Position numbers and translations under genes: made by a program | The notes under the pieces: generated by a model | Told to the model about the DNA's origin: nothing | Seen by the model: the letters and a program-made list of their open reading frames with translations, nothing else | Databases searched by the model: none | In this document: in pieces, positions 1-57,783 of the stretch | Numbering within the stretch: the first letter of the stretch is position 1 | Layout of the letters: every line of letters begins with the position of its first letter | IMG/VR virus record: IMGVR_UViG_2554235495_000004 | Span: 1 to 57,783 of that record | Origin: a virus | Length of the DNA stretch: 57,783 nucleotides | Reading direction: 5' to 3' (one strand)

Positions 1-1248
1 ATGCCCACCGATCCAGCCACCGAGATCGTGAATCTGCGGGAACGTATCGAAACCGGCGACGAAATTTCTGATTCGGACAGCGAAGTCCTGCTTCGATTCT
101 CCGACGAACTCCGTCTCCGCGGGGCTGAGTATTCCGATCATCGACATGAGAAACTCCTCCGTCATTGCACGATCATGGCCGAGGAGGTCGGCGGGCTCGC
201 CGACACGCTCGACGATCGTGAGACGACCAAACGCATCGTCCGCTGGATCAATCGCACCTACGACAACGAGGAGACCAATCGAGACTATCGCATCGCCATC
301 CGTGTCTTCGGCAAGCGCGTCACTGAGAGCGACGAACCGCCCGACAGTATCGACTGGGTGAGTGGCCAGACCTCGCGCAACTACGACCCCGCGCCCGAAC
401 CGCGCGACATGCTCCACTGGGATGACCACATCCTCCCGATGATCGAGGGATCGCGCAACCCGCGGGATGCGGCCCTCATCGCCGTCGCGTGGGACTCCGG
501 CGCGCGGAGTGGCGAGATCCGTGGCCTCACCGTCGGTGACATCACCGACCACGATAACGGCCTCCAGATCACCGTCGAGGGCAAGACCGGCAAGCGGACT
601 GTCACGCTCATCCCGAGCGTCCCACACCTCCAGAAGTGGATTGACGACCATCCCGCGCCCGACGATCGCAACGCACCCCTCTGGTGCAAGCTCAGTAGTG
701 CCGACGAGCTCTCCTTCCGAATGTTCAAGAAGGCGCTCGAAAGCGCCGCTGAGCGTGCCGGCGTCGACAGACCCGTGACCCTCACCAACTTCCGGAAGTC
801 GTGTGCCGCGCACCTCGCTTCCCGTGGAATGAATCAGGCCCATATCGAGGAACACCACGGGTGGACGCGGGGGTCGCGTGTCGCCAGTCGCTACATTAGC
901 GTCTTTAGCGACGACTCCGACCGCGAGCTGGCGCGCATCCGTGGCCTCGACGTCTCCGACGAGGAACCCGACCCGATCGGCCCTGTCGAGTGTCCGCGGT
1001 GCGATCGGGAGACGCCGCGCGAACAGCCGACGTGCGTCTGGTGCAACCAACCCCTCTCCCAAGAGGGGAAGCAGCAACTCGACATGGAAGAGCGGCGCGT
1101 CCGCCGACAATTCATGAAGCGTGCTGCCGACAACCCCGAGTTCCTTGACATCCTCGAAGACGAAGTCGGTATGGACGAGTTCTTTGAGGACAGACAAGAA
1201 CTCCGGAGCGAGATCGAACGATTCGCCCGTGAGCGAGCCGAGGACTGA
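1..1248 (+). CDS. int: Tyrosine integrase with C-terminal Zn ribbon (SNJ2-like haloarchaeal type)
   Basis: Motifs SGARSGE (R), GKTG (K), TNFRKS (N in place of H, plus R), HHGW and ASRY (Y); CPRC..CVWC Zn ribbon. Confidence 0.93.
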   Translation: MPTDPATEIVNLRERIETGDEISDSDSEVLLRFSDELRLRGAEYSDHRHEKLLRHCTIMAEEVGGLADTLDDRETTKRIVRWINRTYDNEETNRDYRIAIRVFGKRVTESDEPPDSIDWVSGQTSRNYDPAPEPRDMLHWDDHILPMIEGSRNPRDAALIAVAWDSGARSGEIRGLTVGDITDHDNGLQITVEGKTGKRTVTLIPSVPHLQKWIDDHPAPDDRNAPLWCKLSSADELSFRMFKKALESAAERAGVDRPVTLTNFRKSCAAHLASRGMNQAHIEEHHGWTRGSRVASRYISVFSDDSDRELARIRGLDVSDEEPDPIGPVECPRCDRETPREQPTCVWCNQPLSQEGKQQLDMEERRVRRQFMKRAADNPEFLDILEDEVGMDEFFEDRQELRSEIERFARERAED

Positions 1249-1263
1249 GTTCTTTTCTGTTGT
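1249..1263 (+). terminator. Probable archaeal oligo-T terminator of int
   Basis: gttcttttctgttgt directly after the stop codon. Confidence 0.5.
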
Positions 1264-1481
1264 ATCGTATGCCGCGATACCGTTCGGTGGCGCGACACTC
1301 GGCGATTCGATACCATTATAGGATGCGCCACCGTAGGAACAGGTGCGCATCACTGTGGTCTCCTTTGTGGGATCATGGGCGTGCTTTCCAGCGAGAACGC
1401 GATCGGGTGGCACCCCGGTCGTGTTACTTTTCCACGACGGAACCGCGCTCTCGTTAGCTACATCTACAGTGGCCCATGCAC
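1262..1481 (+). ncRNA. Candidate structured non-coding RNA
   Basis: Nested stems found by eye (1262-67/1308-13, 1270-74/1300-04, 1322-31/1342-51, 1355-62/1369-76, 1374-80/1472-78) with G-U wobbles on the + strand; no convincing ORF. Confidence 0.45.
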
Positions 1482-1541
1482 TAAAAACTACCGATAGCGG
1501 GTTGTAGGACGGTGTTACAGAGGATTTAGCGACTGATCGAT

Positions 1542-1730
1542 TCATCCAAGCGCCTCCATAATCTCGGATTTGACACGCTCTTGATCGGGCGCATCCAACC
1601 CTTTCCGAAGCATGATGCGCGCCATCGCGCGTGTGCGCGGAGTGGACCCGAGCCGGGCTACGCGCTTGAGCATCTCCTCGTTCTCCTCGGCGAACGTCTC
1701 GATGTCCTGTAGTTCGTCGCTCATGGCCAC
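1542..1730 (-). CDS. Hypothetical protein
   Basis: Acidic ORF, last of a coupled leftward operon. Confidence 0.7.
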   Translation of the reverse strand: MAMSDELQDIETFAEENEEMLKRVARLGSTPRTRAMARIMLRKGLDAPDQERVKSEIMEALG

Positions 1731-1819
1731 CCTCCCTGAAGCACCGCGTCGAGCGTTCCGAGGTCGAGAGCGTCGATCGCCTCGTCACCCCAAATCTCGC
1801 GGGCTTCGGCTTCAGTCAT
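1721..1819 (-). CDS. Small hypothetical protein (32 aa)
   Basis: MTEAEAREIWGDEAIDALDLG...; overlaps both neighbours. Confidence 0.55.
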   Translation of the reverse strand: MTEAEAREIWGDEAIDALDLGTLDAVLQGGWP

Positions 1820-1994
1820 CAGTGACCACCAATTCCTCCACCATGTGAGGTGGGATGTATCGAAGCATACGCCCCTTCTCAGCCTGCACCCAGCCACTCG
1901 GGAGGACGAAGGCATCGTCGGCTACGAGGCTGTCTCGTTCATCATCCACGAATCGGACCTCGTGACGGCCCTCGTTAGGGGAGTTATCAGCCAT
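1812..1994 (-). CDS. Hypothetical protein
   Basis: Acidic ORF with overlapping start and stop. Confidence 0.7.
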   Translation of the reverse strand: MADNSPNEGRHEVRFVDDERDSLVADDAFVLPSGWVQAEKGRMLRYIPPHMVEELVVTDD

Positions 1995-3604
1995 TATCCC
2001 GACGCCCTCGTGCTGTTATTGCCGGCGGGTTGGATCGACACCGACTCGTTATCGTAGACCTGGAGTGTCGAGACCACCGTGCCGTTGGCGTTGCGCTTCT
2101 CGACGATCACCGACACGTCGCCGGATGCGTTGGTGTTGTTGCCACCAGCGGCCACCTCCCCCGCGCTCTTCTGGCCGTCGAGGAACGCCTCAACAGCCGG
2201 CGTATCGGACACCTCTCGGACGTTGGATGATTCTGCGTTCACGAACGCGACGTAGGAGACCCCGGTGCCGTCGTTCGGAATCACGCGAACCATCCAGTAG
2301 AGTTGTCCGTCAACCACCGTAGGCAACGGTTCGGCCGGCGTGAATCGGTCCCAGTCCGTCGTGCGAGCTGCCTGCCGGACGTAGTTCGCCGCCTTCCGTG
2401 GCCCGAACAGTGACTCGCCGTCAGGACTCTCGTAGACGACAGGGTTGCCGGTGCGACCGTCGACCTCCCACACTTCTTTGAGTCCCTGCGCGTTGCCGTA
2501 GGGTTCCGCCGCGACGACGTACTTCGTGCCGTTCTGCGTCGGCATCATGTACGGCTGGTCGTTGCCCTTGCCCGGCGTCGGCGCGACCTCGATCTCTTCG
2601 GAGTGAGCGCCCACGACCGGGAGCGTGTTCACGATCCCGTTGCGGAACTTCGTCGACTTGACCTTCTTTTTCGTGAGGTCGAACGGCACGAGTTTCTGAC
2701 CCTTCAACACCGGGTGGTTCCGTGCCTCTTGCGGCGAGAGGTCAGTCACCTCACCGTCCGGCCCGACGAGTGCGACACCGCCCCATTCCGGGGTCGTGTA
2801 CGGCGTCGGAATCGGCGCGAAACGAACGTTGAAGTTGGGCTTCGTGTACGGCACCGCGATGTACGACTCGCCGTTGTGCGGCACCATGAACGGATCTTCG
2901 TAGTTGGCGAGGTACTGTCCGTTCTTCAGCACTTCCCACTTGTAGTGGTTGTAGAACGCGGTGCCGATGCCTGCATCCATCTTGTCGTTGATGGTCCGGA
3001 CATCCGCGTTCTGCTGGGTCATGTCGACGAGCACCGTCCCGCGCTGCTGGAGCGCGAAGTGGTTGCGCGTGCCGTCCGGGGCGAGCGCGTAACTCCAGTG
3101 CGGCGTGTCGTTGACGAACGTGATGTCACGCTTCGTGGTCTGGTACTGCGGGAGGTCGAGCGTGTTCGCGGCGTAGTTACTCGCGACGTTGCCGGGGACG
3201 ATCCGCGGCTGTTGGGCGTCCACGTCGCTCAGGTTGTTCGTGGGTTCCGCCGACCCCATCATCCGGTCGGACAGGTCTTCCGAGGCGTAGAACCCCGCCG
3301 AGATCGACGCCACGATGAAGCCGATGATAATCACCGCTGCGAGCGCCTGGACTGCTGTCGACGGCCCGCTGTCGTCCATCGACATGAGCGCGTAGCCTCC
3401 GAGTGCCACGGTAGCAGCAGTAAGCACCCACAACGTCGGCGTCGTGTAGATCCCGAACACGATCCACTGGAGCCACGGGCGGAAGTACCAGGCGAGGCCG
3501 AGTGCCAGTAGCGATACGACTGCGCCGATTGCTGCGTATTTCTTGCTCATGAATTTCTCTCGCAAGCTCGCTATCGAAGAGTTTGCACTGTCGTTCTCAG
3601 ACAT
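1994..3604 (-). CDS. Membrane-anchored protein with about 3 N-terminal TM helices and a large extracellular domain
   Basis: Hydrophobic N-terminal segments followed by about 430 soluble residues with N-x-S/T sequons. Confidence 0.8.
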   Translation of the reverse strand: MSENDSANSSIASLREKFMSKKYAAIGAVVSLLALGLAWYFRPWLQWIVFGIYTTPTLWVLTAATVALGGYALMSMDDSGPSTAVQALAAVIIIGFIVASISAGFYASEDLSDRMMGSAEPTNNLSDVDAQQPRIVPGNVASNYAANTLDLPQYQTTKRDITFVNDTPHWSYALAPDGTRNHFALQQRGTVLVDMTQQNADVRTINDKMDAGIGTAFYNHYKWEVLKNGQYLANYEDPFMVPHNGESYIAVPYTKPNFNVRFAPIPTPYTTPEWGGVALVGPDGEVTDLSPQEARNHPVLKGQKLVPFDLTKKKVKSTKFRNGIVNTLPVVGAHSEEIEVAPTPGKGNDQPYMMPTQNGTKYVVAAEPYGNAQGLKEVWEVDGRTGNPVVYESPDGESLFGPRKAANYVRQAARTTDWDRFTPAEPLPTVVDGQLYWMVRVIPNDGTGVSYVAFVNAESSNVREVSDTPAVEAFLDGQKSAGEVAAGGNNTNASGDVSVIVEKRNANGTVVSTLQVYDNESVSIQPAGNNSTRASG

Positions 3605-3791
3605 AGGTATCAAGCCCCGCTTGTTCCGCCACGATGCCTTGACACAACGCTGAACAGGCGTCTACTTGACACACATACCGCGCAGTCATGATGTCCCCGT
3701 GATCCTCGATGAACTCGCGTTCCCACTCGTGACCCTGGGGATGCAACGGCGAGTCCTCGGGCAACTCCAGCCCCTCGGGAGTCTCAATCAT
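3597..3791 (-). CDS. Small Cys/His-containing hypothetical protein
   Basis: MIETPEGLELPED...CQVDAC; ATGA overlap with the RNase H stop. Confidence 0.6.
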   Translation of the reverse strand: MIETPEGLELPEDSPLHPQGHEWEREFIEDHGDIMTARYVCQVDACSALCQGIVAEQAGLDTYV

Positions 3792-4231
3792 TTGACCGAG
3801 ACCCCCGGACACGCCCGCCGCGCTTCCTCGTGGGCGATCTGGTTTTCCTCTCGATCGACGGGCCACACTTCGGATCGATCGTACCCGTTCAACCGCCGTT
3901 GAATCCGTGAAACATGTCGCATGTATGGCTCGTGCGTCCACTCGTTTTGGATCGCCTCTGCGGCCTGATCCGAGTCGGTGTAAAGCACCACCCGCGAGGC
4001 TTCGTGGGGCGCGGCCGCGTCGAGTGCGTACAGCGCCGCGAGGTACTCGCCTTCGGCGTGTGAGAGGAGGCCGACCTCCGTGCCGTCGCGTTCGAGGAGT
4101 GCGCCCGCTTTGGGGTCGGTCCCGAGTACACACCACCCGACAGCGGCGTTGCCGTCTTTACACGAAACATCGCCGTAGACGCGCAGCGTGTGATACCGTC
4201 CCGGCCGCGTTCGCGTGCCGGATCGGTGCAT
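3788..4231 (-). CDS. rnhA: Ribonuclease HI-like protein
   Basis: VYGD, AEGEY, VLYTDS and NQIAH match RNase HI catalytic motifs (fourth acidic residue is His). Confidence 0.85.
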   Translation of the reverse strand: MHRSGTRTRPGRYHTLRVYGDVSCKDGNAAVGWCVLGTDPKAGALLERDGTEVGLLSHAEGEYLAALYALDAAAPHEASRVVLYTDSDQAAEAIQNEWTHEPYMRHVSRIQRRLNGYDRSEVWPVDREENQIAHEEARRACPGVSVK

Positions 4232-4232
4232 G

Positions 4233-4418
4233 TTACTCGACATCTCCATCACCCCACCGCCCGCGCGTGCGGTCGAGAATCTCGTCTAAGTCCGAGATGT
4301 CATCCTCCACCCACCCGCGTTCCTGATCGCTCAACTCGTCGCCAGCCAGCTCGTCGCGGTGGCGTTCGATAGCGATCATGAGCGGGATCTCCGCCGACAG
4401 CGCGTCACTCATAGACAT
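4233..4418 (-). CDS. Hypothetical protein
   Basis: Acidic coupled ORF. Confidence 0.6.
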   Translation of the reverse strand: MSMSDALSAEIPLMIAIERHRDELAGDELSDQERGWVEDDISDLDEILDRTRGRWGDGDVE

Positions 4419-4776
4419 CACCACCGAGTTCTTCGCGCAGCCGGCGAGCACGCGGGACGTTCGGACTGGTGCGCCCCGTCTCCCAATGCGAGATCGTGGT
4501 TGTCGTGACGCCGACTTCGACAGCGAGTTCGGATTGATTAAGCCCCGCCGCGTTCCGTCGCTCGCGAATCCACTCACCGCTCGGGATGATGGGCAACAGC
4601 GGTTCGCCCAACTCGTCGTGCTTACAATCGCGGTTGATGTGGTCGCCGAGACTATCGCTGGAGCGCCCAAACGCGAGTGCTAACTCGTCGTAGGTCCACC
4701 CGTCTTCGCTCAGGAAACGGAGCGCCTGACACTCGTTGGGCGTGATTTCATCCTTCGCCGAGACGCCCTCAGCCAT
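4405..4776 (-). CDS. XRE/Cro-family HTH regulator
   Basis: IRERRNAAGLNQSELAVEVGVTTTTISHWETG. Confidence 0.85.
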   Translation of the reverse strand: MAEGVSAKDEITPNECQALRFLSEDGWTYDELALAFGRSSDSLGDHINRDCKHDELGEPLLPIIPSGEWIRERRNAAGLNQSELAVEVGVTTTTISHWETGRTSPNVPRARRLREELGGDVYE

Positions 4777-5008
4777 CGATCGCCACCTCCACGCCCGAGC
4801 CATCGGCCACAACCCCACCGTCGGCTTCGAGACGTTCGACCGCCCGTTCAAGCGCCTCGACGCGCCGTTCGAGGCGGGCGAGGTCTTGCTCGCGTTCGCG
4901 AGACTCACGCCGCAGCGCGTTGTTCTCGGCTTTCAACTCACAGTTCGGACAGTCCGAGTAGTGGTCGCGGCCGTGGTCGTGATCGAGACACCGCGCTGAA
5001 TCACCCAT
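4769..5008 (-). CDS. Small Zn-finger/coiled-coil protein
   Basis: C..H..CPNC followed by a heptad-rich helix. Confidence 0.6.
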   Translation of the reverse strand: MGDSARCLDHDHGRDHYSDCPNCELKAENNALRRESREREQDLARLERRVEALERAVERLEADGGVVADGSGVEVAIDG

Positions 5009-5954
5009 CGTCCGCCACCTCCGCGCGTTCGAGGACGCCCTGCCAGTCTGTATCGAACTTACGCTCGACAGTCCGAGCGCGCCACTTGCCGTCCACGTCG
5101 TACTGCTGGCGGCTCTTCTCGCCACTAGTCTGGATGACTCGCCGAACGTCGTCGAGCGCCGCCTCGTTGGACTCCTCTCGTGCCCGCGCCCTGCGGGTTT
5201 CGTAGAGGTCTCGCGGGTCGGCGTCCGTCCACCGTCTTACCTCGCGTTTCACGTACTCTTCGCTGAGGTCATACACCGTGGCAACCTCCGACGGCGAATG
5301 GCGCTTGAGTAACACCGCCGCGGTGTTTGCCCGGCGCTGGCGCGCACGCTCTTTCTCCCTCTCGATGTCGATGCTGCGCGGGGTGAGGAAGTTGCCGTGA
5401 AATCCGTCCGGCGCAAGCCCGAATCGCGGCGCGATCTCCCGTGGGGTGTGGCAAAGCCGAACCAGGTCGTCAACGGCGTCAACGCGTGCTTCGACCAACG
5501 CCTCACGCGCGGCGGTGCGCCACTCACGACAGCAGTCATCCGTGTGCTCGTGCTCGCCCTGCACCCTGACAGTCCCTTTCGACCGCTCCTCTCGAACAAC
5601 GAGCGCGCCGCACTCACAGCGGACGTAGACCGCGGCGAACCGACTCTTGTCGTGGTAGTTGGGGTTGACCCACTTCATCGCGCGATCGCTGGTTTGCGTG
5701 TAATAATCGGGAACTCGCCAACTCCCGAGAAGGTCCAAAATGCGCTTGTTGAGCGTCCGGGCGACCTGCCGCTCGAAATAATGCCCGAGCAAGAACGTTG
5801 CCTTGGTTTTCGGCATCCCATCGATAGCGTTCTTCAGCGTGAGCGCACTCTCAAACGGATCGTTGACGGCGTTCTCTCCCTGTATGAGAAACTCGTGACG
5901 GCCCACCTCGTCCGGCAGATCGGCCGTCTCGCTGTCGGTACTCTCGACACTCAT
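5001..5954 (-). CDS. Hypothetical DNA-binding protein
   Basis: CECG..HEH..C metal motif, HTH-like segments, C-terminus resembling homing-endonuclease-associated repeats. Confidence 0.65.
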   Translation of the reverse strand: MSVESTDSETADLPDEVGRHEFLIQGENAVNDPFESALTLKNAIDGMPKTKATFLLGHYFERQVARTLNKRILDLLGSWRVPDYYTQTSDRAMKWVNPNYHDKSRFAAVYVRCECGALVVREERSKGTVRVQGEHEHTDDCCREWRTAAREALVEARVDAVDDLVRLCHTPREIAPRFGLAPDGFHGNFLTPRSIDIEREKERARQRRANTAAVLLKRHSPSEVATVYDLSEEYVKREVRRWTDADPRDLYETRRARAREESNEAALDDVRRVIQTSGEKSRQQYDVDGKWRARTVERKFDTDWQGVLERAEVADDG

Positions 5955-6346
5955 GCGCCACCCTCCCGCGAGGTCGGCACGTCGTCATGGCACACCGAAC
6001 AGGGATAGCATCGCCTCGCCTGGGCTTCGGCGCGCGTCGTCTCGGTCCACTCGCGGCCGGCCACGTTGGCTCGCTTCGCACACTGCGCGGCAGGACCATC
6101 GCCGTCGCCGTCCGCGTTGTGGTAGGCTTTGGGGCCGCCGCCGGGATTCATGACGAACACCGTCGCGTCGGGATCGCCACCGTCCTGCGAGCGCCGCCAC
6201 TCGCGGTGGTCGCGCGTGCGCGGTCCGCCACGGTGGGTGTTCCCACCGGAGCATTCGTGCGCCCGTCCAGCGACGTAGAACGCACCACAGTCGGGGCACT
6301 CGTCGAACGCATCGGACTCGGCCGCCGTGACCCTGGATTCACTCAT
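5951..6346 (-). CDS. Zn-finger hypothetical protein
   Basis: CPDC..HEC and CYPCSVC motifs. Confidence 0.7.
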   Translation of the reverse strand: MSESRVTAAESDAFDECPDCGAFYVAGRAHECSGGNTHRGGPRTRDHREWRRSQDGGDPDATVFVMNPGGGPKAYHNADGDGDGPAAQCAKRANVAGREWTETTRAEAQARRCYPCSVCHDDVPTSREGGA

Positions 6347-6352
6347 CGCGAA

Positions 6353-7099
6353 TCACTCCGACTGGATACGCGGGGCGAGCATCGCCGTCGCCTCGCCCGC
6401 ACCCTCGGCGAACTCACTGTCGATCATGACGGGGAACTCCTCGCCGAGTCGCATCACCAGCTCGTCGCCCGCCGCCCACGGCTTGTGCATGTCCTTCATG
6501 TAATCCAACGAATACAGCGAGTGCGCCGCGCCGACCTCCAGATCGATCAGGTCGTCACGGCCCAACGCCACATGCACGTCGTCGGTATCACCGTCGGCAT
6601 CGACGTAGAACACCTCGTCGTCGGCGTCCACGCCGAGTGCGATATGATCCGAGACCATATCGGCGGCCGTGATACCACGCTTCAGGTCGCGCGCTTCGAG
6701 CGCGATCTCGGCGGGCAAATCGAGGTCGGGAATGTCGGGCTCGCTCCGAATCGAATCGGGATCGATCAGCGCCAGCGTATAGGAGACTGCGCCGACCTCG
6801 ATCTCCAGTTTCCGCGTCTCTTCGTTGAGTTCGAGATGCACGAGGTCGCCCGCATCGGCCATGCCAACGATGTCCGCCAGCCGTTCGGTGTTGACACCGA
6901 GCACCTCGCCGTCGCCCGTGTAGGACTCGAACGCCTCCGCGTCCAACGATAGCGAGACCATTGCGACGTTCGCCGGCCCTACTGCCTTTGTTTGAAAGCC
7001 GTCTTTTACGCAGTGAATCTTGCCCTCGTTGACGACGGTATTCAGACGGTCGAGATACTGTCCGATACTTTCTGCCTGGGTGATGGCTTTGAAACTCAT
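6353..7099 (-). CDS. pcn: Virus-encoded PCNA sliding clamp
   Basis: 248 aa; AVGPANVAMV, YTLALIDPDSIRSEPDIPDLDL, SLYSLDY and C-terminal LAPRIQSE are typical of haloarchaeal PCNA. Confidence 0.97.
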   Translation of the reverse strand: MSFKAITQAESIGQYLDRLNTVVNEGKIHCVKDGFQTKAVGPANVAMVSLSLDAEAFESYTGDGEVLGVNTERLADIVGMADAGDLVHLELNEETRKLEIEVGAVSYTLALIDPDSIRSEPDIPDLDLPAEIALEARDLKRGITAADMVSDHIALGVDADDEVFYVDADGDTDDVHVALGRDDLIDLEVGAAHSLYSLDYMKDMHKPWAAGDELVMRLGEEFPVMIDSEFAEGAGEATAMLAPRIQSE

Positions 7100-7725
7100 G
7101 CGGAACCCCCTCCGAGTTTACCGGCCTCCCGCAGTTCCTCCATTAACTCGCGCTGCTCGTCTGCATTCTCCAACCCGTGCTTTCGGCGGTGTTCTGACGG
7201 GTCTAGGACGGAGATGTTCCCAGGACGGTTATCGAACCGGCGTCCGTTCTTGTGGTGAACATCGTTGCCGGCGACTTCCTCGAACCCGAACTCAGCGACC
7301 GCTAGCAAACGATGGACGGGAACTCGGTGGTGCGTCCCGTCGACATACGTCTTCCAAACCGGGTAGCCGTTGGAGTTGATCTTGTACGGAGCATATCCGT
7401 AGCCACTCCGAGAGGGTCGCCTCTCTATTCCGGCCTTCTCCAACTGTGTGCAAACATAACCCCGCGAACACCCAAACTCTTGGCTTATTTTAATAGTACT
7501 CAGACCCTCCTCAACGTACAACTCGCGGAGTTCGTCTTCCCCATCCCAAGGCACCTCCTTTGCACGGCCACTAGATTTCCGTTCAAGATCGAACCTATCG
7601 AACGCCTTTTTAACATAGTATACGGTACTGCCGATCTCGCCAGCAATTCCTTTGTATGAGAGATCGTCTTCCCAGTACATCTCTCGGAGCTTGTCGGGGT
7701 CGTTGAGGATTTCTTCGGTGTTCAT
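7096..7725 (-). CDS. HNH endonuclease with two N-terminal HTH-like repeats
   Basis: VHRLLA...VHHKNGRRFDNRPGNI HNH motif; more AT-rich than its flanks. Confidence 0.88.
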   Translation of the reverse strand: MNTEEILNDPDKLREMYWEDDLSYKGIAGEIGSTVYYVKKAFDRFDLERKSSGRAKEVPWDGEDELRELYVEEGLSTIKISQEFGCSRGYVCTQLEKAGIERRPSRSGYGYAPYKINSNGYPVWKTYVDGTHHRVPVHRLLAVAEFGFEEVAGNDVHHKNGRRFDNRPGNISVLDPSEHRRKHGLENADEQRELMEELREAGKLGGGSA

Positions 7726-7862
7726 GAGTCGTTGGTCTCCGCAGTAGTTGGCTGGCGATCCTCCGGCCGCTCGCCGAACACCCAGAACTGGATGAGTGCG
7801 ACCGCACCGATCGAACACAGCGTGAACCCGACGCCAGCGAGTACGGTCTCAATGGGCGTCAT
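7722..7862 (-). CDS. Small single-TM protein (46 aa)
   Basis: MTPIETVLAGVGFTLCSIGAVALIQFWVF...; ATGA overlaps on both sides. Confidence 0.6.
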   Translation of the reverse strand: MTPIETVLAGVGFTLCSIGAVALIQFWVFGERPEDRQPTTAETNDS

Positions 7863-8050
7863 GGCACACGCCTCCACAGGTCGATGCCATCCCCGTCACG
7901 CCGCGTCACATACCGCCCCCACTCGTCGGCCGCGATCTCGACCGCGTGCTCGCCGAGGAGGTGGGCTTTGACCTCCTGCGCCGTGCCGGCGTCGTAGGCA
8001 CAGAAATGGCAGTGGTAGTCGTCGCTGTCGCGTTTGGCGCTACTCGCCAT
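7859..8050 (-). CDS. C2H2 Zn-finger protein
   Basis: CHFC...HLLGEH. Confidence 0.7.
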   Translation of the reverse strand: MASSAKRDSDDYHCHFCAYDAGTAQEVKAHLLGEHAVEIAADEWGRYVTRRDGDGIDLWRRVP

Positions 8051-8270
8051 CGTCACCACCCACCTTGACGCGGACCTCGCCATCGGCGAAGTCAGAACGC
8101 GTCCACTCCACGCCAAGCCCGTGCTCGCGCGCTTTCTCAAACACGTCCTCGGTGTCGATAATATCGGAGTCGTTGTACTCCTCGCAGGTGACGATATAGC
8201 CCTCGTCGTCGGCGTTGCCGAGCTTGACGCCGTTCAGATCGAGGACGGCCATGACGAACGATTCGCTCAT
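8040..8270 (-). CDS. Hypothetical protein
   Basis: Acidic coupled ORF. Confidence 0.65.
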   Translation of the reverse strand: MSESFVMAVLDLNGVKLGNADDEGYIVTCEEYNDSDIIDTEDVFEKAREHGLGVEWTRSDFADGEVRVKVGGDDGE

Positions 8271-8440
8271 AGTATCACCGTCAGAACCACGCCGAGTTCG
8301 TGGAGCGTCCACGCCGCCGTGGCGGCGGCGATCCCGACGAGCGCCCCCACCGCAACAGCAGCCAGGGCGGTGATAAGCGCCATTATCACACCCGCGAGCA
8401 CCGCGGCCGCGAGGTCAATCGCCCAGTGGTCTTCACTCAT
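8267..8440 (-). CDS. Small two-TM membrane protein
   Basis: 57 aa, almost entirely hydrophobic. Confidence 0.65.
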   Translation of the reverse strand: MSEDHWAIDLAAAVLAGVIMALITALAAVAVGALVGIAAATAAWTLHELGVVLTVIL

Positions 8441-8727
8441 GACTGAATCCCTCCGTAAAACGCGGCGAAACACGTCTCGCACCGCTCGGTTTCGAGCGCC
8501 AGTTCGCTATTAGCCACGATCACCTGGATACTGGCGGCCGGGTACTCGTCACAGTCCGGGTCGCAGGCCGGCGGGCGGACATACCCACCCTCTCCATCCA
8601 CATCGACGGTGGTCGGCGCGACGGCGTGCCTGATGCGCCCCCGCTCGCCCTGCGTGAGTGCGACGATGCCACTCTTGCCGATGGGATCGCGGTGGGGGTC
8701 GATGACCACCTGCGATTCGGCGGCCAT
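8437..8727 (-). CDS. Hypothetical protein (Cys/His motifs)
   Basis: H..PAC and CETC; coupled ORF. Confidence 0.65.
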   Translation of the reverse strand: MAAESQVVIDPHRDPIGKSGIVALTQGERGRIRHAVAPTTVDVDGEGGYVRPPACDPDCDEYPAASIQVIVANSELALETERCETCFAAFYGGIQS

Positions 8728-8939
8728 TATCTCGCCCTCCCGATGCGCTCGACGGCACTCTCGATCGGGCCGTCGGTGCTCTCCGTCTCACTCTCCTCGT
8801 CCTCGTCGGCCAGTCTAGCGAGCAACTCAGCGGCGTCAGCCAGCCGCTCGATCGCCGCCGCGTCGTTCCGGAGGTCGATGTCCGTCTGCGCTTTGCTGAC
8901 AGTCTCGCGGGCGTGCAGGCGGTCTTTGGCGACCATCAC
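8727..8939 (-). CDS. Hypothetical protein
   Basis: Acidic helical ORF. Confidence 0.6.
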   Translation of the reverse strand: MMVAKDRLHARETVSKAQTDIDLRNDAAAIERLADAAELLARLADEDEESETESTDGPIESAVERIGRAR

Positions 8940-9397
8940 CCACCACCCCCCCGCCCAATGTCGAAGTCAATCAGTCCGAACGATTGCCGGACCTCGTCGA
9001 TGTCGTCGCCGAAGGCGTCGGCCAGTTTCTCACAGATTGCGTTGTACGCCTGCGCGTGGATCGTCCCGCGTTCGTCATCCCACGCGCCCGGAATGTCGAT
9101 CACCGTGAACGCGATCGACCTATGCCCGAGGAACAACGCCCCCGACCACGGATCGAAACACACGCGCTCACAATCATAGGCGTCCAGACCGGGCCGCCCC
9201 GAGAGTTCGATACCGCGCTCCCACCCGTGTTCGGGACACACGGTGTCGGGTGCCGTCCGCCCGTTCCACCGCCGCGCAGCGTGCGGGTGGATATACGGCG
9301 ACCAATACGGCCGGCGCGGGAGTTCGTCGGTTTCCGGTTCGGCCACGTCGCCGCTCGGCAACTGGACAGTTCCTGGTGACTGGCTCTCGGTGCTCAT
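8936..9397 (-). CDS. Hypothetical protein
   Basis: IHPHAARRW motif; coupled ORF. Confidence 0.65.
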   Translation of the reverse strand: MSTESQSPGTVQLPSGDVAEPETDELPRRPYWSPYIHPHAARRWNGRTAPDTVCPEHGWERGIELSGRPGLDAYDCERVCFDPWSGALFLGHRSIAFTVIDIPGAWDDERGTIHAQAYNAICEKLADAFGDDIDEVRQSFGLIDFDIGRGGGG

Positions 9398-9657
9398 TCT
9401 GCCTCGCCCCCCGAGCCGGTCTTGATCCCCTCTGGCGGGACGGCCCACCCGGAGAGCCACTGGCCTTTGCCACCATCACTGACTGGCTGGCCGGGTTCGC
9501 CCGCGGTGGCGAGCGTGATGCGCTGGCCATTATGCCCGCCCGGACGCGCTTCGACAGTCTCGTCCAGTGGCCCGACGCGCTCGCGTTCGGTGCGCTCGGA
9601 GACGGGGCCGCGCTCGAATACGGACTGGAGCGAGCGACGGAGCGTCTTGTCGCTCAT
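9394..9657 (-). CDS. Hypothetical protein
   Basis: ATGA overlaps on both sides. Confidence 0.55.
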   Translation of the reverse strand: MSDKTLRRSLQSVFERGPVSERTERERVGPLDETVEARPGGHNGQRITLATAGEPGQPVSDGGKGQWLSGWAVPPEGIKTGSGGEAE

Positions 9658-9836
9658 GATTTCACCACTTCACTGTCAAGTTGTGTAACCGAGGAGTACG
9701 CACCACTCGCAACAGCGATGTGGAAATGAGCACTCAGCAGTTTGTCAATGAGCTCGTCTTTTGATTTTTCACGGAGTTGTGACCTCTCCCCTTCGACGAC
9801 CTCCTCAGCGTGCAGTAGGTGCTGTTCGTCGTTCAT
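9654..9836 (-). CDS. Hypothetical protein
   Basis: Acidic coupled ORF. Confidence 0.6.
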   Translation of the reverse strand: MNDEQHLLHAEEVVEGERSQLREKSKDELIDKLLSAHFHIAVASGAYSSVTQLDSEVVKS

Positions 9837-9970
9837 AGCCAGACCTCCCACACGGCACCGCACGAGCGACACTTGTTCCGGCCGTCGAGCGTCTCGGTTG
9901 GTGGGCTATCCCCGCAGGTCGGACACGTCGCAGGTCCAACGACCGTCGTAGACGTGTGGTCGGCGCTCAT
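9833..9970 (-). CDS. CPxCG-type Zn-finger microprotein (45 aa, absent from the ORF track)
   Basis: CPTCG..CRSCG; ATGA overlaps. Confidence 0.7.
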   Translation of the reverse strand: MSADHTSTTVVGPATCPTCGDSPPTETLDGRNKCRSCGAVWEVWL

Positions 9971-10845
9971 CGCGTCCGCACCCACCCTTCAGTCTCGCCC
10001 CACTTCCACCGTTTCTCGTCAGTCGTACCGGCGGTGAATTGGCGCTGCCACTTGTTGATGACAAGCGGCGAGTTGATGGCTCCATAGATCCGGCGCTCGG
10101 TTTCGACGTTGTTGAACGCGAGTTCCTCGATCTCGCGCATCGTAATCCCGAGCGGCTTGTTCCCTGAGCGTGTGTACGCGCGGTGAGACCACAGCGCCAC
10201 GAGGTCAAGCGTCTGCGTCGGCCACCCCATCCCGCGCTTGTCGCTCTCTGTTGGTTTCTTGAAGTAAGCGCGTGGGAGTGGGCTGTGGTGGTCTCGTACC
10301 TGTTGGAAAAGCGCATCGCCAGGCGACTTCGATCGCATGACAGCGTAGAATGGCGTCTCGAACTCGCCAGGGTCGTTGAACCCGAGCGAGTCTTCAAGCA
10401 CCGCGAGGAGTTGGTCGCGGAGCGCCTGGTTATCGACACGGAGGACGAGTTCGCGCACCGGGAGGTCGTATACGTCGTCGTACCGATCGAACCAATTCAT
10501 CAGGTGGCCGTGGTATTTATCGTATGGCGTGCCACCGACGTTCGACCGATCGTATTTGAGTTCCACCGAGACACCTTCCGGCGTCTTCGCTTTCAGACAG
10601 TCCGAAAGGCCGCCCGTGAGTGGAATTTCATTCGTGTGGCTGACGATCTTCCGATCGGCCACGATGCGCTGTACGTCGGATGGATCGACGAAACGCATGA
10701 TCTCCCGGTAGGACTGACTCAAGAAGCACCCACGCGAGCGTCGGTCTTGGTCCGAAAAGCGATCGGTAAGGGCGTCGTACACCAACTCGGGGATGTCTTC
10801 TTTGTGGATGACATCCTCTGACGGCTGCGCGGCTTGGGAACTCAT
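9967..10845 (-). CDS. Putative PD-(D/E)xK nuclease-domain protein
   Basis: NEIPLTGGLSDCL...VSVELK resembles the E...D...ExK motif. Confidence 0.5.
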   Translation of the reverse strand: MSSQAAQPSEDVIHKEDIPELVYDALTDRFSDQDRRSRGCFLSQSYREIMRFVDPSDVQRIVADRKIVSHTNEIPLTGGLSDCLKAKTPEGVSVELKYDRSNVGGTPYDKYHGHLMNWFDRYDDVYDLPVRELVLRVDNQALRDQLLAVLEDSLGFNDPGEFETPFYAVMRSKSPGDALFQQVRDHHSPLPRAYFKKPTESDKRGMGWPTQTLDLVALWSHRAYTRSGNKPLGITMREIEELAFNNVETERRIYGAINSPLVINKWQRQFTAGTTDEKRWKWGETEGWVRTR

Positions 10846-11732
10846 AGGAACCCCTCCGCTTCGAGATACCGCACGATCTCTTGGCGTGCGACTTGGTTCT
10901 CGGTCGCGCCGCGTTGCTTTGCGGCGGTCGTGAGGGCTTCGGATTCGTCACCTGAAAAGGTAAGTTCGATCCGAGTGCGCTCCTCTGCTTTTGTTTCTTG
11001 TATCTCCTGTTTTTCACGAGTGACAGATTCGACCGCCCCGTGAGGGTCTTGACCTCTGTCGACCCGTTTTTTCGCCTCGTTTAGATCGTGTTGATTAAGC
11101 CCATCCTGAACGGCTTTGGTGGCGATTTCTTCCCCTTCACTGCCGCCACCAGTCATTTTCCGTATTTCCCTAACCGAATTATCGTCTAAATTGTCAACGG
11201 TCTTCTCCGTCTGCCCTTTGGTGGGCGAAGTTGATGTGCTGTTGTCGTGTTCTGGATGGAGGGCTGTTCCCTCCCACTCCTCGCGGCCCCGTTCGATCAT
11301 TCGAGTCACCACCTTTCTCCCAACACCAAGCGCCTCGGCTGCCTGCCGCTGGTTGTAATTTTGCTTGTCCATCAAACGGAGAATTGCGGTGGCCCGGTCC
11401 TCTGGCAACACGTCTTCTCTAAACACATCGATATTCTCGGTGATCGACGCCTCTAGTGCTTCGGCGTCGTCCCACCCGACCACCACAACGGGGATGGTCT
11501 CGACACCGCCCGCGGCCTGCGCACCGAGCACACGCCGCTGGCCGACCACGGCCTCATAGGGCACTTCAGCGTCGTCCATCCCGTCGCGCTCGCGCACGAG
11601 CGGGGGCTGGATCACGCCCTGTTTCTCGATCGACTCTTGGATCGAGCTGGTAACGGGCGAGGACCGCCGCTCGTTCATGTCGCTCACCGCGACCTCGTAG
11701 GGATCGACCTCGCGGTACTGGTTCTCTGTCAT
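10842..11732 (-). CDS. ParB/Srx-domain protein with HTH and RHH-like C-terminus
   Basis: SIEKQGVIQPPLVR...VVGQRR...SITEN followed by NQRQAAEALG HTH. Confidence 0.88.
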   Translation of the reverse strand: MTENQYREVDPYEVAVSDMNERRSSPVTSSIQESIEKQGVIQPPLVRERDGMDDAEVPYEAVVGQRRVLGAQAAGGVETIPVVVVGWDDAEALEASITENIDVFREDVLPEDRATAILRLMDKQNYNQRQAAEALGVGRKVVTRMIERGREEWEGTALHPEHDNSTSTSPTKGQTEKTVDNLDDNSVREIRKMTGGGSEGEEIATKAVQDGLNQHDLNEAKKRVDRGQDPHGAVESVTREKQEIQETKAEERTRIELTFSGDESEALTTAAKQRGATENQVARQEIVRYLEAEGFL

Positions 11733-11959
11733 TCGGAACCACCACCGAGGAGTTCGAGCGCGATCTGCTGCCACGCGAGTTCTTTGATCTGCCAGTCGTT
11801 GCCTTCGATGCTGACGTTCACGACCGAGACGTCTTCTGCCTCACCGCTCAGACCGTTCGCGTTCTCACGAAGGTGCGCGAGTGCTTCGTCGCGTGTGTCG
11901 TGAATCGATTCGCCGCTCGGCAATTGGACCATGAAGAACTCGGAATTGCTAACGTTCAT
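11729..11959 (-). CDS. Hypothetical protein
   Basis: Acidic ORF coupled to the ParB-like gene. Confidence 0.7.
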   Translation of the reverse strand: MNVSNSEFFMVQLPSGESIHDTRDEALAHLRENANGLSGEAEDVSVVNVSIEGNDWQIKELAWQQIALELLGGGSE

Positions 11960-12134
11960 GCTGACACCTCGCCGGCCGCGCCGCTGTGTTCGGGTTCGCT
12001 ACGATCGGTAGCCTTTCGGCTTCGGAGTTCGTGGTTGAACATGGGACTGGGTTCAGCAGTCTCCGCGGGCTTTGACCCCTCTCGTGGCACGACCTGGCCG
12101 GCCACGGAGGGCGATACGCCCCGCGTGCGTGCGT

Positions 12135-12377
12135 TCATCGCTCTCCACCATCAGCGAAAAGCGTCTGCTGATCCGGGTCATCCGAAACGTAGCGATCGAT
12201 CGCGTCCACTTCCCACCCATCGGAGAGATCGCGGCCCGCCTCCTCTTTCTGCTCGTGTGCGTGCACGTACAGTTCGATTGCGTCACGCGCCACCTGCGAA
12301 AATGACGTGTCGATGCCACCACACTCGTCAAGCCGATCTAGGAGGTCTTGCTCGATGGTCATCGACTTCCGTTTCAT
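12135..12377 (-). CDS. RHH/CopG-like regulator
   Basis: KRKSMTIEQDLLDRLD..SFSQVARDAIELY. Confidence 0.75.
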   Translation of the reverse strand: MKRKSMTIEQDLLDRLDECGGIDTSFSQVARDAIELYVHAHEQKEEAGRDLSDGWEVDAIDRYVSDDPDQQTLFADGGER

Positions 12378-12384
12378 GGACCTG

Positions 12385-12500
12385 ACTTATGCGGGTGTGA
12401 CCTTAATACTTATGTTGTTAATCCGTTATGCGGTTATGAAGTAGGAAGTAAGAACTACTGCCGTCTCATCGTATGTCTGACGTAAGTATTATAATCATAC
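12385..12500. promoter_or_regulatory. Divergent promoter region with TTATG repeats
   Basis: TTATG at 12387, 12410, 12426 and 12434; AT-rich TATA-like boxes; lies between two divergent RHH genes. Confidence 0.6.
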
Positions 12501-12523
12501 GTCTAGTAGACCCACGTACAGCG

Positions 12524-12709
12524 ATGACCGACAACACCGTTCGCGTGACGATCAGCATGGACGAAGATCTCGATAAGGAGATCGAGGACCAGCTCGACTA
12601 TGGCGACAACAAAAGCGAGTTCATCCGCAACGCGCTACGGAAGGAACTCGATGGTGAGTGTGGTTCAGAGGGAAATCCGAAGGCGGCGACGGGGATGGCG
12701 GCTGACTAA
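12524..12709 (+). CDS. RHH/CopG-like repressor
   Basis: VRVTISMDEDLDKEIEDQLDYGDNKSEFIRNALR. Confidence 0.85.
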   Translation: MTDNTVRVTISMDEDLDKEIEDQLDYGDNKSEFIRNALRKELDGECGSEGNPKAATGMAAD

Positions 12710-12885
12710 GGCCGTGTCAAACCGCCGCCGTTCTGGTTACTCTCCAATTGACGCTCACAACAGTCGCTGACAAGCTCAGTCACCGACTTGTCGGTCTTTC
12801 GTAGCTCGTCACCCATCGCAATCAGTAGTTCCTCGCCGATCTCGACCTCGTTTTCAACAGTAGATTCGGTGTCTGTCTCGTGCAT
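12706..12885 (-). CDS. Small RHH-like protein
   Basis: VEIGEELLIAM...KSVTELVSDCCERQL. Confidence 0.5.
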   Translation of the reverse strand: MHETDTESTVENEVEIGEELLIAMGDELRKTDKSVTELVSDCCERQLESNQNGGGLTRP

Positions 12886-12916
12886 TGGATTTGAATTATT
12901 CCAGTGGATCGTTCCG

Positions 12917-13123
12917 CTAGGCCTCTTCGAGTACGTCGTGGTGGTTGACGGTCTCGCCAGTCCGCTTGTCGTGGAGTTCCCAAAACTCCGGATCGACCTC
13001 GGGATCGGAACTCCGCGAACACGTCGCACACCAGAGATGGTTGTTCGTCGGTTCCCAGCTCGTATGACCGCGCGGGCAGGTGTACCGCCACGGCTGGCGT
13101 CGTGGGGCGCTTGCCAGTGACAT
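12917..13123 (-). CDS. Small Zn-finger protein
   Basis: WRYTCPRGHTSWEPTNNHLWCATC. Confidence 0.7.
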   Translation of the reverse strand: MSLASAPRRQPWRYTCPRGHTSWEPTNNHLWCATCSRSSDPEVDPEFWELHDKRTGETVNHHDVLEEA

Positions 13124-13382
13124 CCCATCACATCCCACGCACATCCGCCCATAAACTGTTGTTCTGATCCGGAGTGAAAGTAATACAGTTCTGGAAATCG
13201 ACATCCGGCGACGGTGTTCGACTCGAACCGATCGGGGGTTAGATGAACGGGCACGGGGTAGTGGCCCGAAGCAAGCCACGGTGATTCTTCCATCATCCTC
13301 CGGGCCAAGTCAACAGTACGCATGATAAAAATTGTGGCCGAAACGGGGGAATTACCCGGCTTCCGGAAATCGACGGAACTGT

Positions 13383-13511
13383 CTACTCCAGTTCGTCGAG
13401 GCCGGCCGAAAGCACCTCCTCGTAGGCGGCGTCGAGATCGAGATCGTGAGCTTCGGCATAATCTTTGACACGCCCGTGCGTGGCATGGCTAATATCGATA
13501 TACGGTCTCAT
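13383..13511 (-). CDS. 42-aa RHH-like protein (absent from the ORF track)
   Basis: MRPYIDISHATHGRVKDYAEAHDLDLDAAYEEVLSAGLDELE, translated by hand. Confidence 0.75.
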   Translation of the reverse strand: MRPYIDISHATHGRVKDYAEAHDLDLDAAYEEVLSAGLDELE

Positions 13512-13640
13512 CGTCCCAATGTCCCACGCGACGTTTATCTTACTTACTGACGTTTAGACAATTATGCCATTCCGTCGTCTCAGACGATCCGGCAATAGCG
13601 GCAATATCGGCGGAAGTCTTTCACGAAGAACTGCCTAAGT

Positions 13641-13847
13641 ATGGTGAGGATGTCGAGCGATAATCCCACACTCGAAGGCAAGTCCCGCCACGAGGTCACG
13701 ATCACGGAAGAACACCGCGAGCGAATGCTGGAGTTGTTCGACTCGCCGAAGATCACCGACGCGATCCGACAGTCGTCGCTGCGCGGGATGGAGTGCAAAC
13801 AGCAGACTCGGGAATGCAACTGCGAGTGTGGGGGTGAAAGCGGTTAA
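13641..13847 (+). CDS. Small RHH-like protein
   Basis: RHEVTITEEHRERML..KITDAIR; divergent from the 42-aa gene. Confidence 0.55.
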   Translation: MVRMSSDNPTLEGKSRHEVTITEEHRERMLELFDSPKITDAIRQSSLRGMECKQQTRECNCECGGESG

Positions 13848-14101
13848 TCCTCTGGTTCAGAAACCAACTCGTAGAGTCCGTCGTCGTAGAGATTGCGTGT
13901 GTGGCCATGTTCCGTCAGCCGCTGTAACCGCTGGCTGATGTAGGTGCTGGTGATCTCTTTCCGACGGCCTTCATCAATCACGCGATCACGGGCGTACACT
14001 GGTGTCACACGTCCTTCTTTGAGATACCCGACGAGAATCGCGTCGATCTCACGGAGGTCGTTCTTCGAGAGCGCCATACCGACTCTTTCCTCGGCTTGCA
14101 T
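13844..14101 (-). CDS. Winged-HTH repressor-like protein
   Basis: LREIDAILVGYLKEGRVTP...YISQRLQRLTEHGH..NL..GLYELV. Confidence 0.8.
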   Translation of the reverse strand: MQAEERVGMALSKNDLREIDAILVGYLKEGRVTPVYARDRVIDEGRRKEITSTYISQRLQRLTEHGHTRNLYDDGLYELVSEPED

Positions 14102-14175
14102 TACACGCTTTTGCTACGAACCCGCCGCATAAAGTGTTTGTGTTGCAAGCGTGAGATGGTGGTTTGAGTCACAAG

Positions 14176-14262
14176 TTTTATTAGCACAGGGTCTAACGGT
14201 TAGGTATGAGCGGGATGCCGACGCGAGAAATCGGCCGGGCGGTAGGACGCCCGACCCCGCTC
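14176..14262 (+). promoter_or_regulatory. TATA box plus three-way-junction 5'UTR RNA motif, copy 1
   Basis: TTTTATTA 14176-83; P1 14208-14/14256-62, P2 14217-21/14231-35, P3 14236-41/14248-53. Confidence 0.6.
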
Positions 14263-14277
14263 CCAGGTAATGGAAGC

Positions 14278-15198
14278 ATGTCCACATTCGCACCCACCGC
14301 TGAAAACTCCAGCGACACGACGGCCGCACAGCCCACGACCATCCAGACGGAGCGCGCGACCCCTGTAGCACTCGACGGTGCGACGGCCATCTTCGTGCCG
14401 GCATACACCCGCACCGACGACGGCCACGCACTCGAACAGACCCGCGACGAACTCACCCACCTCGTCGGGGTCTACTCGGAACCCGATGTCCGCAAGCAGC
14501 TCGGCGAGGAGTACGAACCCTACGAGATTGAGCGAGCGATCGAGCGCGGCGAGCGCATGACTCAGGAGCACCAGGAAAACGTCTTGGCGGCGATCCGAGT
14601 CGCAGAACAGAACGAAGAGCGCGATCTCGACCGCGGCGAGGGCGTCATGGCGGACGGTGGGGCGCTCACGGTCCACGACGGCGACACCGACACCACCGAA
14701 ACCATCGAAGCGGACGGTGGCGAGGGCGACTCGGACAACGCCGAACGCCTCGCCCGCGGCGAGGCTCCACTCCCCGACGCCGTGAATGGCTGTCAGTATT
14801 GCGGCGCGGATCGAGACGCCATGCACTGCACGGAGGAGGACAGCCACGTCGCGCCCCACAGCCACCACGGGGCGCGGCACACTGTCATCTCGTGCGACGA
14901 GTGCGACGGCGCGCACATCACGGTCTCGCAGGTTCAGACGCGGGTCAACCGCCCATCGCGGCCGACGCACACGAAATCGATCTGGGTCATCCCCGACGAG
15001 TTCGTCCTGTGCGTGTGCATGGACGGCCACATCGTCGACCGCGTCGAGAAGGTCGGCCGCGGCGAAGAGTTCTACACCGCGTTGCTCGACGGCGAACTCA
15101 ACTGTGAGTGTGGCGCAACCGTGACCCACGTCGAGGGGCGCTTTGAGCGCAACGCGGACGGAACGCCCGTCGAACCCCTGCCGGAGCCCGATCACTGA
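14278..15198 (+). CDS. Multi-Zn-ribbon hypothetical protein, first gene of the rightward operon (alternative start 14206)
   Basis: CQYC, CDEC, CVC and CEC motifs; acidic. Confidence 0.75.
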   Translation: MSTFAPTAENSSDTTAAQPTTIQTERATPVALDGATAIFVPAYTRTDDGHALEQTRDELTHLVGVYSEPDVRKQLGEEYEPYEIERAIERGERMTQEHQENVLAAIRVAEQNEERDLDRGEGVMADGGALTVHDGDTDTTETIEADGGEGDSDNAERLARGEAPLPDAVNGCQYCGADRDAMHCTEEDSHVAPHSHHGARHTVISCDECDGAHITVSQVQTRVNRPSRPTHTKSIWVIPDEFVLCVCMDGHIVDRVEKVGRGEEFYTALLDGELNCECGATVTHVEGRFERNADGTPVEPLPEPDH

Positions 15199-15533
15199 TG
15201 ACGGACCCTCTCAACGCCCGACAGGCCTTGGAGGGCATCGAACTCCCGCAGCCGACTCGCTGCCGTGACTGCCACGTCAAACAGTACGAGACGACTCCGA
15301 TCTCGGTCGTCGCGGAACGACCCCACGACGCGGCGGAGTGGCATGTCGTGTGCGCGATGTGCGTTGCCTGCGCAGGCACCACAGTTCGACCCTCGCCAGC
15401 GGCCGATCGGATCCTCGCGGAGGGCGAGATCGCCATGACGGCTGACACTGGTGCGCAAGAACATTGGCCGGTGCTCATCCGCGTGGACGTCGTCGAGACG
15501 CACGAGCTGGCGGCGCGAGGGGTGGAGGTATGA
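15198..15533 (+). CDS. Zn-finger hypothetical protein
   Basis: CRDC and CAMC; coupled. Confidence 0.7.
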   Translation: MTDPLNARQALEGIELPQPTRCRDCHVKQYETTPISVVAERPHDAAEWHVVCAMCVACAGTTVRPSPAADRILAEGEIAMTADTGAQEHWPVLIRVDVVETHELAARGVEV

Positions 15534-16158
15534 TGCCCACCTCGCTCCAGCGCACGCGCGATGAGTGCCCCGACTGCGGCGGCAGTACGAACGTCTGTCG
15601 CCTGCGCGACCTCGTGACGCCCGAGACGAAAACCGTCACGTACTGCGAGGATGGGTGCACCTGGACGGAGGCCGCGTGATGGACGACATCATCGAAGGGA
15701 ACGGCAACCGTGACATGACGGTGGCCGACGCGGTGCTCGATCCCGACGGCCGGCTGTTGATCGATACGGACGCCCGCCGAGACGGGAACCACGACCTGCG
15801 GGAGTGGTCGGAGTGAGCCAGCGCGTCACGTCACCGGACCCGTGTGACAACTGCGGTGAGAACGACAACATCACCGTGTCGCGGTACGTGCCGTGGCTCG
15901 AAGCCCACCGGATGGTCTGTGAGTCGTGCCTGTTCGGCAACTGCGACCTCTTCGGCCGGTCGCGATCGGGTGCGCACTGGAATGGAGCGGAGCACTGATG
16001 ACTGCGAGACCATCGACTGGTGCGGCTCGGCGTGGGCGATCGTCGGCCGCGAAGATGGTCTCATCCGACTGCGGCGCACGCACGACAAGAACGCCCTCGC
16101 CCGGCAGGGCGACGAGGTGCTGGTCCTGCCGGGAATGGTTGGTCTCGACCCCGACTGA
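15530..16158 (+). other. Four coupled small ORFs (15530-15679, 15679-15816, 15813-15998, 15982-16158), two with CxxC pairs
   Basis: Overlapping start and stop codons; CPDCG and CDNCG motifs. Confidence 0.6.
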
Positions 16159-16212
16159 CGACATGCCCCTCCAGGCACCAACAATTATCCCGGCACGACA
16201 CGGAGTGAACCC

Positions 16213-16530
16213 ATGACACAGACGACACCATTCGAGAGCGGAGACACGAACGAAGTGCCCGCGGCGGTGTTCCGCGCGATGGGCGCGATCGTCCAGCAGA
16301 TGCCGGAGTGTGAGTTTGACCGCGTAGCGTTCGCGCAGATGGCCGGCGGCGCGGAGATCGAACTGGAGATCACGTCCACCGAGAACGCGACGTGGATCAC
16401 GAACGCGCTGGAGGAACACCTCACGCGGTGCCACGAGCCCGACATGACGTACACGGGTGAGTCGATTGAGACCGAGGTGCGTGGCTACCTCTCGGCTGAG
16501 GATGCCACGGCACTCATCAACGACTGCTAG
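16213..16530 (+). CDS. Hypothetical protein
   Basis: Acidic 105-aa ORF. Confidence 0.7.
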   Translation: MTQTTPFESGDTNEVPAAVFRAMGAIVQQMPECEFDRVAFAQMAGGAEIELEITSTENATWITNALEEHLTRCHEPDMTYTGESIETEVRGYLSAEDATALINDC

Positions 16531-16552
16531 ATCTGGAACTCGTCTCTAGCCC

Positions 16553-17029
16553 ATGAACACGACAATCAAAACAGAAGACTTGACTAAGACGGATCGGCCA
16601 GCGCACTACAACTATCACACAGAAACCATCTGTACCCTATACTTGGGGTTCGAGTATCGGCCCGGAGAGGGGCTTGTGCTCCCCGAGTATCAAGAGGGTA
16701 CGGACGAACTCCAAAAAGCGATTGAGGGTGACGACGAGCTGACTTTCCGATTCACCGAGAATCGGCATGGCGAGCCAGCACTCAGAGTCAGTCGTCTCAA
16801 AGAGGGGTGGCGCGACTGCCCGTTTGACGGCCTACCGACCCCGGAGCGGGTTCGTAAAGCAAGGGAGTATTGGGAAGAGGGCAAGTCTCTGGAAGAGATC
16901 GACTCCAAGCCCGAAGAGGTCACACCCACGATGACGTGCAAGTGCGGGAATGAGATCGAGTACCGTGGAGACGGCGAGGTCCGCTGCGGACAGTGTGGGA
17001 AGAGACTGGCCGTCGAAACGCCGCGATAA
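16553..17029 (+). CDS. Hypothetical protein with C-terminal Zn ribbon
   Basis: CKCG...CGQCG. Confidence 0.75.
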   Translation: MNTTIKTEDLTKTDRPAHYNYHTETICTLYLGFEYRPGEGLVLPEYQEGTDELQKAIEGDDELTFRFTENRHGEPALRVSRLKEGWRDCPFDGLPTPERVRKAREYWEEGKSLEEIDSKPEEVTPTMTCKCGNEIEYRGDGEVRCGQCGKRLAVETPR

Positions 17030-17052
17030 CTCCGAACTACCTCTAGAACACC

Positions 17053-17298
17053 ATGAACGAAGAACTACCAGACCCAGAGCAGTACCGGATGATCCGGATG
17101 ACCGCGCACCAGTACCTCGATCGTGCGCGTCAAGAGACGGACGAGCCGCTCGGCATGAGCATCGAGTTGAGCGTCGAAGACGACGAACTGTGGGCGTACC
17201 GCATCCACGTGTACGAGCGGGACCAGCCCGATCATGAAGGCCGTCACTGGCACGCTGAGGGAACCGAGCACGAACTGGAAGATCCGAAGCTACCCTGA
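17053..17298 (+). CDS. Hypothetical protein
   Basis: Acidic ORF. Confidence 0.65.
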   Translation: MNEELPDPEQYRMIRMTAHQYLDRARQETDEPLGMSIELSVEDDELWAYRIHVYERDQPDHEGRHWHAEGTEHELEDPKLP

Positions 17299-17332
17299 CG
17301 ACCTCGTACATCAGACTGCTCGCGGCGAAGGG

Positions 17333-17434
17333 CTTTTACTAGCGAGGGTCGTTGTGTGAAACGGATAGGACTGCGGTGGGCACTTCCCCACTGCGTTCTT
17401 ACTACATTCCTTAGCCGCGGCCATGCACAGTCCC
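17333..17434 (+). ncRNA. Candidate promoter-driven small RNA
   Basis: BRE/TATA-like gaagggCTTTTACT, then hairpin 17373-80/17387-94 and closing stem GGACT/AGTCC, between convergent genes. Confidence 0.3.
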
Positions 17435-17447
17435 GCGCCCAAGGCCG

Positions 17448-17741
17448 TCAGTCGAAGTACGAAAGTACCTGTTCCTGCCGCCACTCCATATCCTCGATCA
17501 CCATCTCCTCGCCCTCGTCCGTGAGGGTATAGACGTTCTCCCGCTTCGAGGCGTCCGGTCTGTTTTTGTTCACCATGCCGCGGTCGACAAGCTTGTCCAG
17601 ATTGCGATAATAGGCGTCTCTGCGATTCTGATGCCGGCCCTCCAGATGATCGGCAATGTCCGCTCCGGACGGATCATCGAGGCCGGCGATGCCGAAGAGG
17701 ATGCTAATCTGGAGTCGTGTGGGGTCGTCGTTTCGTGGCAT
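17448..17741 (-). CDS. PadR-like winged-HTH regulator
   Basis: YYRNLDKLVDRGMVNK...RENVYTLTDEG. Confidence 0.85.
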   Translation of the reverse strand: MPRNDDPTRLQISILFGIAGLDDPSGADIADHLEGRHQNRRDAYYRNLDKLVDRGMVNKNRPDASKRENVYTLTDEGEEMVIEDMEWRQEQVLSYFD

Positions 17742-17941
17742 TAGCCGTCCTCCAGCTCGCCGATCCGTTCCTCCACTTCGTCCAGCCGCTCCTTTAGCGA
17801 CTCGGCAGTAGTGGGCGAGACCTCGGGGCGCTGCGTGAGTATCTGGCGGATGTACGCCGAGCGCGTCATGCCCTTCTCGTCGGCCTCGTCGTCCAAATCC
17901 TCGATCAACTCCTCGTCCAGCCGGATCGTGGTCTCTCTCAT
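17741..17941 (-). CDS. RHH/CopG regulator with coiled-coil tail
   Basis: TTIRLDEELIEDLDDEADEKGMTRSAYIRQIL. Confidence 0.88.
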   Translation of the reverse strand: MRETTIRLDEELIEDLDDEADEKGMTRSAYIRQILTQRPEVSPTTAESLKERLDEVEERIGELEDG

Positions 17942-17959
17942 GCCCCGCTAGTCCACAGA

Positions 17960-18040
17960 CCGGCTACAAAACGATACGGATACGGCGGGATGACTGACAC
18001 TGACGCCTCGCGGATGTATCGGTTCCCGATACGTTTATTG
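17960..18040. promoter_or_regulatory. Divergent promoter with GTATCGG-N3-CCGATAC palindrome and GATAC repeats
   Basis: Inverted repeat 18016-18032 directly before TTTATT, 26 nt upstream of ATG 18066; GATAC at 17973 and 17979. Confidence 0.6.
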
Positions 18041-18065
18041 AGATGGAGATGTAAGCGTACTGTGT

Positions 18066-18374
18066 ATGGCAACCACCGAGGAGGCTGCCGAACTGGCGTT
18101 GAGCGACGAAACTGGTTTTCAGCGCGACCTGCTGACGGTCATCGCAAAACTCGGCGATCCCCACGGTCTCGGGATCAAAGAGGAGTTGGAGCAGCACTAC
18201 GGCAAGGAGATCCACCACGGCCGGCTGTACCCGAACCTTGACGACCTGATCCAGCGCGGGCTGGTCGAGAAGGGCGTGGTCGACCGCCGGACGAACTCCT
18301 ACGAGCTGACCGAGCGCGGCCGGCGCGAGATTGAACTCGACCTGCGGTTTCGGGAGGCGTTCATCGATGAGTAA
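18066..18374 (+). CDS. PadR-family regulator
   Basis: GFQRDLL...HGLGIKEELE..HGRLYPNLDDL..RRTNSYELTERG. Confidence 0.92.
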   Translation: MATTEEAAELALSDETGFQRDLLTVIAKLGDPHGLGIKEELEQHYGKEIHHGRLYPNLDDLIQRGLVEKGVVDRRTNSYELTERGRREIELDLRFREAFIDE

Positions 18375-19419
18375 GTCCGCCGACGCGCCGATCACGGAAG
18401 ACCTCGATTGGCGGGAGGTCCACGAGCGCCCCTCGCCGTCGACGATGGCGATCGAGCCGATGCGCCGCGAGGCGAAAGAGGTCACGACGGCGGTCTTTGA
18501 GAACAACTTCAACGTGGATCTTGACGACGCTCTCAGTAGCCGATCTCGGAAGCTACAGCGCGAACTGGAGCGCCGCCTGGGGATCACCTACCCGGACTGT
18601 CCACAGTGCCAGACGGAGGGTGAGTGGGGACAGGAACCCGGCGAGCCGCTAATCTGCTACGTCTGTTGGGAGGGTCCGCCCGAGGACATCCGGCACGAGG
18701 TCCACCGGCAGTGGAAGCGGATTTTTGAGGTGCGTGACGATGAGTGACTCCGCTACAGAGCTAACCGAGAGCGTTCGCGACCAGAACGTCCGGCGACCGC
18801 ATGAGAGGGTGAAATGCGAGTTGCCGCGCTGGGTGCTAACTGAGACGATCGCCTTTGCGGAAGTAGTGGAGCGCGACCGGGAGAACCCCAACTCGCTTCG
18901 AGAAAGCGCCGGGGCGGTCCAGAAGGTGCTCGACCGACGTCTCACACGCTATGACGCGGACTGCACCTGTGGCCCCGACGAGGCGTGCGACAGTTGCCCG
19001 CCGGACAAATTCGGCCAGGAGTCCGCCGATGCCTGAGTCACGCGACGGTTCTCTGAACGAGAGCCGGCACGAGGAAATCGAGATCGTCAACCAGCGGTGG
19101 AAGTGGCAGGTGGTAGCCTCTGCTCTCCGCGCGCTTCTCGAAGACGAGGAGGCAGATCGGCTGCTTCAAGCGGACGCGGAGCCGGTACTCCGCACAATAG
19201 AGAACGGGCTCGAACTGGATGAGGACGAGCGCACAACGGAGACATTCGATGACTGAGCAATCGCAAAACGAGAGCCACCACTACCCGGACGGCGTACTGA
19301 AATCGTACTGTGGCGACTGTGGAGAGCGGTTCTACGCTCGCCGCCATCCGAGCTACTGTCCGTACTGCGGGCATGACAAAGTGTTCAACGAGGGGCACGG
19401 CGAGGTGGGCCATGCCTGA
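18367..19419 (+). other. Four coupled hypothetical ORFs (18367-18747, 18740-19036, 19029-19256, 19249-19419), three Cys-rich
   Basis: Overlapping start and stop codons; CPQC, CTC..C and CGDC..CPYC motifs. Confidence 0.65.
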
Positions 19420-20122
19420 AACAGAGGCAGATGAGAGCCGTCACTGTCTCGATCTCTTCGCCGGACTCGGTGGTTTCTCGGCGGCGTTCGAGGACTCGCC
19501 CGACTGGCGCGTGACGACGGTCGACCTCAACGACGAGTTCGATCCGGACATCTGCGCGGACGTGATGGAGCTCCAGGCCGACGACCTCCCCGACCCCGAC
19601 CTGGTGCTCGCGTCCCCGCCATGCACGGACTTCTCGGTTGCGTGCATCACGCAGAAGTGGGATCATAGCGAGCGACGGCGGCCGAAGCACCTACCGGAGT
19701 GGGAGAGTATCGCTGAATCCGTTGCGATCGTCTACCGGACGATGTGGCTGGTGCAGGAACTCTCCCCGGACTGGTGGTTCATGGAAAACCCGCAGGGGAT
19801 GCTCGGGAAGTTGATCGGCCCTTCGGTCGGAACGGTCCACTACTGTCAGTACGGCAGCGAGTTCAAGAAACCGACCCAGTTGTGGGGTCGACACCCGCCG
19901 ATGGAGTATCGGAAGTGCGGCGGCGCTCCTAACTGCCACGTCTCGAACGCACGGGAGGTCAACACGTTCCGGGACGAGAGTCGCACGCGCGCCGTGGGCG
20001 TCGACAACAGCGCCGAGCGAGCCAAGGTCCCGCGGGAGCTCTCCGAGAACATCCTCGACGCGGTGGAGTCGGCATACCAGAACCCCCCGCCGAAGCAGTC
20101 GCTACTCACGGAGGCAGCATGA
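19412..20122 (+). CDS. DNA cytosine-C5 methyltransferase-like protein
   Basis: Motif I LDLFAGLGG, motif IV ASPPC, motif VI MENP. Confidence 0.88.
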   Translation: MPETEADESRHCLDLFAGLGGFSAAFEDSPDWRVTTVDLNDEFDPDICADVMELQADDLPDPDLVLASPPCTDFSVACITQKWDHSERRRPKHLPEWESIAESVAIVYRTMWLVQELSPDWWFMENPQGMLGKLIGPSVGTVHYCQYGSEFKKPTQLWGRHPPMEYRKCGGAPNCHVSNAREVNTFRDESRTRAVGVDNSAERAKVPRELSENILDAVESAYQNPPPKQSLLTEAA

Positions 20123-20150
20123 GCGATACAGAGCCAACAGGGGGCCGTCG

Positions 20151-21555
20151 ATGAGCTTCGAGGAGTTCGGCAAGACGATGGACAGTCTCATGGACAACAT
20201 GCTGTCGTCGTTCACACGCGCGACGGCCCGCCTCAGCCGCACGATGCAGATGCTCACAAGCCCCGGTCCGTCGGCTGAGGGTCGTCGTCTCACGGAGGAC
20301 CTGTGCCGCGAGGACTACGACCTCGTGGAGCGCAACAGCGTGCGCGTCGACCGCGTTGATTCCGAGCAGCACGCCGGCGACGCGGCGGCCGTGGCCTACC
20401 ACGACGGCACGGACTGGTCGGACGTGACGCGGTACGACCTGAGCGAGATCGAGGACTACCTGGAGCTGGTGAACGATGAGTGACGGTGCGAACTCCGTCG
20501 AAGAGAGGCTGCACGACGGGTATCCGGTGCGAGAGCGGTGGGAAGGTGATTACGACGCCCTCGGATACCAGATCGTCGGGGACCTCTCGGGGCACGAGAC
20601 CGACCCGATCACGATCCACTACGACGATGCCTACGAGCCCGTCCTCGGGACCTTCGAGGGGATCTCCAAACACAACAGTTGGCTGAGTTTAGCCAACGAC
20701 GGCGACTGGGTCACGCTCAGGCCGGACGGCCACCTCAGCAGAGGAGAGCCCGACAACGAGGGATCGATGACCGTGCTCGGGGTTGCCGAAAAAGTGGTGG
20801 CGTGGGAGCATCCCGATGAGTGACGATCTCGTGAAGGAGGTGTATCTGCTGTTCCTATGGGATGGGAACAGCCAGGGGACCCACGACGTCATCGGTGCGT
20901 TCACGAACGAAGATGCAGCCAAGCAGGCAGCCGAAGACGTCGACACGTTCGGAAGCGTTCACGTCGATTCGGTCCCGTTGAATCAGGTGATCGACCTGTG
21001 ACAGAGGGGACGGGGACCTACCGATGACCGAAGAGTACGCCCTCAACCAAGGCAACGACCTCGCGGACGACGACCCGGAGAACCAGTCGAGCAGACACAC
21101 TCTCCGGGGCTGTCTCAAGCTTCATGACTACGAGACGACAGTGGAGTATCTGAGCACTCAGAAGGTGCAAATCAAGCTTGAGTGTCCCAAATGCCCGGAC
21201 CGGCGGTTGCACTATGGGAACTGGAGGTTCGATGACGATGACGAGTGACCCTGCTACACAGCGAAGAGAGCTAGAACAGTTGGCCGCGGAAGTGGTCGAC
21301 GAGAACCGCCACATGGCCAGCGGTGTGCTCACCGACGATTTGGAAGAGCGCCACGCCCACCTCGATGCCCTCGCAAACGAAGCGTTAGACATGACGGACG
21401 GATCGCCGCTGTTCCCGGTCCTCAAACGTGCGATCCGCGACGAGGTCCGCGATCGAGAGGGCGTATCGGCGTGCTGTGGCGCACTGATCCGGACGACGAT
21501 GTACGGCCTGCGAGTGTGCTCGCGGTGCCGGCGGGAGGTAGACGATGCCGACTGA
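20151..21555 (+). other. Five hypothetical ORFs (20151-20483, 20476-20823, 20816-21001, 21024-21248, 21238-21555)
   Basis: Acidic and mostly coupled. Confidence 0.65.
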
Positions 21556-22189
21556 CAACCCTTCGGCAGAGAGCCCTCAAATCCTCCGAGAGCACTGCGT
21601 GTTCGGAGAGAATCGGGCCTATCTGCTCATGGCGATCGCCCGCCGCAAGGAGAACAAGCACCTCTCCAGCTCCGGCGAGATCGTGTTTCGAGAGGTCGTC
21701 AAGGATGGGCGAGACATCCGGCGGAAGTACGACAAACTCCGCGCCCTCGCGCGTGGCTACCGTACCGATAGCGGCGAGGGGGCTAACTTCCGCCTCTACG
21801 TGACGGTGAACGCTCGGGATATGCGCTCAGGGTACTGGAACTTCCGCGAGCGCATGAACGGCTGGTCTCGGGACATGGTGGCCGGCGACGACGCCGTGGC
21901 CCGGAAGCTAAAGCGTGTAGGAGGTCACTGGATGTCGGATCTCCAGAAGTCGGAGAACGCCGATGATCCATGCCTGTTCCTGTTCGACGTCGACGACACG
22001 AGACGCTTCGCGCTGAACTCGATCACCAGCGGGCTAACCGACCACACGGAGCTGCGGCGGGTCCAAGAGACGCCCAACGGCTACCACCTGATAACGGAAC
22101 CGTTCAACCACACCGAGTTCGAGAGTGGCATTGAGCACGAACTGAAGACGGACGGGATGCTATTCGTGGAGTACCTCAACGATGACTGA
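21545..22189 (+). CDS. Divergent archaeo-eukaryotic primase (AEP)-like protein
   Basis: hhhDhD motif (FLFDVDD) and ETPNGYHL resemble AEP motifs I and II. Confidence 0.55.
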   Translation: MPTDNPSAESPQILREHCVFGENRAYLLMAIARRKENKHLSSSGEIVFREVVKDGRDIRRKYDKLRALARGYRTDSGEGANFRLYVTVNARDMRSGYWNFRERMNGWSRDMVAGDDAVARKLKRVGGHWMSDLQKSENADDPCLFLFDVDDTRRFALNSITSGLTDHTELRRVQETPNGYHLITEPFNHTEFESGIEHELKTDGMLFVEYLNDD

Positions 22190-23547
22190 CAACGCACAAT
22201 CTCAAGAGAAGAGTCCTCGATGCGCGAGTTGTCGCGGTGATGTCGACATGAGAGCACACACGAAAATCGAGGTCGTTGGGAACGACGGAACGAAGACCGC
22301 CCGGTTCTGTCTCGACTGTCAGAACCAGGGGATATTAGTAAAAACAGCGAGCGACGTACCGGCAGCAAAAGAAGATTACTCAGGCAACCCTGGGTCCGTT
22401 GTGAGAGTGGAAAACGATGGCTGAGGACTCCCCGGGAGCTATGATGCAGTGGCGAATCTTCAACCCGCTCACCGTCGAGCTGACGCGAGAGCAAATTGAG
22501 CAGGTCGGTGTGATCGTGAAGAGCCGGAAGCCCCGACACCGCCTCGATGGGAGGCTCTACGACGATGCCTGACGGTAGCTCTCCCGAAGGGACTTTGCGA
22601 ATCAATGACGAGACATGGGCGCTAATCCGCGAATCACAAACCGTCGAGAATATCGGGCTAACCCAATGGTCGCCACCTGATTACAGCCACTATCGCCACC
22701 ATTTGCCCGACGATTTGACGGATTCGGAGCGTGAACTATGGGAAAACGCCGAAGGCGTGGCGAAAAAGTATGCCGCGAAGCAGATACAAGCATGGCGGAA
22801 GGTTGAACGAACGGGCGAGTACGAACCCTTCGTTCCCCCCTGTTAGATAGGACGGGCTAATATACCAATGAGTAAACAAAACGACGACTCCCCCGAAGAA
22901 ATTGCTCACCGGATCAAAAAAGAGTTAGAAAAAGATGAACCGTTGTCTCACGACGAACTATCCGATAGACTGGACGTGAAGTGGTATGAAGTAACTAAAG
23001 GGATGCAACACCTTAGAACACCACTCCGTTCAAAAAAGGTTGCTATTCGGTTGGATAGGCGATACGAACTTTGCTAAATCCGACGGACTACTAGATCAAT
23101 GATAAAAGATTGTCCCGAGTGTGGAGGCCCGATGGAACCAGGATCGGACTTCGGCGATTACTGCATGGACTGTAAAATATGCTGGATGGGCGACGGCGCT
23201 GGCGAATGGGAGTTCCGATGACAGACGACGATGGAATCCGAACGTTCGGCGGTGGGATGCACGAATCCGATGCCAACTACCGCGAGTGCCCGATCTGTGG
23301 CGGACCGGCACGGCGGCTCACGGGTGATGGTGTCTACACCACTGGCGAGCACATCTGGGACGAACACCAGGACGTCATCGAAGGGATCGCCGAAGCACGG
23401 TATCGCTTCCGAAAGGCTGCGAAGATGCTCAACATGCTCGGGGCGGATGGCGACGCGAGCGTGCGTGCCGCATTACTGCAAGGTCACGACGCTCTCGGTG
23501 GCGACCGTGTGGAGATCGAGCCGATTCTCGACCAAGACGATGGGTAG
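22182..23547 (+). other. Terminal early ORFs: 22182-22424, 22417-22572, 22565-22846, 22868-23077 (wHTH-like), 23099-23221 (CPECG, 40 aa), 23218-23547
   Basis: Coupled ORFs with CxxC motifs; 22800-23100 is AT-rich. Confidence 0.6.
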
Positions 23548-23567
23548 CGAGAACTCCGCTGAGGGCT

Positions 23568-23663
23568 ATGTCACACCTGATAGGGTTGCTGTTTTACGTC
23601 ACCTATATCCTCGTGGGGGCGGGTGTGTTGCTACTAATTGCTGAGTTGCCACGATTGATCTGA
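23568..23663 (+). CDS. 31-aa hydrophobic single-TM micropeptide (absent from the ORF track)
   Basis: MSHLIGLLFYVTYILVGAGVLLLIAELPRLI, preceded by GAGGG. Confidence 0.45.
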   Translation: MSHLIGLLFYVTYILVGAGVLLLIAELPRLI

Positions 23664-23772
23664 GGAACGAGGCCGTCAGTGTTGCCACTGGTTGTTAGCG
23701 CGTTCTGGAGTACCATTCTCCGGCCCAAAAGGTGGGGGTTAGACCGGGGAAGACGGGTTTGCTAAGAAGGAG

Positions 23773-24981
23773 TCAGCGGATGTCGACGTAGTTGCTTTCG
23801 TCCACGTTCGGGAGGTCGATCTCAGTGTCCACGACCTTCGACCCAGGCCGATTTTTGATGAGCACGCCGTCGCGGGTGGGGGCGTCTCCGTGGATGCGGG
23901 AGTCCCGCACCGTCACCGACACGTCACCCGTCCGCCGTGCCCGGTCGTCGGGCGAGAAGGCGAGCACGCCACGGGCACGATAGTCCGTCCCGCGAAGTTC
24001 GATGTCGATGTCCTCGATCTCGACGGCCGCCGAACTCGACTGGACGCGGATCGCCGACCCCGAATCCGAACCGGGGAAAGTCTTGATCGAGCCACCCGTC
24101 ACGCGAGCGCCGTTGGCAGCCTTGAACCAGATGCCGCGGTGGTTGTCGAAGCCTGGCTTGGACTCGTCGACGTAGAGGGTGGGGTTCTCGATGATCGAGG
24201 GGCCGCCGACGCGGAGCTGGTCTCTATCGCTATTGTAGCCGACGTGATCGTAGACTTTTACGTACCCGTCATGGTTTTTCTTCCACGGCTCGCCGTAGAG
24301 ACCATTATTCGGAAACCCGCCGAACTCGCAGTGGTGTAGTTCAAGGACACCGTTGGACTTGGCGTTCAGAAACGCACCGATCGAGTCGTGGGTCGAATCG
24401 GTGGCAGTGTTCCGCGACGCTCCGCCGGGCTGGTTGACGTTTTCGAGGACGACCTTCTGCCCCCTGGGGATCTTACAGTAAATGCCACAGCCCCAGTCGG
24501 TCGTTGCGTCGCCCTCGCCACGGACGGTGACGTCGCGCATCCGGCCGCCGCGGTTGAACGAGAAGTTGACGCCCTTGCCATCCTCGCGGGCATCGATGCC
24601 GAAGCCACGCAGCTCGACGCCCTCGGCTTCGTCCTCGGTTTGGAGGAGGCGTCCCGCCCCGGCGAAGTGATCGCCGAGCGAGAGTTCCATGTCGTCCGAC
24701 GAGCGGGCAAAGACCGCGTTCGGGTCGGACATCTTCCACCCGCCGCGCACCTCGTCGTCATCGACGATGCAAAAGGCCACCTCCTTGCGGTCGTTGGAGA
24801 GGTCGGCGATCTCACTCGCCGCGACCTCCACGATTTCAAAACCACTCCTCTCGAAGTGCTTCTCGTTCGGGTCGGTCTGGCGCGGCGACCCCGAGACGCC
24901 GCCAGCGCCGCCGCTGTCCGACGTGCGCTCACCACCCAGCGCCGAGTGGGGGCCACCGATCAAGCGGTCGTTGATGGGCAT
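23773..24981 (-). CDS. Right-handed beta-helix (pectin-lyase-like) protein, family A
   Basis: Beta-helix periodicity; IGAFL..G.L....F..FPNNGLY shared with the 37157-39244 protein. Confidence 0.7.
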   Translation of the reverse strand: MPINDRLIGGPHSALGGERTSDSGGAGGVSGSPRQTDPNEKHFERSGFEIVEVAASEIADLSNDRKEVAFCIVDDDEVRGGWKMSDPNAVFARSSDDMELSLGDHFAGAGRLLQTEDEAEGVELRGFGIDAREDGKGVNFSFNRGGRMRDVTVRGEGDATTDWGCGIYCKIPRGQKVVLENVNQPGGASRNTATDSTHDSIGAFLNAKSNGVLELHHCEFGGFPNNGLYGEPWKKNHDGYVKVYDHVGYNSDRDQLRVGGPSIIENPTLYVDESKPGFDNHRGIWFKAANGARVTGGSIKTFPGSDSGSAIRVQSSSAAVEIEDIDIELRGTDYRARGVLAFSPDDRARRTGDVSVTVRDSRIHGDAPTRDGVLIKNRPGSKVVDTEIDLPNVDESNYVDIR

Positions 24982-24983
24982 CG

Positions 24984-25535
24984 TCAGAACTCCATCGGCG
25001 GGCTGAATACCTCCACGTCTTGCCACCCTCGCTCGGAGCCCTTGAACCGCGCTTTGGCGGGTTGATCGGCCACGACGCTCACCTGCGTGAACGGCCAGAT
25101 GCGGTAGGAGTCGGCGTTACCGCCCTTGACGTTGCCCGCCGCGAGCGTGTTCGACTGCGTGAGCACGTTGTCGTTCCACTCCGCGCCGCCGCCGCGGAGG
25201 ATCATGCCCGGTTCGGCGACCGAGAGCATGTAGTGACAGCCCTGCGATTTGATTTCGAACTCAGCGGCGTTGAGAAACGGCGGCACCACCCGCTCGGCAC
25301 CGCCGCCCATATTGAGGCGACAGTCGAGTTGCCAGGGCTGGTCGGCCGCGAAGTCCAGCGGGACGCCATCGAAGACGATTGTGTCCTTGCCAGAGCTGAC
25401 CTGTCCTTCGATCTCCGTGCCGTCGACCTCGTCGTGGTCGTTGAGTTGCGATGCCTCGGCGTCGATCTTGCCAGTGGCGCGGAATCGGTAGCTGTTCCAC
25501 TCGTCGGTTCGGGTGCTAATGGTGATTTTGGGCAT
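24984..25535 (-). CDS. Protein with two copies of a small beta domain
   Basis: SYRF..ND.D...G.V..G.D versus HYML..ND.V...G.V.GG.AD. Confidence 0.6.
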   Translation of the reverse strand: MPKITISTRTDEWNSYRFRATGKIDAEASQLNDHDEVDGTEIEGQVSSGKDTIVFDGVPLDFAADQPWQLDCRLNMGGGAERVVPPFLNAAEFEIKSQGCHYMLSVAEPGMILRGGGAEWNDNVLTQSNTLAAGNVKGGNADSYRIWPFTQVSVVADQPAKARFKGSERGWQDVEVFSPPMEF

Positions 25536-25574
25536 GATTGGATTCGTGTTTGGCCGTTGGTGCTGGCCGCCGTT

Positions 25575-25592
25575 CGGTAGTATTTAGTGCAA
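25575..25592. promoter_or_regulatory. Probable bidirectional TATA element
   Basis: TATTTA 25581-86 lies 25 nt before ATG 25612; TAAATA on the - strand faces ATG 25535; main AT-rich island in the 76-bp gap. Confidence 0.5.
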
Positions 25593-25611
25593 CACGCACC
25601 TGTTAGGAAAC

Positions 25612-26934
25612 ATGCAACGGCGGTCGGTTCTCGCGTCGATGGGGCTTGCGGCGGGATCGCTTCTCGGCGGCACCACGATGGCGCAGTCGAGCGGTAGTGC
25701 AGACGCAACCGCAACCCCCGATCGCGTCATCACGACGCTCGATGAGTTACAGTCGACATTCCGGCCCGATGGCACCCTCAAACCGGGAGATCGCGTCCGC
25801 ATCACCGACGAGAACGCCCCGTATCGTACGACGCAGTGGCTCGATATCGACCAGTCGGGCGTCACCGTCGTCTGTGATGGTGCCTTCCCACTCGTCAAGC
25901 CCGCCGGCGGGGCGAACGTTGGCGGCCTCCGCGTCGGCAAGCACCGCCGCGTCGAGGACGTGACGATCGATGGCTACTCCCACCACGGCAACCCCTCGGA
26001 ACAGTCCATGTCAGAGGGTGGGTTCGGCATCGGTTCGTTCGCCGTCGATAGCATCACGATCCGGAACTGTGACATCCGACGGACGACGCCGTATCACAAA
26101 CACAACGCCCGCAACTCGGGCGTCATCATCGGCCGCGATACCGACGCCTACGACGTTCTCAACAACGACTTCGACCACATCGGCGATCGAGCCATCAACG
26201 CTTGGGGGGAGTACGGGTACGTCGCGCACAACTTCTCAGAGAACGGCTTCGATCGGATGATCTCGGTCGAACCCGGCGAGGACATCGCCATCGTCAACAA
26301 CCGTTGTGCCGGCAACGGCCGCGGGTCTGTGATCGGCGTTGGCCGGAAGATCTCCGCGCCCAAGCGCATTCTCATCGCCGGTAACATCGCCACCGGAACC
26401 CACCGCCGGTTCATCTACTGTAATTCGACGGCTGAGTGGACGAATACGATGGTGAGGGGGAACATCGGCGACGGGTCGGATTCGACGCACCCTGGCATCG
26501 AAGTGCGAGCGCCCCACTCGACGGTGGCGGGCAACCACCTCGCCGGGTATGGCGGGGCTGGCGTGCTCGTGAACGCCCCGCGGACGTGGGTGCGCGGGAA
26601 TCGCGTCTGGGACTGTGGCGGACCGGGCGTCCAGTTCGACCCAATAGAGTCGCCGATGAGATACAAAGCGGCGGGCCTCAACGGGGCCTTCAAGTCTGTC
26701 GCGCAGAACAACCACCTCTGGCGGAACTGCCGTCAGCGCGGTGCTGCGGAACTCCAGACGGCGGCGAAGCGCACTCGGCTGCTGAACAACAACGTCATCG
26801 GCACTCGCAATGGGATCGCAGGCATTGTCGCCATTGGCCGCGGGCGATTCTCGACGGCGGCGTGGAACGTGACACCGCATGGTGCCGACGTGTTCGCTGA
26901 CGGTGGGCCGACGCGAACGCAAGCCAACCTCTGA
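25612..26934 (+). CDS. Tat-exported right-handed beta-helix protein, family B
   Basis: Signal MQRRSVLASMGLAAGSLLGGTTMA; colinear with the C-terminal domain of 28764-31874. Confidence 0.8.
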   Translation: MQRRSVLASMGLAAGSLLGGTTMAQSSGSADATATPDRVITTLDELQSTFRPDGTLKPGDRVRITDENAPYRTTQWLDIDQSGVTVVCDGAFPLVKPAGGANVGGLRVGKHRRVEDVTIDGYSHHGNPSEQSMSEGGFGIGSFAVDSITIRNCDIRRTTPYHKHNARNSGVIIGRDTDAYDVLNNDFDHIGDRAINAWGEYGYVAHNFSENGFDRMISVEPGEDIAIVNNRCAGNGRGSVIGVGRKISAPKRILIAGNIATGTHRRFIYCNSTAEWTNTMVRGNIGDGSDSTHPGIEVRAPHSTVAGNHLAGYGGAGVLVNAPRTWVRGNRVWDCGGPGVQFDPIESPMRYKAAGLNGAFKSVAQNNHLWRNCRQRGAAELQTAAKRTRLLNNNVIGTRNGIAGIVAIGRGRFSTAAWNVTPHGADVFADGGPTRTQANL

Positions 26935-26942
26935 GAGCTAAC

Positions 26943-28646
26943 TCAGATATTCCGCGCGAGAAGCTTTATCTCGCCGCCGTTGACTTCACCGCCTGACAGG
27001 AGTGTGACTATGTTGATGTCATCATATGCCTCTTCGAGATGGCCACGCACGCCCTCCTCGCGGCCGGAACCAACGAGATTGCCCTGATGCGACATCGTGA
27101 TCCAGTCGGCATCGCCGCCGGTCGAGGCACTCAGGTTGACGCGGCCGGCAACATGGTGAGAGTTCTCCGCGTAGGCGAGATGCCACGTCGTCTCGGAAAA
27201 CTCTCGGAGGCCCGATGTCTGCCGAGTGAGATTATAGTAGTTCTGCGTGCTGTTTAGATTTGCCCGCAGGGAGATGACTTGTGTGTTTGAGGTCGTCTCG
27301 ACACGGTAGAGCAAGCGATACTCGTTCGCGCCGACGCCACCAGTCACACGCTGGTCGGCTGGCGCTCCTGACGCTAGTGACGCCTCATCAACCACACGCC
27401 ACATGCCGGTATTCGCCTGCCATTGCGTCCCGCCAGAGCTGTTCGGTGTGAGAATGTCGCCCGCCGACGTGCCCGAGGAGTCCACGCCCTGAGCGGTTGT
27501 GGCCGCATCTGCCGATGCGACGGACAGAGTAGACTCGTCGGATTCATCGATGAACTGATTGTTAGCCTCCGAGCGCGGGTAGTACGCCGTATCGTGGTCG
27601 TGATCGAGCACCGCCGAGCGTCGCAGACCCGCCGCATACGTCGCGTTGTAGTCGTCGAACAGTATCGACGCATTGCCCGAGCCGACAGTACCACGCGAAG
27701 CCCACATATCGTTGTTGTCGGCAGTCTGGATGCGCACTTCAACGAAGGTCGCCTCGGCAGGCAGCGAAGCCGTATGCGTCAGCGACACCCACGTCGACCC
27801 CGAGAGACTCGTGGTGTTGCCGGCGGCGAAGTATTGCTCGGACGCTGTGGCCGAATACTGCGTCGTCGTGGCGAGCGAGAGCGGCTGAAGCGAACTGTCG
27901 TAACACCGCACGTCGATGAAGGCATCGTCCTCACCGGTGAACGTCTCACTATCACTGTGTGTCTGGCCGTCGTCGTATGCGGTGTAGTCGGCCGTCGGCC
28001 GGGCGTAGACAGACACCGAGAGATCGTGCCCGCCCGCACCCACCGCGTACTCCGTCGCAAGTGCCCACGTGCTGGATGAGATCGTACTACCGTCCGGGGC
28101 AGTCGTGTTGACGAAATCGCAGCCAAACGACTGCGTGGACGTGATTGTGTCGGGTGAGTCGGCGTAGAAGTAGCCACCCTGCGCGGCGGCCGACGCCGGC
28201 CCCGGCTCGAAGCGGAAGCCCTGCGGTGTGGCTGGGGCGTCCGAGCCAGGATCGCTGAGGGGGTGCACCTCGAAGTCCTCGCTGACGCGCTTGAGGTAGC
28301 GCGTGTCGAGGGTGCTGGTGTCGACATCGAGGTTGACACGCTTCGGGTCGCTGGCGTCCTCGGTGGCCGTAAGATACTCCTCGAAGGTGTAACTCTCGGT
28401 GTTTGCGACGGTGGTTGATTCGTCGATAATACTGTCGGGGAGATTTGAGGGGCCGCCGTGAGGACCACTCCATTGCCCGCCGATGTAGTCATAGATGCCG
28501 GCAGGGTCCGCGCCGCTGCCGTCGATCGCAACGGTGATGCCCTCTATACTTGGCGCGTCTGATAGCGCAGGATAGACTGGCGCGTAGAACTCTTCTTTCG
28601 GTCGAAGGACGATCGGCCGGCTTTCGTCAGGATCTTCAGATGGCAT
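26943..28646 (-). CDS. Tail fibre/adhesin with CBM-like jelly-roll segment
   Basis: Last gene of the fibre cluster; Thr/Ser-rich; segment DVRCYD...WVSLTHTASLPAEATFVEVRIQ. Confidence 0.6.
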   Translation of the reverse strand: MPSEDPDESRPIVLRPKEEFYAPVYPALSDAPSIEGITVAIDGSGADPAGIYDYIGGQWSGPHGGPSNLPDSIIDESTTVANTESYTFEEYLTATEDASDPKRVNLDVDTSTLDTRYLKRVSEDFEVHPLSDPGSDAPATPQGFRFEPGPASAAAQGGYFYADSPDTITSTQSFGCDFVNTTAPDGSTISSSTWALATEYAVGAGGHDLSVSVYARPTADYTAYDDGQTHSDSETFTGEDDAFIDVRCYDSSLQPLSLATTTQYSATASEQYFAAGNTTSLSGSTWVSLTHTASLPAEATFVEVRIQTADNNDMWASRGTVGSGNASILFDDYNATYAAGLRRSAVLDHDHDTAYYPRSEANNQFIDESDESTLSVASADAATTAQGVDSSGTSAGDILTPNSSGGTQWQANTGMWRVVDEASLASGAPADQRVTGGVGANEYRLLYRVETTSNTQVISLRANLNSTQNYYNLTRQTSGLREFSETTWHLAYAENSHHVAGRVNLSASTGGDADWITMSHQGNLVGSGREEGVRGHLEEAYDDINIVTLLSGGEVNGGEIKLLARNI

Positions 28647-28763
28647 TGGATGGATGTGAATGAGAATCGCGTCGGTGGTTCGTGGCGCTATTCGACGGCG
28701 ATCGCAGATTGATTCCAGAGAACGGCAGGACGGTTCGATTGTCAGATACGTCCCAACTATCGG

Positions 28764-31700
28764 TCAACGGATGATGTTGCCAACATCCTTGCTGTTCGTT
28801 CCGATTGTGCCTGTAAAATTCGTGAGAACGTTCCCGATGTAGGTCGTGTAGTCGCCAGCGCGTTTTATCCCCGCATTCGTCTGCCCTCGGATGTTGTTGA
28901 ATCCAACAATGCAGTACTGGGACTCCCCGGCGAAGCCAACCCCATGCTTTCCGGTTCCGTTGATGATATTCGATGCGATAGCCAGATTCGACATTCCCAG
29001 ATCAACCGTAATACCGTTTTTCCCGGCGTTTTTCACATGATTGCCTGTGACGGTCTGCCCCCCAGCAGCACATCCGAGACCATGCGCACTTGCCCCGACA
29101 ACATAATTTCCAGTTATCGAAGTATCAGAAGCGGCCGACCGTATGCCATCGGACCCTGGATCTTTGACGGCATTGCCAGATATGACCACTCCTGTTGCCC
29201 CCGATTCGATCGATATTCCCCGGCCGCCACATCTACTGAGTTGATTGTTCGATACCGTGAGGTTCTGGATCTCACCACCTCCGGTATTGGTGGCGATAGC
29301 GTGGCCAGTGCCGTCGGTGCTAACATTCCCGTCGATGGTGATGTTGCGTCTGACAACCCCCGACGCGCCGGGGCGGATTCTAACGAGGGTCCGATGCGTG
29401 TCATACCCGACATTCTCAGCGATAGAAATGTTCTCTTGGGGCGAGTTTGAACCGCCGCCAGAGAGGCCTATGAATGACCCTTCGGAGTTATTATAACAAA
29501 CATTACCCGTAACGATGGTGTTGGAACCACCGTAGCTATCGCCCGCCGCCCCCTCCTCCATATCGAGCGCGATTGACCTATCAAACCCGTTCGAGAGGTA
29601 GTTCCCGATGACTGAGACGTTCGTCGCCGCAGTCTGAATCCCACGGTCGCCCACGTCGTCGGTCCAGTTGTCGGCGATTGTGATACGGTCGCAATTGTGA
29701 GCGGCAGCAATGCCACTCCCGCCGTCGTTGTGGACGTGGTACGGGGAAGTTCGTGTTGCGAAGCACTGCTCAACCCGTGAGTCGGCGGCGTTGACGAGGA
29801 AAATCCCGTGAAGGTGGATTACGGTCTGGTCTTGGTTTGTGTCATTACCATGAACACCGACGCCACGGATTTCCACATCGCTCACGGCAGTCGAGTTTCC
29901 GACACGGATTCCGCCGACGTTGGCGTTATCCGCAACCTTGATGCACGGCTGTCCGTCTTCGGCAAACTGATTTTGTGCAATGACCGTCACGCCATCGACG
30001 TCGATGTCTAACCACTGTGAGGGACGATAGGGGGTTGCTGGCTGGGCGATATAGACAGTCTCGCCGTATGCGAGGTTGTTGAATGCCGATTCGAGTTCGG
30101 ACGTGGAACGGACAATAGTATCTGCAATCCCGGCGAGTGTGTCGGGGTTGATCGTCTCGCCACTGTGATCATGCCCTTCCGACGAGTACGCCGTTGAGTG
30201 TGCGCCATTGTCGTGGGTCTTCGGGTCCTGAGCGTCGGCGAGATCGCCCGATAGTCCCGTGACTGAGAGTTCGTTTGCACCGCCACTCTGGAGCGACGTG
30301 GGATCGAGTTGGGTGTCCGTATCGGTGGCCGAGACTTCGATGCTCACAGATCCATCACCGTCGTCCGTGACTGAGACGGTAGCGGCGTTCGCTTCAGTAA
30401 AGTTGAGGTCAGTGGCGTTGGCAAGCACCTGAGCGCCGTCTTCGGAGACGTTTACACGGGAGTCCGTTCCAGACCCACTCCCACCAACCTGAGTTTCTGT
30501 GCCACCACTTTGTTTTTTGTAGAGGATACCGTCGTCTCGGACGTAAAAGACAGTCTCGCCAGTATCTATCTCACTGTCGGGGACTTCTGAGGAGCGGTGG
30601 CCGATAAATAGCTCCCCCGCATGAACCGACGGGCTGTCGATCGGCGCGTCGATCGTGCCGTCCTCGTCGCTGTCGTAGGTGGGGTTGGTGTGGTCGTTCG
30701 GATTTGAGCCCGCGGGCAACGGGTCGGTCCGATCACCGCGTTCGATAACGTCCACGGTGACGGGGACATCGTTGCCACTGCCAGGGTTCACGCCCCATGA
30801 GACAGTGATCTCGACATCCCATGCACTCGCCGAGTCGTCCCAGATCTGCTCGAACTCCGTCGAGTAACCGTAGTCAGCCGCAAAACCTGGCTGTGAGGGG
30901 ACGCGAACCTCGACATCAAGGTTTGCGTCGCTAACGGGCGTCACTTCCTGTAGCGTGATTTTCAGAGCGGGATCAGTGCCGCCAGTCAGCGTTTCGTCGC
31001 TTGAGGTAACGACCTCTCCGAGCGTCTGGAGGTACTCCGAATAGGTGAACGGGTCGAAATTCAGATTCGATTCGGCGACGGTATCGTTGGCGTCGTTGAG
31101 ATACCGTGAGTCGTGATTGTGGCCAACCTCTGCGAGGTCGCGGCCGTGCAGCCCGTCCACCATATCCGCATCGCCCGTAATATTGACCGTCAGCTCGTCC
31201 TCGTCGTTGATCGTTGCAACGGTTTGGAGTGCGTCCCAGTAATCGTGACTCGCACCGACGCCCGCCGTCCGCGAGCCGTGATCCGCGTCGTCGTTGATGA
31301 CGCCCGTAATCTCGCTGTCCGTCCGCACGTCGGCGAGATCGGCGAGTGCCTGATCGTGCGTGACGCCAGCCCCATCGATGATGCTATCGGTCGTGATACC
31401 CGCCGCCACCAACTCGCGCACCCGGAGGTCGGGCGACACGCGCCGGTCGCGGAAGATGTCGTTATCGTCGATCGCCGTCGTGTTCGCGCCAACCCACACC
31501 TCGTGGAGTGGGATGACATCGTTCCGGCTGGCGAGGTCGGGCGGTGCGGGCCGGTTGGCATCGCCACGGATCGCATCCGGCGGGTCCGGTGGCTCGGCCG
31601 TGCCTGCTTCGACGGTGAGCGCGCCCGTATCCTTCAGGCAGATGAGCACCTTCCGTGGCTCATCCGCGACGTACTCTTGCAGGTTGACGTTCTTCGCGTC

Positions 31701-31874
31701 GGCCGAGGCTTTCGACCCCGCGAAGAACCCATCCACCTGCGTGATCGTGACTTCATACCCGCCGGCCGCCTGCGCTTCGCCACCCGAGATAACGCCGTAG
31801 CCCGCAAGCCGGAGATCGATGAGATTCGGGTCGAGTGCGTTCGCGGCAGTCTGGTCGAGATAGTCGTCGCCCAT
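28764..31874 (-). CDS. Tail fibre/tailspike with C-terminal beta-helix (putative depolymerase)
   Basis: 1036 aa; fibre linker repeats followed by many beta-helix coils (GN..NN repeats). Confidence 0.85.
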   Translation of the reverse strand: MGDDYLDQTAANALDPNLIDLRLAGYGVISGGEAQAAGGYEVTITQVDGFFAGSKASADAKNVNLQEYVADEPRKVLICLKDTGALTVEAGTAEPPDPPDAIRGDANRPAPPDLASRNDVIPLHEVWVGANTTAIDDNDIFRDRRVSPDLRVRELVAAGITTDSIIDGAGVTHDQALADLADVRTDSEITGVINDDADHGSRTAGVGASHDYWDALQTVATINDEDELTVNITGDADMVDGLHGRDLAEVGHNHDSRYLNDANDTVAESNLNFDPFTYSEYLQTLGEVVTSSDETLTGGTDPALKITLQEVTPVSDANLDVEVRVPSQPGFAADYGYSTEFEQIWDDSASAWDVEITVSWGVNPGSGNDVPVTVDVIERGDRTDPLPAGSNPNDHTNPTYDSDEDGTIDAPIDSPSVHAGELFIGHRSSEVPDSEIDTGETVFYVRDDGILYKKQSGGTETQVGGSGSGTDSRVNVSEDGAQVLANATDLNFTEANAATVSVTDDGDGSVSIEVSATDTDTQLDPTSLQSGGANELSVTGLSGDLADAQDPKTHDNGAHSTAYSSEGHDHSGETINPDTLAGIADTIVRSTSELESAFNNLAYGETVYIAQPATPYRPSQWLDIDVDGVTVIAQNQFAEDGQPCIKVADNANVGGIRVGNSTAVSDVEIRGVGVHGNDTNQDQTVIHLHGIFLVNAADSRVEQCFATRTSPYHVHNDGGSGIAAAHNCDRITIADNWTDDVGDRGIQTAATNVSVIGNYLSNGFDRSIALDMEEGAAGDSYGGSNTIVTGNVCYNNSEGSFIGLSGGGSNSPQENISIAENVGYDTHRTLVRIRPGASGVVRRNITIDGNVSTDGTGHAIATNTGGGEIQNLTVSNNQLSRCGGRGISIESGATGVVISGNAVKDPGSDGIRSAASDTSITGNYVVGASAHGLGCAAGGQTVTGNHVKNAGKNGITVDLGMSNLAIASNIINGTGKHGVGFAGESQYCIVGFNNIRGQTNAGIKRAGDYTTYIGNVLTNFTGTIGTNSKDVGNIIR

Positions 31875-31877
31875 CGA

Positions 31878-32258
31878 TTATCGGCCCCCGCGGCCCTGCT
31901 GACCGCCGTATTTCGCCTGCTGGTGGGCGATAAACAACTCACGCTCGGCTGGCTGTTCGAGAGCTTGCGAGAAGAGCCGCTCGACGGAGACGCCCGCATC
32001 GCGGAGGGCGGCGACGTGCGCCGCAGCAGGGTTATCGAACGTGAGTGTCACGGTAACGCGGTGGTCGTCGCGCTCTTGTCCGTCAGCGCCGCCGCTCTCG
32101 GCGTCGGGCTGGTCACTGTCCGCCGCGGCGTCTTCATCCGGGGTATGAATCTCGCCGTCGCTGTGCGCCTGTCTGCGCCCGCTCTCGGCGCGCGTGGTGT
32201 CATCACTGTCGGCAGCGGTGCTATCGCTCTCTGGGTCGGTAGCAGTCTCAGGAGGCAT
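31878..32258 (-). CDS. Hypothetical protein (possible fibre chaperone)
   Basis: Lies between two fibre genes. Confidence 0.55.
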   Translation of the reverse strand: MPPETATDPESDSTAADSDDTTRAESGRRQAHSDGEIHTPDEDAAADSDQPDAESGGADGQERDDHRVTVTLTFDNPAAAHVAALRDAGVSVERLFSQALEQPAERELFIAHQQAKYGGQQGRGGR

Positions 32259-32266
32259 AAATTCAG

Positions 32267-33871
32267 TCAGGAGAAGTTGGCGAGCGTCGATTCTTGATCG
32301 CCGTCGAACGCGAAGAACCGGCCCGTTTGCATATTTATCGTGAACCCGATCGTCTGTGCTTTGTTCTGGATCGAGACCCGGCCCTCTTGGTTCACGATCT
32401 CGATCTCGTTGCCGCGCGGCGTCCCGCTCGACGAATCGTTCATGACGAGATTCGGCCGCGGTCCTTCAAGGTGGACGTTGTGCCCGTCCGTGCCGAAGCC
32501 CGGAACGTCGGACTGGATCGGGCCTTCCGGAGCGTCAACGCCAGCGGTGATCGTATAGGCTCCCGAGATATGGCCGACATGCCCGAGACCGTTGCGGTGC
32601 ATGGTGACATCATCGCGGATATCGATCGTATCGCCCGCGGCCTGGAGCCCACCAACGCCCGTGAACGGATTGCCCTCCATATCGAGCGGGCCAGTCATGG
32701 AGTCGCCCTTCGCATTGACCATGTTCTGGTTGGTCCATGTCTGCGATGCGAGGCGGCCCTCCTCGCTGAATACGTGCCCTTCGTCGGCGTGAACGTTCCC
32801 ACCGACCTCGACACTCAAGAGAGTCTGCGTCTCGGCGAGGTCGGTCCGGGCGATGGCGAGTGGGCGACCCATGTCGGCCCGCGAGCGCCACTCGTAGGTC
32901 TGGCCGTTATCCTCGTTGTTGTCGACGACGACGGTCTTCCTGCCGTTCGGCACGCTTCGGAGGTCAAGCAGTTTGTCGGCCGCCGCGTTCGGCGTGAGCT
33001 TGCTGATGTTATCGATGCCGTAGCCATTCCAATTGGCGTCGGCATCCATCCGGTCTCGTGTGTCAGTGCGAAGCAGATTCGGGCCAGGGATGCCACCCAC
33101 CGCGTCGGCGTTGTCGGCCGCAGCGGCGTGGTCGGCCTCCGCAACGGCCCCCGAGACATTGCTGCCGGCCACCGACCCCGCCTCGCCCGACACACTCACA
33201 TCGAGTGAGGTCTCGGCGTTGACGGCCGCGACTGCCTCGGCCGGCTGGAGATAGTCGTGTGGCGCGTCCGACCCGTGGCTGGCGTTCTGATTGACAGCCG
33301 TGTTGATCTCGTCGTCCGTTCGGATGTCCGCCGCGCCGGCGAGTTCGCCCGTGTGGACTCTTCCGGACGGGTCCTCGAACTGGTCCTGAACGGTGAGATT
33401 GCTAAACTCGCCCGAAGGGTACTGGTTGCGTGGTTCGGCGGTGCCGGCCTGTGGGTCGATCCGGGAAATCTCCACCGCGTCGTCAGCCGACGACCCGCCA
33501 GTCGTGACCTCGATCAATGGGTCGTCGTTGATCTCGTAATTCAGGTCGGCATAGACGTGGTTAGTCTCGGTCGTACTAGCGAGTGCGACCCCCGAGCGAG
33601 CGTCGTAATGGCTGGCGACGAGGGCGTTGTGGACGGTCTGGCTGTGAGAGGTTCCGTCATCGGCTTGCCACTCAGCTAGAGCTGTGTCAAGTATAGCGTA
33701 GACTTTTCCCTCAGTCAAATCGAAAGTACCGGCGCTAGCGTCAATGCTTGTCTCTGGGACTTTGAGGCCGAAGTCGACGTACTCGTCGATCGGCGCTGCC
33801 GCTGCCAGTACAGCAACATGTTCGGGGGCGTATAGGTCATCCCCTGATTGCAGGACGGTATAATCAACCAT
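32267..33871 (-). CDS. Tail fibre protein
   Basis: Follows the baseplate genes; shares the HT..LA..AD.RTD.EI..HGS..HDY linker with 28764-31874. Confidence 0.8.
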   Translation of the reverse strand: MVDYTVLQSGDDLYAPEHVAVLAAAAPIDEYVDFGLKVPETSIDASAGTFDLTEGKVYAILDTALAEWQADDGTSHSQTVHNALVASHYDARSGVALASTTETNHVYADLNYEINDDPLIEVTTGGSSADDAVEISRIDPQAGTAEPRNQYPSGEFSNLTVQDQFEDPSGRVHTGELAGAADIRTDDEINTAVNQNASHGSDAPHDYLQPAEAVAAVNAETSLDVSVSGEAGSVAGSNVSGAVAEADHAAAADNADAVGGIPGPNLLRTDTRDRMDADANWNGYGIDNISKLTPNAAADKLLDLRSVPNGRKTVVVDNNEDNGQTYEWRSRADMGRPLAIARTDLAETQTLLSVEVGGNVHADEGHVFSEEGRLASQTWTNQNMVNAKGDSMTGPLDMEGNPFTGVGGLQAAGDTIDIRDDVTMHRNGLGHVGHISGAYTITAGVDAPEGPIQSDVPGFGTDGHNVHLEGPRPNLVMNDSSSGTPRGNEIEIVNQEGRVSIQNKAQTIGFTINMQTGRFFAFDGDQESTLANFS

Positions 33872-33892
33872 TGAGAACTTGTGTTTCTCGTG

Positions 33893-33903
33893 TCATTTTA
33901 TAT
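33893..33903 (-). promoter_or_regulatory. TATA box for a leaderless tail-fibre transcript
   Basis: TATAAAA on the - strand, 24 nt before ATG 33871. Confidence 0.5.
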
Positions 33904-34050
33904 GATCAGTCTTGATAGTCTCTGTCCGCCGTGGATTACTTGAATTGGCCCCAAAATCGGCGCAACATCCTCGCCCGCCGTTCGCGGCGGGCCTTCCGCA
34001 CAGTGGAAGTCCGGCCGGCCCGGAGGGGTTTCAGCCCCACTCCGCGAGCG

Positions 34051-34422
34051 TCACACTGGGCCGAGAATCGGCATCGTACTCGTGACACTCTCACCAGCAC
34101 CCGGCTCCTTCACGCCGAACACATCCCGCGAGTAGAGTTGGCTCTCAGAGCCGATGATGAGTGCCGCCTCAGTAATCTGTGTTCCGGCAGGCACCTCGTC
34201 ACCCCCCGTCACGCTGAGTTTTGCCTCATACCGGCCGGGTGTGTCGGGATCGTCGACCCAGTTCAGCGGCGCGTCACCCGTCGTGGCGCGAAAGACCTCG
34301 TTTTCGAGTTGGGTATCGGAGGCTGTCGGGGCCGTCGTGCCGGTCCCGATCGCCATCACATTGACATACCCGCCCACGAGGTGGTCCGATACTGCTTCTA
34401 AACCTGCGTCAGTTTCAACCAT
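34051..34422 (-). CDS. Tail collar/fibre attachment protein
   Basis: MAIGTGTTAPTASDTQLENEVFR motif typical of tail-collar proteins. Confidence 0.75.
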   Translation of the reverse strand: MVETDAGLEAVSDHLVGGYVNVMAIGTGTTAPTASDTQLENEVFRATTGDAPLNWVDDPDTPGRYEAKLSVTGGDEVPAGTQITEAALIIGSESQLYSRDVFGVKEPGAGESVTSTMPILGPV

Positions 34423-34449
34423 AGGAGAAGTCTGAAGGAGTGTTGATCG

Positions 34450-35082
34450 TCAGTCGTCAGAGAAGCCCGCGCCGTAGCCCGTCGTATCGGTCGTCACGAC
34501 ATCGACATCGCCCGTCCGGATGCCGAGGCGCGTCGGTGCCGTCTCGAACTCGAAACTCGTCGCCGACGCCTCGCCGGTTCGGATGCCGAGTCGTGCCGAG
34601 TCGAGTACGTACTCGATCGGGCCGGTGAGTTGTACTGTCGATGGATCGGCCAGTTCCGCGAGTTCATGCACCAACGATACTTCGTGATCGCCCCACTCGT
34701 GGACCGTCAGCGAGTATTCGTTACTCGTGAAGTTCTCGCGCACGTCCACCGTGTCGGGTTCGGCGACGAGGCCGCCCGAGACGGCGACTTTGATGTCTTG
34801 GCTCGTCCCGCGGCCTGAGTAGGCGTTGACGAGAGCTTTGAGGTACTGGCGATACGCACCGTCGCCGCGGCCGAACCGCTCGCCGAGAACGCCGAAGTCC
34901 CACGCCAACTCATCGAGATCCTGGCCATCCGCCCGCTCGATTTGCTGACTCGCGATGACGTATTCGAGGTCGTCATCGAACTGGTCGAACAGCGTCTGGT
35001 GAGCGCGTGCCCAGCCCTGAACATTCGACGGGAGTTCGGGCAACGGCCGCGGGAGGTGATCCGCATAGTCAGTGGTGAACAC
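34450..35082 (-). CDS. Baseplate wedge protein (gpI-like)
   Basis: Follows the J-like gene; DGQDLD..A..FGV..R...D..YR..L motif. Confidence 0.75.
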   Translation of the reverse strand: MFTTDYADHLPRPLPELPSNVQGWARAHQTLFDQFDDDLEYVIASQQIERADGQDLDELAWDFGVLGERFGRGDGAYRQYLKALVNAYSGRGTSQDIKVAVSGGLVAEPDTVDVRENFTSNEYSLTVHEWGDHEVSLVHELAELADPSTVQLTGPIEYVLDSARLGIRTGEASATSFEFETAPTRLGIRTGDVDVVTTDTTGYGAGFSDD

Positions 35083-35085
35083 GGC

Positions 35086-36606
35086 CTACGATCCCCCACT
35101 CTCGACAGTGACGGTGATATTGCCGGGGTCGGCCACTTCACGCTGTGCGATAACTACGTCATCCGCAACGGTGTAATCGACGGTGAACGTCGTACCGTTG
35201 TCGGGATTCGACCCGCCGATGGACCAATCGATCGTGTCAATCGCGCCGTCGCCCGTCGTGTCGGTCGTGGTGTAGTCCGTCCCCGCCACGAATGTAGTCT
35301 GTGAGCCGCCGGCCGTCCCCGTCACGTCGCCGACGTTCGCTGCCGCACTATCGAGTTGGTACTGCGCCGTCCCGCTGGTGTAGGTGTGCGGTTCGTCAGA
35401 TAGCGAGAGCGTGGCGTCAACGTCCGCAAGGTCCCCCGGGGCTGCATCCATCACCTCGTAGGTGATGCGGCCGTCAGCGACGTTCTCGCCGAGCGTGAGA
35501 CTCGCCAGATACTCGGCCAGCGTGTTCTCAATCGCCGTCGTGTCGAGGTCGGTGCCATCGAGCGTCAGATCGACATCCACGACCCGCCGGGTGGCGCGGA
35601 GGAGGCGGTGATAGACCGTCGACGGGAATACGTCATCGCGGTCGAAGAACGTCTCGAACTCGCTATCGGTCACGTCGGGCGCATTCACGAGCACGCGGCC
35701 GTAGGGCGCGCCGTTCGTGCCACTGATGTCGGGGTCGGTCTCGGGATCGTAGGTGTCGATCTCGCTACCGGAGACCGAGAGCGTGGGCGTGCCGTCGTAA
35801 TGCTGGATGATCTCTACGTCGCCGTCGTCGATCGAGGCGAACGCCGAGATGAACTGGCCTTCAATCCCGCCCGTCGTGCCGCCACCCGAGCGATTGACGA
35901 GTGCGTTGCGCGTCCGCTGGCGAAGCGACTCGTTGCCCTCCTCCCCCTCACCATCATACGTAGCGTTCGGGTTCGTGACGGTGAGAATGTCCGACGTATC
36001 CTGTTCCTGTTCGTCGGGGACGTATTCGATTATATTCGAGCCGACGTTGTACTCCGCCCCGACGGCCGCCTCGTTCTCCTCACGGTTCCACGCCGTGATG
36101 GGGAGCGTGACGGTGGTGCTCGCGCCCGTCGGCGACCCGTTATCGGTGATGCGATAGGCGAGATAGTCGCCTGCGGCATCCGGCGTTGTCCCGACGATAG
36201 TGCCTGCCTCGACGGTGGCGTCCGGGCTATCGACGGTGACGAGAATCTCGCCGATGGCCGGCGAGCCCGGATCGCGGACCACGCCGTTCTCGATCGCCTT
36301 CTGGTCGAGGTCGAAATCGACCATCAACGAGTTCAAGTATGGCAGGTCGATCCGGGCGATCTGCTCTTCGGTAAAGAGGGTGGAGAGTTTGTCCTCGGTG
36401 ACGGGGCCGCCGGCGAATCTGAGCCACCCGGAGAGCTGTGCGGCCAGCATCCCGTGCTGGATGTCGCTCAGGTACTCGGCCTCACCATCGAGAAGGATGT
36501 ACTCGGGCGAGTGCTGCGAGAAATTCGTGAGATCGGCTATCTCGCTGGACGTGAGACTAATCAGTCGTTTGCGGGTCGTGTCCGCAGTTTCGATTTGGAG
36601 CGGCAT
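35086..36606 (-). CDS. Baseplate J-like protein
   Basis: GA.YNV..N.I, NP....GEGEEGNESLRQR and GGT..GI motifs. Confidence 0.88.
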   Translation of the reverse strand: MPLQIETADTTRKRLISLTSSEIADLTNFSQHSPEYILLDGEAEYLSDIQHGMLAAQLSGWLRFAGGPVTEDKLSTLFTEEQIARIDLPYLNSLMVDFDLDQKAIENGVVRDPGSPAIGEILVTVDSPDATVEAGTIVGTTPDAAGDYLAYRITDNGSPTGASTTVTLPITAWNREENEAAVGAEYNVGSNIIEYVPDEQEQDTSDILTVTNPNATYDGEGEEGNESLRQRTRNALVNRSGGGTTGGIEGQFISAFASIDDGDVEIIQHYDGTPTLSVSGSEIDTYDPETDPDISGTNGAPYGRVLVNAPDVTDSEFETFFDRDDVFPSTVYHRLLRATRRVVDVDLTLDGTDLDTTAIENTLAEYLASLTLGENVADGRITYEVMDAAPGDLADVDATLSLSDEPHTYTSGTAQYQLDSAAANVGDVTGTAGGSQTTFVAGTDYTTTDTTGDGAIDTIDWSIGGSNPDNGTTFTVDYTVADDVVIAQREVADPGNITVTVESGGS

Positions 36607-36643
36607 AGGTAGAGATGGGGGTTGAGAGCGTCGGAGCCGAGTG

Positions 36644-37153
36644 TTAGCCCGTCGGCTGCACTGGAATCACCACGTCGTGATACTCGTCGTCGGCCGCAAG
36701 GATCTGCATTTCCGCGCCGATCGTGTCGACACCGCTGCGATAGACTTCGGGCGGTTCAGGGACTCGATAGACTCGTGGGTCGCGGGTGACGACGTTGCTG
36801 TACTGGTTGGCGAGATCGGCAAACGTCTCCGGCGTGGGCTGGCCGATCACGGGGTCAGTCTCGCGGGAGATAGCAAACGCGAGGTCTTGGCCAAGCATCT
36901 CCACGCCCGAGGTGGTGGCGAGCGACCCCTGTTCGTTCACGACGAGATCCCATGCCACCTGCCCGTCGTCGGTTTCGCTGGGTGCCCCCGCGAGTTTTAG
37001 CCCCGCCCCGAATGCCTCGCGTGGCGTGGGCCGGTCGGCCTCCTCGCGGCCACGCTGCTCGGCGAGCTGGGCCGCGCGTGAATCTTCCGGTTCGGGGGAT
37101 TCTTCGCCTTCGCCCCATCGAAACTCGCCATATCGCGTTTCGCCATAGACCAT
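36644..37153 (-). CDS. Baseplate gp25/gpW-like protein
   Basis: G.LAT.SG...L.QDL motif; position before J. Confidence 0.7.
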   Translation of the reverse strand: MVYGETRYGEFRWGEGEESPEPEDSRAAQLAEQRGREEADRPTPREAFGAGLKLAGAPSETDDGQVAWDLVVNEQGSLATTSGVEMLGQDLAFAISRETDPVIGQPTPETFADLANQYSNVVTRDPRVYRVPEPPEVYRSGVDTIGAEMQILAADDEYHDVVIPVQPTG

Positions 37154-37156
37154 AGA

Positions 37157-39244
37157 TTACGCCCGATTGATAGGACCGCTGTAGTCGGACCGCCCGCTCG
37201 GATAGTCAATAGAGACATCGGCAACGGCCATCTGCGGGCCGTTGTTGATGACGGCCGTCCCCGACGACGCACTGCCACTCAGCGCCGTGCTTTGGATCTG
37301 CTCACACCGGCCGTCGACGATAATGTCCGGTGCGCCGCCGACATTGCCCATGTGGACCTCGGTGTTCTTGATCGCGTGGAGAACGCCCGAACGCACGTCG
37401 ATCCCGCCACCACACTTGGCGACGTTTGCGAGTTCGACCGTACAGCCGGTGATCGTGACACCGCTGCCTTTGCCCTTGTCTTCGACGGCGAAGCCCTGCA
37501 CGCCGTGAGCGCCTGCATCGGCGTTCGTGAGTTCCGTGTTCTCGTAATCGAACGCCGCCGTGCAGTTCTCGAAGCGGCCGTGCGCGATCCGGCCGTTCGA
37601 CACGCCGTTATTCCGGAACGTCGTACCCGTGGCGACGACGGAACCGCTCGTGTTGGTGGCGTACAGGCCATTATTGGGGAATGAATCGAACACCGAGTCG
37701 ACGATATTGAGCGTACCCTCGTGGTCGTCAGCGAGGAACACGCCGATCGGACGGTCCCCCTCGTGATCGTTGGCCATCACGCCCGCGTGGACCGACCCGA
37801 CGTTTTTGATGCGATTCGCGCCGCCCGAGCTGGTGGCGGGCATCGATATCATCGGCCCGGACTTCGCGCCGAGCGAGGCGGACGGGTCGGGATTCGCCCG
37901 TCGGCCTGAGCCGAGCGTCTGGAAGTATTCGAGAAAGCCACGATCGCTGGTGTTGACGTTCAGCCGACCCCACGCGCCCGAGGCGGTCTGGTCCATGTCG
38001 ATCCCGCTCCACATGAAGCCAGAGCCACCGGAGACCGTCACCGCATAGTCGCGGTAGCCAGCCGGGATCGGAACGGAGGCGTCACCCGTGCCGCAAATGG
38101 CTACATCGGAAGCGTTGCCGATGTTGATCTGCCCATCCCACGAGAGTTCTCCCTCAACCACATAGAGCGTATTCGACGCGCCGCCGATATCGCCCGTTGA
38201 ACTCGCGGTGACGGTGTTCTGAATATCGAAGCCAGCCTGCGAGGCGCGTTCCTCGGGCGTGGCATCGGGATTCGTCGATGGTAGCGTCTCGGTCGGTCCC
38301 GTGCCACCACCTACCGTCACCTGCTTGTCGGGGTCGAACGTGTCGACGTAGGCTTTCGTATCGTGGGCGTCGGTATCGTAGTTTTTGATATGCCCGCCGG
38401 CAACGTAGATCGTGCCATCGACGACGCCCGACGCGCCGACGATCCGGGCGCGATTGCTCGGTATCTGTGGCATCTCCTCGTCCCACGAGTCCGTCTCAAC
38501 ATCGTACCGGAAGACGTTCGGCTTGAAATCGTCGTTCGTGCCGATGCTCCCGACGTGGCCGTAGGCGATGTAGACCTTCCCGTTGATGACGGTATCCGAG
38601 AGCGCCTGCCGGAACGCCATCGGCGCGTCGGCCATGCTCTCGGGTTGACCTTCGTTTGGCCCCGAGAGCGGGTAGCGCGTTGTGGTGGGGACGATGTTAC
38701 CCGACGAGACGTTGTGTCCGCCGAAGTGATAGAGGTAGTCCGTGCCGTCGACGTTCGCCATTGCGACTGACGACCACCGGACGGGCTGGGGGAGTGTCGC
38801 CCATTCGGACGATTCGACGCTGTTTGACGAAGGATCGAATCGCCAGATGCGATCGGTGTCGGTTTGAGCCTCCGCCCCCGTCGCCCCTCCTGCAATGTAG
38901 ATCAGTCCATCCGGCCCGAGCGCCCCGCGGACGGCGTAGACTGGCTCAGGACACGTCGCGCCCAGGGTACTCCACCCGCTACCGGGCGTGAACGTGTAGA
39001 TCGAGTCTTCGATATTCCCCGAGCCGAACACGTCCGTCTCAGCGCCGCCGAAAAGGTAGCACGTTCCGTTGGCAACGACGCCAGCCTGCCCCCACAACGC
39101 TTTCGGGAGGTCGGGGCCGCTCGACCACGAGTCATTCGCCGTATCGTAGGCATACGTGTCCGCCGTTGCGCGGTCGTAGTGACTGTCGAGATCGGTATCG
39201 TCGCGGATACCGCCGAACGAGTAGATTGTACCGTTGACGTTCAT
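37157..39244 (-). CDS. Six-bladed Kelch propeller fused to a family-A beta-helix
   Basis: Six Y.(F/A)GG...(Y/F)D..W-type repeats followed by a beta-helix with FPNNGLY; no signal peptide. Confidence 0.85.
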   Translation of the reverse strand: MNVNGTIYSFGGIRDDTDLDSHYDRATADTYAYDTANDSWSSGPDLPKALWGQAGVVANGTCYLFGGAETDVFGSGNIEDSIYTFTPGSGWSTLGATCPEPVYAVRGALGPDGLIYIAGGATGAEAQTDTDRIWRFDPSSNSVESSEWATLPQPVRWSSVAMANVDGTDYLYHFGGHNVSSGNIVPTTTRYPLSGPNEGQPESMADAPMAFRQALSDTVINGKVYIAYGHVGSIGTNDDFKPNVFRYDVETDSWDEEMPQIPSNRARIVGASGVVDGTIYVAGGHIKNYDTDAHDTKAYVDTFDPDKQVTVGGGTGPTETLPSTNPDATPEERASQAGFDIQNTVTASSTGDIGGASNTLYVVEGELSWDGQINIGNASDVAICGTGDASVPIPAGYRDYAVTVSGGSGFMWSGIDMDQTASGAWGRLNVNTSDRGFLEYFQTLGSGRRANPDPSASLGAKSGPMISMPATSSGGANRIKNVGSVHAGVMANDHEGDRPIGVFLADDHEGTLNIVDSVFDSFPNNGLYATNTSGSVVATGTTFRNNGVSNGRIAHGRFENCTAAFDYENTELTNADAGAHGVQGFAVEDKGKGSGVTITGCTVELANVAKCGGGIDVRSGVLHAIKNTEVHMGNVGGAPDIIVDGRCEQIQSTALSGSASSGTAVINNGPQMAVADVSIDYPSGRSDYSGPINRA

Positions 39245-39246
39245 GT

Positions 39247-39786
39247 CTAAGGCGGGTCTCCTCGGCCACCGTCCGGCATGTCCGATCCCTCACCCCACGT
39301 CGGCTGTTCGACAGTGCGTGTGCCGTCGCTACTCCCGTCGCTCGTGGTGAGCGTGCCTTCGCTATCAGTGATCGTGATGAGACCGGCGGCGTCGATGTTG
39401 ATGTCGCCGTTCGGTAGCATCTCGATCCGCGACCCGCCGAGATTCCACGAGAGTTCGCCGTCCGAATCCGGTGCGGCATCGTCTGCGTTATAAAAACTTC
39501 CCGAGATGTACGGCTGTGGAGGGGTGCCCGCAAACCAGCTAATGATGACGGGATCGTCTTCGACAAGCGGGCGTGTCCCACCGAGGACGCTCGGGTGGAC
39601 TTCGACATTCGTGAGATCTGCGCCTTCGCTGTCATCATCACCCTTCGCGAAATCCACCTCGGCGACGGGGCCAGGGAGATCTGTCTGATAGTCGATCGAA
39701 CGAATGACGGCCTGGCGATCGAGATGTTTGGAGCGGTTGACCGTTTGGTCTTGCGCGCCACGATCCGTGGGGTCTGTATCCGTCAT
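39247..39786 (-). CDS. Baseplate spike (gpV-like)
   Basis: OB-fold-like N-terminus with DDPVII.W..G.P..PYI.G; beta-strand repeats. Confidence 0.75.
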   Translation of the reverse strand: MTDTDPTDRGAQDQTVNRSKHLDRQAVIRSIDYQTDLPGPVAEVDFAKGDDDSEGADLTNVEVHPSVLGGTRPLVEDDPVIISWFAGTPPQPYISGSFYNADDAAPDSDGELSWNLGGSRIEMLPNGDINIDAAGLITITDSEGTLTTSDGSSDGTRTVEQPTWGEGSDMPDGGRGDPP

Positions 39787-39788
39787 AG

Positions 39789-40931
39789 TCAGGGAGTTGG
39801 CGTTCCGGGGCCGCGAACGTCTCCCTCGGCGTCTACCGCCCCATCGATGAGCGCGCCGACTTGGACTGTTGTGACGAAGCCCGAATCCGAACTGAGTTCG
39901 TGCGTCACTTCGCTCACGAGGTACTCCTGGCCGCCGAGACTGTCGGGCATAATCACCGTGTCGAGCGGCTGGATGCGCTCGTCGCCCACGAGTTTGATCT
40001 GACCCGTGCCGCTTTGGCGCTCGAACTCGTCGAGTAGCGAGTGGGCCGTCTGCTGGGCCGTCTCGACGTTCGTGATCGACTTGTCCTCGTGCTCGTACAC
40101 CCGCGCGCCACTCCCCGTGTCGCCAGCCACCGCCCGCACAGGGTCTTTCGAGGCTGAATACACGCGAGAGGCACCCGTCGCCTCGCCGCCGCCGATCACC
40201 ACCACCCCATCATAGGGTGCGGTCTGGAGGCCGGGATCGGTATCGGGCAGGATGTGCTCGATCTCGTGTTGCGTAACCGCGAAGTTCGATCCGTCGGTGA
40301 ACACGGGGAGCCCACCCGGCGTGGACGGATCGACGTACCACGCCCCGCGGACGCGGTTGGCCATGTCGTCGAGCACGCCCGCACACGAGCGCCCCTCGTA
40401 AGCCGTGAACGTGCTCGCGTCCTCATCGACATCCACACGAGCGGGTGCAACGTCGGCGAACGCACAGACCGTCGTGATTACCGTGTCGAGAGGGGCGTCG
40501 TCGAACGATGCCGTGACGGTGCCTTGTTTGAGTTTGCGAACGGAGTCATATGAGTCGATGACCACCAGCCCTTCATCGTTCGGTGCCGATACATCAACAC
40601 GGCCGGAGCCGATGGGCGTCCCGTTGATCCGAGCCATCACGATCTCGTCCTGCTCGGGATACCTGTCGGCGAGGATCTTCGTGACGAGGAGTGCCGATTG
40701 ATTGTACCGCGAGGATTCGTATGAAATCTCCGTGACGGGGTACACTTCGCCGTCGTCGAACTCCGCCTCGCCCGTATCGGCCGCCGAGGCGGGCAGGACC
40801 GCAACGTCCGCAGTGATCTCTTGCTGGAGGGCAGTCCCGTCGAAGTCGACGTCCGCCGTCTCGGCGGGTTCGCTCTCGGTGCCAGTCCCGCCAGGGTTGA
40901 TCGGCCGGAGCTGCTGTGGGACGTCCGGCAT
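39789..40931 (-). CDS. Baseplate hub (gpD-like)
   Basis: Position; G.I.LVGD.RIQPLD.V...G..YLV.EV.H motif. Confidence 0.78.
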   Translation of the reverse strand: MPDVPQQLRPINPGGTGTESEPAETADVDFDGTALQQEITADVAVLPASAADTGEAEFDDGEVYPVTEISYESSRYNQSALLVTKILADRYPEQDEIVMARINGTPIGSGRVDVSAPNDEGLVVIDSYDSVRKLKQGTVTASFDDAPLDTVITTVCAFADVAPARVDVDEDASTFTAYEGRSCAGVLDDMANRVRGAWYVDPSTPGGLPVFTDGSNFAVTQHEIEHILPDTDPGLQTAPYDGVVVIGGGEATGASRVYSASKDPVRAVAGDTGSGARVYEHEDKSITNVETAQQTAHSLLDEFERQSGTGQIKLVGDERIQPLDTVIMPDSLGGQEYLVSEVTHELSSDSGFVTTVQVGALIDGAVDAEGDVRGPGTPTP

Positions 40932-41428
40932 TACAGTGAAGAGGGCGTATCCGGCGTGGGGTTGATGTCGCTCGATCCACCGCCACCGCCGACGGGGCTG
41001 TCCGCACCAGTCGGACTCGTCTCTTTGAGTGTGAGTGAGAACTCCTTGAGGAAGACCGTCTCGGGATCGTCGTCACCGTCCACGTCGCGGGAGTAGCGTG
41101 TCCGTGTCGGGCTGATGTCGTAGTCCTCGACAGTCACGTCGAGCGTGCCACGATCCGGCAGGCGAGCCTTGATCTGTGGCACTTCATACAGCCGTTCGAC
41201 AGTCGTCTCGTCGCCGGGAAAGCACGCACCGTCGACGGTATAGGTGCGTGATCCAGGCCCCATCCACTGCGTGACGTCCTCCGTGTCGATCGGTTCGTGC
41301 GTCGTGCTCTTACTCGAACCGGAGGAGCCCACATCAGGGCGATCGAGTTCAACGGGCAGTTCTACGCGCAGGTCGAGTGGGCTGGACCCAGGGGTCCAAA
41401 AGGCCGCAGACAAGTTTCTCGGAGGCAT
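40931..41428 (-). CDS. Tail tube initiator-like protein
   Basis: Position after the tape-measure region; Q.MGPGSR.Y.V.G. Confidence 0.6.
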   Translation of the reverse strand: MPPRNLSAAFWTPGSSPLDLRVELPVELDRPDVGSSGSSKSTTHEPIDTEDVTQWMGPGSRTYTVDGACFPGDETTVERLYEVPQIKARLPDRGTLDVTVEDYDISPTRTRYSRDVDGDDDPETVFLKEFSLTLKETSPTGADSPVGGGGGSSDINPTPDTPSSL

Positions 41429-41473
41429 AGTATGTAGAGAGTGTCGGCCGTCAGTCGAACCGCAGAGATCGCG

Positions 41474-42679
41474 TTAGTCGTCAGCGAACGCGGCAAACGT
41501 CGATTGTTCGGGCGTGGGTGTGGGGTCTTCGGGCGGCGTCCAGCGTTCGCGTCCGCCGGGCAGCTCGTCGTCGGTCCAATCGCGGAGGAGTAGGTCTACT
41601 TCGGGGAGTGCCCGAACGTAGGCCTCGGCTTTGTGGTGGCACTCGTCGCAGACCGTGAAGAGCACATCGTCGTTGTTGCACCCACCATCGAGGAGTGCCG
41701 GGAGGTGATTGACTGTGAGCGCGCGGTCCTGTTCGGAGGTGTGCTTACCGCAGACTTGGCACTCGTGGTTATCGCGCTCGCGTATTCGGGGCGCGGTTTG
41801 AGTCTCCCACGTCTCGGCACGGATGAGCTTCTTCACCGCCTCCCGGGTGCAATATCCGCCACGCCATTGGTGGTGGTCTTGGCCGAACACGTTTTCCGAT
41901 TGCCATCGATCCTTACACCCCCGTGAGCAAAACCTGGCCCTCCCCAACCGCGCTGGTTTTACTGGTTCGATCTTACCGCATTGCTCACATTCTATTTCGG
42001 CCTTGCCACCCTGCCAGCGTGGGTTGTCTTCCCCCTCTCCTATGTGGGCCGTATCAGACCGGGTTTCAATACCGTGGCTGAGTAATGCTTGCCGTACTGT
42101 TGAAAAAGAGAAGCCGAGGTCCTCAGCTATTGTATTTATTGAGTGTTTTTTACCGACGTATAACCGTTCCATCTCCTCGGGGTTGTCGAGAATCTCATAC
42201 CCACCTGGGTTTTGCGGCTTCCGGTAGTCTTCGCCGCCGATATCATGCTCCCTGAGGCGGCTTCTGATTGTTTGCCGGCAACACCCTGCTTCGTTGGCGA
42301 TCTCTTGTAGCGTCTTCTGGCGATTTATGAACAGTTCCCAGAGAAGGTGTCCGTTGTCGTACTCGGGAGCGGCCTTCTTTTCCTCTATCGTACTCTCACG
42401 CCATCCGTGGCCTCTGCGGTTGATGTCGTTCTTGTCCAACCCACCTTGGATGGCTGTGTAGGAAGCGTCCCAATGGGCCGCTATCTCATTTATCGACATT
42501 CTCTCTTCAATGTATGCCTCACGCAGGAGTTTCTCGCTATCCCACGGGGCGCAGACATCGCAGTCTGACTTGTTCCCGTGCATAGCGCGCGACCGGTTGG
42601 ATGGGAACTCCCTGCCACAGTCAAGGCACTCGTATCCCTCACCGTCAGTGCTATTGTCATCGGCGTCGTACTCTGTCAT
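41474..42679 (-). CDS. HNH-like endonuclease with C2H2 finger, three HTH-like repeats, NUMOD3-like and TRASH-like motifs
   Basis: RERDNHECQVCG...VNH...VCDECH; GEDNPRWQGG; CEQC..FCSRGC. Confidence 0.8.
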   Translation of the reverse strand: MTEYDADDNSTDGEGYECLDCGREFPSNRSRAMHGNKSDCDVCAPWDSEKLLREAYIEERMSINEIAAHWDASYTAIQGGLDKNDINRRGHGWRESTIEEKKAAPEYDNGHLLWELFINRQKTLQEIANEAGCCRQTIRSRLREHDIGGEDYRKPQNPGGYEILDNPEEMERLYVGKKHSINTIAEDLGFSFSTVRQALLSHGIETRSDTAHIGEGEDNPRWQGGKAEIECEQCGKIEPVKPARLGRARFCSRGCKDRWQSENVFGQDHHQWRGGYCTREAVKKLIRAETWETQTAPRIRERDNHECQVCGKHTSEQDRALTVNHLPALLDGGCNNDDVLFTVCDECHHKAEAYVRALPEVDLLLRDWTDDELPGGRERWTPPEDPTPTPEQSTFAAFADD

Positions 42680-42693
42680 GCTTGGACCCAACC

Positions 42694-42781
42694 AAGCACG
42701 GTCGGTGTCTGACCACCGGCCGTTTTCTCCGAACGGCGATACCGTGCTTCGTTGGAAAATAATAGACGGTGGTCCCTTATA
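42694..42781 (-). promoter_or_regulatory. TATA box plus three-way-junction 5'UTR RNA motif, copy 2
   Basis: TATAAG 42781-76; P1 42749-41/42702-694, P2 42737-33/42723-19, P3 42718-14/42707-03. Confidence 0.6.
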
Positions 42782-42811
42782 GTAGTGCCGAGAGCATGGT
42801 GAAAGTGTTTG

Positions 42812-43183
42812 TCACACCGCTTCTTTTGGGTGGTCGAGTTGGGCGCGGATCGCGTCGGCGAGGATACGTGCGTCGCCTCTCTCGATCTGGTATTCTTCGT
42901 CTACGCCGCTCCCTTCAAGGACGAGCTTGCCGAGTGAGTATTTCGACTCGTATTCGACGCGGGAGAGGTTTGCCATCCGAATCTCGGACAGCTTCTCGTT
43001 GAATGGCGACTTGTTCAAGACGATGAATCGGCGATCGGTGACGGCGAACACCAGCGAGTTTAGTTTACTGACTAACCCTGTGTTGTGGAGTGCGAGGATG
43101 AACGACTCGTCGTTCCGTAGTAACCCTTCGAGACGGTTGCGGAGTTTTTGCGGGAGTTCGTCCACGCTGGCGACTTCTTCCAT
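42812..43183 (-). CDS. Bacterial-type PH-domain protein (moron)
   Basis: FAVTDRRFIVL...I....LSRVEYE....G.L.L; own TTTAAA box 23 nt before the ATG. Confidence 0.75.
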   Translation of the reverse strand: MEEVASVDELPQKLRNRLEGLLRNDESFILALHNTGLVSKLNSLVFAVTDRRFIVLNKSPFNEKLSEIRMANLSRVEYESKYSLGKLVLEGSGVDEEYQIERGDARILADAIRAQLDHPKEAV

Positions 43184-43215
43184 ACTCTTATTTCGTGGGC
43201 TACTTGTTTAAATCC

Positions 43216-45723
43216 CTACGTCGATGGGTAGTTGCGCTTCCGATTGCGCTGGTTGCGGCGGTTGTCTTTGTCGAGTGCGCGCTCGACGACGGACTCGATC
43301 TCGCCTTCACTCATGTCGCTGCCACGAGCGTCGACAGTCACCTCGCGGTTATCCTGATAGACCGACGTAGAGCCGCCACCTGCACTCGCGGGCGGGGGCG
43401 ACTGGCCGCCGCCTGCTGGGGGCGGGGACTGGCCGCCGGAGCCCGACCCGCCACCCTCGCCGCCGGAGCTACCACCGCCACCGCCGCCACCAGTCTGCGC
43501 CCACGAGAGATCGACACCGCCGCCAGAGCCGCCACTGCCGACTTCGCCGAGGTCGACCGGCTCTAAGGTGGTCTTGATATTGACACCGGGGATCTTGTTC
43601 GCGGTGTCGATCATCGAGTTCAGCACCCCGATAGCGTCGTTTATCATCCCCTCGAACCATTTGGCGACGTCGTCGATCAGCCCACCGATGAATTTGGTCG
43701 TTTTCTGCCACCCCTTGCCGAGCCACGACATCAGTCCGGCAAACTTCCCACCGACCCAGTCGACGATCCCGCCAAGGTTGTTGAACGCCCACATGAGACC
43801 TTTGACGGCTGCGATTCCCGGCATGAGGAGCGGCCCGAGTGGCCCCAATACATCGTAAATTCCAAAGAGGGTGTTGATGAAACCTTCTGTGAGGCCGATC
43901 GCGGTGTTCCATGTGCTCGCCAGAACTCCGCCGAACCAGTTGAAGGTGGCTCCGACAGCATTCACGATCGGTTGGATGAGGCCGAAGTGGTCGGCGAGTA
44001 GGTAGGCCGCTCCAGCGAGCGCACCCACGGCGACGATCGGCCAGCTAATCGCCCCGAGGACCGCCGACAGAGAGATCGCGCTTAGTGTGACGCCCGAGAG
44101 GGCCCCGCCGAGAAGGTACATCCCCCCGGCGGCGATCCCAGCGACGACGCCCGCGTTCTGGATCGGCTGCGGGAGCGAGTTGAACACACCCAGAACGCCC
44201 GTTGCCGTGTCGAACAGGAAGCCTAGCGCCGGGCCGATCACGTTCCAGATCGCTGCACCTGCCTCGGCAAGTCCAACGGCGAGGTCGAGTGTACTGAGCG
44301 CGAAGCTACTGATTACTGGTATCAGCGCGAGGCCTTCCTCGCGGACCCACTTGAGCCCGTCGGGAATCGCCCCGAGGAGCCAGATGCCGAGGTCGCCGAG
44401 TGGGCCGAGCATGGACTCGGTAGTCGCCTCCAACTCCGCGAAAAAGCGCGGCTCTTCCATTGCGAACGCCTCGCCGAGACGATCAGTCATGTCGAACAGC
44501 GGCCCCATCAGCCGCTCCGTCATCGTCACGAAGTCCTGAAATACTGTCAGTCCCGTGTCAAGGACGTTCTGGAAGAACGTGGCCGTCTCGGCAGTTTGGA
44601 GTGGGGCAAGCATCTCCCCGGCACGGTCTTTGACGTTGTCGAAGATTGCCTCAACTGCATCGCCTTTGTTCTCCAGCTCGGTCATCTCGCCGCCGACTTC
44701 GGCTGTCGTGCCGACCATCGACTCCGCCTCGGCCATGAGGCCAGCGCCGAATAGCCCGGCAAGACTCGCACCTGCACCACCGGCTGCGGCACCTACCGCG
44801 CCGAGCGGGCCGACGAGTGCGCCGAGCGTGGCGATGAGTGGGCCGGCGACTGCGGCCACCGACCCGAGGCTACCGTGTAGCCCGAACATCTCGGTTCCGA
44901 GGCCGCTCGCCGCGCTGTCAGTGGTCTTGAGAGCGCCAGACAGAGCAACACTCTCGGCGGCCGCCTCGGACATTTCATCGCCCGCTTCGTCGGCGGCGTT
45001 GCCAGCCCCCCGGAGGCCTGGGATCGCGCCCATCGCCGAGTTGCGGACGCTATCCAGTGCGCCCGACATGGCCTCGCCACCGGGCACCGCGCCCCAGAGA
45101 CTATCACCCGTTTCGTCGGCACGCGAGGCCGCGAGTGCCGAGCTGGTGGCGGCGGAGATGGACGAACTCTCGAAGGCGTCGAGACCCTCGGCGGCGATGT
45201 GGCCCGCACCGCCCATTGCGGTGAGTTCATCGGTGCCGTCGACGTTCAGATTCAGCGATTGATCGCCGCCGAAGTCCAGTCCGGACGTGTCGGGCATCGA
45301 CGCGCCGATGTCCATCACGCCGCCGTCGGGCATAGCCGGTGCATCGACATCATCGGGCACGTCCACGCCGGCCGACATAGTGCCGACGGACATCCCCGAG
45401 ACGCCCGCGAGAGCGGCCGAGAGACCCGCTGCTTCGGCCGTGGTTTCGGTGAACTCGTCGCCGGCTTCGTCGGCCGCCTGTTCGCTCGCTTCGAGACTCG
45501 CCGCTGCCGTGGCGGCATTGTCACTAATGCCCGATAGCGAGCTGCCAGCGTCGTCGGCCTCGTCGGCGACATCGTCCAGCGAATCGGCGGCGCTCTCTGC
45601 GCTTTCATCTAAGTATTCAAAGTTCGTCGCAGCACCGAGTGCGGATTCGGCGATCGAATCTAAGGAATCCGTTACGTCCTCGGTTGCACTCAGGGCGGCA
45701 GAGAGCCTTTTGTCGGCTGGCAT
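43216..45723 (-). CDS. Tail tape measure protein
   Basis: 835 aa, Ala/Gly-rich helical with hydrophobic stretches; follows the chaperone gene. Confidence 0.9.
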   Translation of the reverse strand: MPADKRLSAALSATEDVTDSLDSIAESALGAATNFEYLDESAESAADSLDDVADEADDAGSSLSGISDNAATAAASLEASEQAADEAGDEFTETTAEAAGLSAALAGVSGMSVGTMSAGVDVPDDVDAPAMPDGGVMDIGASMPDTSGLDFGGDQSLNLNVDGTDELTAMGGAGHIAAEGLDAFESSSISAATSSALAASRADETGDSLWGAVPGGEAMSGALDSVRNSAMGAIPGLRGAGNAADEAGDEMSEAAAESVALSGALKTTDSAASGLGTEMFGLHGSLGSVAAVAGPLIATLGALVGPLGAVGAAAGGAGASLAGLFGAGLMAEAESMVGTTAEVGGEMTELENKGDAVEAIFDNVKDRAGEMLAPLQTAETATFFQNVLDTGLTVFQDFVTMTERLMGPLFDMTDRLGEAFAMEEPRFFAELEATTESMLGPLGDLGIWLLGAIPDGLKWVREEGLALIPVISSFALSTLDLAVGLAEAGAAIWNVIGPALGFLFDTATGVLGVFNSLPQPIQNAGVVAGIAAGGMYLLGGALSGVTLSAISLSAVLGAISWPIVAVGALAGAAYLLADHFGLIQPIVNAVGATFNWFGGVLASTWNTAIGLTEGFINTLFGIYDVLGPLGPLLMPGIAAVKGLMWAFNNLGGIVDWVGGKFAGLMSWLGKGWQKTTKFIGGLIDDVAKWFEGMINDAIGVLNSMIDTANKIPGVNIKTTLEPVDLGEVGSGGSGGGVDLSWAQTGGGGGGGSSGGEGGGSGSGGQSPPPAGGGQSPPPASAGGGSTSVYQDNREVTVDARGSDMSEGEIESVVERALDKDNRRNQRNRKRNYPST

Positions 45724-45753
45724 AGATGTATAGAAGTGTGTATGAAAACTGCG

Positions 45754-45942
45754 TCAGTGGCTACGTTGCGCGCGGCGCTGGGCCTTCTCCTGGGCCTCTT
45801 GCTTGCGTTCGGCTTTGTCGCGTTTCGACGCGAGGACAAATTCATACTGCGTGGCAGTCATGTCCCCGACGCCGTCGACGCCGCAGAACCCTTCCTCCAG
45901 ATAGACTTCGTAGAGGTTACGCCCCAAATCCGTCGACGCGAA
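45754..45942 (-). CDS. Frameshift extension of the tail assembly chaperone (gpGT-like)
   Basis: 62-codon +1-frame ORF (FASTDLGRNLYEVY...RSH) overlapping the chaperone 3' end, with no ATG in its first 27 codons. Confidence 0.6.
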   Translation of the reverse strand, partial: FASTDLGRNLYEVYLEEGFCGVDGVGDMTATQYEFVLASKRDKAERKQEAQEKAQRRAQRSH

Positions 45943-46522
45943 AGTTTTGGACTTCGCGCGACTCCTGGGAGACGGCCATTGCGAGGACGGCAGCCTTATT
46001 CACGGCCATCTGCCCCCACCGCTCGTCCATGTCCTGCTGGAGTTGGTGCGGCGAGATCTTCGGATGGTGGAACGATCGCTTGATCGTCGTTTCGAGAGCA
46101 TCCGTCTCGTCCTCGGTCGGATTGGTGTCGCGGGCGATCTCGGGTTCTTCGTCGTTGGCCATCTGCTGGATCGCGCGGAGGAGTCCGGGCGGGAACCGCC
46201 GCTTGAGCGAACTCATCTTCCGGCGCTCAATCGGCCGGATCTCGAACTCGATCTCGTCGTGGCCCTCAATCGGGAAGTACGCGGTGGGATTGTCCGGCGA
46301 GCTATCGGTCCCGCGGACGGTCTCGTCCCACATTCGCTCTTGCTCTTCGGGCGAGAGGTCGCCATCGACGGGTTCGGGCTCTTCGGTGAGTGCGGAGCCA
46401 CCGCTGGTATCAAAGTCGTCAGACTGGGATTGGGCACCGGCATTCGCGCCGTCGATGTCGGTGTCGCCGTCGCTGTTCGGGCCGCGATCCGGTGCCGCGC
46501 CAGTGGAGTTAGATTCAGACAT
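45917..46522 (-). CDS. Tail assembly chaperone
   Basis: Lies between the tube and tape-measure genes. Confidence 0.75.
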   Translation of the reverse strand: MSESNSTGAAPDRGPNSDGDTDIDGANAGAQSQSDDFDTSGGSALTEEPEPVDGDLSPEEQERMWDETVRGTDSSPDNPTAYFPIEGHDEIEFEIRPIERRKMSSLKRRFPPGLLRAIQQMANDEEPEIARDTNPTEDETDALETTIKRSFHHPKISPHQLQQDMDERWGQMAVNKAAVLAMAVSQESREVQNFRVDGFGA

Positions 46523-46566
46523 TGGAGTAGTAGGGATACGTCAGGAGAGGAGGTGGTTCGGCTGCG

Positions 46567-46956
46567 CTATGGCAGCCGGGCGATGTCAGCTTCCCACTCG
46601 ACAGAGCCTTCCGCGAACGAACTCATGTCCCACGACGGAGCCACGCTCGCGGGGTAGACCTCGCGAAAGACATACGAGCCGTTGGGGTTGTTGAACTGGA
46701 TCTCGGCGTCCTCTTCGAGCGGGTGGCCATTGGTATCGACGAGTGCCGTCTCGGCCTCCGACGAAACACCCTCCCACTCGTAGGTGCCGGTCGTGTGAAC
46801 GGAGGTCCAGCCCGTGTACTGTTCGGGCCGGTTACTCCAGTCCGTCGAAGAGAGACTGATTTCGATCGTTGCTTCGACGTTCGTCACGTCGATGTCTTGG
46901 TTGCCGATGGTGAGCGTCCCTTCCTTCGAGCGGACGGTCTTCTGGTTACGTGCCAT
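46567..46956 (-). CDS. Tail tube protein
   Basis: 129 aa beta-rich, directly after the sheath gene. Confidence 0.8.
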   Translation of the reverse strand: MARNQKTVRSKEGTLTIGNQDIDVTNVEATIEISLSSTDWSNRPEQYTGWTSVHTTGTYEWEGVSSEAETALVDTNGHPLEEDAEIQFNNPNGSYVFREVYPASVAPSWDMSSFAEGSVEWEADIARLP

Positions 46957-47007
46957 AGGTGTAGATGAATCTCAGAGTGTCGGTCGTCAGTCAGTCAGAA
47001 TCGCCAC

Positions 47008-48477
47008 TTACGAGGTTGCGCCGCCCTGAATCGCCTGCGAACCGCGGGCGATGCTCAGATCGATCTGGGCGTCCTTCACGATGCCCGTCGGCGCGACCCG
47101 CACGGACAGTCCCACCGTGTCGACGCCGATCTTCGAGGCTTCGACGAAGTACGCACCGTCCTCGCCCGTCCGAGAGGCCTGTGCGTTCGGATCGCCCGAA
47201 CTCTGCGTGCCGGCCTCCGTGTTCTGATCCTCGTTGCTCGCCCGCTGGAGGAGGCCGCGACTCTGCATCCGCGAGATTTCGGTGACGTATGCCTCGCGGA
47301 TCATCTTGAGCGTCCGCTCGGGCTCGGAGATGACGCGATTCTCGCCCACCTTCCCCGCGGCGTGGCCGTAGGAGATGAGCTGGTCGACGATCCGGCGGCG
47401 GTAGTAGTCCCGCGTCCACGTCGGCAGCGAGTCGGGGTCGTTCGCCGTCCCGCTGTCGTACTGGTACGTCGAGTCGTTCCCATCGAGATAGATGGTGTCG
47501 TTGGACTGCGCGACGGGCATGACACCCTGGTCGCGGAGCGGGTTGTCCTCGTTGAACAGGAGGCCGTGTTCCGGCCCCTCGGCGTAGCCGTGGATGGGTT
47601 CCTCGCGCCCGAGGATCGGGTCGGTCATGTCGTTGCCGGCCATCTTCCCACCGATGCCCCCGAGGATCGTCCAGCCGTTCGGCCGGATGACAGGCCCGGC
47701 GACGAACAGGGCGTCCGAGTCGAAGTTGTGCGAGTAGGTCCCGACATCGATCTCGGGGTCGCCACCACTGGTTGTGGTGTTGGGTTCCGCGCCAAGGAGG
47801 CCATTCAGGAGTCGCCAGTGCGGCCGGAGTTCCTCGATCTTCGCGTCGAGCAGCTCGCCCACCGTCGTCGAGCAACTCTCGACTTGGTAGAGTGCTGCCT
47901 CGTCCTCTTGGACGATTGGGTCGGCAGCAGCCAAGGCGGTTTGCCAGTCGAGATACGCGTAGTCCACCTCGTAATCGTCGGACGTGGTGGCCTCGAACTC
48001 ACCCGTGTAAGGGTTGATAACGACCTCGGCGTTCGACGAACTCGTGACGGGAGTAGAGCTATACCCGAAGTCCACGTCGACGGTCGCACTCTGCGTGACG
48101 TTCGTCGCCGTGATCTGACTCGGGTCGTTGATCGGTGCGACGGGGAAGTTCGTGAGTTGGCCCGACCCGCCGGCGATAGACTCGGCCGTGACGGCGATCT
48201 CCTCGCACATCACGCCGTACAGAGAGTCCCGATCCGCGCCGTTGCGTGAGGCTTTGCGCATCGCCTCTTCGAGGCGCGTCCCCTCGCCGAACTGCGTCTC
48301 GGCGTTGACGGCATTGCTGAGTTTCGTCGGGTCGTTGACGCTCGCCGCGCCATTTGCGGGGTCGCCGCGCCCGAAGATGACGTGCGTAATCGCTTCGCCA
48401 CTGCCGGCCCCGGCGTAGGGATACGAGCTAACGCTGAGGCTCGTGCCGGGGGTCGTTCCGTACTGTCGTGCTGACAT
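47008..48477 (-). CDS. Tail sheath protein
   Basis: TTPGT.., QFGEG..L, LR.QGV.P and Y.RRIVD motifs. Confidence 0.9.
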   Translation of the reverse strand: MSARQYGTTPGTSLSVSSYPYAGAGSGEAITHVIFGRGDPANGAASVNDPTKLSNAVNAETQFGEGTRLEEAMRKASRNGADRDSLYGVMCEEIAVTAESIAGGSGQLTNFPVAPINDPSQITATNVTQSATVDVDFGYSSTPVTSSSNAEVVINPYTGEFEATTSDDYEVDYAYLDWQTALAAADPIVQEDEAALYQVESCSTTVGELLDAKIEELRPHWRLLNGLLGAEPNTTTSGGDPEIDVGTYSHNFDSDALFVAGPVIRPNGWTILGGIGGKMAGNDMTDPILGREEPIHGYAEGPEHGLLFNEDNPLRDQGVMPVAQSNDTIYLDGNDSTYQYDSGTANDPDSLPTWTRDYYRRRIVDQLISYGHAAGKVGENRVISEPERTLKMIREAYVTEISRMQSRGLLQRASNEDQNTEAGTQSSGDPNAQASRTGEDGAYFVEASKIGVDTVGLSVRVAPTGIVKDAQIDLSIARGSQAIQGGATS

Positions 48478-48578
48478 GAGTGTCGTGAGTGTGTGAATCC
48501 CGGTCTGAGTGCCGGGTGTGGTAGTCGCTAGGCGATGCTCGCTGCTGTCAGAAAGCCGGAGAAAAGCCTCAGAAGGAG

Positions 48579-48917
48579 TCAGTCGTCAGTGAATCGCGCG
48601 AGCGTGAGCGTGGCCTCGTACATCCCATCGTAATCCTCCTCATCAGACGCCTCGAATCGGAAGCCGTCCTCGAAGAACGCGAACTCGTGATCTTCGAGCG
48701 TCTGTTGGAGGTTTGCTTCGGCCGCGTCGAGGTCGGTGTTCATGTACCGCTCGGCATTTTCCTGCCACCCACCGACGAGCGTCGCCTCGAACTTGCCGCC
48801 CTGCCACTCGCTTCCGTGGCCGGTGAACTCGACTCTCGTGAACCCGTGGTCCGCTTCGTTGAGGATGTTGATGAGGTCGCGGAACGCTTCGTGCGGTTCG
48901 ATTGCTGTAGAAGGCAT
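48579..48917 (-). CDS. Hypothetical protein with an internal duplication
   Basis: GF..E......G.(F/Y)EATL occurs twice. Confidence 0.65.
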   Translation of the reverse strand: MPSTAIEPHEAFRDLINILNEADHGFTRVEFTGHGSEWQGGKFEATLVGGWQENAERYMNTDLDAAEANLQQTLEDHEFAFFEDGFRFEASDEEDYDGMYEATLTLARFTDD

Positions 48918-48928
48918 AGTAGATCAGA

Positions 48929-49567
48929 TCAGTTGGTCGTGTAGTGATCGCGGGCGTCGAACTCGACTTCGTTGCCATCGCCCGTCGCGTCGAAGTCGCC
49001 GTACTGCGGGGAGATGACCTCAGAGACATACTCCTGCGGCCCAAAGACCTCGGTCGAGTCGAGCGTCTTATTGTAGTCGACTTCGATCGTCGTGAGCCAC
49101 TGCCGGATGCCCGGCGAGGTATCGAGGTCGTCACGCGCCGCCTCGGGATCGATCCGCACTTCGTTGATCTCGACGAGAGGGTTGCCCTCGGCATCCATGA
49201 AATCCGTACCGCGAATCTCCGCGTCGTAGCGATAGAGTTCGTCCTCCATTGCCTCGCCGAGCGTGGTCGCATCGTGCGTCCCTGGCCCGGCGTCCGTCCG
49301 AACCTCGATTTGGACATCCATCGAGATTGGTACTCTGTAGAACGTGCCTATCCTGCCACCGGAGTCGTCGGTGATCGGCGTCTCCTCGGGCGTCTGGCTC
49401 CGGCGATTGCGATCGGTGGCCTGGATCGTGGCGTTGGGGAGGCCCTGTGCCGAGTCGTTGTTGTCACCGTCGAGTTCCTTGACGACGTATTCGATGTCGT
49501 CATCCACGCCGTTGGCACTCCGGAGTGCGCGGGCGATGGCGTGCAGGATGGTGTCGGCGTTGACCAT
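48929..49567 (-). CDS. Tail terminator/completion protein
   Basis: Position between the gp10-like gene and the sheath. Confidence 0.7.
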   Translation of the reverse strand: MVNADTILHAIARALRSANGVDDDIEYVVKELDGDNNDSAQGLPNATIQATDRNRRSQTPEETPITDDSGGRIGTFYRVPISMDVQIEVRTDAGPGTHDATTLGEAMEDELYRYDAEIRGTDFMDAEGNPLVEINEVRIDPEAARDDLDTSPGIRQWLTTIEVDYNKTLDSTEVFGPQEYVSEVISPQYGDFDATGDGNEVEFDARDHYTTN

Positions 49568-50046
49568 TAGGAGAAGACCTGCTCGTAGACCCGATCGAGT
49601 TCGGCGTTGATGTTTTCTTCCAGCTCACTCCGAACGTCATTAAACGAAGGGCGGACAAACGGGGAGGGCTCCACTCCAGGGTGCATCACTTTGTCCGTGA
49701 CCACCGTCTGGCCGTCTTCACCCTCGAAGACGAGCGGGTCGCCCTCAATGGGGTACTTCTCGCCCTCGGGGCCGTGGAGTCCCGACCCGTACTCTTGGGG
49801 CGGGCCGTGTTCGAGATCGGTCCCCCAGCCCCACGACATGAGGCCGCGGCGATAGGCTTCGATGTCGCGGGCGAGTTCGCCAGTGTCCTGTGGGGCGTAG
49901 TAGGCCGCCTGTGCGCTGCCGTGGCGGGCGGTGGTAGCCACCCCTTCGTCCACCGCTTCGGGCGTCTTGGCGGCCGCCTCGGACGCCTCCTCGGCGAACT
50001 CTCGAAGATCGTCCGCGAACTCCTCGAAGCCAGAGAATGAGGTCAC
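49567..50046 (-). CDS. HK97 gp10-like tail completion protein
   Basis: APQDTGEL..I...EYG..HPG....PFVRPSF. Confidence 0.85.
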   Translation of the reverse strand: MTSFSGFEEFADDLREFAEEASEAAAKTPEAVDEGVATTARHGSAQAAYYAPQDTGELARDIEAYRRGLMSWGWGTDLEHGPPQEYGSGLHGPEGEKYPIEGDPLVFEGEDGQTVVTDKVMHPGVEPSPFVRPSFNDVRSELEENINAELDRVYEQVFS

Positions 50047-50048
50047 TG

Positions 50049-50456
50049 TCAGTAGCTCTCGAAGCCGAAGGCGACTGCATACGACTCGGGATCGGCGTCC
50101 TCGCCTTTGTCGACATCCAGAATCATCTGGATAGTGTCCTCGTACCGGGATCGGTACTCCTTGGCGACGGCGAGGCGGCGCTGGCCGTCGTCGGCCGCGT
50201 CACCCTCACGCCGCGATCCGGGCGAAGCCGCGGGGAGTTTGAGGTCGTAGGTTGCGTACTCCCGCACGGCCTTCGCGTGGATACCCTCGGGCGTCTGGAT
50301 CTTCTCGCCGCTATTGACATCCCATTCGAGTTGGTCCTCTGCCGACTCGATTGAATCGAGGACGATTTCCGGTTGGTCGGCGAATCGGGAGGGATCGGTT
50401 AACGGTAGTTCCTCCGGGCTCACGCCATACTTCGGCGAGTAGCTACTGCTCGACAC
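50049..50456 (-). CDS. Head-tail adaptor
   Basis: Position and size after the capsid cluster. Confidence 0.65.
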   Translation of the reverse strand: MSSSSYSPKYGVSPEELPLTDPSRFADQPEIVLDSIESAEDQLEWDVNSGEKIQTPEGIHAKAVREYATYDLKLPAASPGSRREGDAADDGQRRLAVAKEYRSRYEDTIQMILDVDKGEDADPESYAVAFGFESY

Positions 50457-50462
50457 GAGCAG

Positions 50463-50837
50463 TCACCCCTCCGCGCCGCCAGTCACGAGGTCGTTCGCTT
50501 CGACGATCAGTCCCGTGGCCTTCTCGGCCGTGATGCCGCCGATTTCAGCGAGGGCGTCGTTGTCCGACGCACGGATGTCCTCGAACGTTCGGTAGCCTCG
50601 CTCGTTGAGGTCATCCGCTCGCTCCGAGCCGATGCCATCGAGTCGCGTGAGGTCGTCGGGCTCGGCGGGTTCGGGCTCGTCGTCGGCCTCGTCCTCGATC
50701 TGGTGGAGTTCGACACCCTTGCGATCGCGGAGGTGGTCCGCCGACGTGACAGGGATGACGAGTTCGTCGCCCGGCCCGTAGCGTTCGCCGTCGTGTTCGA
50801 TCGGCGGTGAGTCGGACTCGATCAGATAGCGTGGCAT
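50463..50837 (-). CDS. Helix-hairpin-helix protein, paralogue 2
   Basis: DDLTRLDGIGSERADDLNERGYRTFEDI. Confidence 0.75.
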   Translation of the reverse strand: MPRYLIESDSPPIEHDGERYGPGDELVIPVTSADHLRDRKGVELHQIEDEADDEPEPAEPDDLTRLDGIGSERADDLNERGYRTFEDIRASDNDALAEIGGITAEKATGLIVEANDLVTGGAEG

Positions 50838-50841
50838 GGGC

Positions 50842-51273
50842 TTAGACCTCGCCGTCGGCCAGTTGCTCGTGAATCTTCTCGGCGTTCGCTTCCGAGACGT
50901 TCTGGACGCCGGCCAGCTCGTCGACACTCGCGTCACGCAGGTCATCGAACGTCCGGTAGCCCGACTCGTGCAGGCGATCGGCCGTCGCCGGGCCGATGCC
51001 CTTCAACGCGGTGAAGTCGTCGGGATCGGCGGCGTCCGCGCCGTGGCTGTCGTCCTCGCTGACGGCCTCGGTGGTCTCGTCGGTGGCGGACGAGGTGCCG
51101 GCGGAGTCAGCGGTGGTGTCCGCGCTCTCGTCCGACTCAACAGGAACGAGAACGTCGCCGAGGAGTTCGCGTTCGGTTTCGGTCGGCGTGAACGGCTCGC
51201 CGGGTTCGACCGGCTCACCATCGCGGTAGTGGTTCGTGGCCCCTTCGGGGAGAGTGAACCGATCGTCAGCCAT
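50842..51273 (-). CDS. Helix-hairpin-helix protein, paralogue 1
   Basis: DDFTALKGIGPATADRLHESGYRTFDDL. Confidence 0.8.
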   Translation of the reverse strand: MADDRFTLPEGATNHYRDGEPVEPGEPFTPTETERELLGDVLVPVESDESADTTADSAGTSSATDETTEAVSEDDSHGADAADPDDFTALKGIGPATADRLHESGYRTFDDLRDASVDELAGVQNVSEANAEKIHEQLADGEV

Positions 51274-51277
51274 TGGC

Positions 51278-52366
51278 TTACGGTGCCGTCGCGTAGACGA
51301 TTCCGCTCTGACCCTGCATCGTCACCTTCGGCATCGGGCTGAGTGCGGCGTGGGCCTTGAACTCGTCCGTGTAGGCGTGGTCGCCCCACTGCGTGTTCTG
51401 GGGGTTCTGGGCGACGCCCAGTTCGAAGACGTCCTGGGTCGGCCGGAGCATCAGCATCCCGTCGCTGGGGAAGAAGTCGAGTTCCTCGATCTCGTTGATG
51501 TTCGAGAGTTCCTCGACCCGGTCGCGGACGAGCATGTTCCCGTTGCCGCTCGGGTCCGGTTCGTCAAGGAGGTCGTAGTAGTCCTCGCCGAGGAAGACGT
51601 CATAGCCGACATCGCCGGCCTTGACGTTGTTGTCGTTCTTGAGGATCGCTCGGAGGTTCTTGAACGACTTGCGGATCTGCGCGAGATCGGTATCCCACGC
51701 CGCGTCGAAGGTGGTCGTGTTGACGCGCTCGGCGTCGGTGAGCGACGAGACGCCGAAGCTGGTGCCGCGCCAGTCGACGCTGATGTGGTCGGCCGGGCTG
51801 GTTCCGCCAGGGTTGCCGGAGATGATCTGCTCGGCCGTCTCGGCGATGATGCGGCCACCGGCACCAGCTTTCTCTTCGTCGACGTCAACCTGCGACCCCA
51901 TCGGCGCGTCCGGCGAGGGACGCTCGCGGAAGCCGGTCTTGTAGTCGACCTGGATGAGCGGCATTGCGGCCGCGTCCTTGCCGAACTCCAGTGAGAGGTT
52001 GCTCGACTCCGTGTTGAAGTCCATGTCGACGGTCGAGCGGCCCGCGTCGTCGCGGATGTTCCACGAGATGAGCTGGCTGCGGATGTCGAACTCGCGGGTG
52101 AGGTTCTTCCGCCGGCAGTACGACCACAGCTTCGTCATCTGGCGGAACGGGCCGTACATGGCGTTGTCCATGTCGGCGAAGGCGTCCTCGGGGAGGGCAC
52201 CCTCCTGAATCGCGTTCTGCCGGGCGTTGTTCCGCCCCGCCCGCGCGTCGGCGATCTGAGCCGCCGCGTGCCGGGGGATGTCGATGTCGCCGTTCCGAAC
52301 GACGCCGCCGGAGATGCTACCGTCGCTCGTGCTGTTCATTTCGCCGTTGACCATTGCTCCAGACAT
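51278..52366 (-). CDS. Major capsid protein (HK97 fold)
   Basis: 362 aa after the protease and cement genes; MPLIQVDY and C-terminal P..K......GIV. Confidence 0.88.
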   Translation of the reverse strand: MSGAMVNGEMNSTSDGSISGGVVRNGDIDIPRHAAAQIADARAGRNNARQNAIQEGALPEDAFADMDNAMYGPFRQMTKLWSYCRRKNLTREFDIRSQLISWNIRDDAGRSTVDMDFNTESSNLSLEFGKDAAAMPLIQVDYKTGFRERPSPDAPMGSQVDVDEEKAGAGGRIIAETAEQIISGNPGGTSPADHISVDWRGTSFGVSSLTDAERVNTTTFDAAWDTDLAQIRKSFKNLRAILKNDNNVKAGDVGYDVFLGEDYYDLLDEPDPSGNGNMLVRDRVEELSNINEIEELDFFPSDGMLMLRPTQDVFELGVAQNPQNTQWGDHAYTDEFKAHAALSPMPKVTMQGQSGIVYATAP

Positions 52367-52850
52367 TAGTGAGTCACCTCCATGTGGACGAGCTGCGCAT
52401 CGCTCGCCCCGGTCGTATCGATACCGTAGGACTTGTTCACCGGCTCATCGCCGGGGACCTGGAATACCGCAGTGTCGCTGCCGTCGCCAGTCATCGCCCG
52501 CACGGTGCCGTCACCCGCGGACGTGAGGTCGTCGGTGAGCGAGACGTTGTTGCCGGTGGCGAGGAGGCCGCGCACCGCGCCGCCAGTCACCTCGGCGTAC
52601 TCGATCGTCTCGCCTTCGGGGAACGCATCGCCGTGCTGGTAGCCACGGCCAGGGAGGTCGAGTGCGATGAGGATGCGGCCGGGTCGCGAACCGTCGACCG
52701 AGAGCGGCTGGACGCCGTTCGCCGTCTCTTCGACGAGGTGGCCCGCTCGGACAGTGCCCACCGTCTCGGCCTCGTGCTGGGCCTTGAGGTGGTGTGCGTT
52801 GACGACGACGCGCTGGGGGTCGTTCTGGGTTTCGTAGCCGTTCTGAGTCA

Positions 52851-52851
<1 letters not shown>
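52366..52851 (-). CDS. Capsid cement/decoration protein
   Basis: Typical size and position just before the capsid gene. Confidence 0.7.
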
Positions 52852-55703
<2,852 letters not shown>

Positions 55704-55707
<4 letters not shown>

Positions 55708-57332
55708 TCTTCCTCGTCGTCAGTAGTGTCGTCGGAGGTGTCCCGCCACTTGCCGTCAGGTTCGTCGGCGTTGGCGCGGACGGTGCCGGCCATTCCGCTC
55801 GGTGCCGTGGCCGGGCTGGCTGTTCCCTCGGAGGCGGCCTCAGCCTCGGCGTCGAGATTTATCGCCGCGTCCAGCTCGCCGGGCGAGCGTTCGTCTTGCG
55901 CTTCGACGTGATCCGGGGCCTCCGAGCCGCGTTCGGGACTCCAGTCGTAGATCTGCTTGCGGCGTTCCGCGGTGGTGGTGTCCTGCTGGGGGTTCTTGCC
56001 CGTCGCCGTGTTGATGGCGTTGGCCTTGCGCTCCATGATCTCGGCCTCTTCCTGCTCGGAGAGTTCGCTCAGGGCCGGCCACTCGATCGTGTACGTCTCG
56101 CCGTCGGGTTCGGGAAGGATGCCCGCCCGGATGAGGAGGTCGAGCAGTGGGCGGAGGATGCGCGCTTCGAGATAACTATCCCGATCGCCGGCCACGCTCG
56201 ATCGCCAGTCGGCGTTATCCTCTGTGGTGGCGCGCTCGCCCGTCTCGTTGCCTTTGATGATGCTCTGGGGGATGTCCTTCGCGGCGGCGATTGCCTCCCA
56301 CTGGATGTCCATGTGGTCGGCGGGACTGGCGATGTCCGCGCCAAGAGTTTCGATCTCGCCGTTCGAGCGAATCGTCCGGTCGAAGCGATCGACGTAGTTC
56401 GAGATCTGAGTGGCGAGGGCATCGCCGCCGTCCTGAAACTCCGTCGGCACGCGCTGCGTGGTGCCGCCGATCTCCTTGATCGCCTCCGGCGGCTTCATGA
56501 CGATCCCCTGGTAGCCACCGCGCCAGTAGCCCTCGCCACTCGCGCCGTAGATCTTCGTCATGTCCGTGATCCGATTGATGATGTTCTTGTAGAAGGGGAT
56601 CGAGCGGTAGGGGTCGACGAGCGTGTTGCTCGCGATGTGGATCACGCGGGTATGGTGGACGTCGCTCGTCTCGGTGTTCGCGTCGGTGATGGTGTACGAG
56701 TCGGGGCGGCCGTACCGATCGTCATCGAGGTCCTTACTGACGGTGAAGTCGATCTTGTTCTGAGGATACAGTTCGATGTAGGCGAGGTCCGAGAGGTCGC
56801 GGCTGTCGTCGCTGTCGAGTTTCTCGGAGACGCTTTGGTCGTCCTTGATCCCGACGACGATCACCGAATACTGGCCGAGGCGGGCGAGGAGATCGGCCGC
56901 CATCAGCCGCGGCTTGAGCGCCTCGCGGAGGAGTGTGCGCCGCGGGTTGTTCGGGGCGTTGTTGTCGAAGAGGTTCTCGACGGCCGTCTCGAAGTCCGTC
57001 TGATCGTCCTCGTCGTCGCCCTCGGTGGGCTCGTCGTCGACGATGTCCGGGCGGCCCTGCCAGGCGTCGTTGACGAACTTGTCGAGCAGGCCCGAGACGG
57101 GACCGCCGCGCAGGTAGTACGTCAGCCACGTGTTGAACGTGAGCTGGTTCTCGCGTGGATACCCGAGCGCGTCCCACATCTTCGGGGAGCGCGCATCGTC
57201 GAGCAGGCCGTCGAAGTTGCTGCGCGAGAGGACACCCGAGCGACCGCCGTACATGGCGTTGGTGCGGGCCTGCGGGAGGTCCGGCCCGCGCCACACCTGC
57301 GGCTCGCTCTCGTCGTCGGAATCAGAACTCAT
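55704..57332 (-). CDS. Portal protein (DUF1073-like)
   Basis: Position after the terminase; RVIHI, IPQSI..G.ETGERAT.ED. Confidence 0.88.
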
Positions 57333-57351
57333 GAATTGGAGGGAACGTTGA

Positions 57352-57783
57352 TTACCAGGCGCTCGGGACGGAGACGCGGCCAGTTTCAGTGCTGTCGTCG
57401 GTGAATAGCGCGTACCGAAGGGCGTCGAGACAGTGGTCGACGGCAGCCTTCTTGCCGACCTGCTCCTCTTGGTAACTCAGGAACTCCTGAATCAACTCGG
57501 TGCACTTGTCGGAAACGAGGAGTCCAGGGCGGCGCTCGTCGTCGAGTTCGAGCCGGCTACGGACGTGAGGGATGCCCTCGTCAAGCGACTTGTTCGCTTT
57601 CATGGTATTCCAGCCCGCCCGTTGGAATTTCTGCATGTGCGCCGGCTCGTGCTCACAGTAGAGCATCCCTTTGGGCTTGCCGGCGAGCCACCCGCCGCCG
57701 GTCTTGGGGTTCAAGATGTCTTCAGGGTGGCTCTCCGAGCGGTGGGTTGGTCGCACGTCGACTGGGGGTCGAGCGTCGGCCTC
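57352..57783 (-). CDS. terL: Terminase large subunit, C-terminal nuclease part (partial)
   Basis: Frame open to the window edge; GI..V...L, C..LI.EF..Y and DH.LDALRY. Confidence 0.9.
   Translation of the reverse strand, partial: EADARPPVDVRPTHRSESHPEDILNPKTGGGWLAGKPKGMLYCEHEPAHMQKFQRAGWNTMKANKSLDEGIPHVRSRLELDDERRPGLLVSDKCTELIQEFLSYQEEQVGKKAAVDHCLDALRYALFTDDSTETGRVSVPSAW

Follow-up and report, generated by a model that had tools for sequence, protein, structure and literature searches.

The window analysed in this study (the whole stretch of 57,783 nucleotides of viral DNA) contains three copies of a structured leader RNA. Copy 1 (14208 to 14262, plus strand) is located between the divergent gene of an 85-aa Rep-like protein (13844 to 14101, minus strand) and the first gene of the rightward early operon (14278 to 15198, plus strand), which is headed by this copy and comprises about 9 kb. 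Neither the Rep-like protein nor the 306-aa product of the first early gene has a Pfam match. The size and position of the Rep-like gene correspond to those of phiCh1 ORF48 (rep) and ChaoS9_310, and homologues were located with tblastn divergently upstream of the motif in seven other loci. The motif occupies the divergent rep/early switch in the window, ChaoS9 and phiCh1, where a diverged copy resides in the intergenic region between ORF48 and the Rep-regulated ORF49 (PMC4284463). Copy 2 (42694 to 42749, minus strand) precedes the gene of a 401-aa protein with HTH and HNH endonuclease matches in Pfam and PHROG (41474 to 42679, minus strand). This gene does not head an operon but represents an insertion within the tail-gene array, flanked by the tape-measure/bPH genes on one side and the baseplate genes on the other, with a GC3 below that of its neighbours and a local dip in GC content. 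The third copy (1395 to 1450, minus strand), which raises the predicted number from two to three, was detected in a covariance-model search between the 3' end of the integrase gene and an ORF at 1542 to 1730. Its ATG opens an ORF of only eight codons, and a transcript extending beyond it would be antisense to the integrase gene.

The minimum free energy (MFE) folds of copies 1 and 2 are the three-way junctions (3WJs) that had been predicted at these positions, consisting of the closing stem P1, P2 capped by a GAGAAA loop and P3 capped by a 6-nt loop (copy 1: -31.2 kcal/mol, z -3.6; copy 2: -28.2 kcal/mol, z -4.8). The loop sequences (CGCGAGAAA and UCGGAGAAA; GUAGGA and GUCAGA) agree with the former description, and the alignment of both copies shows six base pairs changed on both sides and none broken. 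Copy 2 is the most canonical one of the window (69 bits, E 5e-15 with model R2), followed by copy 1 (65.9 bits, E 3e-14), while the opposite strand reaches about 14 bits versus 66 to 69 on the sense strand. Copy 3 is a weaker, diverged 3WJ with one G.U pair in P1, which is documented by its fold and its scores with model R1 (28.6 bits) and R2 (43.4 bits, E 1e-8).

The TATA boxes of the first two copies, TTTTATTA (14176 to 14183, plus strand) and TATAA within CTATAAG (TATAA at 42777 to 42781, minus strand), are positioned 24 and 27 nt before the motif, in agreement with the predicted promoter geometry. Homologues of copy 1 exhibit their BRE/TATA at the same distance, and the box form of copy 2 recurs in the family members L065 and L079. 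A TATA-like T-rich box before copy 3 (1481 to 1487, minus strand) occupies the TATA position of the family (-37 to -31); it could alternatively be an oligo-T terminator of the upstream leftward genes.

The recurrence of the motif goes well beyond chance: a covariance model seeded from copies 1 and 2 identified, apart from copy 3, dozens of homologues with the same placement between promoter and AUG. More than 70 instances are now known, all of them in Halobacteria genomes, IMG/VR contigs, the halovirus ChaoS9 and, in diverged form, phiCh1. The motif is present in 22 of 151 sampled Halobacteria genomes (about one in seven) and in 16 of 57 sampled genera. The pairing of the 3WJ is strongly supported by covariation among 42 sequences: 98.0% of the cells are paired compared with 81.1 +/- 0.9 in shuffles and at most 38.5% in slid controls, and compensatory changes on both sides were found in 14 of 17 pairs. 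G.U pairs (36 cells) are more common than non-pairs (14 cells), which fits the sense strand. The junction strands range from 0 to 5 nt (J2/3 0 nt, J3/1 0-2 nt, J1/2 variable in length and sequence) and the loops from 3 to 12 nt (L2) and 4 to 7 nt (L3, mostly 6), with junction-proximal base pairs retained in sequence. Conservation of the motif greatly exceeds that of its neighbours; the downstream ORFs (8 to 401 aa) are unrelated, as had been proposed for the two genes of the window. Judged by its conservation and covariation, the folded leader is a real and previously undescribed RNA family, which is probably carried by many haloarchaeal tailed viruses and proviruses and appears to head the first messages of the lytic cycle.

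The comparison with known RNA classes revealed that the family is absent from Rfam. A search of the whole window with Rfam 15 at gathering thresholds yielded no matches, E-value searches around copies 1 and 2 resulted only in chance-level scores of 12 to 16 bits versus gathering scores of 39 to 50, and no match was obtained at the motif in the canonical members L016 and L005, ChaoS9 and phiCh1. Our literature searches found no description of the element, and it is not mentioned in the ChaoS9 and phiH1 papers. A purine-type 3WJ riboswitch was rejected based on the loop and junction dimensions given above and on the lack of a consistent L2-L3 complementarity by eye, whereas that class has complementary 7-nt kissing loops and conserved junction nucleotides that form the ligand pocket. 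A tRNA or t-element was dismissed as well, given that ARAGORN retrieved nothing in the window and that L3 exhibits no T-loop consensus. The short, variable junction strands and the lack of a match to any Rfam ribozyme model led to the rejection of hammerhead and other small self-cleaving ribozymes. The P1 C4 / P4 CI immunity RNA (RF01695) was discarded with 15 bits on the antisense strand versus a gathering score of 45.

The elements of the leader are arranged in the following order: BRE/TATA, GAAGC(1), P1, P2 with its purine-rich AGAA apex, P3 with its loop of about 6 nt and the 3' strand of P1 that ends in GCUUC, followed by a short variable hairpin core, GAAGC(2), the AUG and an A-rich patch at +26 within the ORF. 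BRE/TATA is located at a constant distance of about 30 nt upstream in all members, with the motif on the sense strand, and transcription is predicted to start about 3 nt before the motif. The AUG follows 10 to 19 nt downstream of the 3WJ and 1 to 2 nt past GAAGC(2). This constant placement from BRE/TATA to AUG, the covariation, the unrelated downstream genes and the missing Rfam match uphold the view of the original prediction that the motif is a shared 5'-UTR element without a name, which may control translation and/or stability.

The AAGC-AUG that had been noted behind both copies is indeed present, but AAGC is not merely the end of a spacer: it constitutes the 3' arm of P4, a fourth helix that likewise covaries. 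This helix and the strand that it shares with P1 are new to the present study. The 5' arm of P4 (GCUUC) doubles as the 3' end of the closing stem, so that its partner can be either the 5'-terminal GAAGC or the GAAGC beside the AUG. In copy 1 (14259 to 14277, plus strand; alignment A6), GCUCCC pairs with GGAAGC with one C.A mismatch; the 5' arm overlaps the 3' strand of P1, and the helix ends 1 nt before ATG 14278, the conserved start of the first early gene. In copy 2 (42677 to 42699, minus strand), P4 is formed by GUGCUUGG ... CCAAGCAU; it has GCUU in common with P1, and the first two nucleotides (A and U) of the start codon (ATG 42679-42677) belong to its 3' arm. Copy 3 harbors a degenerate P4 (GUUCUC ... 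GAAAGC, one mismatch), which together with ATG 1376-1374 extends from 1374 to 1398 (minus strand).

The evolutionary support of P4 was assessed in a MAFFT alignment of 53 sequences that was built without structure. Here, 94.6% of the P4 cells are paired compared with 80.4 +/- 1.2 in shuffles. GCUU/AAGC is invariant, and the adjacent pairs 8-19 (GC 20, UA 20, CG 8, AU 2) and 9-18 covary, which was also seen with an independent script. In nearly all members, P4 sets in with the final 4 nt of P1. The outer pairing of P1 is documented by compensatory changes in L032, L033 and copies 1 and 3 of the window. In all three members with GCUUUC, the second site reads GAAAGC; a matching GA also precedes the first site in L009 and L021 and is partly present in L017. 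P1 and P4 are hence two mutually exclusive helices, each with evolutionary support, even if the invariance of GAAGC/GCUUC could instead reflect, for example, a recognition sequence of a protein. P4 extends to the base just 5' of the AUG in about 12 of 40 members and pairs the A and U of the AUG in at least three (copy 2 of the window, L037 and L039), and in L063, L065 and L068 the AUG lies within the P4 loop. With standard parameters, not multimolar KCl, the state with closed P1 (state A) and the state with formed P4 (state B) are predicted to be nearly isoenergetic (difference +2.0 +/- 2.6 kcal/mol, n=41), and 8 of 41 members favour state B. In the window, state B is placed 3.7 (copy 1), 2.9 (copy 2) and 10 kcal/mol (copy 3) above state A under the same standard, non-multimolar parameters. 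Copies 1 and 3 may thus be locked in state A, leaving copy 2 as the only near-balanced one.

Our preferred reading, to which we assign about an even chance, is that the leader represents a bistable cis-regulatory switch that controls translation and/or stability of those early transcripts which temperate tailed viruses of Halobacteria keep under Rep control. In state A, GCUUC would pair with GAAGC(1), which closes P1 completely, buries the 5' end and leaves the start region single-stranded. In state B, it would pair with GAAGC(2), thereby closing P4 and releasing the 5' GAAGC tail, and the AUG would abut the helix, lie partly within it or, in three contigs, reside in the P4 loop. State A, at a guess the ON state, would permit translation and protect the 5' end, whereas state B would block initiation and might leave the 5' end open to decay. 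As a platform, the 3WJ would set the state through its folding or through its recognition by a conserved partner. The striking conservation of the motif relative to its neighbours and the unrelated downstream ORFs suggest that this partner is conserved and probably host-side. The likeliest candidates are a host protein and the initiating ribosome, either of which may contact the AGAA apex as well as the conserved G-C pairs close to the junction. The provirus of the window seems to have reused the leader ahead of the inserted HNH gene and near the integrase. It is rather unlikely that the 3WJ is a true sensor domain; if it were, archaeal viruses would have yielded their first RNA switch of a riboswitch-like or host-factor-sensing kind. 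Such a sensor would respond to a conserved signal of the cell (e.g. a metabolite, an ion or the status of the translational machinery) and gate the translation of the first lytic gene once Rep is lifted, thus acting as an RNA checkpoint in the archaeal lysis-lysogeny decision.

A possible, though somewhat unlikely, alternative is a static 5'-terminal stabiliser and/or translation enhancer, in which the 3WJ caps the 5' end of the early mRNA, protecting it from decay that depends on this end, and P4 fixes the context of the AUG without any switching. Stem-loops at the 5' terminus that stabilise mRNAs are well established in bacteria, e.g. for ompA, and the leader resembles them in that its structure begins only a few nucleotides from the predicted transcription start; moreover, state A is the MFE structure in most members and strongly so in copies 1 and 3. 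However, the leader is far more elaborate, and a simple cap could do without a conserved AGAA apex on a 3WJ and without a second GAAGC that competes for the same strand, leaving the near-invariance of the three 5-mers and the covariation of the adjacent P4 pairs unexplained.

The proposed bistable switch shares its architecture with translational ON riboswitches such as the adenine-responsive add of Vibrio, namely a 5'-terminal 3WJ in which the 3' strand of P1 can alternatively enter a start-codon helix, and two mutually exclusive states of (for the leader, predicted) similar stability. A genuine small-molecule or ion riboswitch, whose ligand stabilises P1 with P4 as expression platform, would also account for the sequence conservation of the junction-proximal base pairs. 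We nevertheless rate it as clearly unlikely, because the junction strands are minimal, J1/2 and L2 are variable, and the leader lacks a conserved junction pocket, loop-loop kissing, a known ligand, a riboswitch match in Rfam and any metabolic theme among the downstream genes. Furthermore, it is an element of archaeal viruses rather than of a bacterial metabolic gene and contains no Shine-Dalgarno sequence; the sequestered region comprises the 5 nt that precede the AUG and in some cases the AUG as well.

The leader might also be the source of or the target for a trans-acting immunity RNA, as known from C4 of phage P1 and CI of satellite P4 (seqA/seqB/seqC), in which a 3WJ-shaped RNA excised from the leader base-pairs with two complementary sites and thereby silences downstream genes. 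Common to both are the location in the immunity/early region of a temperate virus, a closing stem with two hairpins and a triad of short mutually complementary segments in one leader that control (for our leader, as proposed) the first downstream gene. Antisense control of an early lytic transcript has been described for phiH of the same virus family (Stolt and Zillig 1993, as reviewed in PMC4284463). Like this system and the Rep/ORF49 switch of phiCh1, the leader belongs to the Vertoviridae and relatives and is proposed to exert post-transcriptional control on the first lytic transcript beside a repressor gene. Yet no antisense partner of the leader is known, and model R2 found no copy in phiH1. 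The immunity RNA is quite improbable, as the complementary segments measure only 5 to 9 nt, are adjacent and apparently act within one molecule, the weak C4 hit lies on the wrong strand, and inspection of the leaders and the downstream sequence showed no loop-to-target complementarity of the C4 kind.

An element that modifies RNA polymerase and renders transcription of the long early operon processive, comparable to put of HK022 or nut of lambda, is very improbable. Those RNAs are likewise structured, located just after early promoters of temperate phages and repeated within one genome, and retention across hosts is expected with the conserved RNA polymerase as partner. But they act on the polymerase at terminators, whereas P4 is locked to the position of the AUG and not to any terminator; the motif also precedes single genes and ORFs of 8 to 28 codons, most proviruses with the leader were found to have one copy only, and we know of no archaeal precedent. 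Finally, it is extremely improbable that the motif is no RNA element at all but the coding N-terminus of a leaderless ORF or an inverted-repeat DNA operator: the frame from ATG 14206, a start that the original prediction had itself considered, is open and in phase in the window, the ChaoS9 annotation places the motif inside a CDS (ChaoS9_315) and P1 is highly conserved in sequence, but in-frame stops interrupt 16 of 41 homologous leaders, the lengths of the leaders do not correspond to multiples of three, the in-frame ATG is not conserved, every helix shows compensatory changes and G.U pairs, and P1 stays constant while the Rep-like proteins are diverged or undetectable. On these sequence features, the leader is judged to be non-coding.

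To our knowledge, structured RNAs with a cis-regulatory role are very scarce among those described from Archaea, and since the antisense studies on phiH in the 1990s hardly any work has addressed how haloviral early genes are controlled after transcription; our literature searches found none of these RNAs described for archaeal viruses. The leader is widespread, more conserved than the nearby genes and positioned at the lysis-lysogeny switch. Its presence in the cultivable systems ChaoS9 / Halobacterium salinarum S9 and phiCh1 / Natrialba magadii makes its function directly testable, and it could reveal how haloarchaeal ribosomes start on leadered mRNAs without Shine-Dalgarno sequences, a long-standing question. 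The motif can also be used to locate the early promoter in haloarchaeal proviruses and corrects start-codon annotations such as that of ChaoS9_315.

Judged by sequence comparison, the three-way junction (3WJ) motif of tailed viruses of haloarchaea is a real and widespread structured leader RNA that had not been described before. The original prediction placed it in two 5' leaders, copy 1 (14208-14262, + strand) and copy 2 (42694-42749, - strand). Both sequences are present, and the 3WJ claimed for them corresponds to the minimum free energy structure in each case (z-scores of -3.6 for copy 1 and -4.8 for copy 2). The statement that the motif occurs twice was too narrow: the two copies are real, and a third is located at 1395-1450 on the - strand. 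It scores 28.6 bits with the first covariance model (R1), which was built from copies 1 and 2 alone, and R2, the improved model, raises this to 43.4 bits (E about 1e-8); the rest of the window contains no further R2 match above about 14 bits. Copy 3 is flanked by the end of the integrase gene and the ORF 1542-1730, exhibits one G.U pair in its closing stem P1 and is followed only by an 8-codon ORF. The T-rich box upstream, at the TATA distance of the family, could be a promoter, a terminator of the leftward genes, or both. A transcript from copy 3 (1240-1490, -) would enter the 3' end of the integrase gene in antisense; in the excised circular form it would proceed in the direction of the structural genes, which occupy the opposite end of the provirus.

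The window (G000:C2:95856-153638) is part of a haloarchaeal genome contig and holds a myovirus-type provirus. Beyond the integrase gene (1-1248, +), a leftward block includes genes for PCNA and for RNase H-like and HTH proteins; a divergent control region of low GC content follows near 12-14 kb, and from 14278 the early operon runs rightward. The structural genes, among them those for portal, protease, capsid, sheath, tape measure and baseplate, belong to a long array in leftward orientation. Provirus gene products include an RNase H-like protein (RVT_3; 3788-4252, -), a PCNA homologue (6353-7099, -) and a C5 cytosine methyltransferase (19310-20122, +).

The leader has a uniform anatomy. All accepted instances show a BRE/TATA-like box about 31-38 nt 5' of the motif and a conserved GUA-N-G directly before it, which predicts a transcription start about 3 nt upstream of the motif. 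The order of elements after the predicted start is also the same throughout, namely the 3WJ, a short hairpin, GAAGC, and the AUG 1-2 nt further on. Covariation among homologues, a check proposed with the original prediction, is strong: standard pairs account for 98.0% of the cells, compared with 81.1 +/- 0.9 after shuffling, in a 42-sequence alignment that was fitted to the model and is thus biased towards structure. Pairing amounts to at most 38.5% when the partners are slid, changes on both sides occur in 14 of the 17 pairs, and 36 G.U cells compare with 14 non-pairs in the same alignment. An alignment of ten sequences agrees. Two unpaired features are conserved: a purine-rich AGAA or GAAA located at the apex of stem P2 or close to it, and the L3 loop of mostly 6 nt.

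The AAGC-AUG site at the end of the leader is present as described, but it is more than the end of a spacer, since its AAGC represents the 3' arm of a fourth helix, P4. The 5' arm of P4 starts at the last four bases of the P1 3' strand (GCUU) and includes the next C. Of the P4 cells in a structure-independent MAFFT alignment of 53 distinct sequences, 94.6% are paired (80.4 +/- 1.2 in shuffles), and an independent script agrees. GCUU/AAGC is invariant in this alignment, and the inner pairs covary (GC 20, UA 20, CG 8, AU 2 at one pair; GC 19, CG 12, UA 5 at another). The middle strand GCUUC also pairs with the 5'-terminal GAAGC, completing P1, and compensatory changes in window copies 1 and 3 and in the homologous loci L032 and L033 support this outer pairing in its own right. 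Where the middle strand contains one more U (GCUUUC; three members), the AUG-proximal site reads GAAAGC; L009 and L021 have the matching GA before the 5' site, and L017 has a partial match. The complementarity of GCUUC to both GAAGC sites means that two mutually exclusive RNA forms are possible.

Constrained folding with standard parameters, which are not intended for multimolar KCl, places the two forms 2.0 +/- 2.6 kcal/mol apart on average and favours the P4 form in 8 of 41 members. P4 extends up to the base that precedes the AUG in about one-third of the members; in at least three (window copy 2, L037, L039) the A and U of the start codon are themselves paired in P4, and in three viral contigs the AUG is located within the P4 loop. 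Copy 2 is canonical and nearly balanced (+2.9). The first P1 pair of copies 1 and 3 is G-C instead of A-U, resulting in a C.A mismatch in P4 and favouring closed P1 by 3.7 and 10 kcal/mol, respectively. Taken as a record of evolution, the alignments provide good evidence for two competing conformations.

The architecture is most likely that of a translational RNA switch, in which a 5' fold has its closing-stem strand in common with the start-codon helix. We infer this function, including its states and its partner, from sequence and modelling. Closed P1 would be the translatable, 5'-protected state and closed P4 the blocked one. Conservation of the element across many host genera, against variable viral neighbours, makes it probable that the host encodes the partner that sets the balance. 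Candidates are a protein that recognises the AGAA apex together with the conserved pairs near the junction, and the initiating ribosome itself; on binding, the ribosome would open P4 so that P1 could close.

Among the alternatives, a leader acting as a static stabiliser survives best and is nevertheless unlikely. A metabolite riboswitch is doubtful, given that the junction strand J1/2 is variable, which argues against a small-molecule pocket; the likeness to riboswitches and translational operators concerns the mode of working inferred for the leader, which belongs, by their membership tests, to none of the named families considered. The chances of a trans-acting RNA of the P1 C4/P4 CI type are slimmer still; inspection revealed no consistent complementarity for L2-L3 kissing or for antisense pairing between a loop and the coding region. 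A put-like polymerase modifier ranks marginally below it. Mimicry of the 5' handle of haloarchaeal type I-B crRNA by GAAGC was dropped with only 5 nt in common, and a type I-B repeat of this kind is absent from this genome at up to 3 mismatches. No tRNA or tmRNA was found in the window.

Very improbable is a coding region or DNA operator: ATG 14206, which the original prediction had considered as a leaderless start, is in frame with ATG 14278, but the leader is non-coding family-wide, with in-frame stops in 16 of 41 leaders, all residues modulo three among the distances from motif start to AUG, and leader substitutions in a compensatory pairing pattern. P1 as a Rep operator is out, because it is constant while the Rep-like proteins diverge and the covariation is strong and of RNA type. 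The proteins encoded downstream, 8-401 aa in length, are unrelated to one another. In halovirus ChaoS9, the annotated start of ChaoS9_315 (MK310226, 41997-42602; L086, 3781-4386) is located 17 nt 5' of the motif, and the gene as deposited thus contains the whole structured leader. The family-conserved AUG follows in frame 99 nt (33 codons) 3' of this start, which is probably mis-annotated, as would be an ORF call from 14206 in the window.

Screening with R2 at E <= 0.001 detected the motif in 22 of 151 evenly sampled Halobacteria genomes, representing 16 of 57 genera. A pattern scan of IMG/VR followed by R2 yielded six viral contigs including ChaoS9 (MK310226, 42014-42078), which was found via this pattern match only; megablast and blastn searches of a phage collection gave no match to the region or to a canonical member. 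In named genomes, a pattern scan matched 91 loci; the 80 listed were then examined with R2. Thirty of these passed, all from Halobacteria; they include Halorubrum, Natrinema, Haloferax mucosum, Haloarcula japonica, Halobacterium salinarum DSM 3754 and Haladaptatus plasmids. The listed matches in bacteria all failed. Four loci (L004, L010, L011, L013) were rejected as chance model matches in coding regions that lack the surrounding features. Virus phiCh1 harbors a diverged copy (AF440695, 34055-34112; L091, 1501-1558; 23.7 bits) with a P4-like hairpin, located in the intergenic region of ORF48 (rep) and ORF49 about 370 nt before the annotated start of ORF49, and R2 detected no copy in phiH1. 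The proposed comparison with Rfam supports the novelty of the motif: Rfam 15 contains no match at gathering or permissive E-value thresholds, canonical members included. We found no description of it in the literature, including the genome papers on ChaoS9 and phiH1.

A divergent 85-aa ORF (13844-14101) is located 106 nt from copy 1. Seven other loci carry homologues in divergent orientation 5' of the motif, and the ORF corresponds in size and position to ChaoS9_310 (HTH protein) and phiCh1 ORF48 (Rep repressor). ORF49 of phiCh1 is under Rep regulation (PMC4284463), and together with the divergent ORF this is indicative of a motif that heads a Rep-controlled early lytic transcript. The first gene of the early operon is unique among the motif loci compared, without relatives in a protein-based IMG/VR search, unlike the second gene, whose homologues occur 3' of the motif in three loci. 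The gene behind copy 2, located between the tape-measure/bPH and baseplate genes, encodes an HTH+HNH endonuclease and has a lower GC3. The low-GC3 insert (41474-42811) comprises this gene with its own promoter and leader, and looks like a free-standing homing endonuclease cassette with an acquired viral early leader and first codons. L030 and L133 likewise have an HNH gene 3' of the motif. Hardly any other flanking genes are kept from locus to locus, so conservation of the leader far exceeds that of its neighbours.

Although the ORFs are unrelated, those of most members contain an A-rich patch (GAAAA or GAUAA) that begins at position +26 relative to the AUG and is often followed by A-Y-C-G. 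It is seen in the window at 14300-14320 and 42640-42660, and at +22 to +38 after the AUG in loci L005-L170. Its presence in unrelated ORFs suggests that the conserved module extends about 13 codons into the ORF; a fifth hairpin for the patch is marginal (mean stem 2.9 vs 2.5 +/- 0.14 in shuffled flanks, z about 0). The ORF right after the leader comprises only 8-28 codons in six loci (L023, L026, L028, L029, L030, L031) and at 1350-1376 (-) in the window, and in L030 this ORF has 21 codons and runs into the beginning of an HNH-like gene of 263 aa; what the leader drives may in some cases be a short upstream ORF and not a protein gene. Two genomes contain pairs of near-identical leader-plus-first-gene cassettes on the same strand, 6 kb apart in G079 (L005, L014) and 16 kb apart in G037 (L036, L041), which suggests tandem proviruses or local duplications.

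What the first reader, a model, noticed from the sequence alone, without database searches (positions are those of the whole stretch)
23773..39244. Separate cassette encodes free copies of both virion beta-helix domains: candidate receptor-destroying or exclusion system
Seen: two virion-module proteins carry unrelated beta-helix domains, family A in the Kelch protein (37157-39244) and family B in the tail fibre (28764-31874). A three-gene cassette (23773-26934), cut off from the late operon by strand inversion and with its own divergent promoter, holds one stand-alone paralogue of each. A alignment: IGVFL..GTLNIVDSVFDSFPNNGLY vs IGAFL..GVLELHHCEFGGFPNNGLY. B alignment: PYRPSQWLDID..RTSPYHVHN..GDRGI..NGFDR vs PYRTTQWLDID..RTTPYHKHN..GDRAI..NGFDR. 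Established: right-handed beta-helices act as polysaccharide depolymerases and tailspikes. Inference: the provirus makes soluble twins of its own entry enzymes, either to strip or mask the surface glycan receptor (superinfection exclusion) or to release progeny. This would suit a host with a polysaccharide wall or capsule such as Halococcus, though the host is not shown by the sequence.
Basis: partly seen in the sequence, partly recalled or inferred. Interest (0 to 1): 0.85.

Follow-up and report, generated by a model that had tools for sequence, protein, structure and literature searches.

The report
Tail-spike gene pair plus inserted secreted enzyme
In a Halococcus provirus the supposed three-gene "exclusion cassette" is really two things: a conserved gene pair that normally ends the tail-fibre operon, and one inserted gene for an exported sugar-polymer enzyme that is only a distant relative of the fibre tip.

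Summary
Both domain similarities are real. B: c440 against the fibre tip is 34% identical over 336 aa. A: c417 against the Kelch C-domain shows only by profile, E 4e-14 and 21% identity.

The "cassette cut off by strand inversion" is not one unit. Only c440 (25612-26934, +) is inverted. c183 and c417 lie on the late-operon strand, 2 nt apart. In five related viral contigs the same pair (a small protein, then an A-type beta-helix) directly follows the tail-fibre genes on the same strand. c183 is made of an unannotated accessory domain. That domain also forms the C-terminal repeats of the host's own Tat-secreted A-type beta-helix proteins, and of subtilases and a GH26 enzyme.

c440 is an inserted cargo gene. 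It has a TATA box 28 nt before its ATG and a twin-arginine signal. Its slot holds a glycosyltransferase in one relative and nothing in two others.

c440 is not a twin of the fibre tip. An AU test rejects them as sisters (p 1e-6), and its nearest relative (47%) is chromosomal.

The window matches the coordinates of a published predicted provirus of Halococcus saccharolyticus DSM 5350.

The secreted receptor-modifying idea survives only for c440, and it is untested.

The parts
23773..24981 (-). c417: stand-alone A-type right-handed beta-helix protein, 402 aa from the ATG at 24981 (the ORF stays open up to a GTG at 25026). No signal peptide. Last gene of the minus-strand late block.
   Evidence: The called form is 402 aa. 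The AF2 model has pLDDT 78 and is a beta-helix from about residue 46, with residues 1-45 disordered. Foldseek matches PfbA, AlgE4/6 and tailspikes. Seven homologues at 45-81% identity were found, all from metagenomes.
24984..25535 (-). c183: small partner protein built from an unannotated accessory domain, probably two copies. Its TGA stop lies 2 nt before the c417 ATG, with GGAG about 8 nt upstream of that ATG.
   Evidence: Junction read. The family HMM hits C-terminal tandem repeats of host Tat-secreted beta-helix ORFs (L007 E 6e-29). 383 library representatives match; scans of ten of the large proteins showed the domain C-terminal to S8 subtilase, GH26 or beta-helix domains. No Pfam, PHROG, NCBIfam or PADLOC hit.
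25536..25611 (.). 76-bp divergent intergenic region. Its only A/T-only hexamer, TATTTA at 25581-25586, is centred 28 nt upstream of the c440 ATG, the haloarchaeal leaderless-promoter geometry. It is 48 nt upstream of the c183 ATG.
   Evidence: Sequence. Only 61 runs of six or more A/T occur in the 57.8 kb window. No comparable element lies at -28 of c183-like genes in relatives.
25612..26934 (+). c440: B-family beta-helix protein with an N-terminal twin-arginine signal (QRRSVLA, a hydrophobic stretch, then TMA/Q). The only gene I read on the + strand between 23.8 and 41 kb. An inserted cargo gene.
   Evidence: Pfam Beta_helix E 2e-9. AF2 pLDDT 85.5 with residues 1-30 unstructured. Foldseek matches AlgE4/6 epimerases, PL6 lyases and the HK620 tailspike. 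The family profile matches AlgE4 at E 7e-8. The same slot holds a GT4 gene in L008 and nothing in L037 and L039.
26943..28646 (-). p567: probable additional fibre or receptor-binding protein. Its conserved N-terminal 355 aa and variable C-terminus fit that pattern. Its stop converges on the c440 stop, 8 bp away.
   Evidence: 44% identity over residues 1-355 to the 659-aa protein that precedes the c183-like/A-type pair in L037. Atlas leads to viral fibre-like clusters are weak, score 0.84.
28764..31874 (-). fib1036: tail fibre. The N-terminal roughly 212 aa are shared with fibres of related viruses. The B-family beta-helix occupies residues 585-1036 (28764-30122).
   Evidence: GC3 falls from 0.81 in the N-terminal part to 0.62 in the B domain.
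37157..39244 (-). Kelch695: baseplate-module protein, a Kelch propeller (residues 1-~310) fused to an A'-type domain (residues ~320-695, 37157-38284).
   Evidence: Pfam Kelch families. The C-domain family comprises P0043-P0050. It is fused to GH26 in L027 and to another N-domain in L026, at the same position between the hub-like and the p169-like (gp25-position) genes. It stands alone in L028 and L037.

Best explanation
The region is the receptor-binding and glycan-processing arsenal of a myovirus-like provirus of Halococcus saccharolyticus. This host has a thick sulfated heteropolysaccharide wall in place of an S-layer. The "cassette" is composite.

(1) c183-c417 is a conserved, translationally coupled gene pair that ends the tail-fibre operon in this lineage of haloarchaeal viruses. 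c417 is an A-type beta-helix, either a glycan-binding protein or a depolymerase. c183 supplies, as a separate polypeptide, the accessory domains that cellular Tat-secreted enzymes of the host carry fused at their C-termini. I infer that the two proteins assemble in the cytoplasm into an auxiliary tail spike. The Kelch protein's C-domain is an old paralogue of c417 that sits in the baseplate module.

(2) c440 is a separately acquired cargo gene (a moron) inserted between p567 and c183. It would be transcribed from its own leaderless promoter and exported folded through the Tat pathway. I infer that it acts on the wall polysaccharide from outside the cell, most likely in the lysogen, changing or trimming the structure that incoming virions must bind.

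Shown: the homologies, folds, gene order, synteny, phylogenetic placement, signal motif and TATA geometry.

Inferred: virion association of c183-c417, binding between them, any enzymatic activity, the timing of expression, and any exclusion effect.
For: Host. The window coordinates G000:C2:95856-153638 equal those of the predicted provirus on AOMD01000002.1 in Hcc. saccharolyticus DSM 5350 (PMC13321033 Table 3). The wall composition, including uronic acids, comes from the same paper.

Virus type. Portal, Baseplate_J and baseplate/tail PHROG families are present.

Pair synteny. A c183-like gene of 174-185 aa is followed by an A-type protein of about 400 aa. The gap is 2 nt in L008, L009, L038 and L039 and 35 nt in L037. 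The pair is always co-directional with and downstream of the tail genes.
- L008/L026: Baseplate_J, then a 712-aa fibre, a 580-aa protein, GT4, then 177 and 393 aa.
- L039: Baseplate_J, then a 706-aa fibre, then 185 aa and a c417-like gene (51% identity).
- L037: a p567-like 659-aa protein, 91 aa, 175 aa, then an A'-type 397-aa protein.
- L009/L010 and L038 also carry the pair.
- A stand-alone A' protein is the last structural gene of a Halococcus sp. PRR34 provirus.

c183 domain. It occurs in host Tat-secreted beta-helix ORFs and widely elsewhere.

c440. It has a Tat motif, and many cellular family members carry Tat or lipobox signals. TATTTA lies at -28. The insertion slot varies among relatives. 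In the tree c440 falls in a 100%-supported clade with P0011, P0012 and P0013, apart from the fibre tip. The AU test rejects c440 and the fibre tip as sisters, p 1.3e-6. P0011 lies among housekeeping genes. GC3 is 0.80 for c440 and 0.62 for the fibre tip.

Folds..
Against: - There are no expression, secretion, virion-proteome or enzyme data for any of these proteins.
- c417 has no recognisable N-terminal virion-anchoring domain shared with the fibre or baseplate proteins.
- No isolated virus in the phage collection carries a c417, c183 or A' homologue, so virion association rests on gene position alone.
- With c440 inserted in antisense, c183-c417 must be transcribed either by read-through across c440 or from the shared TATA at -48. 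Neither is shown.
- Catalytic residues could not be aligned to a characterised enzyme. The AlgE4 match covers only the helix repeats, so these could be binding proteins and not enzymes.
- For family A, a single viral clade containing c417 and the Kelch C-domain is not rejected (AU p 0.29).
Confidence: 0.6

Rival explanations
1. One reading: the three genes are one separately regulated unit. It makes soluble twins of both virion beta-helix domains, which strip or mask the glycan receptor (superinfection exclusion) or release progeny.
For: Both homologies are real. c440 has an export signal and a promoter-like element. The single TATA in the divergent region could in principle fire both ways.
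Against: c183 and c417 have no signal peptide and lie on the late-operon strand. The pair is collinear with the tail genes in five related contigs that have no inverted gene. The B pair is rejected as sisters. No PADLOC family matches.
Confidence: 0.1
2. c183-c417 is the virus's exit enzyme, not a virion part. It would be a two-polypeptide wall lysin, with c183 as the binding subunit and c417 as the polysaccharide-cleaving subunit. It would be made in the cytoplasm late and reach the heteropolysaccharide wall when the membrane fails.
For: The pair always sits at the very end of the late structural operon, next to the fibre genes. In many bacterial siphoviruses the lysis cassettes occupy that place (my own knowledge). 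Neither protein has a signal peptide. c183 consists of the accessory domains carried by secreted host enzymes. c417 lacks a recognisable virion-anchor domain.
Against: No holin-like partner was identified. The related A' domain is fused into a baseplate-module protein, which argues for a structural use of this fold. The c183-like domain is widespread in haloarchaea, so it is not tied to the Halococcus wall.
Confidence: 0.17
3. c440 is an exported release or lysis enzyme made late, or simply a captured cellular wall-remodelling gene that benefits the host or is neutral. On this reading it is not a lysogenic-conversion or exclusion factor.
For: Its nearest relative is a chromosomal gene, and most family members are cellular Tat proteins or lipoproteins. 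Nothing shows when it is expressed.
Against: Antisense orientation, its own promoter-like element and a variable cargo slot form the usual pattern of prophage accessory genes expressed in lysogens. The slot carries a glycosyltransferase in a relative. Family B was not found in the 10 other genomes of the host's family that were sampled, so it is not a normal Halococcus wall gene.
Confidence: 0.3
4. c440 is the silent alternative tip of an invertible tail-fibre switch, of the phiCh1 Int1 or Mu Gin type.
For: A fibre-tip homologue lies in inverted orientation near the fibre gene.
Against: No inverted repeats beyond 14-21-nt chance matches. No recombinase lies between the two genes. c440 has its own start codon, signal peptide and promoter. 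The two are only 34% identical.
Confidence: 0.02

Closest known systems
Prophage surface-glycan conversion genes next to the tailspike gene (P22/BTP1 gtr, Sf6 oac, epsilon34; PMC4413052, PMC10883804, PMC2629481; the details are my own knowledge)
   Same: An accessory gene with its own expression signal sits beside the receptor-binding genes of a temperate virus. It is predicted to act on the very polymer the virion binds. A relative carries a glycosyltransferase in the same slot.
   Different: c440 is a Tat-exported beta-helix protein homologous to the fibre tip, not a membrane glycosyltransferase or acetyltransferase. The host is an archaeon with a heteropolysaccharide wall. Function and timing are untested.
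Bacteriophage tailspike depolymerases and multi-spike phages (P22, HK620, Det7, CBA120 TSP1-4)
   Same: Right-handed beta-helix fold. Several different spike or fibre genes are clustered at the distal end of the tail module. The fibre and p567 have conserved N-termini and variable distal parts.
   Different: There is no sequence membership in any bacterial tailspike family. c417 lacks a recognisable anchor domain and comes with a separate accessory-domain protein. Trimer state and activity are unknown.
HSTV-1 gp12 'tower' (Haloarcula sinaiiensis tailed virus 1)
   Same: It is the only isolated virus with a family B protein, 34% identical to c440 over 272 aa, E 1e-30. The record annotates it as a virion structure.
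   Different: It is encoded among head genes as a capsid decoration in a podovirus. It has no signal peptide and falls in a different clade of family B.
Mannuronan C5-epimerases AlgE4/AlgE6/AlgG and PL6 lyases (NosD/CASH-type beta-helices)
   Same: They are the best structural and profile matches for c440 and among the best for c417. They act on polyuronates, and the Halococcus wall contains uronic acids.
   Different: Identity is 12-16%. The profile match covers only the helix repeats, and the catalytic motif is not aligned. Membership is not established.
Two-gene endolysin PlyC (PlyCA catalytic plus PlyCB binding subunits) of streptococcal phage C1 (my own knowledge)
   Same: A binding module and a wall-active module are encoded as adjacent separate genes.
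   Different: There is no homology, no evidence of lysis function, and gene order and stoichiometry are unknown. It is an analogy for the rival reading only.

Membership tests
Right-handed parallel beta-helix (Pfam PF13229 clan) | Sequence match above the Pfam threshold | tested here: met
   c440 scores 37.6 bits and the fibre 47.1 bits against a cut-off of 25.9. The Kelch C-domain scores 18.3 bits, below the cut-off. c417 itself has no hit, but four of its seven homologues carry PF13229.
Right-handed parallel beta-helix (Pfam PF13229 clan) | Predicted fold is a single-stranded right-handed beta-helix | tested here: met
   AF2 models: c440 pLDDT 85.5 and c417 pLDDT 78.3, both made of regular short-strand coils. 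Foldseek top hits are all beta-helix enzymes, adhesins or tailspikes. The fibre tip and the Kelch C-domain were not folded.
Twin-arginine (Tat) exported protein | N-terminal RR motif, hydrophobic stretch and a cleavage-type site | tested here: met
   c440 starts with QRRSVLA, then SMGLAAGSLLGG, then TMA/Q. Residues 1-30 are unstructured in the model. Relatives carry RR plus a lipobox. No dedicated signal predictor was available. c417 and c183 have no such motif.
Prophage accessory gene (moron / lysogenic conversion) | Own promoter, and orientation or position independent of the flanking operon | tested here: met
   c440 lies opposite to the surrounding late-block genes. TATTTA is centred 28 nt upstream of its ATG, and it is the only A/T-only hexamer in the intergenic region.
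Prophage accessory gene (moron / lysogenic conversion) | Present or absent, or replaced, at the same locus among related viruses | tested here: met
   The slot holds GT4 in L008 and no cargo gene in L037 and L039.
Prophage accessory gene (moron / lysogenic conversion) | Expressed from the repressed prophage and changes the host phenotype | not testable with these tools
   No transcriptome or phenotype data are available.
Virion tailspike / depolymerase | N-terminal virion-attachment domain, trimer, presence in particles | tested here: inconclusive
   The fibre has an N-terminus shared with fibres of relatives. c417 has none that is recognisable. Its tail-module position is conserved.
Virion tailspike / depolymerase | Glycan-cleaving activity with identifiable catalytic residues | tested here: inconclusive
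   Invariant polar residues exist in both families. They could not be aligned to the catalytic site of a characterised enzyme.
Known anti-phage defence / exclusion systems (PADLOC) | Match to a catalogued defence protein model | tested here: not met
   No hit for c417, c183, c440 or p567.
Invertible tail-fibre switch (phiCh1 Int1, Mu Gin) | Inverted repeats flanking the segment, and an adjacent recombinase | tested here: not met
   Only 14-21-nt chance repeats. No recombinase gene was seen between the fibre gene and c440.

The most novel reading that the evidence does not exclude
The conserved pair "accessory-domain protein plus A-type beta-helix" at the end of the late operon is a two-subunit wall lysin. 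It would be the long-missing exit enzyme of archaeal tailed viruses. Here it would be aimed at the Halococcus heteropolysaccharide wall, with c440 as a Tat-exported helper or receptor-modifying enzyme.
Probability: 0.15. Interest if true: 0.8.

Novelty: new variant of a known kind. Interest (0 to 1): 0.5.

Why it matters
No virus of Halococcus has been isolated (PMC13321033), and nobody knows how a tailed virus crosses or leaves its thick polysaccharide wall. This provirus carries at least four beta-helix proteins of two families, plus a Kelch propeller. Its relatives add GH26 and glycosyltransferase genes. Together these give concrete candidates for entry, exit and surface-conversion enzymes.

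The work also defines two things that are absent from current family libraries:
- an accessory domain family with 383 cluster representatives;
- a conserved two-gene module of haloarchaeal viruses built from the same parts as host secreted enzymes.

A Tat-exported relative of a fibre tip, carried as prophage cargo, would be an unusual form of lysogenic conversion if it is confirmed.

Tried and rejected
- Invertible fibre switch: no meaningful inverted repeats.
- Recent intragenomic duplication of the fibre tip into c440: rejected by the tree, the AU test and base composition.
- Close c417 orthologues in cultured genomes: none in 400 sampled Halobacteria genomes, where only distant cellular beta-helix proteins turned up. 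None in IMG/VR or in the GTDB contig scans.
- Related proviruses, searched with the p210 profile: none in the GTDB contig scan or in the 20 other genomes of the host family.
- c417, c183 and the Kelch C-domain against isolated phages: no match.
- PHROGs, NCBIfam and PADLOC for c417, c183, c440 and p567: nothing.
- c183 internal repeat by profile halves: not significant, E 0.014.
- A conserved promoter upstream of c183-like genes in relatives: none.
- PHROG scans of neighbouring proteins in L035, L036, L008 and L028: uninformative.
- The sigma-70 promoter scanner was not used, because it does not apply to archaea.

Full report
**What is there**

The window is a myovirus-like provirus. It has a portal, Baseplate_J, baseplate wedge and tail proteins, and its only relative among isolated viruses is the distant HGTV-1. 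Its genome coordinates, G000:C2:95856-153638, are exactly those of a geNomad-predicted provirus of Halococcus saccharolyticus DSM 5350 on AOMD01000002.1, 57,783 bp, listed in Table 3 of PMC13321033. That paper does not analyse the tail genes. It states that no Halococcus virus has been isolated and that the wall is a sulfated heteropolysaccharide containing uronic acids.

The genes, in window coordinates:

| Gene | Coordinates | Strand |
|---|---|---|
| c417 | 23773-24981 (ORF open to 25026) | - |
| c183 | 24984-25535 | - |
| c440 | 25612-26934 | + |
| p567 | 26943-28646 | - |
| fib1036 | 28764-31874 | - |
| Baseplate_J | 35086-36606 | - |
| Kelch695 | 37157-39244 | - |

**Check of the observation**

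The quoted motifs are present.

Family B is robust. c440 residues 37-341 match fibre residues 585-912 at 34% identity, E 9e-37. These are the only two copies in the genome.

Family A is only a 29-residue BLAST match. A profile of the c417 family (8 sequences) aligned to a profile of the Kelch C-domain family (9 sequences) gives probability 98.2%, E 3.9e-14, over 331 collinear columns. This is a true but old relationship at 21% identity. A and B are essentially separate families.

AF2 models of c440 (pLDDT 85.5) and c417 (pLDDT 78.3) are right-handed beta-helices. Their best structural neighbours are mannuronan C5-epimerases, PL6 lyases, an adhesin and phage tailspikes. The B-family profile matches AlgE4 at E 7e-8, but only over the helix repeats.

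**The "cassette" is not a unit**

Only c440 is inverted. c183 and c417 are on the late-operon strand. The c183 TGA stop is followed after 2 nt by the c417 ATG, with GGAG about 8 nt upstream of that ATG.

Metagenomic relatives show the same pair at the end of tail modules, co-directional with the tail genes:
- L008/L026: hub-like gene, 613-aa A'-domain protein, 170 aa (gp25 position), Baseplate_J, 272, 131, 533, 102, 712-aa fibre, 580, GT4 glycosyltransferase, then 177 and 393 aa.
- L039: Baseplate_J, then a 706-aa fibre, then 185 aa and a c417-like gene at 51% identity.
- L037: a 659-aa protein 44% identical to the p567 N-terminus, then 91 aa, 175 aa, and a 397-aa protein of the Kelch-C (A') family.
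- L009/L010 and L038 also carry the pair.
- In a Halococcus sp. PRR34 provirus, a stand-alone A' protein is the last structural gene.

The stand-alone A-type protein with its small partner is therefore the canonical arrangement. The Kelch, GH26 and other fusions in the baseplate module are variants. No conserved promoter element precedes the pair in the relatives.

**What c183 is**

c183 has no hit in Pfam, PHROGs, NCBIfam or PADLOC. An HMM of the three c183-family sequences hits tandem repeats in the C-terminal halves of the host's own chromosomal ORFs. These ORFs carry a Tat signal followed by an A-type beta-helix (L007 E 6e-29, also L005, L006 and L004).

Against 1.8 billion cluster representatives the profile finds 383 proteins. 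Some are stand-alone proteins of about 175-195 aa. Many are large proteins in which the domain is repeated. In the sample I scanned, it lies C-terminal to an S8 subtilase, GH26 or beta-helix domain. This is the behaviour of an accessory binding or stabilising module of secreted enzymes.

The viral pair therefore carries, as two polypeptides, the same parts that the host fuses into one secreted protein. Binding between c183 and c417 is an inference.

**What c440 is**

c440 begins with a twin-arginine signal, and most cellular relatives have Tat or Tat-lipobox signals. The 76-bp region upstream holds a single A/T-only hexamer, TATTTA, centred 28 nt before the ATG. This is the geometry of haloarchaeal leaderless promoters. 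Such hexamers occur only 61 times in the window.

The insertion site, between p567 and c183, holds a GT4 glycosyltransferase in L008 and no cargo gene in L037 and L039. It therefore behaves as a cargo slot.

c440 is not a recent copy of the fibre tip:
- In the family tree it forms a 100%-supported clade with P0011 (47% identity), P0012 and P0013. The fibre tip groups elsewhere with P0038 (45% identity).
- Forcing c440 and the fibre tip together costs 123 log-likelihood units, AU p 1.3e-6.
- P0011 lies among housekeeping genes.
- Sixteen of 400 sampled Halobacteria genomes have a family B gene, with scores similar to that of the fibre tip. None of the 10 sampled genomes from the host's own family has one.
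- GC3 is 0.80 in c440 and 0.62 in the fibre's distal part, which looks horizontally acquired.

**Family A phylogeny**

The c417 family and the Kelch-C family are each strongly monophyletic. In the best tree they are separated by cellular groups. c417 sits with about 550-aa cellular proteins, and Kelch-C sits with the host's Tat-secreted 750-890-aa proteins, SH-aLRT 96. A single viral clade is not rejected, AU p 0.29, so the history of A is unresolved. Within this genome, a single-sequence search with the Kelch C-domain finds five chromosomal ORFs but not c417. The search with c417 likewise finds chromosomal ORFs but not Kelch695.

**Mechanism**

Most likely (confidence 0.6), the virus carries several glycan-directed proteins for a host with a thick polysaccharide wall. 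These are the Kelch-A' protein in the baseplate module, the B-tipped fibre, p567, and the c183-c417 pair as an auxiliary spike. c440 would be an exported cargo enzyme that acts on the wall of the lysogen.

The rivals are:
- c183-c417 as a two-subunit exit lysin (0.17);
- c440 as a late release enzyme or a neutral captured gene (0.3);
- an invertible fibre switch (0.02).

**Verdict**

The closest known pattern is prophage surface-conversion genes placed next to tailspike genes, together with multi-spike phages. This case is a new variant of that pattern in an archaeal host. It also contains a previously undescribed accessory domain and a conserved two-gene module.

Noticed in passing
window 41474-42691 (-): A 405-aa ORF with several weak helix-turn-helix and transposase-type Pfam hits (HTH_Tnp_Tc3_2, HTH_28, HTH_23) sits inside the tail module, between the putative tape-measure gene and the hub genes. 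Its GC is low, 0.57. It may be an inserted mobile element or a regulator.
   Followed up: no
window 28764-31874 (-): GC3 along the fibre gene falls from about 0.8 in the N-terminal anchor to 0.53-0.68 in the distal 600 codons. The whole distal part, including the B domain, therefore looks recently imported from a lower-GC source.
   Followed up: partly
window 33895-33903: An A/T-only run, ATTTTATAT, is centred about 28 nt upstream of the p534 ATG at 33871 on the minus strand. It may be an internal leaderless promoter within the late block.
   Followed up: no
window about 23568-23663 (+): A 31-codon ORF encodes a very hydrophobic peptide at the end of the plus-strand operon, converging on the end of c417. 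I read it by eye. It could be a small membrane protein and is worth checking as a holin-like candidate.
   Followed up: no
L027:3999-6839 and L026:1794-3635: In related viruses the protein at the Kelch695 position keeps the A' C-terminal domain but swaps the N-terminal domain. L027 has a GH26 glycoside hydrolase there, and L026 has an unassigned domain.
   Followed up: partly
L008:8162-9331: A GT4-family glycosyltransferase is encoded inside the tail-fibre module of a related virus, at the slot where this window has c440.
   Followed up: partly
P0054-P0201 (library hits); G000 C27, C30, C15 and C33: The c183-like domain is a sizeable family with no Pfam model. It has 383 cluster representatives. 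The host genome has a 1348-aa ORF on C27 with at least four copies. There is also a weak hit on C33 (46603-46818), which would fall inside another predicted provirus if C33 is AOMD01000033.
   Followed up: partly
window 37157-39244 (-), N-terminal part: The Kelch propeller of Kelch695 gives sub-threshold matches to the NanM/YjhT sialic-acid mutarotase families. This hints at a sugar-binding propeller.
   Followed up: no
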